Source of the DNA: Eledone cirrhosa | Taxonomy: Eukaryota | NCBI GenBank assembly: GCA_964016885.1 | Contig: OZ024740.1 | Location: 95,604,001 to 95,668,000 of the forward strand | Direction of reading: 5' to 3' | Length of the DNA stretch: 64,000 nucleotides | In this document: in pieces, positions 1 to 64,000 of the stretch | Position numbering within the stretch: the stretch's first letter is position 1 | Layout: each line of letters begins with the position of its first letter | The notes under the pieces: model-generated | The model's database searches: none | What the model saw: the letters and a program-made list of their open reading frames with translations, nothing else | Told to the model about the DNA's origin: nothing | Program-made: the position numbers and the translations under genes

Positions 1-263
1 TGATGAGTCATGGATCTTCGAGTATGACCCGGACGGGACCCGTTTTGAAGACGTGGACAACATCAAAAAGTCGTGACGACGGAACTGCGGAGGATCCCGG
101 AAGAATCCTTCCGGGAGTGCATGTAAGCGTGGCAGAAAAGAATGGAAAAGTGCATTAGACTCCAGGGTGAATAATTTGAAGGACAACACACTTAGTGTGA
201 AATTTGGGTTCGAAATAAATCTTTTGTGACATCAGTCCTGGAACTTTTCTGACACACCTGGGA
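1..263 (+). mobile_element. Internally deleted mariner transposon, 3' part with right terminal region
   Basis: Translates as DESWIFEYDP joined directly to GTRFEDVDNIKK..VTTELRRIPEESFRECM*AWQKRMEKCIRLQGE*FEG. These are the mariner first catalytic Asp motif and C-terminus, with stops and a frameshift. A TIR-like end (CAGTCCTGGAACTTTTCTGACACACCTGGGA-TA) follows. Confidence 0.85.
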
Positions 264-1564
264 TATATATATTTTTTTAAATAGGGAAAATCTGTATAAT
301 CGGTTACAGAAAATTACTCTCTGAAAACCTATATTGATTCTCGACAAAAAGTGTATGTAATTCTTATTAGACTCTTAACTCTAGGAGGTAATTAACATCT
401 ATACATATGTTAGAATAGTGAGAATAAATTAGAGAGAAATATATTCATATAAGAATTAGTCTTCCTTTTTTGTTACTCTTTTAAAGCATATTGTGTAAAT
501 TATATGTTCTAATTTACATTACCATTCCGTGTCTCAAAGTGCATTAAAAGGCATTCATTCATTGTTAACCTCAGTGTAAGTCCATGTTATATTTAATGAA
601 CGTTATGATTCCTTTCTACATGAGATTATCATTTAAGTCACCGGCTATCATTATGCCTAGATCATTGTTTCATTACCATATTGAATACGCAAATATTATG
701 AAGAAATATTAGAGTTGATTTCCGATTAAATTATAAAAAACATTAGAGGAAATCAAATATGTCCCGTAAAACGACGCACATGTTCATATTAGATAAGGTT
801 TTCAAAGCTACATAGTATAGATCTGACATTCGTTTGCCATTACACTTTTAATGTAAAGAAAATCTTAGTGTAACAAAAGGAAATATAAAAATACGATGAT
901 CCGATGACCTAATCAGATATTTGTAAAATCATGATGTAGCTAGTTATTTAAAATCAATTGTACTGGGTTCATTAATACATTTCATGTTCATATATACAAT
1001 GCTGTTTATTTGATCAATTTTGTCAGCGGATATGCTCTATATTGCGAAGGAAGGCAATCGACTTTGATGTACTCTATGAATTATTTAATTCATAAAACTT
1101 ATATTGTATATTTGAATAAAAATTAGTTGAATTTTATCAAGGTCATTTTGAGAGTTACATTCATACATTGACTGATTTTTACATGACTAAATAGTACAAA
1201 TTATGTAATTCTAATATAAAATAGGAAGAACAATTAGCATATATTTCATTGTATTTTCAGTAATGTTGTTCAAACATATGTAACACTGCTGAGGAAATAA
1301 TTGTTATAAGAATATGAATATTAAATGTCCATTAGGAATAATTGACGTACTATATCATTGATCAATTATATCATACCTGATGTAAATAAAATGGTCGATG
1401 ACATCAAATACAACAACCGCATGCCGTCGCTCATCTGGATATAGTTACCAGACAAATGACCTATCAAGTCATGATGTGGCATCTCAGATAAATAATTCTT
1501 AATAAGGTACAGAGCAGACAATTCTAAGAGGAAGGCAAACTTGAATAAAGTGATTCCTGTTCAT

Positions 1565-1672
1565 TATTGGCTCTTTACTTTATCGACTCCGTAAAGATGA
1601 AAGGTAAAACTAATCTCACCAGTTTTGAACACAGAACGTAAAGGGCCGTACTGATTCATTCCTAACGATATT
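1565..1672 (-). mobile_element. Degenerate tRNA-derived SINE fragment, same family as 10284-10466
   Basis: Reverse complement TTCTGTGTTCAAAACTGGTG...CCTTTCATCTTTACGGAGTCGATAAAGTAAAG aligns by eye with TTCTGAGTTCAAATCGCGCC...CCTTTCATCCTTACGATGTCGATACAATAAAG at 10351-10415. Ends approximate. Confidence 0.65.
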
Positions 1673-2311
1673 GAAAGACAAACTTGACAATTAATACGTG
1701 AGAAGAACGAGCTAGAATCAATGTGACATTAATATTTGGTTCATACGTATGATCGTCAAGAATTATATGGTGGTTGTATCGTAAATGCAAACAAAGGAGG
1801 TACATCGGTAGCGGAAAATATTTTAGTTATTGTATTATTGAAAATATTTTCATTATTGTATCGTCATATTGAAGCATACATTATCCTCCTAGTTTACCAC
1901 ACAAAAATAACCCAGAGTCCAAAAATACACATTTAAGCTGATACAGCAGGTTCGTGTTTCGTGAATAATCTGCTGGTCACCGATAATATACATATAACCA
2001 GCAAATGCTGGACATATAAATATGTTATAATTCTGCAGTCAAAATAGTCGACGGCTAACCTAACGTGTACACACATATCAAATTCCGCTCCTTGTTTCTA
2101 ATCACAAGTTTATTCCTATATTTCCAGCTATGAAATAACAACAACTGTAACTGGTTTGTTGGTGTTATTATTGGATATCTGCACGGAAGGTACCAAAGTT
2201 TGGGTTCGATTTCGCAGGAAATAGCTCATTTGTGTCTGTTAAACTTGCACATATGTCCTATTAATTAAAGTGTTTGTATACAGTAATGAATCTGCTAACG
2301 TTCTCATGTAT

Positions 2312-2391
2312 TTCTTCTTCTTCTTCTTCTTCTTCTTCTTCTTCTTCTTCTTCTTCTTCTTCTTCTGCTTCTTCTGCTTCTTCTTCTTCTT
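2312..2391. repeat. (TTC)n microsatellite, probably the (GAA)n 3' tail of the adjacent LINE
   Basis: Direct reading; it abuts the 3' end of the minus-strand LINE remnant. Confidence 0.9.
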
Positions 2392-3715
2392 AGCCCAATT
2401 ATTCTTGATTGTCAAGGGAGCCGAGTCCTAGCTGGTCCCGTCAGTAGCGGCCATCTGTAACTGATCTGACTGGATTCCAAACGAGTTCATCCAAGCCGAA
2501 GGATATTATCCGACCATCTTACTTGTGGTCTACGGCAGAGTCCCCCCCCCCCCCGCTTGGTTTTGCCCATAATACCTGTTCATTGATATTTTGCTGACGC
2601 ATTCTAATCGCATGCTTATAGTACCGGAAATGTGAACTCTCTCGTTGGAGAAGTAGCGGCTCTAACATCAGTGCCTTTCTGAGTTACGCAATCTAACCAG
2701 TGACGTTACTAAAAAGACACTTTGGAGGAACCCAATTTCGGCCTATTCGTTCTCGCATTCTTTGCATCATTACCCTAGATCCATGTAATGGTTGGCCCGA
2801 ATTCTGAAACGAAGACGGCATCTTTAGAGTTTACGCCTACCTTTTCTTCTGATTATGGATTCTGCAGCTAGTACATTACTAAAGTAGCTCCTTCCATTGT
2901 TGTATTTAATTCAGCCGTAGCTTTGCATGATTCGTGGACATGCGGCCCCGAGATACTTGAAGCTCTCTACCTGCTTCAGTGTAATTCCCTTTACATGTAG
3001 AGTGCACTACGCAGATTTCCTTGGGTGGTCGAGTGACTCAATGTTTACAACACTGATTTTCATTACAGCTATAGAGCATGGCATCAAACATAAGAACGCG
3101 GTCATATGCCTTTTCAAGATCAACAAATAAGAATATTGCTATTGGCAATACGTCTACGATTTCTCGTAGACCTGCTGCAGTGTGTATTATTTGTCAGTTG
3201 TGCTGCGCCATCGATGAAAATCATACTCATTTTTAGCTTGCTTGGATTCGACGATCTCCCTGAATCTCGTTGCCGAACGCTTGGCATTGATGTTACCGGG
3301 GATGCTTAAGAAGGAAATCACTATACATTTGGAACAATTGCTCTTGTCTATCATTTTGAAAATTGCGATTATCACTCTCAGAGAATATCTTGTCTGTCTA
3401 GGTCTTTAACATTTCATATATAAGTCCCCGCTCCTAAGTGTATATCAGATGATGAAGTTATGATCGGATTTGGGAAATTAGTAATGTGACCTCTCCGTTT
3501 CGCACGGGTGCACCTCTCTGAATATAGAACCAAAGATAGCAGGTGTGGAGAAGGGCTTGTTATTTCGATTTCAGTGGATGGTCTGCTTGGACATTTTATT
3601 TGCTGATCTGAAGTTGCATTCCATCTTAATCTAAAAAGCCTTCTATATCTTAACCTTGGACGTCTTTACTGTCTCAGATGCGATTCTTCATGGTTGTTTG
3701 AAGAAGGACATATTT
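2392..3715 (-). mobile_element. Decayed RTE-like non-LTR retrotransposon (RT C-terminal remnants)
   Basis: Minus strand gives VESFKYLG at about 2945-2972 and R-PQVRW at about 2510-2535, both typical of RTE-clade ORF2, followed by a short tandem-repeat tail. Many stops; the 5' boundary is uncertain. Confidence 0.65.
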
Positions 3716-4409
3716 CTAAGCCAAGATGGGTAAAACTACTTCTACTATTGATTGAGCCATGGGGGTTTCCTGAAACGCGGCGCTACACCCAGCCAGTCCA
3801 AATTTGACGCTGTAAAACCTGGTGATGGGACTGACACATCTCCTTGATGGAATCGGAGTGACGCACAATGAATGCGTATCCGGAGACCCCAATGAAGATA
3901 TCGAAGGGAGCAAACCTTAACAGTTGTAACCTTGAAAATCACATCCCTTAGATGTAAGGGTCAAACATTTGTGGAGGAGCCTAGAAGCTACCTATATATA
4001 TATATATAGTCAGGCTTTCGTCAACAACATTCTGAAACTTCTAACATTCTCATATATTTCAATTTTCACTGATCGTTTCTGAACTCACGCTCGGTATGTA
4101 TGTACATGTCTGCGCAGTGTTTTGAGGGCATTTGCATGAATTGAATAAAATGCTAAAGTCAAATGATATGTGCCTTCCGATATAACTGATCATACACACC
4201 AGCGGCAAAAAGCCATGTTGGCGGAACCTCTAAGTCCGTTACACTCATTTTGCACACTAGAATTATTTTATGTGTAGTGTAAATTCAACATTAGTATGTT
4301 CTAATTTTTTTTTTTGTTTCTATATTGCACATAAATTTATTAGGCAAACGGAATAAATAATATTCTGTTTGGATTAGCACAATGGGATTGAGGCGTTAAT
4401 ATATGAATA

Positions 4410-5870
4410 CAACAACTACAAAGGAACGTTTTGGGGCCCACCTACAGCCCCGGCAGGACAGACTGGAGAAGGAGTTTCCCCGAAGACGGCAAAGGAGACG
4501 CGCTGAAAAAGCCACTCCAACTCGCGGGGCTGACACCTGCAGCTGGCCAGTTCAGCGCCTATGGTGGTGAGTAAGGCGCTAGCACCTGGGCCGAGGACAC
4601 CAGACGTCTCCACTGCCAAGGGTACGACCGCAAAACTGTCGGAGAGCGACCGGTATTTCAGGAGTTTGACCCCCTCAGCCCGACGTGCAGCAGAACGTAG
4701 GTCAGTCGCCGAGTGCACCAGGTTGAGGCTGCAGAAAGTGTCGGTGCAAGTGGCATCCCAGACGCGGAGTTTCCCACCGCGGAACGGGAGGATGGTCATG
4801 CCATCTGGCCTTTTGCCGACACCTCGATCCAGCCCCACCGGCTCGAGCTGGGAAGGGAAGCCTGCAGCGTCCAAGCCTTGCTTAATGACCTCGTTGAGGG
4901 CAGCATGACATGGCGTGGAATGCGGCCGGCATTGTGGCGAACGGAAAGCGGGTGGAGGCCGAAAGAGTCCAGGGTGGAACCGCAGCGACATTGGTGTGGC
5001 TGGCAGATCCGAAGGACTAGCCTCAGGGAAACGCCGATGCGCAGACTATGGTTGTGTAGTTGCCTGCCAGTGGAGAAGGAGGGCAGGGCATGGAGCCATG
5101 CACCACTGTGGGGTTTGGGGGCCGCTCGAAAATAAGCAAGGCGGTGCCGGTCAAGCTGGTGCTTGAGTCTGTCTGAGTCCAGGCTGCACTGGAGTGCATC
5201 CTGAGAGTGTTGGGGGACTTGAATTCAACAGGGAAGAAGGAGGAATGACGTCTACTGGGCTAAGTCCCGCCTGTCCCACGTCTCACAGGCGGCCTCACTT
5301 TCTCTGAACACAGAGGGTTCTGTTGTGTTTTGAAGAACCCCGCTGCCGAGGACGCGGCCCGAGGATACCGATGAATGATACGCCGGCAAAGATAACGAGA
5401 TCGGGGACGGCAGGCCAAGGCCGCCATACCTGACAGGTAAAGTGGCCTGTTACCACCCTATGTCGTCAAACCTGACGTCATATATCTCCTTGGCTGCTGC
5501 TCGGATACAAGTATCGAGGTCAGCGAGGAGAGGTGTCCGGGTGCAGCACGGAGCGCTGCGGGGTGTATAGAGGAGCTTCGGCATGGCGAAGCAGTACCTC
5601 AGCAGAAATAGAGCTGGGTGGCCGTCAATCAAGCCCAGTCGGCACGTGAGAGTCTGGAGTTGTTGAAGCCTGGACCTGATGGTGGAGCAGATGGCAGGCG
5701 GCGGGATCAGTGACCCGAGGATGAGGACATCTTCTTTGGAGGTCACCTGACCTGGCGGAGAATGAACCGCACGTCCAAGACGGAGGCTACAAAGCTCGCA
5801 GAATCGAGGCTGATATTGACCACCTCCGACGTGGCCGAGTCGACCCGGAGACGGATCCCGACAGGGCAGT
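4410..5870 (-). mobile_element. 5'-truncated CRE-like non-LTR retrotransposon with restriction-like endonuclease (pseudogene)
   Basis: GC-rich island. RT thumb LGS...ALFLLRYCFAMPKLLY..RSAP (5450-5746). Zinc-knuckle remnant PHQCRCGSTLDSFGLHPLS (about 4940-5000). RLE motifs H-ALNEVI...EP.GL...KRPDG...WDAT...AE..K..KY...PLAVETSG..G...LFQRVS.AV (4416-4910). Frameshifted. Confidence 0.88.
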
Positions 5871-6688
5871 AATCACTGTTCAATAAAAGCATTTAGGAAA
5901 ATGAAACAAATCCATCTGACATAAATTATTTATATTATATTTTGAAGGCAAATATTTGCCTCCAAAAACCAACACAATGGGTAAATATACATTTCGCTCG
6001 TAAAATTTGCTATATGTGAAGTAAGCTTTGGCGTGTAATAGTATGTTCATAAAATATAGTGTCTTCCGTAAAATATCAAATGTGGTGATATATAACTGGT
6101 TTGCAAATTGAGATATGAATAAATAATTTTTGAAACATAGACACTGTAATTTCTTTCTGTATATTTGGAACTTTCACTTTTCTTTTTTATTAGTTTTTGT
6201 TTGGTTTTGTGTAGTCAATATTTACTAAATATAAACAATTATTTAAAGTTTCATATTCTTATCCAGACAAGAAGAAAGATGAAGAGAAGTATTCGATAAT
6301 TTGTCAGTTAATAAGAGGGTGCCAATATTTATGTTTCCATACATCATTTCTTCTTTTGGAAAGTTGATTGAATTTAAAATGAATAACTAGATAAGACAAC
6401 ATAAATACACACATATTTAATATATAATTTATTTACAGTAGAGGTTTGCTTAGTCAATATATTGATTTCACGATTTACTTTGATGCATGTATTATTTATT
6501 TTGCCCACATTGATATTTTAATTTAATTCAACTTAGTGTAGCATGAAGCCTGTTATATATATTTCCAAGGTATGGTCATTTATTTATCTGAATCTATTAG
6601 ATGAAATAGATGAGAAAATTAGTAGAACCAATTTTGTTAATTATCATTTCTTCATGTGTTACACATGCAATGAATAACATAAAGCTGA

Positions 6689-6708
6689 CTGAGTATCACT
6701 CTCTGTCT

Positions 6709-6750
<42 letters not shown>

Positions 6751-6780
6751 TTATATAAAGAGACATAGAGAGATACTCAG
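6689..6780. repeat. Short inverted repeat enclosing a (TA)n tract
   Basis: CTGAGTATCACTCTCTGTCTCTTTATATA ... TATATAAAGAGACATAGAGAGATACTCAG; arms of about 28 bp with 2 mismatches. Confidence 0.8.
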
Positions 6781-6959
6781 GAGATTCCAACCAGAATGGT
6801 TGCATTTTTTAAGGCTATGTCAATATTTATTTATAAAACTAACGTATATTATATTTTATCTAATGAAAGCGCACCATAGTTTGCTCTGGTGGCCCGTGAA
6901 ATATGTATAATGAAATAAATATGGTTTTATAAATATAGTTTCCATTTGTTAATATATTG

Positions 6960-6960
6960 T

Positions 6961-7001
<41 letters not shown>

Positions 7002-7045
7002 CGCGCGTGTGTGTGTGTGTGTGTATCTGTGTGTGTATGTGTGTG
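6960..7045. repeat. Compound (TA)n(TG)n microsatellite
   Basis: Direct reading. Confidence 0.9.
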
Positions 7046-9261
7046 TTCTGTAGAGATTGTTGTATAGGAGAAAGCTCTCAACATTCGTGGCCTGTAGTTA
7101 CGATGGAGATTCAGTATAATAATAACATTAATAAAGATGCTGATGTTACATAAAGCATGTATTCATTATAATTATTTCATAGGTTCTCCCATGCAATCAA
7201 TATATATTTCATGCCATTGTGTTGTAATAAGAACTCTATCCTTAGATGAAATTCTATTTTGTGATATGCCACCGGCAGGAAAAACACACGTCATTTTGCT
7301 CAGGTGTCAAGCAGACATGATTTCCTGAAAGGGTCTCCTGGCTATCGTGTTTACTGGAGTAAAGTGCTATTCACGTGGATATTAGCGAAATCAGGGTTAA
7401 CGCTTCCCCCCGGAATTGGAGTCGTAGATCAGTAAAGGTCTGTTGTGCTGATCTGTATCAAACGACAGTCTATACGTAGGCATAATCAAGTAGCTAGTGG
7501 AAGCAATAACATAAACTCTGAGGGAGGGTGAGGTTTATATTTTGTTGACAGCCACATTCAAGAGAAGAGTTGCTGTGACAACAACAGCAACAGCAACAGC
7601 AACGCTAACAACAGCAAACACCGACGAACGTCTCCTACACTGGCCGTTATAGTCGTAGTGATAGTGATACCCAGCCAAATGTATGCATTAATTTAGGCAA
7701 ATCCTTTTACAAAAAGCAGTCTGGAAGTCTAACTAACGATTCTGTATGTTAACACACAAGAGTATGAGATATTCGTTTTCTTTAAATGATCTTTCATTTT
7801 GCTGAGTTTCACTTCATAGTTGATGACCACTCAGTCATCATCACATTATATATTTTCTAAAATTATTTTTTAAGAAATGTTACGAATGGTATTAAAATTG
7901 ACAACAGTAATTTGGGGAGATGTATATTTTCGTAATTGATTGGATGCGCTTTAATGAAGAGGGGACAACACATCTTTCCTAATTTCTCCATCGGGTCAAC
8001 TCATGTAAATATCATTATATTTTAAAATACATGATCACCGAGTTTGATGTCATGAATAGGAAATATATAGAGTACTTTCCCAAGAGAATGTTCTACGTAA
8101 ATCTTTGATTAATGCTTTGGTTTTTAAATGTTTATTTCGCTGCATTTTGTTAACGTACATACTAAAACACAATGCGATTAAATTTGCGAAGTGAGCTTGA
8201 TATAAACGTCTAAGATGTAATTTAGTCATGTCTAAAATGCTTAAATAATATCATTTAGCATCATCTGAAAGTGTCGGCAATCCAAGAAGATGTCAGAATC
8301 TGCATATAATTGAGTGTTTTTGTTGTGTTTACCTTTTTCACATAATATATAGGTCTATGTTGTGAACATATCCCGTGATCTGGTATGATTGCTATTTAAA
8401 TGTCGAATTTCTACAATATTTCTTATCCACTTTTCTTGGTTATATCTATATCAATTATTAACCAGTTATTGCACGTGTCCTCTGAAAGTGTACATCTAGT
8501 TCATGTATGTTCAAATTATAATCATTGCATGAAGCATATTTTCATTATCCAATACATTTTAGTATAAATTCCTACATGGTCCCCAGATATATTGTCAACA
8601 ACTTTCATTTAGTGGAAGGCTGGATTCCAATGCTAACGTAAAATAATGAATTATCTCATAATATCTGAGATAACTGGAATGCTACTTCTCAAGCTGCGGC
8701 CTTTAATTATATTTAAGCTATCAGTTCTAGTGGATTAGCTTCATATAATGGCAAATAGACTGAATGGTTGGAATAAGGATACCAGATTTTTCTTCACAAT
8801 GCTTCACTTAATGTGTTGCCTTTGGGAAATCGACTGATGCTACACGTGCTAGAATAATAATTTCTTATCATGGAGAAAGAGATATTTTCTTTCTGAAAGA
8901 GAAGATACCAATTTCTGCAGTCGTTTAGCTGTGAAGGATCCGTTATTCCGTTGCTTTTTGCAAGTAATTAATTCAACAATTCATGTGCGCATTAAAAACA
9001 GCATGGCTATAAAATCTACTCTATATGTTTCAATTTTAATGTCAATTCTACTGTGCATTATTTAGGTCAAGGAGGTATAACAGTGTCCGTACATTAAGAA
9101 TATAATCTGACACTGTAATCGACATTCACATAATCAAAAATATTCAGAGTAAGCCAGAATGACGATAACAATTTCATTTTCATTAATTGTGTAGAAGACC
9201 CAGAATAATAATCGCAAGTGTGCTTAAATGGAAACAAAACTAAACAAATAAACTAAAGTGT

Positions 9262-9277
9262 ATTTATATGTATATAA

Positions 9278-9354
<77 letters not shown>
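9262..9354. repeat. (TA)n microsatellite
   Basis: Direct reading. Confidence 0.95.
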
Positions 9355-9359
<5 letters not shown>

Positions 9360-9491
9360 GGAAGCAGGAAAATGCTTATTGTCACCAAGTTCGTGGTTAA
9401 GAAAGCCAGTTTCATGGACGGTTTCAACGTACGGTTAGGAGTAACTCCACAAGTTTGTAAGAATTCCGTTCAATCTTGGAGTATAAAGTAT

Positions 9492-10235
9492 AAAAGAGAA
9501 AACACAGATAAGCATTAAGAAAATGATTTTATCCAGGTATTTACGCCTATTTCATTGGTAAGTGCAACCTTATATTGCTATACTGCAAATAGCAGCCACT
9601 CAATGATAATTTTTGTTCACGTCCAAATTTTCAAAATAATGAGTAAGTTACTCTTAAAAAAGTTCTTAATATATAGAGAAAAACATTTTTTAAAATTGTA
9701 TTTACTAGTATAGAGAGAGAGGAAGAGGAATTAGAAAGTGGGGACAAACAGTATAGTATAGAGAGATAGAAAGGGGGATGAGAGTTAGGAAGTAGAGTGA
9801 TACACTTTTAGAGGTGGAAGGATTCATTGATCACTTTTGATACGTAGACTTCATTTCGTCGATTTAGATTGTAGTGTGTTAAAGAGAATTAAATTGTTTA
9901 TAGGGCGAGGGATGGAGAGAAAGAGAGGGGAGATATAGAGAGATAAATATATATATATAAACATAAAAATAAAAATAAGGAAGGGGGGCAGAAAGAAGAA
10001 GAGAAAATATAGCCAAAAAGGGGAGAGAAGAAAGGAAGAAAACGAAAAGAAATAGAAAAGGAATGAAGGAGAATGGAGGGATATAAGTATTGTTTTTTGT
10101 GGGTAATTGAAGGGGTTAGATACAATGAGAGGGTATAAAGTCTAAGTATATGCAGTTTGTCAGGTGGTAGTAAGAGGTTAACGGTTCGATTTGCACTTGT
10201 AGTGCGAAAACATTTCAAGCCCGTTGTTATACACA
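9492..10235 (-). mobile_element. Inverted copy of the 3' end of old PLE family B
   Basis: Diverged reverse complement of 10670-10942 plus 11220-11683. For example GATTTGCACTTGTAGTGCGAAAA (10188) mirrors TTTTCGCACTACAAGTGCAAATC (10689), and CATTGGTAAGTGCA (9554) mirrors TGCACTTACCAATG (11613). Confidence 0.75.
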
Positions 10236-10283
10236 CTGTTACGCAATGAAACATTCCCAACATCATTATGTAACTACCCTTGC

Positions 10284-10466
10284 GGTGGATTGGAATTATC
10301 GGTAGAGGGTCGGACGCCATGCTTTGACGCATAGAGTTAGGCCCTTTCAATTCTGAGTTCAAATCGCGCCGTGGCTAACTTCGCCTTTCATCCTTACGAT
10401 GTCGATACAATAAAGTACCAGTAATACACTGTTGGATTGCTGGCCTTGTGCCAAAAGTAGAAACAG
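10284..10466 (+). mobile_element. tRNA-derived SINE with an 18-bp target-site duplication
   Basis: A-box-like TGGAATTATCGGT, B-box GAGTTCAAATC, central GCCTTTCATCCTTACGATGTCGATA..AAGTACCAG domain. Exact TSD TTATGTAACTACCCTTGC at 10266-10283 and 10467-10484. Confidence 0.9.
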
Positions 10467-10935
10467 TTATGTAACTACCCTTGCAAACAAGACCTGGCAA
10501 CTGAGGGAAACTAACCAGGAATACACCCTGAAGGTAAAACATTATCGAACGCGCCCCCATATCGGAGTGGTATGAGAAGCTGTCGATTATCTGACCTGGA
10601 GCTGTTCCACATTTTGAGTTCGAAGAATAAGTTACTCAACAATAAAATCGAAAGATCAATTTATTGTAACCATAGACTCAAAGAAATATTTTCGCACTAC
10701 AAGTGCAAATCGAATCCTTAACCTCTTACTACCACGTAAGAAACTGCATATACTTAGACTTTCTACCCTCTTATTGTATCTAACTACTTTAATTACCCAC
10801 AAAAAACAATACCTATATCGCTCCCTTCTCCTTCATTCCTTTTCTATTTCGTTTCGTTTTTCTTCCTTTCTTCTTTCCCCTTTTTGGGCTATATTTTCTC
10901 TTCTTCTTTATCCCCCTCTTCTTTATATTTATTTG

Positions 10936-10996
<61 letters not shown>

Positions 10997-11001
<5 letters not shown>

Positions 11002-11175
11002 AACAAATAAGACGCCGACGGCTGAGCTCAAGCCGTTTCGACGGCTCGTAGCCGTCGAAACGGCTTCAGCTCGGCCGTCGGGGTCTTACTTGTTCCTATT
11101 ACCCACTCTACTACCCTAAGTATTGAGTACTTTGGTGCGTTATGGTCCACCTGGTTCCTTACAACATTTCCTTCG

Positions 11176-11178
<3 letters not shown>
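10997..11178. mobile_element. Short insertion of about 180 bp in (TA)n, beginning with a 103-bp GC-rich hairpin
   Basis: Hairpin 10997-11099 has 50-bp arms, 4 mismatches and a CGT loop. It is flanked by (TA)n on both sides and absent from the homologous arm at about 9945-9960. Confidence 0.7.
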
Positions 11179-11223
<45 letters not shown>

Positions 11224-11679
11224 CCCCCTATCTCTCTCTCTCTCTCCCCATCCCTCCCACTATAAACAATTTAATTCTCTTAACTCACTGGAATCTAAAT
11301 CGACGAAATGAAGTCTACGTATCAAAACGGATCAAAGAATCATTCCACTTCTACCCCGCAAATCCATCTCAGTTCGTCACTCTACTTCCTAACTGTACTC
11401 CCCTTCCTCCTTCTCTATGCTATTATATTTGCCCCCCCATTTTCTAGTTCCTCTTCCTCTCTCTCTGTACTAGAAAATACAAATAAAAAAAAATGTTTTT
11501 CTCTAAATATTAACAACTTTTTTAAGAGTAACTTACTCACTATTTTGAAAATTTGGACGGGAACAAGAATTATCATTGAGTGGCTATTATTTGCAGTATA
11601 GCAATATAAGGGTGCACTTACCAATGAAACGGTCGTAAATACCTCGATAAAATCCTTTTCTTAATGCTTACGTGTTTTC

Positions 11680-12149
<470 letters not shown>

Positions 12150-12216
12150 AGCTTAGAGTTTAGACTCAGAGAGGTCATTTACAATCATTTCAGCTCTAGG
12201 AATTGCTTCTGAGCAG

Positions 12217-12733
12217 TATAAATTAATATTTGATGAACATTTACATGTTATAGTTGCAATTGACTAATTTTGTAATCCCATACAAACGGCTGTTATTTCT
12301 AGCACTATGTGTGGGACGTTAGAGGACTGGAATAAGCCGTGTGCAAAACCTCGTGTATTTTCGCTACGCTAACCAGACCTTAGATATTTTTCTAAGGTTG
12401 AGTTATTTTATTTTTATCTGGGTGCCTATTGATAAACACAGAAAAAGTTGATTAACTCACTGCTAATTAGTTAATTATTTTACTATGATACCATCCTTTG
12501 TGAAACATGTTTGAAGTTTGAAGTTCTGACCGATCTGCGGAAAAAGTTTGTATTTTGAATTTTAAACGTGTCTAGGTACCAAGGCTTTTTGCCCAGATGA
12601 GTCTGAGTATTGATTTATTATTTTCTAGATCGTCCAGGCAGACCTTATGTTGTTGAATTAAGATTTTTCACTCTAGCGATCTTATTAGTCAATTGCAACT
12701 ATAACATGTAAATGTTCATCAACTATTAATTTA

Positions 12734-12735
<2 letters not shown>
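12217..12735. mobile_element. MITE-like element with 52-bp terminal inverted repeats
   Basis: TATAAATTAATATTTGATGAACATTTACATGTTATAGTTGCAATTGACTAAT (12217-12268) has its inverted copy at 12684-12735 with 1 mismatch. Non-coding interior; TA at both ends. Confidence 0.7.
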
Positions 12736-12807
<72 letters not shown>

Positions 12808-12821
12808 TATATATATATATT

Positions 12822-12856
<35 letters not shown>

Positions 12857-12861
12857 ATATA
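12736..12861. repeat. (TA)n microsatellite
   Basis: Direct reading. Confidence 0.95.
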
Positions 12862-14495
12862 TAAAATACGTAGTTAAGAAAGCCACAACAATGCAGAGAG
12901 AAATCTCGAGGTAGGAAGTGAATGATAGATAGGAGAAACAGGAGAAAGTGAAAATTGAGAGAGACAAAGATGAAAACAAAACAAAGGTAGAAGGGTTACC
13001 GTAGTGGAGATTTAATCCTAATATTTCGGGCTCACGCCCATCAACGGGGGAAAGTTCCAAAAGGGGGGGAACAGGCCAAGCGGAGAAAGTTGTGTTGTCG
13101 TTAAGACAGGAATGCCGTTATGGGGAGAAAATTATTTAAAATTTAAACGAGGGAAAGAATGCGCGTGCGCGTGATAGGCTGTGGCAAAAGCTACTGACCA
13201 AATGGGTTAAATCAAGAGGGTGCGCTAGCGTGTGAAAGCCGTAAAATATGTGTGTGTAAATATATATGTGTGTGTAACTGTGTGTGTATAAGTGTAAGTG
13301 TGTATAAGTGTGAGTGTGTGTGTGTGTGAAAGATAGTGGGCTGTAGAAGCTGGAAATCAAAGGGTGTGAAAGGTGGTAGGTTGTAAAACATGTGTGCGTG
13401 TATAAATATAGATGTGTGTGTGTAAGCGTATGGGTATACATGTGTGTGTAACTGTGTGTGTATATGTGTGAGTGCGTGTGTGTGTGAAAGATAGTGGGCT
13501 GTAGAAGCTGGAAATCAAAGGGTGTGAAAGGTGGTAGGTTGTAAAAACATGTGTGCGTGTATAAATATAGATGTGTGTGTGTATGCGTATGGGTATGCAT
13601 ATACGTGCGTGTGTGTGAAGATAGCAGGCCATAGGCTGTGAATGGTCACTATGGTTAAGTTAGCCATGTCAGCTCATTTCTCTCAGCCCGGTTGTTAAGT
13701 GGGGGTCTGAGGTTCTTAATAACAAGTGCTTCCTTTATCATTAAGGATCCGATGCTGCGTTCAGTCGCTAGGACTGTGACCAAGGGTCTACCCTGTGGGT
13801 TTCCGCATTTAAGGATGTGTTTACAGATAGAAGATGCGTTGGTGTTGATATGTTCCTTGATACGAACATGTAGGGGTCGAATGGTGCTACCTATGTAAAA
13901 CTTGTTACATTTATCGCATTGAATCTTATATACGACATAGGTACGTAGGCAATCTGCCCCCCGTATCGGGCAGTTGCTGAGGGAACACGTCCCATCTGAC
14001 TCGTCGGGTTAGTTGGAGAGGCATATTCGCAGCGAAGGTCCTGTGTGGGCCAAATGTATGTCAAGCCCCTCCGTCTGTATCGCCCTGCGGATGGCGTTCG
14101 TGGTATATTCACTCAGGTGGGGGATTTTAAAGTAGCACCTGCTTTTATTTAAGTTTCTAGTAGGTGTCTGTCTATTGGGTCTGGGGTCTCTAATACCGTT
14201 AATCAGTCGCTTGGGATAACCATTAGATCTGAGTAGATTACGGAATTGCGTGGTATGGGGGAGACCACCCATCGGATCGCTGCATCTGTTAGTGATCCGT
14301 GTCAGTTCATTTAGGACATAGCCTCTCTTAGCGTTGTTGGGGAGGGCTGAGTTGTAATGCACAAATAAGTCCTTGCACGCTGCTTTGCGGTAGAAGGTGG
14401 TGTTTATGTCTTCTTCTTCCGAGATGTTGATACGGAAGTCGAGGAGGGCGAGTGACCCGTCTTCTCCTGGGTGTTCGATGGTGAAATCGACGTGA
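12862..14495 (-). mobile_element. Inverted partial copy of PLE family A (RT thumb, GIY-YIG, 3' UTR)
   Basis: Reverse complement of 15139-16773 with scattered differences. ORF 14009-14362 (HYNSALPNNAKRGYV...LRSNGYPKRLI...IPHLSE) is a PLE thumb and linker. Confidence 0.95.
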
Positions 14496-14499
14496 CTCG

Positions 14500-15977
14500 A
14501 AACAGCAAACTACCCACATTCTACCCACCTTCTACCACCTGGTTAAAACACATAAACAAGGACCCGATTTGAAAATCAGGCCCATTGTCTCTAGCGTGGA
14601 GGGCCCACTCTACAAAATATCGTGGCTGCTCTCCACACTACTGAAACCCATTCTACACACACTACCAGCCCAAGTCTGCAGCTCAAAGGAGGTCTTGGAG
14701 CGACTACACCATCTGGCGCCCAACACCAGAAAGGACAACGGTTATGCCTTCAGTCTTGATGTGGTCGCCCTTTATACCTCCGTACCAGCATCCCCGGCTG
14801 TCGACCTGTTGACCGAACGAGTCCGAGCATCTAACTTACACTGCTTCGGACTCACACACACGGACATACACCAACTCCTCTCCTTCGTTGTGGATAATGC
14901 AATCTTCAATTTCCTCGGCCACACGTACAAACAAATCTCCGGGCTACCTATGGGCTCTAGTCTGTCCGGCATACTTGCGATCTCGTACATGGACCACCTG
15001 GAACGCAAGGCACTTAATCAATACCTGCCAACCCAACGCCGTCGCCTTCTACTCCAGATACGTTGATGACATCCTGATACTTACTTCTTCCCGCGAGATG
15101 GCGAATGAAATTCACCAAATCTTCAACGATACTGACCATCACGTCGATTTCACCATCGAACACCCAGGAGAAGCCGGGTCACTCGCCCTCCTCGACTTCC
15201 GTATCAACATCTCGGATGAAGGAGACATAAACACCACCTTCTACCGCAAAGCAGCGTGCAAGGACTTATTTGTGCATTACAACTCAGCCCTCCCCAACAA
15301 CACAAAGAGAGGCTATGTCCTAAATGAACTGACATGGATCGATAACAGATGCAGCCACCCGATGGGTGGTCTCACCCATACCACGCAATTCCGTAATCTA
15401 CTCAGATCTAATGGTTATCCCAAGCGACTGATTAACGGTATTAGAGACCCCAGACCCAATAGACAGACACCCACTAGAAACTTAAATAAAAGCAGGTGCT
15501 TCTTTAAAATCCCCACCTGAGTGATTATACCACGAACGCCATCCGCAGGGCCATACGGACGGAGGGACTTGACATACATTTGGCCCACACAGGACCTTCG
15601 CTGCGAAGATGCCTCTCCAACAACCCGACGAGTCAGATGGGACGTGTTCCCTCAGCAACTGCCCGATACGGGGGGCAGATTGCCTACGCACCTATGTCGT
15701 ATATAAGATTCAATGCGATAAATGTAACAAGTTTTACATGGGTAGCACCATCCGACCCCTACATGTTCGTATCAAGGAACATATCAACACCAACGCATCT
15801 TCCTTCCGTAAACACATCCTTAAATGCGGAAACCCACAGGGTAGACCCTTGGTCACAGTCCTAGCGACTGAACGCAGCATCGGATCCTTAAGGATAAAGG
15901 AAGCACTTGTTATTAAGAACCACAGACCCCCACTTAACAACCGGGCTGAGAGAAATGAGCTGACATGGCTAACTTAA
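14500..15977 (+). pseudogene. Frameshifted PLE reverse transcriptase / GIY-YIG endonuclease polyprotein
   Basis: Motifs PTFYHLVKTHK, IRPIVS, FSLDVVALYTSVP, QISGLPMGSSLS, SRYVDD, LLDF, NGYP, Cys linker CSLSNCPIRGADC, then VVYKIQCDKCNKFYMGST.R.L..RIKEH...IKEALVI....PPLN. Frameshifts near 15020, 15520 and 15620. Confidence 0.93.
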
Positions 15978-16009
15978 CCATAGTGACCATTCACAGCCTA
16001 CGGCCTGCT

Positions 16010-16390
16010 ATCTTCACACACACGCACGTATATGCATACCCATACGCACACACACACACATCTATATTTATACACGCACACATGTTTTTACAACCTACCA
16101 CCTTTCACACCCTTTGATTTCCAGCTTCTACAGCCCACTATCTTTCACACACACACGCACTCACACATATACACACATAGTTACACACACATGTATACCC
16201 ATACGCTTACACACACATATCTATATTTATACACGCACACATGTTTTACAACCTACCACCTTTCACACCCTTTGATTTCTAGCTTCTACAGCCCACTATC
16301 TTTCACACACACACACACTCACACTTATACACACTTACACTTATACACACACAGTTACACACACATATATATTTACACACACATATTTTA
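16010..16390 (+). repeat. Tandem duplication of about 158 bp with CA-rich microsatellites in the PLE 3' UTR
   Basis: ACCTACCACCTTTCACACCCTTTGATTT at about 16093 and 16251; mirrored at 13250-13620. Confidence 0.85.
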
Positions 16391-16811
16391 CGGCTTTCAC
16401 AAGCTAGCGCACCCTCTTGATTTAACCCATTTGGTCAGTAGCTTTTGCTACAGCCTATCACGCGCACGCGCATTCTTTCCCTCGCTTAAATTTTAAATAA
16501 TGTTCTCCCCATAACGGCATTCCTGTCTTAACGACATCACAACTTTCTCCGCTTGGCCTGTCCCCCCCCCCCTTTTGGAACTTTCCCCCGTTGATGGGCG
16601 TGAGCCCGAAATATTAGGATTAAATCTCCACTACGGTAACCCTTCTACCTTTGTTTTGTTTTCATCTTTGTCTCTCTCAATTTTCACTTTCTCCTGTTTC
16701 TCCTATCTATCATTCACTTCCTACCTCGAGATTTCCCTCTGCATTGTTGTGGATTTCTTAACTACGTATTTTACACATTTCACAATGCTTCAAGCAAACT
16801 TTAACACCCTC

Positions 16812-16844
<33 letters not shown>

Positions 16845-16876
16845 TATGTATATATATATATATATATATATTTATG

Positions 16877-16928
<52 letters not shown>

Positions 16929-16986
16929 CAACATGACCCTCCCAAAGTATAACAATATATTTATATATATATATTTATAAATATAT
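16812..16986. repeat. Imperfect (TA)n tract containing the second copy of the 32-bp motif (16925-16956)
   Basis: Direct reading. Confidence 0.95.
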
Positions 16987-17187
16987 AAACAATTAAGTTA
17001 AAGTGTACATCTACATATGTATACGGAAGTACTAGTATGCATATAAATACACACATGTATACATATGTACATGTACTGAGTTTTTCACTAGACACTTTAC
17101 AGTGAGTGTCCAGCTAGTCTGTATGTAACCAAACAGACGAACCGGGTTTTAGAGTAATACGAGTTTTCAAGGAAACACACTTCCTCG

Positions 17188-17282
17188 ATTCTCCAGAGAG
17201 CCAGACAGGAATATTGGACTAGTTTCGATGTTATTACATCTCATCAGCAATATAAACCCATCTTCCGGCTTCTCTAGAGAAT
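17188..17282 (-). ncRNA. Type I hammerhead ribozyme, first copy (core 17211-17253; predicted cleavage GUC/C between 17217 and 17216)
   Basis: Minus strand: helix I AUAUUG/CAAUAU, CUGAUGA, helix II GAUGU-AAUA-ACAUC, GAAA, helix III A-CUAG-U, C17. Helix I extends through AGAUGGG/CCUGUCU and AUUCUCUAGAGAAGCC/GGCUCUCUGGAGAAU. Confidence 0.93.
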
Positions 17283-17400
17283 TGTAAAAGCACATATCGT
17301 TATATGCTTTTTCTATGAAAATTAGTAGTGGGCAGACTAAGTTGCATAGAACGTGAGTCATTGTACGCACCGGTTCAGCGGAAACGACAAAAACAAATAA

Positions 17401-17425
17401 CGAAACGAAATTAAATTTCGTTTCG
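17401..17425. repeat. 25-bp palindrome in the monomer (first copy shown)
   Basis: CGAAACGAAATT-A-AATTTCGTTTCG. Confidence 0.95.
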
Positions 17426-18280
17426 CTTCTAACTCACTTTTGTATGACTGACGCTTAAACAATTAAGTTACAGTGTACATCTACATATGTATACGGAAGT
17501 ACTAGTATGCATATAAATACACACATGTATACATATGTACATGTACTGAGTTTTTCACTAGACACTTTACAGTGAGTGTTCAGCTAGTCTGTATGTAACC
17601 AAACAGACGAACCGGGTTTTAGAGTCATACGAGTTTTCAGGGAAACAGACTTCCTCTATTCTCCAGAGAGCCAGACAGGAATATTGGACTAGTTTCGATG
17701 TTATTACATCTCATCAGCAATATATACCCATCTTCCGGCTTCTCTAGAGAATTGTAAAAGCACATATCGTTATATGCTTTTTTCTATGAAAATTAGTAGT
17801 GGGCAGACTAGTTTGCTTAGAACTTGAGTCATTGTACGCACCGGTTCAGCGGAAACGATAAAAACAAATAACGAAACGAAATTAAATTTCATTTCGCTTC
17901 TAACTCACTTTTGTATGACTGACGCTTAAACAATTAAGTTAAAGTGTACATCTACATATGTATACGGAAGTACTAGTATGCATATAAATACACACATGTA
18001 TACATATGTACATGTACTGAGTTTTTCACTAGACACTTTACAGTGAGTGTCCAGCTAGTCTGTATGTAACCAAACAGAAGAACCGGGTTTTAGAGTCATA
18101 CGAGTTTTCAAGGAAACACACTTCCTCTATTCTCCAGAGAGCCAGACAGGAATATTGGACTAGTTTCGATGTTATTACATCTCATCAGCAATATAAACCC
18201 ATCTTCCGGCTTCTCTAGAGAATTGTAAAAGCAAATATCGTTATATGCTTTTTCTATGAAAATTAGTAGTGGGCAGACTA

Positions 18281-18301
18281 ATTTGCATAGAACGTGAGTC
18301 A
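18281..18301 (-). promoter_or_regulatory. Octamer (ATGCAAAT) and AP-1-like (TGACTCA) motifs present in most monomers (one copy shown)
   Basis: ATTTGCAT at 18281-18288 and TGAGTCA at 18295-18301, about 90 nt upstream of the hammerhead on the minus strand. Function is unverified. Confidence 0.4.
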
Positions 18302-21300
18302 TTGTACGCACCAGTTCAGCGGAAACGATAAAAACAAATAACGAAACGAAATTAAATTTCGTTTCGCTTCTAACTCACTTTTGTATGACTGACGCTTAAA
18401 CAATTAAGTTAAAGTGTACATCTACATATGTATACGGAAGTACTAGTATGCATATAAATACACACATGTATACAAATGTACATGTACTGAGTTTTTCACT
18501 AGACACTTTACAGTGAGTGTCCAGCTAGTCTGTATGTAACCAAACAGACGAACCGGGTTTTAGAGTCATACGAGTTTTCAAGGAAACAGACTTCCTCTAT
18601 TCTCCAGAGAGCCAGACAGGAATATTGGACTAGTTTCGATGTTATTACATCTCATCAGCAATATAAACCCATCTTCCGGCTTCTCTAGAGAATTGTAAAA
18701 GCACATATCGTTATATGCTTTTTCTATGAAAATTAGTAGTGGGCAGACTAATTTGCATAGAACGTGAGTCATTGTACGCACCGGTTCAGCGTAAACGATA
18801 AAAACAAATAACGAAACGAAATTAAATTTCGTTTCGCTTCTAACTCACTTTTGTATGACTGACGCTTAAACAATTAAGTTACAGTGTACATCTACATATG
18901 TATACGGAAGTACTAGTATGCATATAAATACACACATGTATACATATGTACATGTACTGAGTTTTTCACTAGACACTTTACAGTGAGTGTTCAGCTAGTC
19001 TGTATGTAACCAAACAGACGAACCGGGTTTTAGAGTCATACGAGTTTTCAAGGAAACACACTTCCTCGATTCTCCAGAGAGCCAGACAGGAATATTGGAC
19101 TAGTTTCGATGTTATTACATCTCATCAGCAATATATACCCATCTTCCGGCTTCTCTAGAGAATTGTAAAAGCAAATATCGTTATATGCTTTTTCTATGAA
19201 AATTAGTAGTGGGCAGACTAATTTGCATAGAACGTGAGTCATTGTACGCACCAGTTCAGCGGAAACGATAAAAACAAATAACGAAACGAAATTAAATTTC
19301 GTTTCGCTTCTAACTCACTTTTGTATGACTGACGCTTAAACAATTAAGTTAAAGTGTACATCTATATATGTATACGGAAGTACTAGTATAAATATAAATA
19401 CACACATGTATACATATGTACATGTACTGAGTTTTTCACTAGACACTTTACAGTGAGTGTCCAGCTAGTCTGTATGTAACCAAACAGACGAACCGGGTTT
19501 TAGAGTCATACGAGTTTTCAAGGAAACACACTTCCTCTATTTCCAGAGAGCCAGACAGGAATATTGGACTAGTTTCGATGTTATTACATCTCATCAGCAA
19601 TATTTAGCCATCTTCCGGCTTCTCTAGAGAATTGTAAAAGCACATATCGTTATATGCTTTTTCTATGAAAATTAGTAGAGGGCAGACTAATTTGCTTAGA
19701 ACGTGAGTCATTGTACGCACCGGTTCAGCGGAAACGATAAAAACAAATAACGAAACGAAATTAGATTTCGTTTCGCTTCTAACTCACTTTTGTATGACTG
19801 ACGCTTAAACAATTAAGTTAAAGTGTACATCTACATATGTATACGGAAGTACTAGTATGCATATAAATACACACATGTATACATATGTACATGTACTGAG
19901 TTTTTCACTAGACACTTTACAGTGAGTGTCCAGCTAATCTGTATGTAACCAAACAGACGAACCGGGTTTTAGAGTCATACGAGTTTTCAAGGAAACAGAC
20001 TTCCTCTATTCTCCAGAGAGCCAGACAGGAATATTGGACTAGTTTCGATGTTATTACATCTCATCCGCAATATATACCCATCTTCCGGCTTCTCTAGAGA
20101 ATTGTAAAAGCACATATCGTTATATGCTTTTTCTATGAAAATTAGTAGTGGGCAGACTAATTTGCATAGAACGTGAGTCATTGTACGCACCGGTTCAGCG
20201 GAAACAATAAAAGCAAATAACGAAACGAAATTAAATTTCGTTTCGCTTCTAACTCACTTTTGTATGACTGACGCTTAAACAATTAAGTTACAGTGTACAT
20301 CTACATATGTATACGGAAGTACTAGTATGCATATAAATACACACATGTATACATATGTACATGTACTGAGTTTTTCACTAGACACTTTACAGTGAGTGTT
20401 CAGCTAGTCTGTATGTAACCAAACAGACGAACCGGGTTTTAGAGTCATACGAGTTTTCAAGGAAACAGACTTCCTCTATTCTCCAGAGAGCCAGACAGGA
20501 ATATTGGACTAGTTTCGATGTTATTACATCTCATCAGCAATATATACCCATCTTCCGGCTTCTCTAGAGAATTGTAAAAGCACATATCGTTATATGCTTT
20601 TTTCTATGAAAATTAGTAGTGGGCAGACTAGTTTGCTTAGAACTTGAGTCATTGTACGCACCGGTTCAGCGGAAACGATAAAAACAAATAACGAAACGAA
20701 ATTAAATTTCGTTTCGCTTCTAACTCACTTTTGTATGACTGACGCTTAAACAATTAAGTTACAGTGTACATCTACATATGTATACGGAAGTACTAGTATG
20801 CATATAAATACACACATGTATACATATGTACATGTACTGAGTTTTTCACTAGACACTTTAGAGTGAGTGTTCAGCTAGTCTGTATGTAACCAAACAGACG
20901 AACCGGGTTTTAGAGTCATACGAGTTTTCAAGGAAACAGACTTCCTCTATTCTCCAGAGAGCCAGACAGGAATATTGGACTAGTTTCGATGTTATTACAT
21001 CTCATCAGCAATATATACCCATCTTCCGGCTTCTCTAGAGAATTGTAAAAGCACATATCGTTATATGCTTTTTTCTATGAAAATTAGTAGTGGGCAGACT
21101 AGTTTGCTTAGAACTTGAGTCATTGTACGCACCGGTTCAGCGGAAACGATAAAAACAAATAACGAAACGAAATTAAATTTCGTTTCGCTTCTAACTCACT
21201 TTAGTATGACTGACGCTTAAACAATTAAGTTACAGTGTACATCTACATATGTATACGGAACTACTAGTATGCATATAAATACACACATGTATACATATGT

Positions 21301-24300
21301 ACATGTACTGAGTTTTTCACTAGACACTTTACAGTGAGTGTCCAGCTAGTCTGTATGTAACCAAACAGAAGAACCGGGTTTTAGAGTCATACGAGTTTTC
21401 AAGGAAACACACTTCCTCTATTCTCCAGAGAGCCAGACAGGAATATTGGACTAGTTTCGATGTTATTACATCTCATCAGCAATATAAACCCATCTTCCGG
21501 CTTCTCTAGAGAATTGTAAAAGCAAATATCGTTATATGCTTTTTCTATGAAAATTAGTAGTGGGCAGACTAATTTGCATAGAACGTGAGTCATTGTACGC
21601 ACCAGTTCAGCGGAAACGATAAAAACAAATAACGAAACGAAATTAAATTTCGTTTCGCTTCTAACTCACTTTTGTATGACTGACGCTTAAACAATTAAGT
21701 TAAAGTGTACATCTACATATGTATACGGAAGTACTAGTATGCATATAAATACACACATGTATACAAATGTACATGTACTGAGTTTTTCACTAGACACTTT
21801 ACAGTGAGTGTCCAGCTAGTCTGTATGTAACCAAACAGACGAACCGGGTTTTAGAGTCATACGAGTTTTCAAGGAAACAGACTTCCTCTATTCTCCAGAG
21901 AGCCAGACAGGAATATTGGACTAGTTTCGATGTTATTACATCTCATCAGCAATATAAACCCATCTTCCGGCTTCTCTAGAGAATTGTAAAAGCACATATC
22001 GTTATATGCTTTTTCTATGAAAATTAGTAGTGGGCAGACTAATTTGCATAGAACGTGAGTCATTGTACGCACCGGTTCAGCGTAAACGATAAAAACAAAT
22101 AACGAAACGAAATTAAATTTCGTTTCGCTTCTAACTCACTTTTGTATGACTGACGCTTAAACAATTAAGTTACAGTGTACATCTACATATGTATACGGAA
22201 GTACTAGTATGCATATAAATACACACATGTATACATATGTACATGTACTGAGTTTTTCACTAGACACTTTACAGTGAGTGTTCAGCTAGTCTGTATGTAA
22301 CCAAACAGACGAACCGGGTTTTAGAGTCATACGAGTTTTCAAGGAAACACACTTCCTCGATTCTCCAGAGAGCCAGACAGGAATATTGGACTAGTTTCGA
22401 TGTTATTACATCTCATCAGCAATATATACCCATCTTCCGGCTTCTCTAGAGAATTGTAAAAGCAAATATCGTTATATGCTTTTTCTATGAAAATTAGTAG
22501 TGGGCAGACTAATTTGCATAGAACGTGAGTCATTGTACGCACCAGTTCAGCGGAAACGATAAAAACAAATAACGAAACGAAATTAAATTTCGTTTCGCTT
22601 CTAACTCACTTTTGTATGACTGACGCTTAAACAATTAAGTTAAAGTGTACATCTATATATGTATACGGAAGTACTAGTATAAATATAAATACACACATGT
22701 ATACATATGTACATGTACTGAGTTTTTCACTAGACACTTTACAGTGAGTGTCCAGCTAGTCTGTATGTAACCAAACAGACGAACCGGGTTTTAGAGTCAT
22801 ACGAGTTTTCAAGGAAACACACTTCCTCTATTTCCAGAGAGCCAGACAGGAATATTGGACTAGTTTCGATGTTATTACATCTCATCAGCAATATTTAGCC
22901 ATCTTCCGGCTTCTCTAGAGAATTGTAAAAGCACATATCGTTATATGCTTTTTCTATGAAAATTAGTAGAGGGCAGACTAATTTGCTTAGAACGTGAGTC
23001 ATTGTACGCACCGGTTCAGCGGAAACGATAAAAACAAATAACGAAACGAAATTAGATTTCGTTTCGCTTCTAACTCACTTTTGTATGACTGACGCTTAAA
23101 CAATTAAGTTAAAGTGTACATCTACATATGTATACGGAAGTACTAGTATGCATATAAATACACACATGTATACATATGTACATGTACTGAGTTTTTCACT
23201 AGACACTTTACAGTGAGTGTCCAGCTAATCTGTATGTAACCAAACAGACGAACCGGGTTTTAGAGTCATACGAGTTTTCAAGGAAACAGACTTCCTCTAT
23301 TCTCCAGAGAGCCAGACAGGAATATTGGACTAGTTTCGATGTTATTACATCTCATCCGCAATATATACCCATCTTCCGGCTTCTCTAGAGAATTGTAAAA
23401 GCACATATCGTTATATGCTTTTTCTATGAAAATTAGTAGTGGGCAGACTAATTTGCATAGAACGTGAGTCATTGTACGCACCGGTTCAGCGGAAACAATA
23501 AAAGCAAATAACGAAACGAAATTAAATTTCGTTTCGCTTCTAACTCACTTTTGTATGACTGACGCTTAAACAATTAAGTTACAGTGTACATCTACATATG
23601 TATACGGAAGTACTAGTATGCATATAAATACACACATGTATACATATGTACATGTACTGAGTTTTTCACTAGACACTTTACAGTGAGTGTTCAGCTAGTC
23701 TGTATGTAACCAAACAGACGAACCGGGTTTTAGAGTCATACGAGTTTTCAAGGAAACAGACTTCCTCTATTCTCCAGAGAGCCAGACAGGAATATTGGAC
23801 TAGTTTCGATGTTATTACATCTCATCAGCAATATATACCCATCTTCCGGCTTCTCTAGAGAATTGTAAAAGCACATATCGTTATATGCTTTTTTCTATGA
23901 AAATTAGTAGTGGGCAGACTAGTTTGCTTAGAACTTGAGTCATTGTACGCACCGGTTCAGCGGAAACGATAAAAACAAATAACGAAACGAAATTAAATTT
24001 CGTTTCGCTTCTAACTCACTTTTGTATGACTGACGCTTAAACAATTAAGTTACAGTGTACATCTACATATGTATACGGAAGTACTAGTATGCATATAAAT
24101 ACACACATGTATACATATGTACATGTACTGAGTTTTTCACTAGACACTTTAGAGTGAGTGTTCAGCTAGTCTGTATGTAACCAAACAGACGAACCGGGTT
24201 TTAGAGTCATACGAGTTTTCAAGGAAACAGACTTCCTCTATTCTCCAGAGAGCCAGACAGGAATATTGGACTAGTTTCGATGTTATTACATCTCATCAGC

Positions 24301-27300
24301 AATATATACCCATCTTCCGGCTTCTCTAGAGAATTGTAAAAGCACATATCGTTATATGCTTTTTTCTATGAAAATTAGTAGTGGGCAGACTAGTTTGCTT
24401 AGAACTTGAGTCATTGTACGCACCGGTTCAGCGGAAACGATAAAAACAAATAACGAAACGAAATTAAATTTCGTTTCGCTTCTAACTCACTTTAGTATGA
24501 CTGACGCTTAAACAATTAAGTTACAGTGTACATCTACATATGTATACGGAACTACTAGTATGCATATAAATACACACATGTATACATATGTACATGTACT
24601 GAGTTTTTCACTAGACACTTTACAGTGAGTGTTCAGCTAGTCTGTATGTAACCAAACAGACGAACAGGGTTTTAGAGTCATACGAGTTTTCAAGGAAACA
24701 GACTTCCTCTATTCTCCAGAGAGCCAGACAGGAATATTGGACTAGTTTCGATGTTATTACATCTCATCAGCAATATATACCCATCTTCCGGCTTCTCTAG
24801 AGAATTGTAAAAGCACATATCGTTATATGCTTTTTTCTATGAAAATTAGTAGTGGGCAGACTAGTTTGCTTAGAACTTGAGTCATTGTACGCACCGGTTC
24901 AGCGGAAACGATAAAAACAAATAACGAAACGAAATTAAATTTCGTTTCGCTTCTAACTCACTTTTGTATGACTGACGCTTAAACAATTAAGTTACAGTGT
25001 ACATCTACATATGTATACGGAAGTACTAGTATGCATATAAATACACACATGTATACATATGTACATGTACTAAGTTTTTCACTAGACACTTTACAGTGAG
25101 TGTTCAGCTAGTCTGTATGTAACCAAACAGACGAACCGGGTTTTAGAGTCATGCGAGTTTTCAAGGAAACAGACTTCCTCTATTCTCCAGAGAGCCAGAC
25201 AGGAATATTGGACTAGTTTCGATGTTATTACATCTCATCAGCAATATATACCCATCTTCCGGCTTCTCTAGAGAATTGTAAAAGCACATATCGTTATATG
25301 CTTTTTTCTATGAAAATTAGTAGTGGGCAGACTAGTTTGCTTAGAACTTGAGTCATTGTACGCACCGGTTCAGCGGAAACGATAAAAACAAATAACGAAA
25401 CGAAATTAAATTTCGTTTCGCTTCTAACTCACTTTTGTATGACTGACGCTTAAACAATTAAGTTAAAGTGTACATCTACATATGTATACGGAAGTACTAG
25501 TATGCATATAAATACACACATGTATACATATGTACATGTACTGAGTTTTTCACTAGACACTTTACAGTGAGTGTCCAGCTAGTCTGTATGTAACCAAACA
25601 GACGAACCGGGTTTTAGAGTCATACGAGTTTTCAAGGAAACAGACTTCCTCTATTCTTCAGAGAGCCAGACAGGAATATTGGACTAGTTTCGATGTTATT
25701 ACATCTCATCAGCAATATAAACCCATCTTCCGGCTTCTCTAGAGAATTGTAAAAGCAAATATCGTTATATGCTTTTTCTATGAAAATTAGTAGTGGGCAG
25801 ACTAATTTGCATAGAACGTGAGTCATTGTACTCACCAGTTCAGCGGAAACGATAAAAACAAATAACGAAACGAAATTAAATTTCGTTTCGCTTCTAACTC
25901 ACTTTTGTATGACTGACGCTTAAACAATTAAGTTAAAGTGTACATCTATATATGTATACGGAAGTACTAGTATGCATATAAATACACACATGTAGACATA
26001 TGTACATGTACTGAGTTTTTCACTAGACACTTTACAGTGAGTGTCCAGCTAGTCTGTATGTAACCAAACAGACGAACCGGGTTTTAGAGTCATACGAGTT
26101 TTCAAGGAAACAGACTTCCTCTATTCTCCAGAGAGCCAGACAGGAATATTGGACTAGTTTCGATGTTATTACATCTCATCAGCAATATAAACCCATCTTC
26201 CGGCTTCTCTAGAGAATTGTAAAAGCACATATCGTTATATGCTTTTTCTATGAAAATTAGTAGTGGGCAGACTAATTTGCATAGAACGTGAGTCATTGTA
26301 CGCACCGGTTCAGCGGAAACGATAAAAACAAATAACGAAACGAAATTAAATTTCGTTTCGCTTCTAACTCACTTTTGTATGACTGACGCTTAAACAATTA
26401 AGTTAAAGTGTACATCTACATATGTATACGGAAGTACTAGTATGCATATAAATACACACATGTATACATATGTACATGTACTGAGTTTTTCACTAGACAC
26501 TTTACAGTGAGTGTCCAGCTAGTCTGTATGTAACCAAACAGACGAACCGGGTTTTAGAGTCATACGAGTTTTCAAGGAAACAGACTTCCTCTATTCTCCA
26601 GAGAGCCAGACAGGAATATTGGACTAGTTTCGATGTTATTACATCTCATCAGCAATATAAACCCATCTTCCGGCTTCTCTAGAGAATTGTAAAAGCAAAT
26701 ATCGTTATATGCTTTTTCTATGAAAATTAGTAGTGGGCAGACTAATTTGCATAGAACGTGAGTCATTGTACGCACCAGTTCAGCGGAAACGATAAAAACA
26801 AATAACGAAACGAAATTAAATTTCGTTTCGCTTCTAACTCACTTTTGTATGACTGACGCTTAAACAATTAAGTTAAAGTGTACATCTATATATGTATACG
26901 GAAGTACTAGTATAAATATAAACACACACATGTATACATATGTACATGTACTGAGTTTTTCACTAGACACTTTACAGTGAGTGTCCAGCTAGTCTGTATG
27001 TAACCAAACAGACGAACCGGGTTTTAGAGTCATACGAGTTTTCAAGGAAACAGACTTCCTCTATGCTCCAGAGAGCCAGACAGGAATATTGGACTAGTTT
27101 CGATGATATTACATCTCATCAGCAATATTTAGCCATCTTCCGGCTTCTCTAGAGAATTGTAAAAGCACATATCGTTATATGCTTTTTCTATGAAAATTAG
27201 TAGAGGGCAGACTAATTTGCTTAGAACGTGAGTCATTGTACGCACCGGTTCAGCGGAAACGATAAAAACAAATAACGAAACGAAATTAGATTTCGTTTCG

Positions 27301-30300
27301 CTTCTAACTCACTTTTGTATGACTGACGCTTAAACAATTAAGTTAAAGTGTACATCTACATATGTATACGGAAGTACTAGTATGCATATAAATACACACA
27401 TGTATACATATGTACATGTACTGAGTTTTTCACTAGACACTTTACAGTGAGTGTTCAGCTAGTCTGTATGTAACCAAACAGACGAACCGGGTTTTAGAGT
27501 CATACGAGTTTTCAAGGAAACAGACTTCCTCTATTCTCCAGAGAGCCAGACAGGAATATTGGACTAGTTTCGATGTTATTACATCTCATCAGCAATATAA
27601 ACCCATCTTCCCGCTTCTCTAGAGAATTGTAAAAGCAAATATCGTTATATGCTTTTTCTATGAAAATTAGTAGTGGGCAGACTAATTTGCATAGAACGTG
27701 AGTCATTGTACGCACCAGTTCAGCGGAAACGATAAAAACAAATAACGAAACGAAATTAAATTTCGTTTCGCTTCTAACTCACTTTTGTATGACTGACGCT
27801 TAAACAATTAAGTTAAAGTGTACATCTACATATGTATACGGAAGTACTAGTATGCATATAAATACACACATGTATACATATGTACATGTACTGAGTTTTT
27901 CACTAGACACTTTACAGTGAGTGTCCAGCTAGTCTGTATGTAACCAAACAGACGAACCGGGTTTTAGAGTGATACGAGTTTTCAAGGAAACAGACTTCCT
28001 CTATTCTCCAGAGAGCCAGACGGGAATATTGGACTAGTTTCGATGTTATTACATCTCATCAGCAATATAAACCCATCTTCCGGCTTCTCTAGAGAATTGT
28101 AAAAGCACATATCGTTATATGCTTTTTCTATAAAAATTAGTAGTGGGCAGACTAGTTTGCTTAGAACTTGAGTCATTGTACGCACCGGTTCAGCGGAAAC
28201 GATAAAAACAAATAACGAAACGAAATTAAATTTCGTTTCGCTTCTAACTCACTTTTGTATGACTGACGCTTAAACAATTAAGTTACAGTGTACATCTACA
28301 TATGTATACGGAAGTACTAGTATGCATATAAATACACACATGTATACATATGTACATGTACTGAGTTTTTCACTAGACACTTTACAGTGAGTGTTCAGCT
28401 AGTCTGTATGTAACCAAACAGACGAACCGGGTTTTAGAGTCATACGAGTTTTCAAGGAAACAGACTTCCTCTATTCTCCAGAGAGCCAGACAGGAATATT
28501 GGACTAGTTTCGATGTTATTACATCTCATCAGCATTATATACCCATCTTCCGGCTTCTCTAGAGAATTGTAAAAGCACATATCGTTATATGCTTTTTTCT
28601 ATGAAAATTAGTAGTGGGCAGACTAGTTTGCTTAGAACTTGAGTCATTGTACGCACCGGTTCAGCGGAAACGATAAAAACAAATAACGAAACGAAATTAA
28701 ATTTCGTTTCGCTTCTAACTCACTTTAGTATGACTGACGCTTAAACAATTAAGTTACAGTGTACATCTACATATGTATACGGAACTACTAGTATGCATAT
28801 AAATACACACATGTATACATATGTACATGTACTGAGTTTTTCACTAGACACTTTACAGTGAGTGTTCAGCTAGTCTGTATGTAACCAAACAGACGAACAG
28901 GGTTTTAGAGTCATACGAGTTTTCAAGGAAACAGACTTCCTCTATTCTCCAGAGAGCCAGACAGGAATATTGGACTAGTTTCGATGTTATTACATCTCAT
29001 CAGCAATATATACCCATCTTCCGGCTTCTCTAGAGAATTGTAAAAGCACATATCGTTATATGCTTTTTTCTATGAAAATTAGTAGTGGGCAGACTAGTTT
29101 GCTTAGAACTTGAGTCATTGTACGCACCGGTTCAGCGGAAACGATAAAAACAAATAACGAAACGAAATTAAATTTCGTTTCGCTTCTAACTCACTTTTGT
29201 ATGACTGACGCTTAAACAATTAAGTTACAGTGTACATCTACATATGTATACGGAAGTACTAGTATGCATATAAATACACACATGTATACATATGTACATG
29301 TACTGAGTTTTTCACTAGACACTTTACAGTGAGTGTTCAGCTAGTCTGTATGTAACCAAACAGACGAACCGGGTTTTAGAGTCATGCGAGTTTTCAAGGA
29401 AACAGACTTCCTCTATTCTCCAGAGAGCCAGACAGGAATATTGGACTAGTTTCGATGTTATTACATCTCATCAGCAATATATACCCATCTTCCGGCTTCT
29501 CTAGAGAATTGTAAAAGCACATATCGTTATATGCTTTTTTCTATGAAAATTAGTAGTGGGCAGACTAGTTTGCTTAGAACTTGAGTCATTGTACGCACCG
29601 GTTCAGCGGAAACGATAAAAACAAATAACGAAACGAAATTAAATTTCGTTTCGCTTCTAACTCACTTTTGTATGACTGACGCTTAAACAATTAAGTTAAA
29701 GTGTACATCTACATATGTATACGGAAGTACTAGTATGCATATAAATACACACATGTATACATATGTACATGTACTGAGTTTTTCACTAGACACTTTACAG
29801 TGAGTGTCCAGCTAGTCTGTATGTAACCAAACAGACGAACCGGGTTTTAGAGTCATACGAGTTTTCAAGGAAACAGACTTCCTCTATTCTCCAGAGAGCC
29901 AGACAGGAATATTGGACTAGTTTCGATGTTATTACATCTCATCAGCAATATAAACCCATCTTCCGGCTTCTCTAGAGAATTGTAAAAGCAAATATCGTTA
30001 TATGCTTTTTCTATGAAAATTAGTAGTGGGCAGACTAATTTGCATAGAACGTGAGTCATTGTACGCACCAGTTCAGCGGAAACGATAAAAACAAATAACG
30101 AAACGAAATTAAATTTCGTTTCGCTTCTAACTCACTTTTGTATGACTGACGCTTAAACAATTAAGTTAAAGTGTACATCTATATATGTATACGGAAGTAC
30201 TAGTATAAATATAAACACACACATGTATACATATGTACATGTACTGAGTTTTTCACTAGACACTTTACAGTGAGTGTCCAGCTAGTCTGTATGTAACCAA

Positions 30301-33300
30301 ACAGACGAACCGGGTTTTAGAGTCATACGAGTTTTCAAGGAAACAGACTTCCTCTATTCTCCAGAGAGCCAGACAGGAATATTGGACTAGTTTCGATGAT
30401 ATTACATCTCATCAGCAATATTTAGCCATCTTCCGGCTTCTCTAGAGAATTGTAAAAGCACATATCGTTATATGCTTTTTCTATGAAAATTAGTAGAGGG
30501 CAGACTAATTTGCTTAGAACGTGAGTCATTGTACGCACCGGTTCAGCGGAAACGATAAAAACAAATAACGAAACGAAATTAGATTTCGTTTCGCTTCTAA
30601 CTCACTTTTGTATGACTGACGCTTAAACAATTAAGTTAAAGTGTACATCTACATATGTATACGGAAGTACTAGTATGCATATAAATACACACATGTATAC
30701 ATATGTACATGTACTGAGTTTTTCACTAGACACTTTACAGTGAGTGTTCAGCTAGTCTGTATGTAACCAAACAGACGAACCGGGTTTTAGAGTCATACGA
30801 GTTTTCAAGGAAACAGACTTCCTCTATTCTCCAGAGAGCCAGACAGGAATATTGGACTAGTTTCGATGTTATTACATCTCATCAGCAATATAAACCCATC
30901 TTCCCGCTTCTCTAGAGAATTGTAAAAGCAAATATCGTTATATGCTTTTTCTATGAAAATTAGTAGTGGGCAGACTAATTTGCATAGAACGTGAGTCATT
31001 GTACGCACCAGTTCAGCGGAAACGATAAAAACAAATAACGAAACGAAATTAAATTTCGTTTCGCTTCTAACTCACTTTTGTATGACTGACGCTTAAACAA
31101 TTAAGTTAAAGTGTACATCTACATATGTATACGGAAGTACTAGTATGCATATAAATACACACATGTATACATATGTACATGTACTGAGTTTTTCACTAGA
31201 CACTTTACAGTGAGTGTCCAGCTAGTCTGTATGTAACCAAACAGACGAACCGGGTTTTAGAGTGATACGAGTTTTCAAGGAAACAGACTTCCTCTATTCT
31301 CCAGAGAGCCAGACGGGAATATTGGACTAGTTTCGATGTTATTACATCTCATCAGCAATATAAACCCATCTTCCGGCTTCTCTAGAGAATTGTAAAAGCA
31401 CATATCGTTATATGCTTTTTCTATAAAAATTAGTAGTGGGCAGACTAGTTTGCTTAGAACTTGAGTCATTGTACGCACCGGTTCAGCGGAAACGATAAAA
31501 ACAAATAACGAAACGAAATTAAATTTCGTTTCGCTTCTAACTCACTTTTGTATGACTGACGCTTAAACAATTAAGTTACAGTGTACATCTACATATGTAT
31601 ACGGAAGTACTAGTATGCATATAAATACACACATGTATACATATGTACATGTACTGAGTTTTTCACTAGACACTTTACAGTGAGTGTTCAGCTAGTCTGT
31701 ATGTAACCAAACAGACGAACCGGGTTTTAGAGTCATACGAGTTTTCAAGGAAACAGACTTCCTCTATTCTCCAGAGAGCCAGACAGGAATATTGGACTAG
31801 TTTCGATGTTATTACATCTCATCAGCAATATATACCCATCTTCCGGCTTCTCTAGAGAATTGTAAAAGCACATATCGTTATATGCTTTTTTCTATGAAAA
31901 TTAGTAGTGGGCAGACTAGTTTGCTTAGAACTTGAGTCATTGTACGCACCGGTTCAGCGGAAACGATAAAAACAAATAACGAAACGAAATTAAATTTCGT
32001 TTCGCTTCTAACTCACTTTTGTATGACTGACGCTTAAACAATTAAGTTAAAGTGTACATCTACATATGTATACGGAAGTACTAGTATGCATATAAAAACA
32101 CACATGTATACATATGTACATGTACTGAGTTTTTCACTAGACACTTTACAGTGAGTGTCCAGCTAGTCTGTATGTAACCAAACAGAAGAACCGGGTTTTA
32201 GAGTCATACGAGTTTTCAAGGAAACACACTTCCTCTATTCTCCAGAGAGCCAGACAGGAATATTGGACTAGTTTCGATGTTATTACATCTCATCAGCAAT
32301 ATAAACCCATCTTCCGGCTTCTCTAGAGAATTGTAAAAGCAAATATCGTTATATGCTTTTTCTATGAAAATTAGTAGTGGGCAGACTAATTTGCATAGAA
32401 CGTGAGTCATTGTACGCACCAGTTCAGCGGAAACGATAAAAACAAATAACGAAACGAAATTAAATTTCGTTTCGCTTCTAACTCACTTTTGTATGACTGA
32501 CGCTTAAACAATTAAGTTAAAGTGTACATCTACATATGTATACGGAAGTACTAGTATGCATATAAATACACACATGTATACATATGTACATGTACTGAGT
32601 TTTTCACTAGACACTTTACAGTGAGTGTCCAGCTAGTCTGTATGTAACCAAACAGACGAACCGGGTTTTAGAGTCATACGAGTTTTCAAGGAAACAGACT
32701 TCCTCTATTCTCCAGAGAGCCAGACAGGAATATTGGACTAGTTTCGATGTTATTACATCTCATCAGCAATATAAACCCATCTTCCGGCTTCTCTAGAGAA
32801 TTGTAAAAGCACATATCGTTATATGCTTTTTCTATGAAAATTAGTAGTGGGCAGACTAATTTGCATAGAACGTGAGTCATTGTACGCACCGGTTCAGCGG
32901 AAACGATAAAAACAAATAACGAAACGAAATTAAATTTCGTTTCGCTTCTAACTCACTTTTGTATGACTGACGCTTAAACAATTAAGTTAAAGTGTACATC
33001 TACATATGTATACGGAAGTACTAGTATGCATATAAATACACACATGTATACATATGTACATGTACTGAGTTTTTCACTAGACACTTTACAGTGAGTGTCC
33101 AGCTAGTCTGTATGTAACCAAACAGACGAACCGGGTTTTAGAGTCATACGAGTTTTCAAGGAAACAGACTTCCTCTATTCTCCAGAGAGCCAGACAGGAA
33201 TATTGGACTAGTTTCGATGTTATTACATCTCATCAGCAATATAAACCCATCTTCCGGCTTCTCTAGAGAATTGTAAAAGCAAATATCGTTATATGCTTTT

Positions 33301-36300
33301 TCTATGAAAATTAGTAGTGGGCAGACTAATTTGCATAGAACGTGAGTCATTGTACGCACCAGTTCAGCGGAAACGATAAAAACAAATAACGAAACGAAAT
33401 TAAATTTCGTTTCGCTTCTAACTCACTTTTGTATGACTGACGCTTAAACAATTAAGTTAAAGTGTACATCTATATATGTATACGGAAGTACTAGTATAAA
33501 TATAAATACACACATGTATACATATGTACATGTACTGAGTTTTTCACTAGACACTTTACAGTGAGTGTCCAGCTAGTCTGTATGTAACCAAACAGACGAA
33601 CCGGGTTTTAGAGTCATACGAGTTTTCAAGGAAACAGACTTCCTCTATTCTCCAGAGAGCCAGACAGGAATATTGGACTAGTTTCGATGATATTACATCT
33701 CATCAGCAATATTTAGCCATCTTCCGGCTTCTCTAGAGAATTGTAAAAGCACATATCGTTATATGCTTTTTCTATGAAAATTAGTAGAGGGCAGACTAAT
33801 TTGCTTAGAACGTGAGTCATTGTACGCACCGGTTCAGCGGAAACGATAAAAACAAATAACGAAACGAAATTAGATTTCGTTTCGCTTCTAACTCACTTTT
33901 GTATGACTGACGCTTAAACAATTAAGTTAAAGTGTACATCTACATATGTATACGGAAGTACTAGTATGCATATAAATACACACATGTATACATATGTACA
34001 TGTACTGAGTTTTTCACTAGACACTTTACAGTGAGTGTCCAGCTAATCTGTATGTAACCAAACAGACGAACCGGGTTTTAGAGTCATACGAGTTTTCAAG
34101 GAAACAGACTTCCTCTATTCTCCAGAGAGCCAGACAGGAATATTGGACTAGTTTCGATGTTATTACATCTCATCCGCAATATATACCCATCTTCCGGCTT
34201 CTCTAGAGAATTGTAAAAGCACATATCGTTATATGCTTTTTCTATGAAAATTAGTAGTGGGCAGACTAATTTGCATAGAACGTGAGTCATTGTACGCACC
34301 GGTTCAGCGGAAACAATAAAAGCAAATAACGAAACGAAATTAAATTTCGTTTCGCTTCTAACTCACTTTTGTATGACTGACGCTTAAACAATTAAGTTAC
34401 AGTGTACATCTACATATGTATACGGAAGTACTAGTATGCATATAAATACACACATGTATACATATGTACATGTACTGAGTTTTTCACTAGACACTTTACA
34501 GTGAGTGTTCAGCTAGTCTGTATGTAACCAAACAGACGAACCGGGTTTTAGAGTCATACGAGTTTTCAAGGAAACAGACTTTCTCTATTCTCCAGAGAGC
34601 CAGACAGGAATATTGGACTAGTTTCGATGTTATTACATCTCATCAGCAATATAAACCCATCTTCCCGCTTCTCTAGAGAATTGTAAAAGCAAATATCGTT
34701 ATATGCTTTTTCTATGAAAATTAGTAGTGGGCAGACTAATTTGCATAGAACGTGAGTCATTGTACGCACCAGTTCAGCGGAAACGATAAAAACAAATAAC
34801 GAAACGAAATTAAATTTCGTTTCGCTTCTAACTCACTTTTGTATGACTGACGCTTAAACAATTAAGTTAAAGTGTACATCTACATATGTATACGGAAGTA
34901 CTAGTATGCATATAAATACACACATGTATACATATGTACATGTACTGAGTTTTTCACTAGACACTTTTCAGTGAGTGTCCAGCTAGTCTGTATGTAACCA
35001 AACAGACGAACCGGGTTTTAGAGTGATACGAGTTTTCAAGGAAACAGACTTCCTCTATTCTCCAGAGAGCCAGACGGGAATATTGGACTAGTTTCGATGT
35101 TATTACATCTCATCAGCAATATAAACCCATCTTCCGGCTTCTCTAGAGAATTGTAAAAGCACATATCGTTATATGCTTTTTCTATGAAAATTAGTAGTGG
35201 GCAGACTAATTTGCATAGAACGTGAGTCATTGTACGCACCGGTTCAGCGGAAACGATAAAAACAAATAACGAAACGAAATTAAATTTCGTTTCGCTTCTA
35301 ACTCACTTTTGTATGACTGACGCTTAAACAATTAAGTTAAAGTGTACATCTACATATGTATACGGAAGTACTAGTATGCATATAAATACACACATGTATA
35401 CATATGTACATGTACTGAGTTTTTCACTAGACACTTTACAGTGAGTGTCCAGCTAGTCTGTATGTAACCAAACAGACGAACCGGGTTTTAGAGTCATACG
35501 AGTTTTCAAGGAAACACACTTCCTCTATTCTCTAGAGAGCCAGACAGGAATATTGGACTAGTTTCGATGTTATTACATCTCATCAGCAATATAAACCCAT
35601 CTTCCGGCTTCTCTAGAGAATTGTAATAGCACATATCGTTATATGCGTTTTCTATGAAAATTAGTAGTGAAAACATTAATTTGCATAGAACGTGAGTCAT
35701 TGTACGCACCGGTTTAGCGGAAACGATAAAAACAAGTAACGAAACGAAATTAAATTTCGTTTCGCTTATAACTCACTTTTGTATGGCTGACGCTTAAACA
35801 ATTAAGTTAAAGTGTACATCTACATATGTATACGGAAGTACTAGTATGCATATAAATACACACATGTATACATATGTACAAGTACTGAGTTTTTCACTAG
35901 ACACTTTACAGTGAGTGTCCAGCTAGTCTGTATGTAACCAAACAGACGAACCGGCTTTTAGAGTCATACGAGTTTTCAAGGAAACAGACTTCCTCTATTC
36001 TCCAGAGAGCCAGACAGGAATATTGGACTTGTTTCGATGTTATTACATATCATCAACAATATATACCCATCTTCCGGCTTCTCTAGAGAATTGTAAAAGC
36101 ACATATCGTTATATGCTTTTTTCTATGAAAATTAGTAGTGGGCAGACTAATTTGCTTAGAACGTGAGTCATTGTACGCACCGGTTCAGCGGAAACGATAA
36201 AAACAAATAACGAAACGAAATTAAATTTCGTTTCGCTTCTAACTCACTTTTGTATGACTGACGCTTAAACAATTAAGTTAAAGTGTACATCTACATATGT

Positions 36301-39300
36301 ATACGGAAGTACTAGTATGCTTATAAATACACACATGTATACATATGTACATGTACTGAGTTTTTCAATAGACACTTTACAGTGAGTGTCCAGCTAGTCT
36401 GTATGTAACCAAACAGACGAACCGGGTTTTAGAGTCATACGAGTTTTCAAGGAAACACGCTTCCTCTATTCTCCAGAGAGCCAGACAGGAATATTGGACT
36501 AGTTTCGATGTTATTACATCTCATCAGCAATATAAACCCATCTTCCGGCTTCTCTAGAGAATTGTAAAAGCACATATCGTTATATGCTTTTTCTATGAAA
36601 ATTAGTAGTGGGCAGACTAATTTGCATAGAACGTGAGTCATTGTACGCACCGGTTCAGCGGAAACGATAAAAACAAATAACGAAACGAAATTAAATTTCG
36701 TTTCGCTTCTAACTCACTTTTCTATGACTGACGCTTAAACAATTAAGTTAAAGTGTACATCTACATATGTATACGGAAGTACTAGTATGCATATAAATAC
36801 ACACATGTATACATATGTACATGTACTGAGTTTTTCGCTAGACACTTTACAGTGAGTGTCCAGCTAGTCTGTATGTAACCAAACAGACGAACCGGGTTTT
36901 AGAGTCATACGAGTTTTCAAGGAAACATACTTCCTCTCTTCCCCAGAGAGCCAGACAGGAATATTGGACTTGTTTCGATGTTATTACATCTCATCAGCAA
37001 TATATACCCATCTTCCGGCTTCTCTAGAGAATTGTAAAAGCTCATATCGTTATATGCTTTTTCTATGAAAATTAGTAGTGGGCAGACTAATTTGCATAGA
37101 ACGTGAGTCATTGTACGCACCGGTTCAGCGGAAACGATAAAAACAAATAACGAAACGAAATTAAATTTCGGTTCGCTACTAACTCACTTTTCTATGACTG
37201 ACGCTTAAACAATTAAGTTAAAGTGTACATCTACATATGTATACGGAAGTACTAGTATGCATATAAATACACACATGTATACATATGTACATGTTCTGAG
37301 TTTTTCACTAGACACTTTACAGTGAGTGTCCAGCTAGTCTGTATGTAACCAAACAGACGAACCGGGTTTTAGCGTCATACGAGTTATCAAGGAAACACAC
37401 TTCCTCTATTCTCCAGAGAGCCAGACAGGAATATTGGACTAGTTTCGATGTTATTACATCTCATCAGCAATAATAACCCATCTTCCGGCTTCTCTAGAGA
37501 ATTGTAAAAGCACATATCGTTATATGCTTTTTCTATGAAAATTAGTAGTGGGCAGACTAATTTGCATAGAACGTGAGTCATTGTACGCACCGGTTCAGCG
37601 GAAACGATAAAAACAAATAACGAAACGAAATTAAATTTCGGTTCGCTACTAACTCACTTTTCTATGACTGACGCTTAAACAATTAAGTTAAAGTGTACAT
37701 CTACATATGTATACGGAAGTACTAGTATGCATATAAATACACACATGTATACATATGTACATGTACTGAGTTTTTCACTAGACACTTTACAGTGAGTGTC
37801 CAGCTAGTCTGTATGTAACCAAACAGACGAACCGGGTTTTAGAGTCATACGAGTTTTCAAGGAAACACACTTCCTCTATTCTCCAGAGAGCCAGACAGGA
37901 ATATTGGACTAGTTTCGATGTTATTACATCTCATCAGCAATAATAACCCATCTTCCGGCTTCTCTAGAGAATTGTAAAAGCACATATCGTTATATGCTTT
38001 TTCTATGAAAATTAGTAGTGGGCAGACTAATTTGCATAGAACGTGAGTCATTGTACGCACCGGTTCAGCGGAAACGATAAAAGCAAATAACGAAACGAAA
38101 TTAAATTTCGTTTCGCTTCTAACTCACTTTTGTATGTTTGACGCTTAAACAATTAAGTTAAAGTGTACATCTACATATGTATACGGAAGTACTAGTATGC
38201 ATATAAATACACACATGTATACATATGTACATGTACTGAGTTTTTCACTAGACACTTTACAGTGAGTGTCCAGCTAGTCTGTATGTAACCAAACAGACGA
38301 ACCGGGTTTTAGAGTCATACGAGCTTTCAAGGAAACACACTTCCTCTATTCACCAGAGAGCCAGACAGGAATATTGGACTAGTTTCGATGTTATTACATC
38401 TCATCAGCAATAATAACCCATCTTGCGGCTTCTCTAGAGAATTGTAAAAGCACATATCGTTATATGCTTTTTCTATGAAAGTTAGTAGTGGGCAGACTAA
38501 TTTGCATAGAACGTGAGTCATTGTACGCACCGGTTCCGCGGAAACGATAAAAACAAATAACGAAACGAAATTAAATTTCGTTTCGCTTCTAACTCACTTT
38601 TGTATGACTGTCGCTTAAACAATTAAGTTAAAGTGTACATCTACATATGTATACGGAAGTACTAGTATGCATATAAATACACACATGTATACATATGTAC
38701 ATGTACTGAGTTTTTCACCAGACACTTTACAGTGAGTGTCCAGCTAGTCTGTATGTAACCAAACAGACGAACCGGCTTTTAGAGTCATACGAGTTTTCAA
38801 GGAAACACACTTCCTCTATTCTCCAGAGAGCCAGACAGGAATATTGGACTTGTTTCGATGTTATTACATCTCATCAGCAATATATACCCATCTTCCGGCT
38901 TCTCTAGAGAATTGTAAAAGCACATATCGTTATATGCTTTTTCTATGAAAATTAGTAGTGGGCAGACTAATTTGCATAGAACGTGAGTCATTGTACGCAC
39001 TGGTTCAGCGGAGACGATAAAAACAAATAACGAAACGAAATTAAATTTCGTTTCGCTTCTAACTCACTTTTGTATGACTGACGCTTAGACAATTAAGTTA
39101 AAGTGTACATCTACATATGTATACGGAAGTACTAGTATGCATATAAATACACACATGTATACATATGTACATGTACTGAGTTTTTCACTAGACACTTTAC
39201 AGTGAGTGTCCAGCTAGTCTCTTTGTAACCAAACAGACGAACCGGGTTTTAGAGTTATACGAGTTTTCAAGGAAACAGACTTCCTCTATTCTCCAGAGAG

Positions 39301-42300
39301 CTAGACAGGAATATTGGACTAGTTTCGATGTTATTACATCACATCAGCACTATATACCCATCTTCCGGCTTCTCTAGAGAATTGTAAAAGCACATATCGT
39401 TATATGCTTTTTCTATGAAAATTAGTAGTGGGCAGACTAATTTGCATAGAACGTGAGTCATTGTACGCACCGGTTCAGCGGAAACGATAAAAACAAATAA
39501 CGAAACGAAATTAAATTTCGTTTCGCTTCTAACTCACTTTTGTATGACTGACGCTTAAACAATTAAGTTAAAGTGTACATCTACATATGTATACGGAAGT
39601 ACTAGTATGCATATAAATACACACATGTATACATATGAACATGTACTGAGTTTTTCACTAGACACTTTACAGTGAGTGTCCAGCTAGTCTGTATGTAACC
39701 AAACAGACGAACCGGGTTTTAGAGTCATACGAGTTTTCAAGGAAACACACTTCCTCTATTCTCTAGAGAGCCAGACAGGAATATTGGACTAGTTTCGATG
39801 TTATTACATCTCATCGGCAATATAAACCCATCTTCCGGCTTCTCTAGAGAATTGTAATAGCACATATAGTTATATGCTTTTTCTATGAAAATTAGTAGTG
39901 GGCAGACTAATTTGCATAGAACGTGAGTCATTGTACGCACCGGTTCAGCGGAAACGATAAAAACAAATAACGAAACGAAATTAAATTTCGTTTCGCTTCT
40001 AACTCACTTTTCTATGACTGACGCTTAAACAATTAAGTTAAAGTGTACATCTACATATGTATACGGAAGTACTAGTATGCATATAAATACACACATGTAT
40101 ACATATGTACATGTACTGAGTTTTTCGCTAGACACTTTACAGTGAGTGTCCAGCTAGTCTGTATGTAACCAAACAGACGAACCGGGTTTTAGAGTCATAC
40201 GAGTTTTCAAGGAAACATACTTCCTCTATTCTCCAGAGAGCCAGACAGGAATATTGGACTTGTTTCGATGTTATTACATCTCATTAGCAATATATACCCA
40301 ACTTCCGGCTTCTCTAGAGAATTGTAAAAGCACATATCGTTATATGCTTTTTCTACGAAAATTAGTAGTGGGCAGAATAATTTGCATAGAACGTGAGTCA
40401 TTGTACGCACCGGTTCAGCGGAAACGATAAAAACAAATAACGAAACGAAATTAAATTTCGTTTCGCTTCTAACTCACTTTTGTATGACTGACGCTTAAAC
40501 AATTAAGTTAAAGTGTACATCTACATATGTATACGGAAGTACTAGTATGCATATAAATACACACATGTATACATATGTACATGTACAGAGTTTTTCGCTA
40601 GACACTTTACAGTGAGTGTCCAGCTAGTCTGTATGTAACCAAACAGACGAACCGGGTTTTAGAGTCATACGAGTTTTCAAGGAAACATACTTCCTCTATT
40701 CACCAGAGAGCCAGACAGGAATATTGGACTAGTTTCGATGTTATTACATCTCATCAGCAATAATAACCCATCTTCCGGCTTCTCTAGAGAATTGTAAAAG
40801 CACATATCGTTATATGCTTTTTCTATGAAAATTAGTAGTGGGCAGACTAATTTGCATAGAACGTGAGTCATTGTACGCACCGGTTCAGCGGAAACGATAA
40901 AAACAAATAACGAAACGAAATTAAATTTCGGTTCGCTACTAACTCACTTTTCTATGACTGACGCTTAAACAATTAAGTTAAAGTGTACATCTACATATGT
41001 ATACGGAAGTACTAGTATGCATATAAATACACACATGTATACATATGTACATGTACTGAGTTTTTCACTAGACACTTTACAGTGAGTGTCCAGCTAGTCT
41101 GTATGTAACCAAACAGACGAACCGGGTTTTACAGTCATACGAGTTTTCAAGGAAACACACTTCCTCTATTCTCCAGAGAGCCAGACAGGAATATTGGACT
41201 AGTTTCGATGTTATTACATCTCATCAGCAATAATAACCCATCTTCCGGCTTCTCTAGAGAATTGTAAAAGCACATATCGTTATATGCTTTTTCTATGAAA
41301 ATTAGTAGTGGGCAGACTAATTTGCATACAATGTGAGTCATTGTACGCACCGGTTCAGCGGAAACTATAAAAACAAATAACGAAACGAAATTAAATTTCG
41401 TTTCGCTTCTAACTCACTTTTCTATGACTGACGCTTAAACAATTAAGTTAAAGTGTACATCTACATATGTATACGGAAGTACTAGTATGCATATAAATAC
41501 ACACATGTATACATATGTACATGTACTGAGTTTTTCGCTAGACACTTTACAGTGAGTGTCCAGCTAGTCAGTATGTAACCAAACAGACGAACCGGGTTTT
41601 AGAGTCATACGAGTTTTCAAGGAAACATACTTCCTCTCTTCTCCAGAGAGCCAGACAGGAATATTGGACTTGTTTCGATGTTATTACATCTCATCAGCAA
41701 TATATACCCATCTTCCGGCTTCTCTAGAGAATTGTAAAAGCTCATATCGTTATATGCTTTTTCTATGAAAATTAGTAGTGGGCAGACTAATTTGCATAGA
41801 ACGTGAGTCATTGTACGCACCGGTTCAGCGGAAACGATAAAAACAAATAACGAAACGAAATTAAATTTCGGTTCGCTACTAACTCACTTTTCTATGACTG
41901 ACGCTTAAACAATTAAGTTAAAGTGTACATCTACATATGTATACGGAAGTACTAGTATGCATATAAATACACACATGTATACATATGTACATGTTCTGAG
42001 TTTTTCACTAGACACTTTACAGTGAGTGTCCAGCTAGTCTGTATGTAACCAAACAGACGAACCGGGTTTTAGAGTCATACGAGTTATCAAGGAAACACAC
42101 TTCCTCTATTCTCCAGAGAGCCAGACAGGAATATTGGACTAGTTTCGATGTTATTACATCTCATCAGCAATAATAACCCATCTTCCGGCTTCTCTAGAGA
42201 ATTGTAAAAGCACATATCGTTATATGCTTTTTCTATGAAAATTAGTAGTGGGCAGACTAATTTGCATAGAACGTGAGTCATTGTACGCACCGGTTCAGCG

Positions 42301-45300
42301 GAAACGATAAAAACAAATAACGAAACGAAATTAAATTTCGGTTCGCTACTAACTCACTTTTCTATGACTGACGCTTAAACAATTAAGTTAAAGTGTACAT
42401 CTACATATGTATACGGAAGTACTAGTATGCATATAAATACACACATGTATACATATGTACATGTACTGAGTTTTTCACTAGACACTTTACAGTGAGTGTC
42501 CAGCTAGTCTGTATGTAACCAAACAGACGAACCGGGTTTTAGAGTCATACGAGTTTTCAAGGAAACAGACTTCCTCTATTCTCCAGAGAGCCAGACAGGA
42601 ATATTGGACTAGTTTCGATGTTATTACATCTCATCAGCAATAATAACCCATCTTCAGGCTTCTCTAGAGAATTGTAAAAGCACTTATCGTTATATGCTTT
42701 TTCTATGAAAATTAGTAGTGTGCAGACTAATTTGCATAGAACGTGAGTCATTGTGCGCACTGGTTCAGTGGAAACGATAAAAACAAATAACGAAACGAAA
42801 CTAAATTTCGTTTCGCTTCTAACTCACTTTTGTATGACTGACGCTTAAACAATTAAGTTAAAGTGTACATCTACATATGTATACGGAAGTACTAATATGC
42901 ATATAAATACACACATGTGTACATATGTACATGTACTGAGTTTTTCACTAGACACTTTACAGTGAGTGTCCAGCTAGTCTGTATGTAACCAAACAGACGA
43001 ACCGGGTTTTAGAGTCATACAAGTTTTCAAGGAAACACACTTCCTCTATTCTCCAGAGAGCCAGACAGGTATATTGGACTAGTTTCGATGTTATTACATC
43101 TCATCAGCAATATAACCCATCTTCCGGCTTCTCTAGCGAATTGTAAAAGCACATATCGTTATATGCTTTTTCTATGAAAATTAGTAGTGGGCAGACTAAT
43201 TTGCATAGGACGTGAGTCATTGTACGCACCGGTTCAGCGGAAACGATAAAAACAAATAACGAAACGAAATTAAATTTCGTTTCGCTTCTAACTCACTTTT
43301 GTATGACTGACGCTAAAACAATTAAGTTAAAGTGTACATCTACATATGTATACGGAAGTACTAGTATGCATATAAATACACACATGTATACATATGTACA
43401 TGTACTGTGTTTTTCACTAGACACTTTACAGTGAGTGTCCAGCTAGTCTGTATGTAACCAAACAGACGAACCGGGTTTTAGAGTCATACGAGTTTTCAAG
43501 GAAACACACTTCCTCTATTCTCCAAAGAGCCAGACAGGAATATTGGACTAGTTTCGATGTTATTACATCTCATCAGCAATATAAACCCATCTTCCGGCTT
43601 CTCTAGAGAATTGTAAAAGCACATATCGTTATATGCTTTTTCTATGAAAATTAGTAGTGGGCAGACTAATTTGCATAGAACGTGAGTCATTGTACGCACC
43701 GGTTCAGCGGAAACGATAAAAACAAATAACGAAACGAAATTAAATTTCGTTTCGTTTCTTACTCACTTTTGTATGACTGACGCTTAAACAATTAAGTTAA
43801 AGTGTACATCTACATATGTATACGGAAGTACTAGTATGCATATAAATACACACATGTATACATATGTACATGTACTGTGTTTTTCACTAGACACTTTACA
43901 GTGAGTGTCCAGCTAGTCTGTATGTAACCAAACAGACGAACCGGGTTTTAGAGTCATACGAGTTTTCAAGGAAACACACTTCCTCTATTCTCCAGAGAGC
44001 CAGACAGGTATATTGGACTAGTTTCGATGTTATTGCAGCTCATCAGCAATATAACCCATCTTCCGGCTTCTCTAGAGAATTGTAAAAGCACATATCGTTA
44101 TATGCTTTTTCTATGAAAATTAGTAGTGGGCAGACTAATTTGCATAGAACGTGAGTCATTGTACGCACCGGTTCAGCGGAAACAATAAAAACAAATAACG
44201 AAACGAAATTAAATTTCGTTTCGCTTCTAACTCACTTTTGTATGACTGACGCTTAAACAATTAAGTTAAAGTGTACATCTACATATGTATACGGAAGTAC
44301 TAGTATGCATATAAATACACCAATGTATACATATGTACATGTACTGTGTTTTTCACTAGACACTTTACAGTGAGTGTCCAGCTAGTCTGTATGTAACCAA
44401 ACAGACGAACCGGGTTTTAGAGTCATACGAGTTTTCAAGGAAACACACTTCCTCTATTCTCCAGAGAGCCAGACAGGAATATTGGACTAGTTTCGATGTT
44501 ATTACATCTCATCAGCAATATAAACCCATCTTCCGGCTTCTCTAGAGAATTGTAAATGCACATATCGTTATATGCTTTTTCTATGAAAATTAGTAGTGGG
44601 CAGACTAATTTGCATAGAACGTGAGTCATTGTACGCACCGGTTCAGCGGAAACGATAAAAACAAATAACGAAACGAAATTAAATTTCGTTTCGCTTCTAA
44701 CTCACTTTTGTATGACTGACGCTTAAACAATTAAGTTAAAGTGTACATCTACATATGTATACGGAAGTACTAGTATGCATATAAATACACACATGTATAC
44801 ATATGTACATGTACTGTGTTTTTCACTAGACACTTTACAGTGAGTGTCCAGCTAGTCTGTATGTAACCAAACAGACGAACCGGGTTTTAGAGTCATACGA
44901 GTTTTCAAGGAAACACACTTCCTCTATTCTCCAGAGAGCCAGACAGGTATATTGGACTAGTTTCGATGTTATTACATCTCATCAGCAATATAACCCATCT
45001 TCCGGCTTCTCTAGAGAATTGTAAAAGCACATATCGTTATTTGCTTTTTCTATGAAAATTAGTAGTGGGCAGACTAATTTGCATAGAACGTGAGTCATTG
45101 TACGCACCGGTTCAGCGGAAACGATAAAAACAAATAACGAAACGAAATTAAATTTCGTTTCTTTTCTAACTCACTTTTGTATGACTGACGCTTAAACAAT
45201 TAAGTTAAAGTGTACCTCTACATATGTATACGGAAGTACTAGTAGGCATATAAATACACACATGTATACATATGTACATGTACTGAGTTTTTCACTAGAC

Positions 45301-48300
45301 ACTTTACAGTGAGTGTCCAGCTAGTCTGTATGTAACCAAACAGACGAACCGGGTTTTAGAGTCATACGAGTTTTCAGGGAAACACACTTCCTCTATTCTC
45401 CAGAGAGCCAGACAGGAATATTGGACTAGTTTCGATGTTATTACATCTCATCAGCAATATAAACCCATCTTCCGGCTTCTCTAGAGAATTGTAAAAGCAC
45501 GTATCGTTATATGCTTTTTCTATGAAAATTAGTAGTGGGCAGACTAATTTGCATAGAACGTGAGTCATTGTACGCACCGGTTCAGCGGAAACGATAAAAA
45601 CAAATAACGAAACGAAATTAAATTTCGTTTCGCTTCTCACTCACTTTTCTATGACTGACGCTTAAACAATTAAGTTAAAGTGTACATCTACATATGTATA
45701 CGGAAGTACTAGTATGCATATAAATACACACATGTATACATATGTACATGTACTGAGTTTTTCGCTAGACACTTTACAGTGAGTGTCCAGCTAGTCTGTA
45801 TGTAACCAAACAGACGAACCGGGTTTTAGAGTCATACGAGTTTTCAAGGAAACACACTTCCTCTATTCTCCAGAGAGCCAGACAGGTATATTGGACTAGT
45901 TTCGATGTTATTACATCTCATCAGCAATATAACCCATCTTCCGGCTTCTCTAGAGAATTGTAAAAGCACATATCGTTATATGCTTTTTCTATGAAAATTA
46001 GTAGTGGGCAGACTAATTTGCATAGAACATGAGTCATTGTACGCACCGGTTCAGCGGAAACGATAAAAACAAATAACGAAACGAAATTAAATTTCGTTTC
46101 TTTTCTAACTCACTTTTGTATGACTGACGCTTAAACAATTAAGTTAAAGTGTACCTCTACATATGTATACGGAAGTACTAGTAGGCATATAAATACACAC
46201 ATGTATACATATGTACATGTACTGAGTTTTTCACTAGACACTTTACAGTGAGTGTCCAGCTAGTCTGTATGTAACCAAACAGACGAACCGGGTTTTAGAG
46301 TCATACGAGTTTTCAGGGAAACACACTTCCTCTATTCTCCAGAGAGCCAGACAGGAATATTGGACTAGTTTCGATGTTATTACATCTCATCAGCAATATA
46401 AACCCATCTTCCGGCTTCTCTAGAGAATTGTAAAAGCACATATCGTTATATGCTTTTTCTATGAAAATTAGTAGTGGGCAGACTAATTTGCATAGAACGT
46501 GAGTCATTGTACGCACCGGTTCAGCGGAAACGATAAAAACAAATAACGAAACGAAATTAAATTTCGGTTCGCTACTAACTCACTTTTCTATGACTGACGC
46601 TTAAACAATTAAGTTAAAGTGTACATCTACATATGTATACGGAAGTACTAGTATGCATATAAATACACACATGTATACATATGTACATGTACTGAGTTTT
46701 TCACTAGACACTTTACAGTGAGTGTCCAGCTAGTCTGTATGTAACCAAACAGACGAACCGGGTTTTACAGTCATACGAGTTTTCAAGGAAACACACTTCC
46801 TCTATTCTCCAGAGAGCCAGACAGGAATATTGGACTAGTTTCGATGTTATTACATCTCATCAGCAATAATAACCCATCTTCCGGCTTCTCTAGAGAATTG
46901 TAAAAGCACATATCGTTATATGCTTTTTCTATGAAAATTAGTAGTGTGCAGACTAATTTGCATAGAACGTGAGTCATTGTGCGCACTGGTTCAGTGGAAA
47001 CGATAAAAACAAATAACGAAACGAAACTAAATTTCGTTTCGCTTCTAACTCACTTTTGTATGACTGACGCTTAAACAATTAAGTTAAAGTGTACATCTAC
47101 ATATGTATACGGAAGTACTAGTATGCATATAAATACACACATGTGTACATATGTACATGTACTGAGTTTTTCACTAGACACTTTACAGTGAGTGTCCAGC
47201 TAGTCTGTATGTAACCAAACAGACGAACCGGGTTTTAGAGTCATACAAGTTTTCAAGGAAACACACTTCCTCTATTCTCCAGAGAGCCAGACAGGTATAT
47301 TGGACTAGTTTCGATGTTATTACATCTCATCAGCAATATAACCCATCTTCCGGCTTCTCTAGCGAATTGTAAAAGCACATATCGTTATATGCTTTTTCTA
47401 TGAAAATTAGTAGTGGGCAGACTAATTTGCATAGGACGTGAGTCATTGTACGCACCGGTTCAGCGGAAACGATAAAAACAAATAACGAAACGAAATTAAA
47501 TTTCGTTTCGCTTCTAACTCACTTTTGTATGACTGACGCTAAAACAATTAAGTTAAAGTGTACATCTACATATGTATACGGAAGTACTAGTATGCATATA
47601 AATACACACATGTATACATATGTACATGTACTGTGTTTTTCACTAGACACTTTACAGTGAGTGTCCAGCTAGTCTGTATGTAACCAAACAGACGAACCGG
47701 GTTTTAGAGTCATACGAGTTTTCAAGGAAACACACTTCCTCTATTCTCCAAAGAGCCAGACAGGAATATTGGACTAGTTTCGATGTTATTACATCTCATC
47801 AGCAATATAAACCCATCTTCCGGCTTCTCTAGAGAATTGTAAAAGCACATATCGTTATATGCTTTTTCTATGAAAATTAGTAGTGGGCAGACTAATTTGC
47901 ATAGAACGTGAGTCATTGTACGCACCGGTTCAGCGGAAACGATAAAAACAAATAACGAAACGAAATTAAATTTCGTTTCGTTTCTTACTCACTTTTGTAT
48001 GACTGACGCTTAAACAATTAAGTTAAAGTGTACATCTACATATGTATACGGAAGTACTAGTATGCATATAAATACACACATGTATACATATGTACATGTA
48101 CTGTGTTTTTCACTAGACACTTTACAGTGAGTGTCCAGCTAGTCTGTATGTAACCAAACAGACGAACCGGGTTTTAGAGTCATACGAGTTTTCAAGGAAA
48201 CACACTTCCTCTATTCTCCAGAGAGCCAGACAGGTATATTGGACTAGTTTCGATGTTATTGCAGCTCATCAGCAATATAACCCATCTTCCGGCTTCTCTA

Positions 48301-51300
48301 GAGAATTGTAAAAGCACATATCGTTATATGCTTTTTCTATGAAAATTAGTAGTGGGCAGACTAATTTGCATAGAACGTGAGTCATTGTACGCACCGGTTC
48401 AGCGGAAACAATAAAAACAAATAACGAAACGAAATTAAATTTCGTTTCGCTTCTAACTCACTTTTGTATGACTGACGCTTAAACAATTAAGTTAAAGTGT
48501 ACATCTACATATGTATACGGAAGTACTAGTATGCATATAAATACACCAATGTATACATATGTACATGTACTGTGTTTTTCACTAGACACTTTACAGTGAG
48601 TGTCCAGCTAGTCTGTATGTAACCAAACAGACGAACCGGGTTTTAGAGTCATACGAGTTTTCAAGGAAACACACTTCCTCTATTCTCCAGAGAGCCAGAC
48701 AGGAATATTGGACTAGTTTCGATGTTATTACATCTCATCAGCAATATAAACCCATCTTCCGGCTTCTCTAGAGAATTGTAAATGCACATATCGTTATATG
48801 CTTTTTCTATGAAAATTAGTAGTGGGCAGACTAATTTGCATAGAACGTGAGTCATTGTACGCACCGGTTCAGCGGAAACGATAAAAACAAATAACGAAAC
48901 GAAATTAAATTTCGTTTCGCTTCTAACTCACTTTTGTATGACTGACGCTTAAACAATTAAGTTAAAGTGTACATCTACATATGTATACGGAAGTACTAGT
49001 ATGCATATAAATACACACATGTATACATATGTACATGTACTGTGTTTTTCACTAGACACTTTACAGTGAGTGTCCAGCTAGTCTGTATGTAACCAAACAG
49101 ACGAACCGGGTTTTAGAGTCATACGAGTTTTCAAGGAAACACACTTCCTCTATTCTCCAGAGAGCCAGACAGGTATATTGGACTAGTTTCGATGTTATTA
49201 CATCTCATCAGCAATATAACCCATCTTCCGGCTTCTCTAGAGAATTGTAAAAGCACATATCGTTATTTGCTTTTTCTATGAAAATTAGTAGTGGGCAGAC
49301 TAATTTGCATAGAACGTGAGTCATTGTACGCACCGGTTCAGCGGAAACGATAAAAACAAATAACGAAACGAAATTAAATTTCGTTTCTTTTCTAACTCAC
49401 TTTTGTATGACTGACGCTTAAACAATTAAGTTAAAGTGTACCTCTACATATGTATACGGAAGTACTAGTAGGCATATAAATACACACATGTATACATATG
49501 TACATGTACTGAGTTTTTCACTAGACACTTTACAGTGAGTGTCCAGCTAGTCTGTATGTAACCAAACAGACGAACCGGGTTTTAGAGTCATACGAGTTTT
49601 CAGGGAAACACACTTCCTCTATTCTCCAGAGAGCCAGACAGGAATATTGGACTAGTTTCGATGTTATTACATCTCATCAGCAATATAAACCCATCTTCCG
49701 GCTTCTCTAGAGAATTGTAAAAGCACGTATCGTTATATGCTTTTTCTATGAAAATTAGTAGTGGGCAGACTAATTTGCATAGAACGTGAGTCATTGTACG
49801 CACCGGTTCAGCGGAAACGATAAAAACAAATAACGAAACGAAATTAAATTTCGTTTCGCTTCTCACTCACTTTTCTATGACTGACGCTTAAACAATTAAG
49901 TTAAAGTGTACATCTACATATGTATACGGAAGTACTAGTATGCATATAAATACACACATGTATACATATGTACATGTACTGAGTTTTTCGCTAGACACTT
50001 TACAGTGAGTGTCCAGCTAGTCTGTATGTAACCAAACAGACGAACCGGGTTTTAGAGTCATACGAGTTTTCAAGGAAACACACTTCCTCTATTCTCCAGA
50101 GAGCCAGACAGGTATATTGGACTAGTTTCGATGTTATTACATCTCATCAGCAATATAACCCATCTTCCGGCTTCTCTAGAGAATTGTAAAAGCACATATC
50201 GTTATATGCTTTTTCTATGAAAATTAGTAGTGGGCAGACTAATTTGCATAGAACATGAGTCATTGTACGCACCGGTTCAGCGGAAACGATAAAAACAAAT
50301 AACGAAACGAAATTAAATTTCGTTTCTTTTCTAACTCACTTTTGTATGACTGACGCTTAAACAATTAAGTTAAAGTGTACCTCTACATATGTATACGGAA
50401 GTACTAGTAGGCATATAAATACACACATGTATACATATGTACATGTACTGAGTTTTTCACTAGACACTTTACAGTGAGTGTCCAGCTAGTCTGTATGTAA
50501 CCAAACAGACGAACCGGGTTTTAGAGCCATACGAGTTTTCAGGGAAACACACTTCCTCTATTCTCCAGAGAGCCAGACAGGAATATTGGACTAGTTTCGA
50601 TGTTATTACATCTCATCAGCAATATAAACCCATCTTCCGGCTTCTCTAGAGAATTGTAAAAGCACGTATCGTTATATGCTTTTTCTATGAAAATTAGTAG
50701 TGGGCAGACTAATTTGCATAGAACGTGAGTCATTGTACGCACCGGTTCAGCGGAAACGATAAAAACAAATAACGAAACAAAATTAAATTTCGTTTCGCTT
50801 CTAACTCACTTTTCTATGACTGACGCTTAAACAATTAAGTTAAAGTGTACATCTACATATGTATACGGAAGTACTAGTATGCATATAAATACACACATGT
50901 ATACATATGTACATGTACTGAGTTTTTCGCTAGACACTTTACAGTGAGTGTCCAGCTAGTCTGTATGTAACCAAACAGACGAACCGGGTTTTAGAGTCAT
51001 ACGAGTTTTCAAGGAAACATACTTCCTCTATTCTCCAGAGAGCCAGACAGGAAGATTGGACTTGTTTCGATGTTATTACATCTCATCAGCAATATATACC
51101 CAACTTCCGGCTTCTCTAGAGAATTGTAAAAGCACATATCGTTATATGCTTTTTCTATGAAAATTAGTAGTGGGCAGAATAATTTGCATAGAACGTGAGT
51201 CATTGTACGCACCGGTTCAGCGGAAACGATAAAAACAAATAACGAAACGAAATTAAATTTCGTTTCGCTTCTAACTCACTTTTGTATGACTGACGCTTAA

Positions 51301-54300
51301 ACAATTAAGTTAAAGTGTACATCTACATATGTATACGGAAGTACTAGTATGCATATAAATACACACATGTATACATATGTACATGTACTGTGTTTTTCAC
51401 TAGACACTTTACAGTGAGTGTCCAGCTAGTCTGTATGTAACCAAACAGACGAACCGGGTTTTAGAGTCATACGAGTTTTCAAGGAAACACACTTCCTCTA
51501 TTCTCCAGAGAGCCAGACAGGTATATTGGACTAGTTTCGATGTTATTACATCTCATCAGCAATATAACCCATCTTCCGGCTTCTCTAGAGAATTGTAAAA
51601 GCACATATCGTTATATGCTTTTTCTATGAAAATTAGTAGTGGGCAGACTAATTTGCATAGAACGTGAGTCATTGTACGCACCGGTTCAGCGGAAACGATA
51701 AAAACAAATAACGAAACGAAATTAAATTTCGTTTCTTTTCTAACTCACTTTTGTATGACTGACGCTTAAACAATTAAGTTAAAGTGTACCTCTACATATG
51801 TATACGGAAGTACTAGTAGGCATATAAATACACACATGTATACATATGTACATGTACTGAGTTTTTCACTAGACACTTTACAGTGAGTGTCCAGCTAGTC
51901 TGTATGTAACCAAACAGACGAACCGGGTTTTAGAGTCATACGAGTTTTCAGGGAAACACACTTCCTCTATTCTCCAGAGAGCCAGACAGGAATATTGGAC
52001 TAGTTTCGATGTTGTTACATCTCATCAGCAATATAAACCCATCTTCCGGCTTCTCTAGAGAATTGTAAAAGCACGTATCGTTATATGCTTTTTCTATGAA
52101 AATTAGTAGTGGGCAGACTAATTTGCATAGAACGTGAGTCATTGTACGCACCGGTTCAGCGGAAACGATAAAAACAAATAACGAAACGAAATTAAATTTC
52201 GTTTCGCTTCTCACTCACTTTTCTATGACTGACGCTTAAACAATTAAGTTAAAGTGTACATCTACATATGTATACGGAAGTACTAGTATGCATATAAATA
52301 CACACATGTATACATATGTACATGTACTGAGTTTTTCGCTAGACACTTTACAGTGAGTGTCCAGCTAGTCTGTATGTAACCAAACAGACGAACCGGGTTT
52401 TAGAGTCATACGAGTTTTCAAGGAAACACACTTCCCCTATTCTCCAGAGAGCCAGACAGGTATATTGGACTAGTTTCGATGTTATTACATCTCATCAGCA
52501 ATATAACCCATCTTCCGGCTTCTCTACAGAATTGTAAAAGCACATATCGTTATATGCTTTTTCTATGAAAATTAGTAGTGGGCAGGCTAATTTGCATAGA
52601 ACGTGAGTCATTGTACGCACCGGTTCAGCGGAAACGATAAAAACAAATAACGAAACGAAATTAAATTTCGTTTCTTTTCTAACTCACTTTTGTATGACTG
52701 ACGCTTAAACAATTAAGTTAAAGTGTACCTCTACATATGTATACGGAAGTACTAGTAGGCATATAAATACACACATGTATACATATGTACATGTACTGAG
52801 TTTTTCACTAGACACTTTACAGTGAGTGTCCAGCTAGTCTGTATGTAACCAAACAGACGAACCGGGTTTTAGAGTCATACGAGTTTTCAGGGAAACACAC
52901 TTCCTCTATTCTCCAGAGAGCCAGACAGGAATATTGGACTAGTTTCGATGTTATTACATCTCATCAGCAATATAAACCCATCTTCCGGCTTCTCTAGAGA
53001 ATTGTAAAAGCACGTATCGTTATATGCTTTTTCTATGAAAATTAGTAGTGGGCAGACTAATTTGCATAGAACGTGAGTCATTGTACGCACCGGTTCAGCG
53101 GAAACGATAAAAACAAATAACGAAACAAAATTAAATTTCGTTTCGCTTCTAACTCACTTTTCTATGACTGACGCTTAAACAATTAAGTTAAAGTGTACAT
53201 CTACATATGTATACGGAAGTACTAGTATGCATATAAATACACACATGTATACATATGTACATGTACTGAGTTTTTCGCTAGACACTTTACAGTGAGTGTC
53301 CAGCTAGTCTGTATGTAACCAAACAGACGAACCGGGTTTTAGAGTCATACGAGTTTTCAAGGAAACATACTTCCTCTATTCTGCAGAGAGCCAGACAGGA
53401 AGATTGGACTTGTTTCGATGTTATTACATCTCATCAGCAATATATACCCAACTTCCGGCTTCTCTAGAGAATTGTAAAAGCACATATCGTTATATGCTTT
53501 TTCTATGAAAATTAGTAGTGGGCAGAATAATTTGCATAGAACGTGAGTCATTGTACGCACCGGTTCAGCGGAAACGATAAAAACAAATAACGAAACGAAA
53601 TTAAATTTCGTTTCGCTTCTAACTCACTTTTGTATGACTGACGTTTAAACAATTAAGTTAAAGTGTACATCTACATATGTATACGGAAGTACTAGTATGC
53701 ATATAAATACACACATGTATACATATGTACATGTACAGAGTTTTTCGCTAGACACTTTACAGTGAGTGTCCAGCTAGTCTGTATGTAACCAAACAGACGA
53801 ACCGGGTTTTAGAGTCATACGAGTTTTCAAGGAAACATACTTCCTCTATTCTCCAGAGAGCCAGACAGGAATATTGGACTAGTTTCGATGTTATTACATC
53901 TCATCAGCAATAATAACCCATCTTCCGGCTTCTCTAGAGAATTGTAAAAGCACATATCGTTATATGCTTTTTCTATGAAAATTAGTAGTGGGCAGACTAA
54001 TTTGCATAGAACGTGAGTCATTGTACGCACCGGTTCAGCGGAAACGATAAAAACAAATAACGAAACGAAATTAAATTTCGGTTCGCTACTAACTCACTTT
54101 TCTATGACTGACGCTTAAACAATTAAGTTAAAGTGTACATCTACATATGTATACGGAAGTACTAGTATGCATATAAATACACACATGTATACATATGTAC
54201 ATGTACTGAGTTTTTCACTAGACACTTTACAGTGAGTGTCCAGCTAGTCTGTATGTAACCAAACAGACGAACCGGGTTTTACAGTCATACGAGTTTTCAA

Positions 54301-57300
54301 GGAAACACACTTCCTCTATTCTCCAGAGAGCCAGACAGGAATATTGGACTAGTTTCGATGTTATTACATCTCATCAGCAATAATAACCCATCTTCCGGCT
54401 TCTCTAGAGAATTGTAAAAGCACATATCGTTATATGCTTTTTCTATGAAAATTAGTAGTGGGCAGACTAATTTGCATACAATGTGAGTCATTGTACGCAC
54501 CGGTTCAGCGGAAACTATAAAAACAAATAACGAAACGAAATTAAATTTCGTTTCGCTTCTAACTCACTTTTCTATGACTGACGCTTAAACAATTAAGTTA
54601 AAGTGTACATCTACATATGTATACGGAAGTACTAGTATGCATATAAATACACACATGTATACATATGTACATGTACTGAGTTTTTCGCTAGACACTTTAC
54701 AGTGAGTGTCCAGCTAGTCAGTATGTAACCAAACAGACGAACCGGGTTTTAGAGTCATACGAGTTTTCAAGGAAACATACTTCCTCTCTTCTCCAGAGAG
54801 CCAGACAGGAATATTGGACTTGTTTCGATGTTATTACATCTCATCAGCAATATATACCCATCTTCCGGCTTCTCTAGAGAATTGTAAAAGCTCATATCGT
54901 TATATGCTTTTTCTATGAAAATTAGTAGTGGGCAGACTAATTTGCATAGAACGTGAGTCATTGTACGCACCGGTTCAGCGGAAACGATAAAAACAAATAA
55001 CGAAACGAAATTAAATTTCGGTTCGCTACTAACTCACTTTTCTATGACTGACGCTTAAACAATTAAGTTAAAGTGTACATCTACATATGTATACGGAAGT
55101 AGTAGTATGCATATAAATACACACATGTATACATATGTACATGTTCTGAGTTTTTCACTAGACACTTTACAGTGAGTGTCCAGCTAGTCTGTATGTAACC
55201 AAACAGACGAACCGGGTTTTAGAGTCATACGAGTTATCAAGGAAACACACTTCCTCTATTCTCCAGAGAGCCAGACAGGAATATTGGACTAGTTTCGATG
55301 TTATTACATCTCATCAGCAATAATAACCCATCTTCCGGCTTCTCTAGAGAATTGTAAAAGCACATATCGTTATATGCTTTTTCTATGAAAATTAGTAGTG
55401 GGCAGACTAATTTGCATAGAACGTGAGTCATTGTACGCACCGGTTCAGCGGAAACGATAAAAACAAATAACGAAACGAAATTAAATTTCGGTTCGCTACT
55501 AACTCACTTTTCTATGACTGACGCTTAAACAATTAAGTTAAAGTGTACATCTACATATGTATACGGAAGTACTAGTATGCATATAAATACACACATGTAT
55601 ACATATGTACATGTACTGAGTTTTTCACTAGACACTTTACAGTGAGTGTCCAGCTAGTCTGTATGTAACCAAACAGACGAACCGGGTTTTAGAGTCATAC
55701 GAGTTTTCAAGGAAACAGACTTCCTCTATTCTCCAGAGAGCCAGACAGGAATATTGGACTAGTTTCGATGTTATTACATCTCATCAGCAATAATAACCCA
55801 TCTTCAGGCTTCTCTAGAGAATTGTAAAAGCACTTATCGTTATATGCTTTTTCTATGAAAATTAGTAGTGTGCAGACTAATTTGCATAGAACGTGAGTCA
55901 TTGTGCGCACTGGTTCAGCGGAAACGATAAAAACAAATAACGAAACGAAACTAAATTTCGTTTCGCTTCTAACTCACTTTTGTATGACTGACGCTTAAAC
56001 AATTAAGTTAAAGTGTACATCTACATATGTATACGGAAGTACTAGTATGCATATAAATACACACATGTATACATATGTACATGTACTGAGTTTTTCACTA
56101 GACACTTTACAGTGAGTGTCCAGCTAGTCTGTATGTAACCAAACAGACGAACCAGGTTTTAGAGTCATACAAGTTTTCAAGGAAACACACTTCCTCTATT
56201 CTCCAGAGAGCCAGGCAGGTATATTGGACTAGTTTCGATGTTATTACATCTCATCAACAATATAACCCATCTTCCGGCTTCTCTAGCGAATTGTAAAAGC
56301 ACATATCGTTATATGCTTTTTCTATGAAAATTAGTAGTGGGCAGACTAATTTGCATAGGACGTGAGTCATTGTACGCACCGGTTCAGCGGAAACGATAAA
56401 AACAAATAACGAAACGAAATTAAATTTCGTTTCGTTTCTAACTCACTTTTGTATGACTGACGCTAAAACAATTAAGTTAAAGTGTACATCTACATATGTA
56501 TACGGAAGTACTAGTATGCATATAAATACACACATGTATACATATGTACATGTACTGTGTTTTTCACTAGACACTTTACAGTGAGTGTCCAGCTAGTCTG
56601 TATGTAACCAAACAGACGAACCGGGTTTTAGAGTCATACGAGTTTTCAAGGAAACACACTTCCTCTATTCTCCAGAGAGCCAGACAGGAATATTGGACTA
56701 GTTTCGATGTTATTACATCTCATCAGCAATATAAACCCATCTTCCGGCTTCTCTAGAGAATTGTAAAAGCACATATCATTATATGCTTTTTCTATGAAAA
56801 TTAGTAGTGGGCAGACTAATTTTCATAGAACGTGAGTCATTGTACGCACCGGTTCAGCGGAAACGATAAAAACAAATAACGAAACGAAATTAAATTTCGT
56901 TTCGTTTCTTACTCACTTTTGTATGACTGACGCTTAAACAATTAAGTTAAAGTGTACATCTACATATGTATACGGAAGTATTAGTATGCATATAAATACA
57001 CACATGTATACATATGTACATGTACTGTGTTTTTCACTAGACACTTTACAGTGAGTGTCCAGCTAGTCTGTATGTAACCAAACAGACGAACCGGGTTTTA
57101 GAGTCATACGAGTTTTCAAGGAAACACACTTCCTCTATTCTCCAGAGAGCCAGACAGGTATATTGGACTAGTTTCGATGTTATTGCATCTCATCAGCAAT
57201 ATAACCCATCTTCCGGCTTCTCTAGAGAATTGTAAAAGCACATATCGTTATATGCTTTTTCTATGAAAATTAGTAGTGGGCAGACTAATTTGCATAGAAC

Positions 57301-60300
57301 GTGAGTCATTGTACGCACCGGTTCAGCGGAAACGATAAAAACAAATAACGAAACGAAATTAAATTTCATTTCGCTTCTAACTCACTTTTGTATGACTGAC
57401 GCTTAAACAATTAAGTTAAAGTGTACATCTACATATGTATACGGAAGTACTAGTATGCATATAAATACACCAATGTATACATATGTACATGTACTGTGTT
57501 TTTCACTAGACACTTTACAGTGAGTGTCCAGCTAGTCTGTATGTAACCAAACAGACGAACCGGGTTTTAGAGTCATACGAGTTTTCAAGGAAACACACTT
57601 CCTCTATTCTCCAGAGAGCCAGACAGGAATATTGGACTAGTTTCGATGTTATTACATCTCATCAGCAATATAAACCCATCTTCCGGCTTCTCTAGAGAAT
57701 TGTAAATGCACATATCGTTATATGCTTTTTCTATGAAAATTAGTAGTGGGCAGACTAATTTGCATAGAACGTGAGTCATTGTACGCACCGGTTCAGCGGA
57801 AACGATAAAAACAAATAACGAAACGAAATTAAATTTCGTTTCGCTTCTAACTCACTTTTGTATGACTGACGCTTAAACAATTAATTTAAAGTGTACATCT
57901 ACATATGTATACGGAAGTACTAGTATGCATATAAATACACACATGTATACATATGTACATGTACTGTGTTTTTCACTAGACACTTTACAGTGAGTGTCCA
58001 GCTAGTCTGTATGTAACCAAACAGACGAACCGGGTTTTAGAGTCATACGAGTTTTCAAGGAAACACACTTCCTCTATTCTCCAGAGAGCCAGACAGGTAT
58101 ATTGGACTAGTTTCGATGTTATTACATCTCATCAGCAATATAACCCATCTTCCGGCTTCTCTAGAGAATCGTAAAAGCACATATCGTTATATGCTTTTTC
58201 TATGAAAATTAGTAGTGGGCAGACTAATTTGCATAGAACGTGAGTCATTGTACGCACCGGTTCAGCGGAAACGATAAAAACAAATAACGAAACGAAATTA
58301 AATTTCGTTTCTTTTCTAACTCACTTTTGTATGACTGACGCTTAAACAATTAAGTTAAAGTGTACCTCTACATATGTATACGGAAGTACTAGTAGGCATA
58401 TAAATACACACATGTATACATATGTACATGTACTGATTTTTCCACTAGACACTTTACAGTGAGTGTCCAGATAGTCTGTATGTAACCAAACAGACGAACC
58501 GGGTTTTAGAGTCATACGAGTTTTCAAGGAAAAACACTTCCTCTATTCTCCAGAGAGACAGAGAGGAATATTGGACTAGTTTCGATGTTATTACATCTCA
58601 TCAGCAATATAACCCATCTTCCGGCTTCTCTAGAGAATTGTAAAAGCACATATCGTTATATGCTTTTTCTATGAAAATTAGTAGTGGGCAGACTAATTTG
58701 CATAGAACGTGAGTCATTGTACGCACCGGTTCAGCGGAAACGATAAAAACAAATAACGAAACGAAATTAAATTTCGTTTCGCTTCTAACTCACTTTTGTA
58801 TGACTGACGCTTAAAAAATTAAGTTAAAGTGTACATCTACATATGTATACGGAAGTACTAGTATGCATATAAATACACACATGTATACATATGTACATGT
58901 ACTGAGTTTTTCACTAGACACTTTACAGTGAGTGTCCCGCTAGTCTGTATGTAACCAAACAGACGAAGCGGGTTTTAGATTCTTACGAGTTTTCAAGGAA
59001 ACACACTTCCTCTATTCTCCATAGAGCCAGACAGGAATATTGGACTAGTTTCGATGTCATTACATCTCATCAGCAATATAAACCCATCTTCCGGCTTCTC
59101 TAGAGAATTGTAAAAGCACATATCGTTATATGCTTTTTCTATGAAAATTAGTAGTGGGCAGACTAATTTGCATAGAACGTGAGTCATTGTACGCACCGGT
59201 TCAGCGGAAACGATAAAAACAAATAACGAAACGAAATTAAATTTCGTTTCGCTTCTAACTCACTTTTGTATGACTGATGCTTAAACAATTAAGTTAAAGT
59301 GTACATCTACATATGTATACGGAAGTACTAGTATGCATATAAATACACACATGTATACATATGTACATGTACTGAGTTTTTCACTAGACACTTTACAGTA
59401 AGTGTCCATCTAGACTGTATGTAACCAAACAGACGAACCGGGTTTTAGAGTCATACGAGTTTTCAAGGAAACAGACTTCCTCTATTCTCCAGAGAGCCAG
59501 ACAGGAATATTGGACTAGTTTCGATGTTATTACATCTCATCAGCAATAATAACCCATCTTCCGGCTTCTCTAGAGAATTGTAAAAGCACATATCGTTATA
59601 TGCTTTTTCTATGAAAATTAGTAGTGGGCAGACTAATTTGCATAGAACGTGAGTCATTGTACGCACCGGTTCAGCGGAAACGATAAAAACAAATAACGAA
59701 ACGAAATTAAATTTCGTTTCGCTTCTAACTCACTTTTGTATGACTGATGCTTAAACAATTAAGTTAAAGTGTACATCTACATATGTATACGGAAGTACTA
59801 GTATGCATATAAATACACACATGTATACATATGTACATGTACTGAGTTTTTCACTAGACTCTTTACAGTGAGTGTCCAGCTAGTCTGTATGTAACCAAGC
59901 AGACGAACCGGGTTTTAGAGTCATACGAGTTTTCAATGAAAAACACTTCCTCTATTCTCCAGAGAGCCAGACATGAATATTGGACTAGTTTCGATGTTAT
60001 TACATTTAATCAGCAATATAAACCCATCTTCCGGCTTCTCTAGAGAATTGTAAAAGCACATATCGTTATATGCTTTTCCTATGAAAATTAGTAGTGGGCA
60101 GACTAATTTGCATAGAACGTGAGTCATTGTACGCACCGGTTCAGCGGAAACGATAAAAACAAATAACGAAACGAAATTAAATTTCTTTTCGCTTCTAACT
60201 CACTTTTGTATGACTGACGCTTAAACAATTAAGTTAATGTGTACATCTACATATGTATACGGAAGTACTAGTATGCATATAAATACACACATGTATACAT

Positions 60301-63300
60301 ATGTACATGTACTGTGTTTTTCACTAGACACTTTACAGTGAGTGTCCAGCTAGTCTGTATGTAACCAAACAGACGAACCGGGTTTTAGAGTCATACGAGT
60401 TTTCAAGGAAACACACTTCCTCTATTCTCCAGAGAGCCAGACAGGTATATTGGACTAGTTTCGATGTTATTACATCTCATCAGCAATATAACCCATCTTC
60501 CGGCTTCTCTAGAGAATCGTAAAAGCACATATCGTTATATGCTTTTTCTATGAAAATTAGTAGTGGGCAGACTAATTTGCATAGAACGTGAGTCATTGTA
60601 CGCACCGGTTCAGCGGAAACGATAAAAACAAATAACGAAACGAAATTAAATTTCGTTTCTTTTCTAACTCACTTTTGTATGACTGACGCTTAAACAATTA
60701 AGTTAAAGTGTACCTCTACATATGTATACGGAAGTACTAGTAGGCATATAAATACACACATGTATACATATGTACATGTACTGATTTTTCCACTAGACAC
60801 TTTACAGTGAGTGTCCAGATAGTCTGTATGTAACCAAACAGACGAACCGGGTTTTAGAGTCATACGAGTTTTCAAGGAAAAACACTTCCTCTATTCTCCA
60901 GAGAGACAGAGAGGAATATTGGACTAGTTTCGATGTTATTACATCTCATCAGCAATATAACCCATCTTCCGGCTTCTCTAGAGAATTGTAAAAGCACATA
61001 TCGTTATATGCTTTTTCTATGAAAATTAGTAGTGGGCAGACTAATTTGCATAGAACGTGAGTCATTGTACGCACCGGTTCAGCGGAAACGATAAAAACAA
61101 ATAACGAAACGAAATTAAATTTCGTTTCGCTTCTAACTCACTTTTGTATGACTGACGCTTAAAAAATTAAGTTAAAGTGTACATCTACATATGTATACGG
61201 AAGTACTAGTATGCATATAAATACACACATGTATACATATGTACATGTACTGAGTTTTTCACTAGACACTTTACAGTGAGTGTCCCGCTAGTCTGTATGT
61301 AACCAAACAGACGAAGCGGGTTTTAGATTCTTACGAGTTTTCAAGGAAACACACTTCCTCTATTCTCCATAGAGCCAGACAGGAATATTGGACTAGTTTC
61401 GATGTCATTACATCTCATCAGCAATATAAACCCATCTTCCGGCTTCTCTAGAGAATTGTAAAAGCACATATCGTTATATGCTTTTTCTATGAAAATTAGT
61501 AGTGGGCAGACTAATTTGCATAGAACGTGAGTCATTGTACGCACCGGTTCAGCGGAAACGATAAAAACAAATAACGAAACGAAATTAAATTTCGTTTCGC
61601 TTCTAACTCACTTTTGTATGACTGATGCTTAAACAATTAAGTTAAAGTGTACATCTACATATGTATACGGAAGTACTAGTATGCATATAAATACACACAT
61701 GTATACATATGTACATGTACTGAGTTTTTCACTAGACACTTTACAGTAAGTGTCCATCTAGACTGTATGTAACCAAACAGACGAACCGGGTTTTAGAGTC
61801 ATACGAGTTTTCAAGGAAACAGACTTCCTCTATTCTCCAGAGAGCCAGACAGGAATATTGGACTAGTTTCGATGTTATTACATCTCATCAGCAATAATAA
61901 CCCATCTTCCGGCTTCTCTAGAGAATTGTAAAAGCACATATCGTTATATGCTTTTCCTATGAAAATTAGTAGTGGGCAGACTAATTTGCATAGAACGTGA
62001 GTCATTGTACGCACCGGTTCAGCGGAAACGATAAAAACAAATAACGAAACGAAATTAAATTTCTTTTCGCTTCTAACTCACTTTTGTATGACTGACGCTT
62101 AAACAATTAAGTTAATGTGTACATCTACATATGTATACGGAAGTACTAGTATGCATATAAATACACACATGTATACATATGTACATGTACTGAGTTTTTC
62201 ACTAGACACTTTACAGTGAGTGTCCAGCTAGTCTGTATGTAACCAAACAGACGAACCGGGTTTTAGAGTCATACGAGTTTTCAAGGAAACAGACTTCCTC
62301 TATTCTCCAGAGAGCCAGACAGGAATATTGGACTAGTTTCGATGTTATTACATCTCATCATCAATAATAACCCATCTTCAGGCTTCTCTAGAGAATTGTA
62401 AAAGCACTTATCGTTATATGCTTTTTCTATGAAAATTAGTAGTGGGCAGACTAATTTGCATAGAACGTGAGTCATTGTGCGCACTGGTTCAGCGGAAACG
62501 ATAAAAACAAATAACGAAACGAAACTAAATTTCGTTTCGCTTCTAACTCACTTTTGTATGACTGACGCTTAAACAATTAAGTTAAAGTGTACATCTACAT
62601 ATGTATACGGAAGTACTAGTATGCATATAAATACACACATGTATACATATGTACATGTACTGAGTTTTTCACTAGACACTTTACAGTGAGTGTCCAGCTA
62701 GTCTGTATGTAACCAAACAGACGAACCGGGTTTTAGAGTCATACAAGTTTTCAAGGAAACACACTTCCTCTATTCTCCAGAGAGCCAGACAGGTATATTG
62801 GACTAGTTTCGATGTTATTACATCTCATCAGCAATATAACCCATCTTCCGGCTTCTCTAGCGAATTGTAAAAGCACATATCGTTATATGCTTTTTCTATG
62901 AAAATTAGTAGTGGGCAGACTAATTTGCATAGGACGTGAGTCATTGTACGCACCGGTTCAGCGGAAACGATAAAAACAAATAACGAAACGAAATTAAATT
63001 TCGTTTCGCTTCTAACTCACTTTTGTATGACTGACGCTTAAACAATTAAGTTAAAGTGTACATCTACATATGTATACGGAAGTACTAGTATGCATATAAA
63101 TACACACATGTATACATATGTACATGTACTGTGTTTTTCACTAGACACTTTACAGTGAGTGTCCAGCTAGTCTGTATGTAACCAAACAGACGAACCGGGT
63201 TTTAGAGTCATACGAGTTTTCAAGGAAACACACTTCCTCTATTCTCCAGAGAGCCAGACAGGTATATTGGACAAGTTTCGATGTTATTACATCTCATCAG

Positions 63301-63732
63301 CAATATAACCCATCTTCCGGCTTCTCTAGAGAATTGTAAAAGCACATATCGTTATATGCTTTTTCTATGAAAATTAGTAGTGGGCAGACTAATTTGCATA
63401 GAACGTGAGTCATTGTACGCACCGGTTCAGCGGAAACGATAAAAACAAATAACGAAACGAAATTAAATTTCGTTTCTTTTCTAACTCACTTTTGTATGAC
63501 TGACGCTTAAACAATTAAGTTAAAGTGTACCTCTACATATGTATACGGAAGTACTAGTAGGCATATAAATACACACATGTATACATATGTACATGTACTG
63601 AGTTTTTCACTAGACACTTTACAGTGAGTGTCCAGCTAGTCTGTATGTAACCAAACAGACGAACCGGGTTTTAGAGTCATACGAGTTTTCAAGGAAAAAC
63701 ACTTCCTCTATTCTCCAGAGAGCCAGACAGGA

Positions 63733-63775
63733 ATATTGGACTAGTTTCGATGTTATTACATCTCATCAGCAATAT
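63733..63775 (-). ncRNA. Type I hammerhead ribozyme core, last copy in the window
   Basis: ATATTGGACTAGTTTCGATGTTATTACATCTCATCAGCAATAT, identical to the first copy. Confidence 0.93.
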
Positions 63776-64000
63776 AACCCATCTTCCGGCTTCTCTAGAG
63801 AATTGTAAAAGCACATATCGTTATATGCTTTTTCTATGAAAATTAGTAGTGGGCAGACTAATTTGCATAGAACGTGAGTCATTGTACGCACCGGTTCAGC
63901 GGAAACGATAAAAACAAATAACGAAACGAAATTAAATTTCGTTTCGCTTCTAACTCACTTTTGTATGACTGATGCTTAAACAATTAAGTTAAAGTGTACA

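What the first reader, a model, noticed from the sequence alone, without database searches (positions are those of the whole stretch)
16987..64000. A satellite of at least 47 kb made of about 100 tandem hammerhead ribozymes: candidate retrozyme / circular RNA system
Seen: each ~470-bp monomer reads AUAUUG CUGAUGA GAUGU AAUA ACAUC GAAA CUAG UC CAAUAU on the minus strand, a complete type I hammerhead with both conserved boxes, Watson-Crick helices I and II and a GUC site. Established: tandem monomers with one type I hammerhead each define metazoan non-LTR retrozymes, newt satellite 2 and Schistosoma Sm-alpha; such multimeric transcripts self-process to monomers, which in retrozymes accumulate as circular RNAs. 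Inference: read-through transcription here would give ~470-nt monomers or circles. The monomer is at the long end for such elements and the uninterrupted copy number is striking. I do not recognise this family, but I cannot confirm that it is undescribed.
Basis: partly seen in the sequence, partly recalled or inferred. Interest (0 to 1): 0.95.

Follow-up and report, generated by a model that had tools for sequence, protein, structure and literature searches.

The report
Giant array of Penelope-mobilised retrozymes
The repeat is a real 66-kb array of a self-cutting-RNA mobile element (a retrozyme, a known kind), and its ends and those of its many scattered relatives look like the work of a Penelope-type retrotransposon copying a small RNA, probably a circle, many times over, which makes that long-proposed mechanism testable.

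Summary
Observation confirmed: 100 tandem 470-bp units, each with a minus-strand type I hammerhead; the 11 core bases are intact in 90 of 100. The array runs past the window to 66.2 kb and ends in a 2-unit inverted arm. It is one insertion of a genome-wide non-LTR retrozyme family: 9,484 exact cores, plus a distant third family. Copies sit in (TA)n, are 5'-truncated or inverted, and end at two fixed RNA sites about 70 nt apart, away from the ribozyme cut. All 41 insertions with two recognised ends have one of each: the Penelope 'tail' signature. Units within an insertion share a haplotype; one 9.3-kb insertion has 18 of 18 identical units over both arms, as rolling-circle reverse transcription predicts. 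The window array later grew by DNA duplication, decays neutrally and is not the source of the scattered copies examined. Unit length and copy number lie within published ranges. Cleavage, circles and the helper family are not shown. Verdict: new family of a known kind, with unusually clear mechanistic footprints.

The parts
16987..64000 (-). Long arm of the retrozyme array, 100 units in the window. It continues 18.2 kb beyond the window (138 full units plus 376 nt in all), followed by a 978-bp inverted arm that ends at unit position 401 in (AT)n at G000:C1:95687167.
16987..17456 (-). First 470-bp unit (positions 1-470 used in this report); 36% GC, non-coding; the RNA strand folds strongly
17211..17253 (-). 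Type I hammerhead: helix I 17253-17248 with 17216-17211; CUGAUGA 17247-17241; helix II 17240-17227; GAAA 17226-17223; palindrome ACUAGU 17223-17218; predicted cut 17217/17216
17188..17283 (-). Long extension of helix I around the hammerhead, with G-U pairs and compensatory changes in family 2. It holds the GGUA bulge whose A is lost in most array units.
16988..16991 (-). 'Short' fixed RNA-3' end (unit positions about 1-5), inferred first reverse-transcription start site; the array's left end
17387..17456 (-). 70-nt 'tail' (positions 470 to 401) with a 13-pair hairpin and U-rich end. Position 401 is the second fixed end, used by the array's far inverted arm.
17313..17350 (-). Hairpin downstream of both start sites, with its stem kept in all three families; candidate binding site for the helper protein (inference)
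16812..16986 (.). (TA)n microsatellite target shared with the neighbouring Penelope-like element
12857..16811 (.). Neighbouring Penelope-like element (RT plus C-terminal GIY-YIG), 5'-truncated, broken frame, head-to-head inverted, in (TA)n, with a short and a tailed end about 50 nt apart. Its family is a candidate helper; no sequence shared with the unit.

Best explanation
A non-LTR retrozyme carried by Penelope-like (PLE) machinery. (1) Multimeric minus-strand RNA is cut by the hammerheads, probably as dimers through the ACUAGU palindrome, and monomers are ligated to ~470-nt circles (inferred from the family's known biology; not shown). (2) A PLE protein nicks both strands of a (TA)n tract and starts reverse transcription at two internal sites of the RNA, positions ~1-5 and 401 (fixed ends shown; enzyme inferred). 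(3) Each cDNA can run round the template several times, and the two cDNAs join head to head, giving an inverted insertion with one short and one tailed end (anatomy shown; circular template inferred). (4) The window array is one such older insertion whose long arm was then enlarged by unequal exchange or segmental duplication to 139 units (shown by higher-order repeats) and now decays neutrally (shown). Selection on RNA structure acts on the mobile lineages, not on this array.
For: Ends: of 77 insertions, 41 short+tail, 18 tail only, 15 short only, 3 neither, 0 with two ends of one kind; the window array aligns short/tail; family 3 uses the homologous two sites. PMC11167929 shows two adjacent internal RT start sites, the tail, AT-rich cutting and extension of both strands for a PLE. 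The neighbour PLE family has the same anatomy, with 11 of 150 scored hits in 887-aa open frames. No pile-up of 5' ends at the cut: 2 of 137 arms within 3 nt, 2.0 expected; 97 of 137 arms exceed one unit. One haplotype per insertion: 1.0% difference within against 2.4% between loci; 132 of 143 marker sites concordant; 8 of 36 loci with private variants fixed in all covering units, 7 across both arms. 18 of 18 identical full units over both arms at L211-L212; that young haplotype has 70 units in 7 loci, longest arm 17. Structure: 54 substitutions between families 1 and 2 break 7 pairs against 22.6 in the null, with 4 double compensations against 1.0. Array: identical units at lags such as 5, 6, 7, 9, 12 and 28; 0.47 alleles per paired site against 0.45 unpaired, 0.73 in the core.
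Against: No RNA evidence was obtained. The young loci carry no locus-private fixed variants, so they cannot tell a circle from a homogeneous linear multimer. L037 holds two haplotypes (7 discordant markers) and one unit at C744 differs at 14 sites: these need template switching, conversion or a mixed multimer. PMC11167929 found hammerhead cleavage dispensable and unprocessed RNA the main substrate in vitro. 8 of 9 Xenopus retrozyme dimers did not cleave. No similarity to the neighbour PLE or to 30 loci of other PLE families, so the helper is unidentified. Most loci were picked as best full-length hits or for intact cores, which inflates arm lengths. The plus strand also beats the structure null, more weakly, and 48 of 140 testable pairs are broken in family 3.
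Confidence: 0.65

Rival explanations
1. Same PLE mobilisation, but the template is an uncleaved linear multimer read from a homogeneous array; the hammerhead is accessory and array growth is all DNA-level.
For: Cleavage is not needed for PLE insertion in vitro (PMC11167929). Mixed haplotypes at L037 and C744. Young loci share one haplotype, so the 17-unit arm could template the shorter ones. Nested shared variants in the 31- and 15-unit arrays show DNA-level reshuffling after insertion.
Against: The 17-unit arm itself has no equally long source in this assembly. Private variants are fixed in both arms of 7 loci. The 15-unit family 2 array is nearly star-like. The core and the whole fold are kept across families 59-89% alike, which a passenger ribozyme does not explain.
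Confidence: 0.22
2. The giant array is itself the main, possibly host-functional, source of ribozyme-processed RNA circles.
For: 118 of 138 units keep the core. In pDo500 the hammerhead is more conserved than the rest of the repeat (PMC2837043 abstract).
Against: Here the hammerhead is not protected: 0.58 alleles per site against 0.47 overall. The A of the GGUA bulge is kept in 27 of 134 classifiable array rows against 62 of 69 dispersed segments (counted). Of 10 subfamily markers 9 are absent from the array and one occurs in one unit; of 58 frequent array variants only two are common in dispersed copies.
Confidence: 0.1
3. DNA-level mobile tandem repeat (Helitron- or MITE-like, or recombination only) with a fossil ribozyme, or an assembly artefact.
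For: Higher-order repeats with identical units exist in the array; exact repeats can be mis-assembled.
Against: Polar anatomy with fixed 3' ends and variable 5' ends; strand-biased fold; 96 distinct unit sequences among 138; both array ends match the family's ends.
Confidence: 0.03

Closest known systems
Metazoan non-LTR retrozymes (Cervera and de la Pena 2020, PMC7229834; review PMC7761336)
   Same: Tandem non-coding units below 50% GC, one type I hammerhead each, weak helix III with palindromic loop, strongly self-paired monomer, thousands of copies, co-existing PLEs.
   Different: Unit of 465-496 nt against about 170-400 nt there. Here fixed paired ends and inversions point directly to PLE priming; those papers name PLEs only as likely helpers. 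Circles and cleavage were shown there, not here.
Non-LTR retrozymes as PLE derivatives (Li, Clavereau and Pollet 2026, 10.64898/2026.07.22.740005)
   Same: Monomers, dimers and multimers; 51-972 bp units; arrays up to 180 and 300 units; PLE co-occurrence.
   Different: Their evidence is co-occurrence and pLTR homology (24 of 57 Xenopus families matched known TEs, nearly all PLEs). No pLTR homology was found here; the evidence is insertion anatomy and haplotypes. They ascribe arrays to local amplification, whereas the young family here appears to arrive as long multimers.
Penelope-like elements and their non-autonomous derivatives such as MRC1 (PMC8557442; PMC11167929)
   Same: 5' truncation, inverted 5' copy, tail at one end only, microsatellite target, two internal RT start sites, multicopy head-to-tail insertions.
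   Different: Tail about 70 nt against 30-40; no ORF; no 3' similarity to the PLE families compared; canonical rather than minimal hammerhead.
pDo500 satellite of Dolichopoda cave crickets (PMC2837043, abstract seen)
   Same: Satellite with one hammerhead per repeat; repeat length about 500 bp (recalled, and implied by its name).
   Different: No sequence comparison made. In this array the hammerhead is not more conserved than the rest; conservation is seen only between mobile families.

Membership tests
Metazoan non-LTR retrozyme | Type I hammerhead in each tandem unit | tested here: met
   Core intact in 118 of 138 units; RF02275 match below gathering score
Metazoan non-LTR retrozyme | Short non-coding unit, GC below 50%, no LTR architecture | tested here: met
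   GC 0.36; one 88-aa stop-to-stop frame only in the first units scanned; insertions are unit multimers. PBS and PPT not searched.
Metazoan non-LTR retrozyme | Many dispersed and multimeric copies | tested here: met
   9,484 exact cores, control 0; 0.7-31 units in 18 loci taken by position
Metazoan non-LTR retrozyme | Highly self-paired monomer RNA | tested here: met
   z -8.3 minus, -6.2 plus; substitutions avoid breaking pairs; predicted only
Metazoan non-LTR retrozyme | Self-cleavage of the transcript | not testable with these tools
   Needs in vitro assay
Metazoan non-LTR retrozyme | Monomer circles in vivo | not testable with these tools
   No RNA data could be examined
Metazoan non-LTR retrozyme | Target-site duplication | tested here: inconclusive
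   Ends lie in (TA)n
PLE-mobilised non-autonomous element | Two RT start sites, tail at one end only | tested here: met
   41 of 41 insertions with two recognised ends are short+tail; homologous sites in family 3
PLE-mobilised non-autonomous element | 5' truncation and inverted 5' copy, AT-rich or microsatellite target | tested here: met
PLE-mobilised non-autonomous element | 3'-end or pLTR similarity to an autonomous family | tested here: not met
   None with the neighbour family or 30 loci found with P0029; Naiad and other PLE families were not compared, so this covers only part of the genome's PLEs
Described Dfam/Repbase family | Sequence match to a named repeat | not testable with these tools
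   No such library available

The most novel reading that the evidence does not exclude
Satellite arrays here are born in one step: a PLE reverse transcriptase primes from both nicked strands of (TA)n at two sites on a viroid-sized RNA circle and rolls round it up to about 17 times per arm, inserting 4-12 kb multimers that later seed arrays such as this 66-kb one. At least three families with no detected pLTR homology compete as structured RNA circles. This would be direct genomic evidence for the rolling-circle, PLE-driven retrozyme cycle and for a retro-rolling-circle route to satellite DNA.
Probability: 0.5. Interest if true: 0.72.

Novelty: new member of a known kind. Interest (0 to 1): 0.5.

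Why it matters
The class is known, so the array alone is not surprising. But which retrotransposon moves animal retrozymes, and whether it copies a circle, is stated as open in PMC7761336 and in the 2026 preprint. This family supplies exact predicted start sites, a target, very young identical multimers and a PLE family with naturally open frames, so the question can be tested with the assay of PMC11167929. It also shows a graded series from monomer to 15-, 20-, 31- and 141-unit arrays, a record of satellite birth and decay.

Tried and rejected
Rfam at gathering score: no hit; miRNA-family matches to the AT-rich hairpin are far below gathering score and were ignored. Linear monomer as template: rejected, no 5' ends at the cut (values near +230 to +240 there are unresolved tiny arms). 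Array as master source: rejected for the loci examined. Helper search: neighbour PLE, no shared sequence beyond simple repeats; PLE families found with P0029, none except retrozyme copies inserted at L213; a pattern for short-helix-II cores found 15 matches that read as deletion variants of the retrozyme core; a hammerhead-bearing (TA)n element flanking L211-L212 has two ends about 9 nt apart but its autonomous form was not found. PLE clade not assigned: the tree had no named references and is the quick tree. The bacterial promoter scan is irrelevant except for marking the tail hairpin. ViennaRNA cannot model the 2-nt helix III loop; the dimer rests on a -6.2 kcal/mol palindrome duplex and PMC4209133. 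Earlier-finding look-ups by place and sequence were empty. Rows dropped before counts: L003 and L009 (same loci as L002, L008), L035 (same flank as L007), L177 (cut by N).
Full report
Observation. The array is real: 16986-64000, period 470, 100.1 copies, 97% matches. The quoted 43-nt hammerhead is exact in 59 of 100 units, and the 11 core bases are intact in 90 of 100 window units and 118 of 138 full units overall. Rfam gives nothing at gathering score but RF02275 matches at 30-33 bits, E down to 1.9e-5. Helix III is at most two pairs around the palindrome ACUAGU. PMC4209133 (passages) describes this as the usual metazoan form that works as a dimer; the palindrome duplex is -6.2 kcal/mol. The minus strand of one unit folds at -153.1 kcal/mol, z -8.3, the plus strand at -127.8, z -6.2.

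The whole array. The window lies at G000:C1:95604001-95668000 in a 3.0-Gb genome. The long arm continues to 138 full units plus 376 nt, then flips into a 978-bp inverted arm ending at unit position 401 in (AT)n; total 66,181 bp. The left end is at position 1-2, also in (TA)n.

The family. The core pattern has 9,484 exact matches, the reversed control 0; it covers families 1 and 2 but not 3. Family 2 is 86-89% alike. Family 3 (about 496 nt, GUA cut triplet) is 59% alike in the global alignment and also young and tandem. In 77 insertions (41 best family 1 hits, 16 best family 2 hits, 18 taken by position on C1, 2 arrays) RNA-3' ends fall at two sites, positions about 1-5 and 401, against (TA)n: 41 have one of each, 18 the tail end only, 15 the short end only, 3 neither, and none has two of a kind. 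The window array scored 'short + other' in that script because its tail is mutated, but it aligns to 401. Family 3 uses the homologous sites. 5' ends are scattered: 2 of 137 arms in 82 loci lie within 3 nt of the cut, 2.0 expected, and 97 exceed one unit (the sample favours long arms).

What this anatomy means. PMC8557442 (passages; supplement rows) describes 5' truncation, an inverted 5' copy, a 30-40-bp tail at one end and microsatellite bias as PLE features. PMC11167929 (parts 1-2 of 4) shows in vitro that the tail lies between two internal RT start sites and that both strands of AT-rich DNA are cut and extended. The PLE next door (12857-16811; RT and GIY-YIG) has the same inverted build. 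Its family is abundant (13,102 candidates; 11 of 150 scored in 887-aa open frames), young (8-44 differences in 2,661 nt among 8 copies), and has two ends about 50 nt apart in (TA)n. It shares no sequence with the unit, nor do 30 loci of other PLE families. PLE mobilisation is therefore well supported, but the helper is not identified.

Circle or linear template. Family 1 copies fall into subfamilies, and units of one insertion share a haplotype: 1.0% difference within, 2.4% between. In 36 loci 132 of 143 doubly covered marker sites agree, and 8 loci have private variants fixed in all covering units, 7 across both arms ('private' means among these 36). At L211-L212 a 9.26-kb insertion has 18 of 18 identical full units over both arms. 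That haplotype has 70 units in 7 loci (19, 1, 7, 8, 25, 2, 8; longest arm 17), nearly all identical in the parts fetched. This is what rolling-circle copying predicts, as proposed in PMC7229834 (parts 2-4 of 6) and PMC7761336 (passages). Against: the young loci have no private fixed variants, so a homogeneous linear multimer is not excluded; L037 mixes two haplotypes and one C744 unit differs at 14 sites; and hammerhead cleavage was dispensable for the lizard PLE.

Where selection acts. Of 54 substitutions between families 1 and 2, 7 break predicted pairs against 22.6 in a placement null (0 of 5,000), and 4 are double compensations against 1.0, one in helix II; the plus strand gives a weaker signal. 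In family 3, 92 of 140 testable pairs hold against 30-56% for slid partners, with 48 broken. Inside the window array there is no such constraint: 0.47 alleles per paired site, 0.45 unpaired, 0.73 in the core. Identical units recur at lags such as 5, 6, 7, 9, 12 and 28, so it grew by DNA duplication; units are 7.1 differences from consensus, in 39-47 clusters at 6 and 4 differences. It lacks the subfamily markers, and its frequent variants are absent or single in dispersed copies. The A of the GGUA bulge, an upper-case position of RF02275, is kept in 27 of 134 classifiable array rows against 62 of 69 dispersed segments (counted). A founder mutation, slippage or selection for weaker ribozymes could explain this; it is unresolved.

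Comparison and novelty. It works like, and on every sequence feature testable here belongs with, metazoan non-LTR retrozymes; cleavage and circles are untested. The 2026 preprint (parts 1-3 of 5; supplements closed) reports units of 51-972 bp and arrays of 180 and 300 units, so neither size is a record, and it found cleavage in only 1 of 9 dimers. pDo500 (abstract) is a hammerhead satellite precedent. Eight paper searches listed no description of this family, and in the texts and passages read I saw no use of paired tail ends or within-insertion haplotypes as evidence for retrozyme mobilisation; subscription papers, Dfam, Repbase and two supplements were not visible. From memory the (TA)n-rich DNA and a frequent SINE-like flank resemble an octopod; this is recalled and untested.

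Verdict. Real; new member of a known kind; interest 0.5, carried by the mechanistic footprints rather than by the array's size.

Noticed in passing
window 12857-16811; L123-L130: Young, abundant Penelope-like family with 887-aa open frames, cysteine linker and a degenerate hammerhead-like core (UUGAUGG...GAAA) in its pseudo-LTR; clade not assigned
   Followed up: partly
L211:695-921 and L212:295-525: Another (TA)n-inserting element with a type I hammerhead-like core and two 3' ends about 9 nt apart (2,008 candidates); copies flank the young retrozyme insertion tail to tail; autonomous form not found
   Followed up: partly
L213:4055-4740; L243-L272: Third retrozyme family, about 496 nt, with an internal (TA)-rich hairpin of variable length, GUA cut triplet, tandem arrays and the same two ends
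   Followed up: partly
L168 (G000:C5:73319772-73326351): Family 2 insertion of about 3 plus 11 inverted units whose A-tract length differs from unit to unit, possibly slippage on each round of copying
   Followed up: no
window 17254-17256 and equivalents: Three alleles that remove the conserved A of the GGUA bulge dominate the array
   Followed up: partly
window 16926-16955 and near 11940: A short GC-richer motif of about 30 nt embedded in (TA)n tracts, also seen beside PLE copies L123 and L127; perhaps the end of yet another (TA)n-targeting element
   Followed up: no
window 4416-5872, minus strand: Broken frames resembling the C-terminal nuclease region of a CRE-like non-LTR retrotransposon (recalled; no Pfam hit)
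   Followed up: no
L213-L242: Several further PLE families (56,642 candidates with P0029), two with their own hammerhead-like cores
   Followed up: partly
G000:C1:211898500 and C1:212377915 (L007, L035): Same insertion and flank twice, about 480 kb apart: segmental duplication or assembly duplicate
   Followed up: no

Follow-up and report, generated by a model that had tools for sequence, protein, structure and literature searches.

A 470-bp hammerhead retrozyme with a palindromic helix III and head-to-head, two-ended insertions in the genome of Eledone cirrhosa

Introduction

In most metazoan type I hammerhead ribozymes, helix III has 1–2 bp and its loop is palindromic, and these ribozymes function as dimers (PMC4209133); the link between palindrome and dimer is stated outright in PMC4209133 and PMC7229834. 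The idea itself is not new and is more than 35 years old, having been held since 1988 (Forster 1988; Epstein 1991; Lunse 2017; as cited, e.g., in PMC6765202). The axolotl hammerhead Amex1 has the same anatomy as the ribozyme described here, together with full tertiary contacts; its monomer was 6% cleaved in one hour, and its dimer was cleaved much better (PMC7229834). Monomers from the newt are cleaved too when helix I carries a looped extension similar to that of the present unit (PMC6155905). One of nine Xenopus dimer constructs was cleaved (bioRxiv 10.64898/2026.07.22.740005), a result that counts against the dimer reading.

Arrays of 180–300 units and an origin from Penelope-like elements (PLEs) have already been reported (bioRxiv 10.64898/2026.07.22.740005), the case for PLEs in the accessible text of that study being co-occurrence and pLTR similarity only. 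According to the accessible text of a 2020 review (PMC7761336), animal retrozymes carry no conserved motif that reveals the mobilizing retrotransposon. PLE insertions consist of a copy with an inverted 5'-truncated copy, have a tail at one end and lie in (TA)n targets (PMC8557442). A PLE protein predicted to be dimeric uses two internal reverse transcription (RT) start sites, and transposition of the PLE PAc in vitro is independent of its hammerhead and uses unprocessed RNA (PMC11167929).

Here we describe a family of hammerhead-bearing repeats in the octopus Eledone cirrhosa, starting from a stretch of 64,000 nucleotides (GCA_964016885.1, contig OZ024740.1, positions 95,604,001 to 95,668,000), hereafter called the window.

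Results

The minus strand of the window carries a tandem array of 470-bp units (Table 1), which are 97% alike and have a GC content of 36%. The array extends 18.2 kb past the window and is followed there by an inverted arm of ~2 units, which has a "long" end at unit position 296. The array units radiate in an almost star-like manner from a single founder, and block duplications were seen at lags 5, 7, 9, and 28. No ORF of ≥90 aa overlapped the first unit, and no LTR was visible at the insertion ends. The predicted fold of the circular monomer was −151.9 kcal/mol, compared with −98.5 ± 5.9 kcal/mol for 40 shuffled sequences (z −9). Like retrozymes, the units are short, have a GC content below 50%, stand head to tail in runs ranging from dimers to long multimers, and are dispersed; they constitute a new non-LTR retrozyme family. 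In most units an octamer-like motif was observed ~120 bp upstream of the ribozyme (at ~17340–17360 in the window), and it was intact (ATTTGCAT) at ~18281. Newt satellite 2 uses a promoter of the snRNA type, of which we take this upstream octamer-like ATTTGCAT to be reminiscent. Elsewhere in the window, positions 4416–5872 of the minus strand contain GC-rich frameshifted ORF fragments, presumably resembling a decayed non-LTR retrotransposon; one fragment that was searched had no Pfam match.

In the first unit, the elements of the hammerhead follow one another on the minus strand as helix I (AUAUUG), CUGAUGA, helix II (GAUG-UAAUAA-CAUC), GAA, A-CUAG-U, C17, and the returning strand of helix I (CAAUAU). 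Helix I comprises 6 bp, an internal loop, and a second 6-bp stem; helix II has 4 bp and loop 2 has 6 nt. A sequence-only reading of this DNA had placed a self-complementary hexamer between GAA and the cleavage-site C at 17214–17226, and A-CUAG-U was indeed found there. Its further label of a minimal hammerhead of the PLE type was wrong, because helix I is extended and looped and helix II is a 4-bp stem with a 6-nt loop. The hammerhead matched Rfam Hammerhead_HH9 (RF02275) in E-value mode (E = 3.9e-6; 30.4 bits, gathering score of 52 not reached), and a scan at gathering thresholds gave no match for it to HH9 (RF02275) or Hammerhead_1 (RF00163). All 18 RF00163 hits in the genome came from a hammerhead family different from that of the 470-bp unit. 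The 18 named hammerhead pairs were all 100% paired in 11 subfamily sequences (9 distinct). One pair in helix II was swapped between A-U and U-A, which is compensatory, and three pairs varied via G-U; the changes of helix I among lineages were of the G-U kind. The HH9 E-value and the fully kept pairs indicate that the hammerhead is not a chance occurrence, and it is predicted to be of the canonical extended retrozyme form, with a 6+6-bp looped helix I and a 6-nt loop 2. U1.7, which we take to be the base that makes the contact between loops 1 and 2, was lost in 16 of the 100 window units.

Table 1. Features of the retrozyme array and the neighbouring PLE (positions in the window)
Feature	Position	Strand	Basis or remark
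Tandem array of 470-bp retrozyme units	16986..64000	-	100 in window, ~139 total
"Short" 3' end of main arm (unit position 231), into TA-rich target	16955..16986	-	
Extended type I hammerhead, first unit	17204..17262	-	Rfam HH9 match, pair counts
Distal helix I	17257-17262 with 17204-17209	-	
Helix I	17248-17253 with 17211-17216	-	
Core CUGAUGA	17241-17247	-	
Helix II	17227-17240	-	
GAA	17224-17226	-	
Palindromic helix III A-CUAG-U (A15.1 to U16.1), first unit	17218..17223	-	sequence
C17	17217	-	
Predicted cut	between 17217 and 17216	-	established hammerhead numbering
~70-nt "tail", unit positions 232-298	17389..17455	-	mapped ends; 12-bp hairpin ~17399-17425 in circular fold
Eight CAAG loop variants	starts 36025, 36966, 38846, 40256, 41666, 51058, 53406, 54816 (36025..54827)	-	
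Single CUUG loop variant	63269..63280	-	
Neighbouring PLE, 5'-truncated, frameshifted, RT and C-terminal GIY-YIG	14485..16811	+	Pfam RVT_1 E 1.7e-4, GIY-YIG E 7.2e-5
Inverted tail-less arm of neighbouring PLE insertion	12864..14500	-	

To compare monomeric and dimeric cleavage, folding energies were calculated with a nearest-neighbour model. Helix III of a monomer, a single A-U pair closing CUAG, cost +5.5 kcal/mol, which bears out the earlier view that it would be unstable, and the 6-bp ACUAGU duplex yielded −4.8 kcal/mol. For a natural two-unit transcript, the double hammerhead was favoured by 13.0 kcal/mol over two single ones (−182.3 vs −169.3 kcal/mol). In this model, which ignores tertiary contacts, the double fold lay only 1.2 kcal/mol below single folds with an open helix III, and the unconstrained fold, 3.3 kcal/mol lower than the double hammerhead, was a misfold in which the hexamer is paired to the core. 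CAAG abolished the hexamer duplex in the folding model (from −4.8 to −0.2 or +0.9 kcal/mol); with one CAAG partner, the duplex was at −0.2 kcal/mol and the double fold was 1.7–7.3 kcal/mol above the open form. For a CAAG/CUUG pair a duplex of −4.4 kcal/mol was predicted. These models suggest that the palindromic helix III likely makes neighbouring ribozymes cut best as a double hammerhead. Dimeric cleavage as predicted by the sequence-only reading is thus favoured by the folding energetics and the analogy with Amex1, but the idea was already known, and newt monomers with a looped helix I cleave too. A single extended hammerhead that cuts adequately in the same retrozyme with the same mobilization, its palindrome being an accelerator or a relic, is hard to reconcile with the +5.5 kcal/mol cost of the monomeric loop in the folding model, with the 6% cleavage of the Amex1 monomer of the same anatomy (PMC7229834), and with the recurrence of different palindromes in other hammerhead families of the genome. 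We consider it unlikely, even though a contact between loops 1 and 2 is possible (the unit has U1.7 and a looped extension of helix I, both of them conserved among lineages), newt monomers with such an extension cleave (PMC6155905), the PAc hammerhead is protein-assisted (PMC11167929), and the loop taken by itself shows no significant conservation.

All 100 full window units were aligned for a census of the helix III loop. CUAG was present in 91 units, CAAG in eight, and CUUG in one, and the core plus palindrome was intact in 83. The eight CAAG sites listed by the sequence-only reading are real, all lying within 5 nt of the positions given, and the CUUG copy at 63269 had been missed. Since CAAG copies 36025 and 40256 also carry core lesions, and 51058 and 53406 a helix I mismatch, the clean test variants are only 36966, 38846, 41666, and 54816. 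Genome-wide, 9,367 matches to the hammerhead pattern were found in 3.0 Gb, and 9,249 of them kept CUAG. This copy-level retention (98.0% and 98.7% by two counts) resembles recent neutral decay and was not counted as selection. Because a palindromic 4-mer arises by chance with a probability of 1 in 16 in one family, the evidence for the palindrome lies in its retention and in other families. By eye, in partial lists of the multi-copy hammerhead families of the genome, the self-complementary loops A-UGCA-U, A-UAUG-U, and ACA-U-UGU were found, as were non-palindromic loops in at least three families (GAAC, CAGC/UAGC, and CAGU). The ACA-U-UGU helix III, self-complementary with a central U-U, belongs to a second hammerhead family (L085–L102) that exceeds the RF00163 cut-off, and one locus of that family (L100/L101) has two head-to-head copies. 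A-UGCA-U is the loop of an older dispersed family (L059–L065), often found beside short inverted copies; no PLE ORF was linked near its motif.

Most dispersed copies of the 470-bp unit consist of two arms that meet with their 5' ends and are inserted in (TA)n. Counted from the cut site, their 3' ends lie at unit positions 226–232 (short) or 296–300 (long); the long ends were recounted by hand, with AT microhomology shifting the readings to 299–300. Three sets of loci were examined. In set A, 35 loci picked by ribozyme, 22 of the 26 head-to-head pairs were long+short and the other four had an irregular end, and 10 of the 35 loci were single-armed within the fetched stretch. Set B comprised five loci of an 88% subfamily, in which three of four mapped pairs were long+short and one was short+short (L055). 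Set C comprised 40 loci picked by the long end, so that short+short pairs were unable to appear; the second arm was short in 25/25 mapped pairs, two were open, and 13/40 loci were single-armed within the fetched stretch. L030, a duplicate of L029, was left out, and L075/L083 were set aside as part of a larger inverted duplication. With the window array included, 51 of 56 mapped pairs were long+short and none was long+long. (TA)n was abutted by 25/25 short ends in set C and by 25/30 classed ends in set A, and since the targets are (TA)n, no target-site duplication is readable here. The long end occurred 1,203 times on the forward strand, giving ~2,400 dispersed long ends in all; the short-end count of 196 (forward) is not comparable with this number because its pattern fits only one subfamily. 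At one locus (L037:1844-4583), retrozyme insertions from two different subfamilies lie nested next to each other, and each of them is broken at about unit position 286–288.

The 5' ends were spread evenly round the unit: of 138 ends, 5 lay near the cut site, against an expectation of 2.9. Among them there was no enrichment at the cleavage site that past cleavage might have left behind, suggesting that RT would read through the ribozyme junction. Units within young arms were identical in 11/11, 6/6, and 9/10 cases. When the opposite arm of a locus was compared with other loci, it was the closest of all in 14/23 cases, within the top 10% in 20/23, and nearer than the median in 23/23. Judged by this similarity, both arms of one locus derive from the same variant. 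Alternatively, the units could be identical because they were copied from a linear multimer that was itself homogeneous, because the DNA was recently duplicated, or because the assembly was polished. The window array was considered as a source of the dispersed copies and rejected: none of 41 other loci nested in a supported array subclade, and six attached basally.

We further examined selection on the ribozyme. A first test (0/31 vs 67/426, p 0.006) was partly circular, as its loci had been picked by ribozyme pattern, and was therefore repeated on 40 loci chosen by the long-end (tail) motif, 170 nt from the ribozyme; eight loci covering ≤300 positions were dropped, leaving 32. Across the 16 sites of the core, GAA, and ACUAGU there were 0 parsimony steps, compared with 0.36 per site in the rest of the unit, and equally clean 16-nt windows made up 0.5% of all. 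The loop alone was not significant (P ~0.31 for CUAG, 0.18 for the hexamer), and the retention of C15.2/G16.2 could have reasons other than the palindrome. C17 varies to U, and the cleavage triplet was GUU rather than GUC in 26 of the 32 loci. GUU is a slower cleavage triplet than GUC, and its majority suggests tolerance of, or selection for, slower cutting. Nothing on the GUU triplet was found in the accessible text of PMC1636495.

Inside the window array, the core was as variable as the rest of the unit (7/16 sites vs 149/426 elsewhere), suggesting that within ~139 units it decays at the background rate, free of constraint. At most one intact core per arm was present in 19/35 loci of set A and 23/40 of set C. 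A core that is invariant among lineages and unconstrained in the array indicates that the ribozyme matters to the moving lineages and not to the long array. The proposal that the tandem arrangement may be functionally required, linking array architecture to catalysis, is therefore unsupported for the long array and holds for pairs at most: monomers with a looped helix I cleave (newt), the array core decays, and catalysis would need no more than a pair. Any retrozyme needs two tandem cuts to free a unit, irrespective of helix III.

These data bear on the origin of the copies. An ordinary satellite amplified at the DNA level only, with a long array maintained for catalysis or an incidental hammerhead, could account for the block duplications at lags 5, 7, 9, and 28, but it is already contradicted by the ~2,400 dispersed long ends with fixed positions in (TA)n and by the unconstrained core of the array, and we give it hardly any credence. 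The RT template may also have been an uncut linear multimeric transcript, the ribozyme being near-idle in transposition, with another role (e.g. 5' processing) or simply carried along. This seems improbable in view of the core invariant among lineages, the identity of units in young arms as opposed to the heterogeneity of old arrays, and the sampled dispersed loci, none of which nests in a supported subclade of the window array. Related retrozymes, moreover, accumulate as circles (PMC7229834), but PAc used unprocessed RNA (PMC11167929). That the 5' ends do not cluster at the cut site is compatible with uncut templates and with circles alike. The GUU site of 26/32 tail-picked loci, a slower triplet, also speaks for a linear template.

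To search for the mobilizing element, we examined the PLE next to the array. It is a young head-to-head insertion of high copy number (12864–16811; copies 97–98% identical, 1,750 candidates) that carries a 38-nt tail of its own and runs out into (TA)n, and its family followed the long+short rule in 4/4 mapped two-armed loci. As the partner of the retrozyme it was rejected, for it has no similarity to the unit and its 3' end lacks a canonical hammerhead; because no sequence is shared, it is a separate insertion in the same microsatellite and not a proven partner. A conserved hammerhead-like stem followed by GAAA, without the canonical G8-A9, was observed in its 3' region at ~16592–16620. A partner PLE was also sought via the long-end motif, and 40/40 tail-picked loci contained the retrozyme only, with no PLE coding sequence. 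Neither in the neighbouring PLE family nor at the 40 tail-picked loci did we find a PLE that has sequence in common with the unit. Few changes among lineages occurred in the tail region (bins 221–300), and the tail would be the region of RT initiation. Read from the genome, the insertion pattern is likely the "tail" signature of PLEs, and would lend genomic support to rolling-circle copying driven by PLEs. A ~31-nt motif was also seen to recur inside (TA)n tracts, at 11937–11968 and 16926–16957 of the window and beside loci L048 and L135; it is probably what remains of the end of a different element that also targets microsatellites.

Discussion

The genome directly supports what is described here of the anatomy and copy numbers of this family, the positions of its ends, the identity of its arms, and its pattern of conservation. 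The family is probably a non-coding 470-bp non-LTR retrozyme that is cut as a double hammerhead via its palindrome and copied into (TA)n by the RT-endonuclease of a PLE. The following cycle, from transcription through dimer-dependent cleavage and circles to the enzyme of a PLE, is inferred. Read-through transcription would yield multimers, in which two ACUAGU hexamers would pair and helix I strands swap, so that both sites are cut. The freed unit would be ligated into a circle, which its lone, weak ribozyme would rarely recut. A PLE protein would then cut (TA)n and use the two DNA ends as primers on the circle, at a pair of fixed sites separated by ~70 nt, and RT would continue round the circle through the ribozyme junction. 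Joining of the two cDNAs at their 5' ends would give head-to-head arms of identical units. The window array may be one such insertion, which later grew to ~139 units by DNA-level duplication and now decays unconstrained.

A more specific version can be put forward only tentatively, namely that each two-armed insertion arises from one circular RNA by the action of a dimeric PLE protein, with one protomer per site, and that the helix III palindrome is a safety catch which spares the monomer circle while multimers are processed. If this is true, twin priming by PLEs on a circle is recorded in the genomic copies of the family, which then provides the first insertion-signature evidence naming PLEs as the mobilizer of animal retrozymes. 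Thousands of young insertions give fixed RT starts, a near-strict rule of one long and one short end, and arms of the same template. The insertion signature defines a candidate cis element of ~70 nt and bears on how PLEs make tandem-plus-inverted insertions, and the long satellite array of the window would have been born from one retroposed insertion. A head-to-head long+short anatomy was not found described for retrozymes in the accessible text of PMC7761336 and bioRxiv 10.64898/2026.07.22.740005 or in literature searches that covered the main text of mostly open-access papers.

The closest satellite precedent is pDo500 of Dolichopoda (PMC2837043), of ~500 bp and with a type I hammerhead for which single and double forms are debated. 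Its ribozyme is more conserved than the remainder, as in the present family, and in its double hammerhead stems I and II are swapped in trans and helix III forms within one strand. Unlike for the present family, no mobility signature is described in the accessible text on pDo500 (PMC2837043). The minimal hammerheads of PLEs (PMC4209133; Lunse et al. 2017) have in common with our unit the short palindromic helix III and a proposed dimeric cleavage. They have a short helix I, an ill-defined loop 1, and a long helix II, and lie in pLTRs flanking the RT-EN ORF (PMC4209133), whereas the present unit has a 6+6-bp helix I and a 4-bp helix II and is not accompanied by PLE coding sequence (40/40 loci).

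The animal non-LTR retrozymes (Cervera and de la Pena 2020, PMC7229834; axolotl HHR_Amex1, newt satellite 2) are likewise tandem, low-GC, non-coding units, each with one canonical type I hammerhead whose one-pair helix III bears a palindromic tetraloop. They also share with our family a strongly self-paired unit and the presence of PLEs in the same genome (PMC7229834). The unit is 470 bp here, compared with 150–450 bp in PMC7229834 and 51–972 bp in bioRxiv 10.64898/2026.07.22.740005, and its head-to-head anatomy with two ends is not described in the accessible text of PMC7229834. In PLE insertions (Naiad/Chlamys, PMC8557442; Poseidon PAc, PMC11167929), as in those of the unit, a 5'-truncated copy stands in inverted orientation, only one end bears a tail, the targets are (TA)n or AT-rich, and there are two internal start sites for RT. 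The tail is ~67–72 nt in the present unit, which codes for no protein, vs 30–40 nt in PLEs. PLEs also have non-autonomous multi-copy derivatives arranged head to tail (PMC8557442, PMC11167929).
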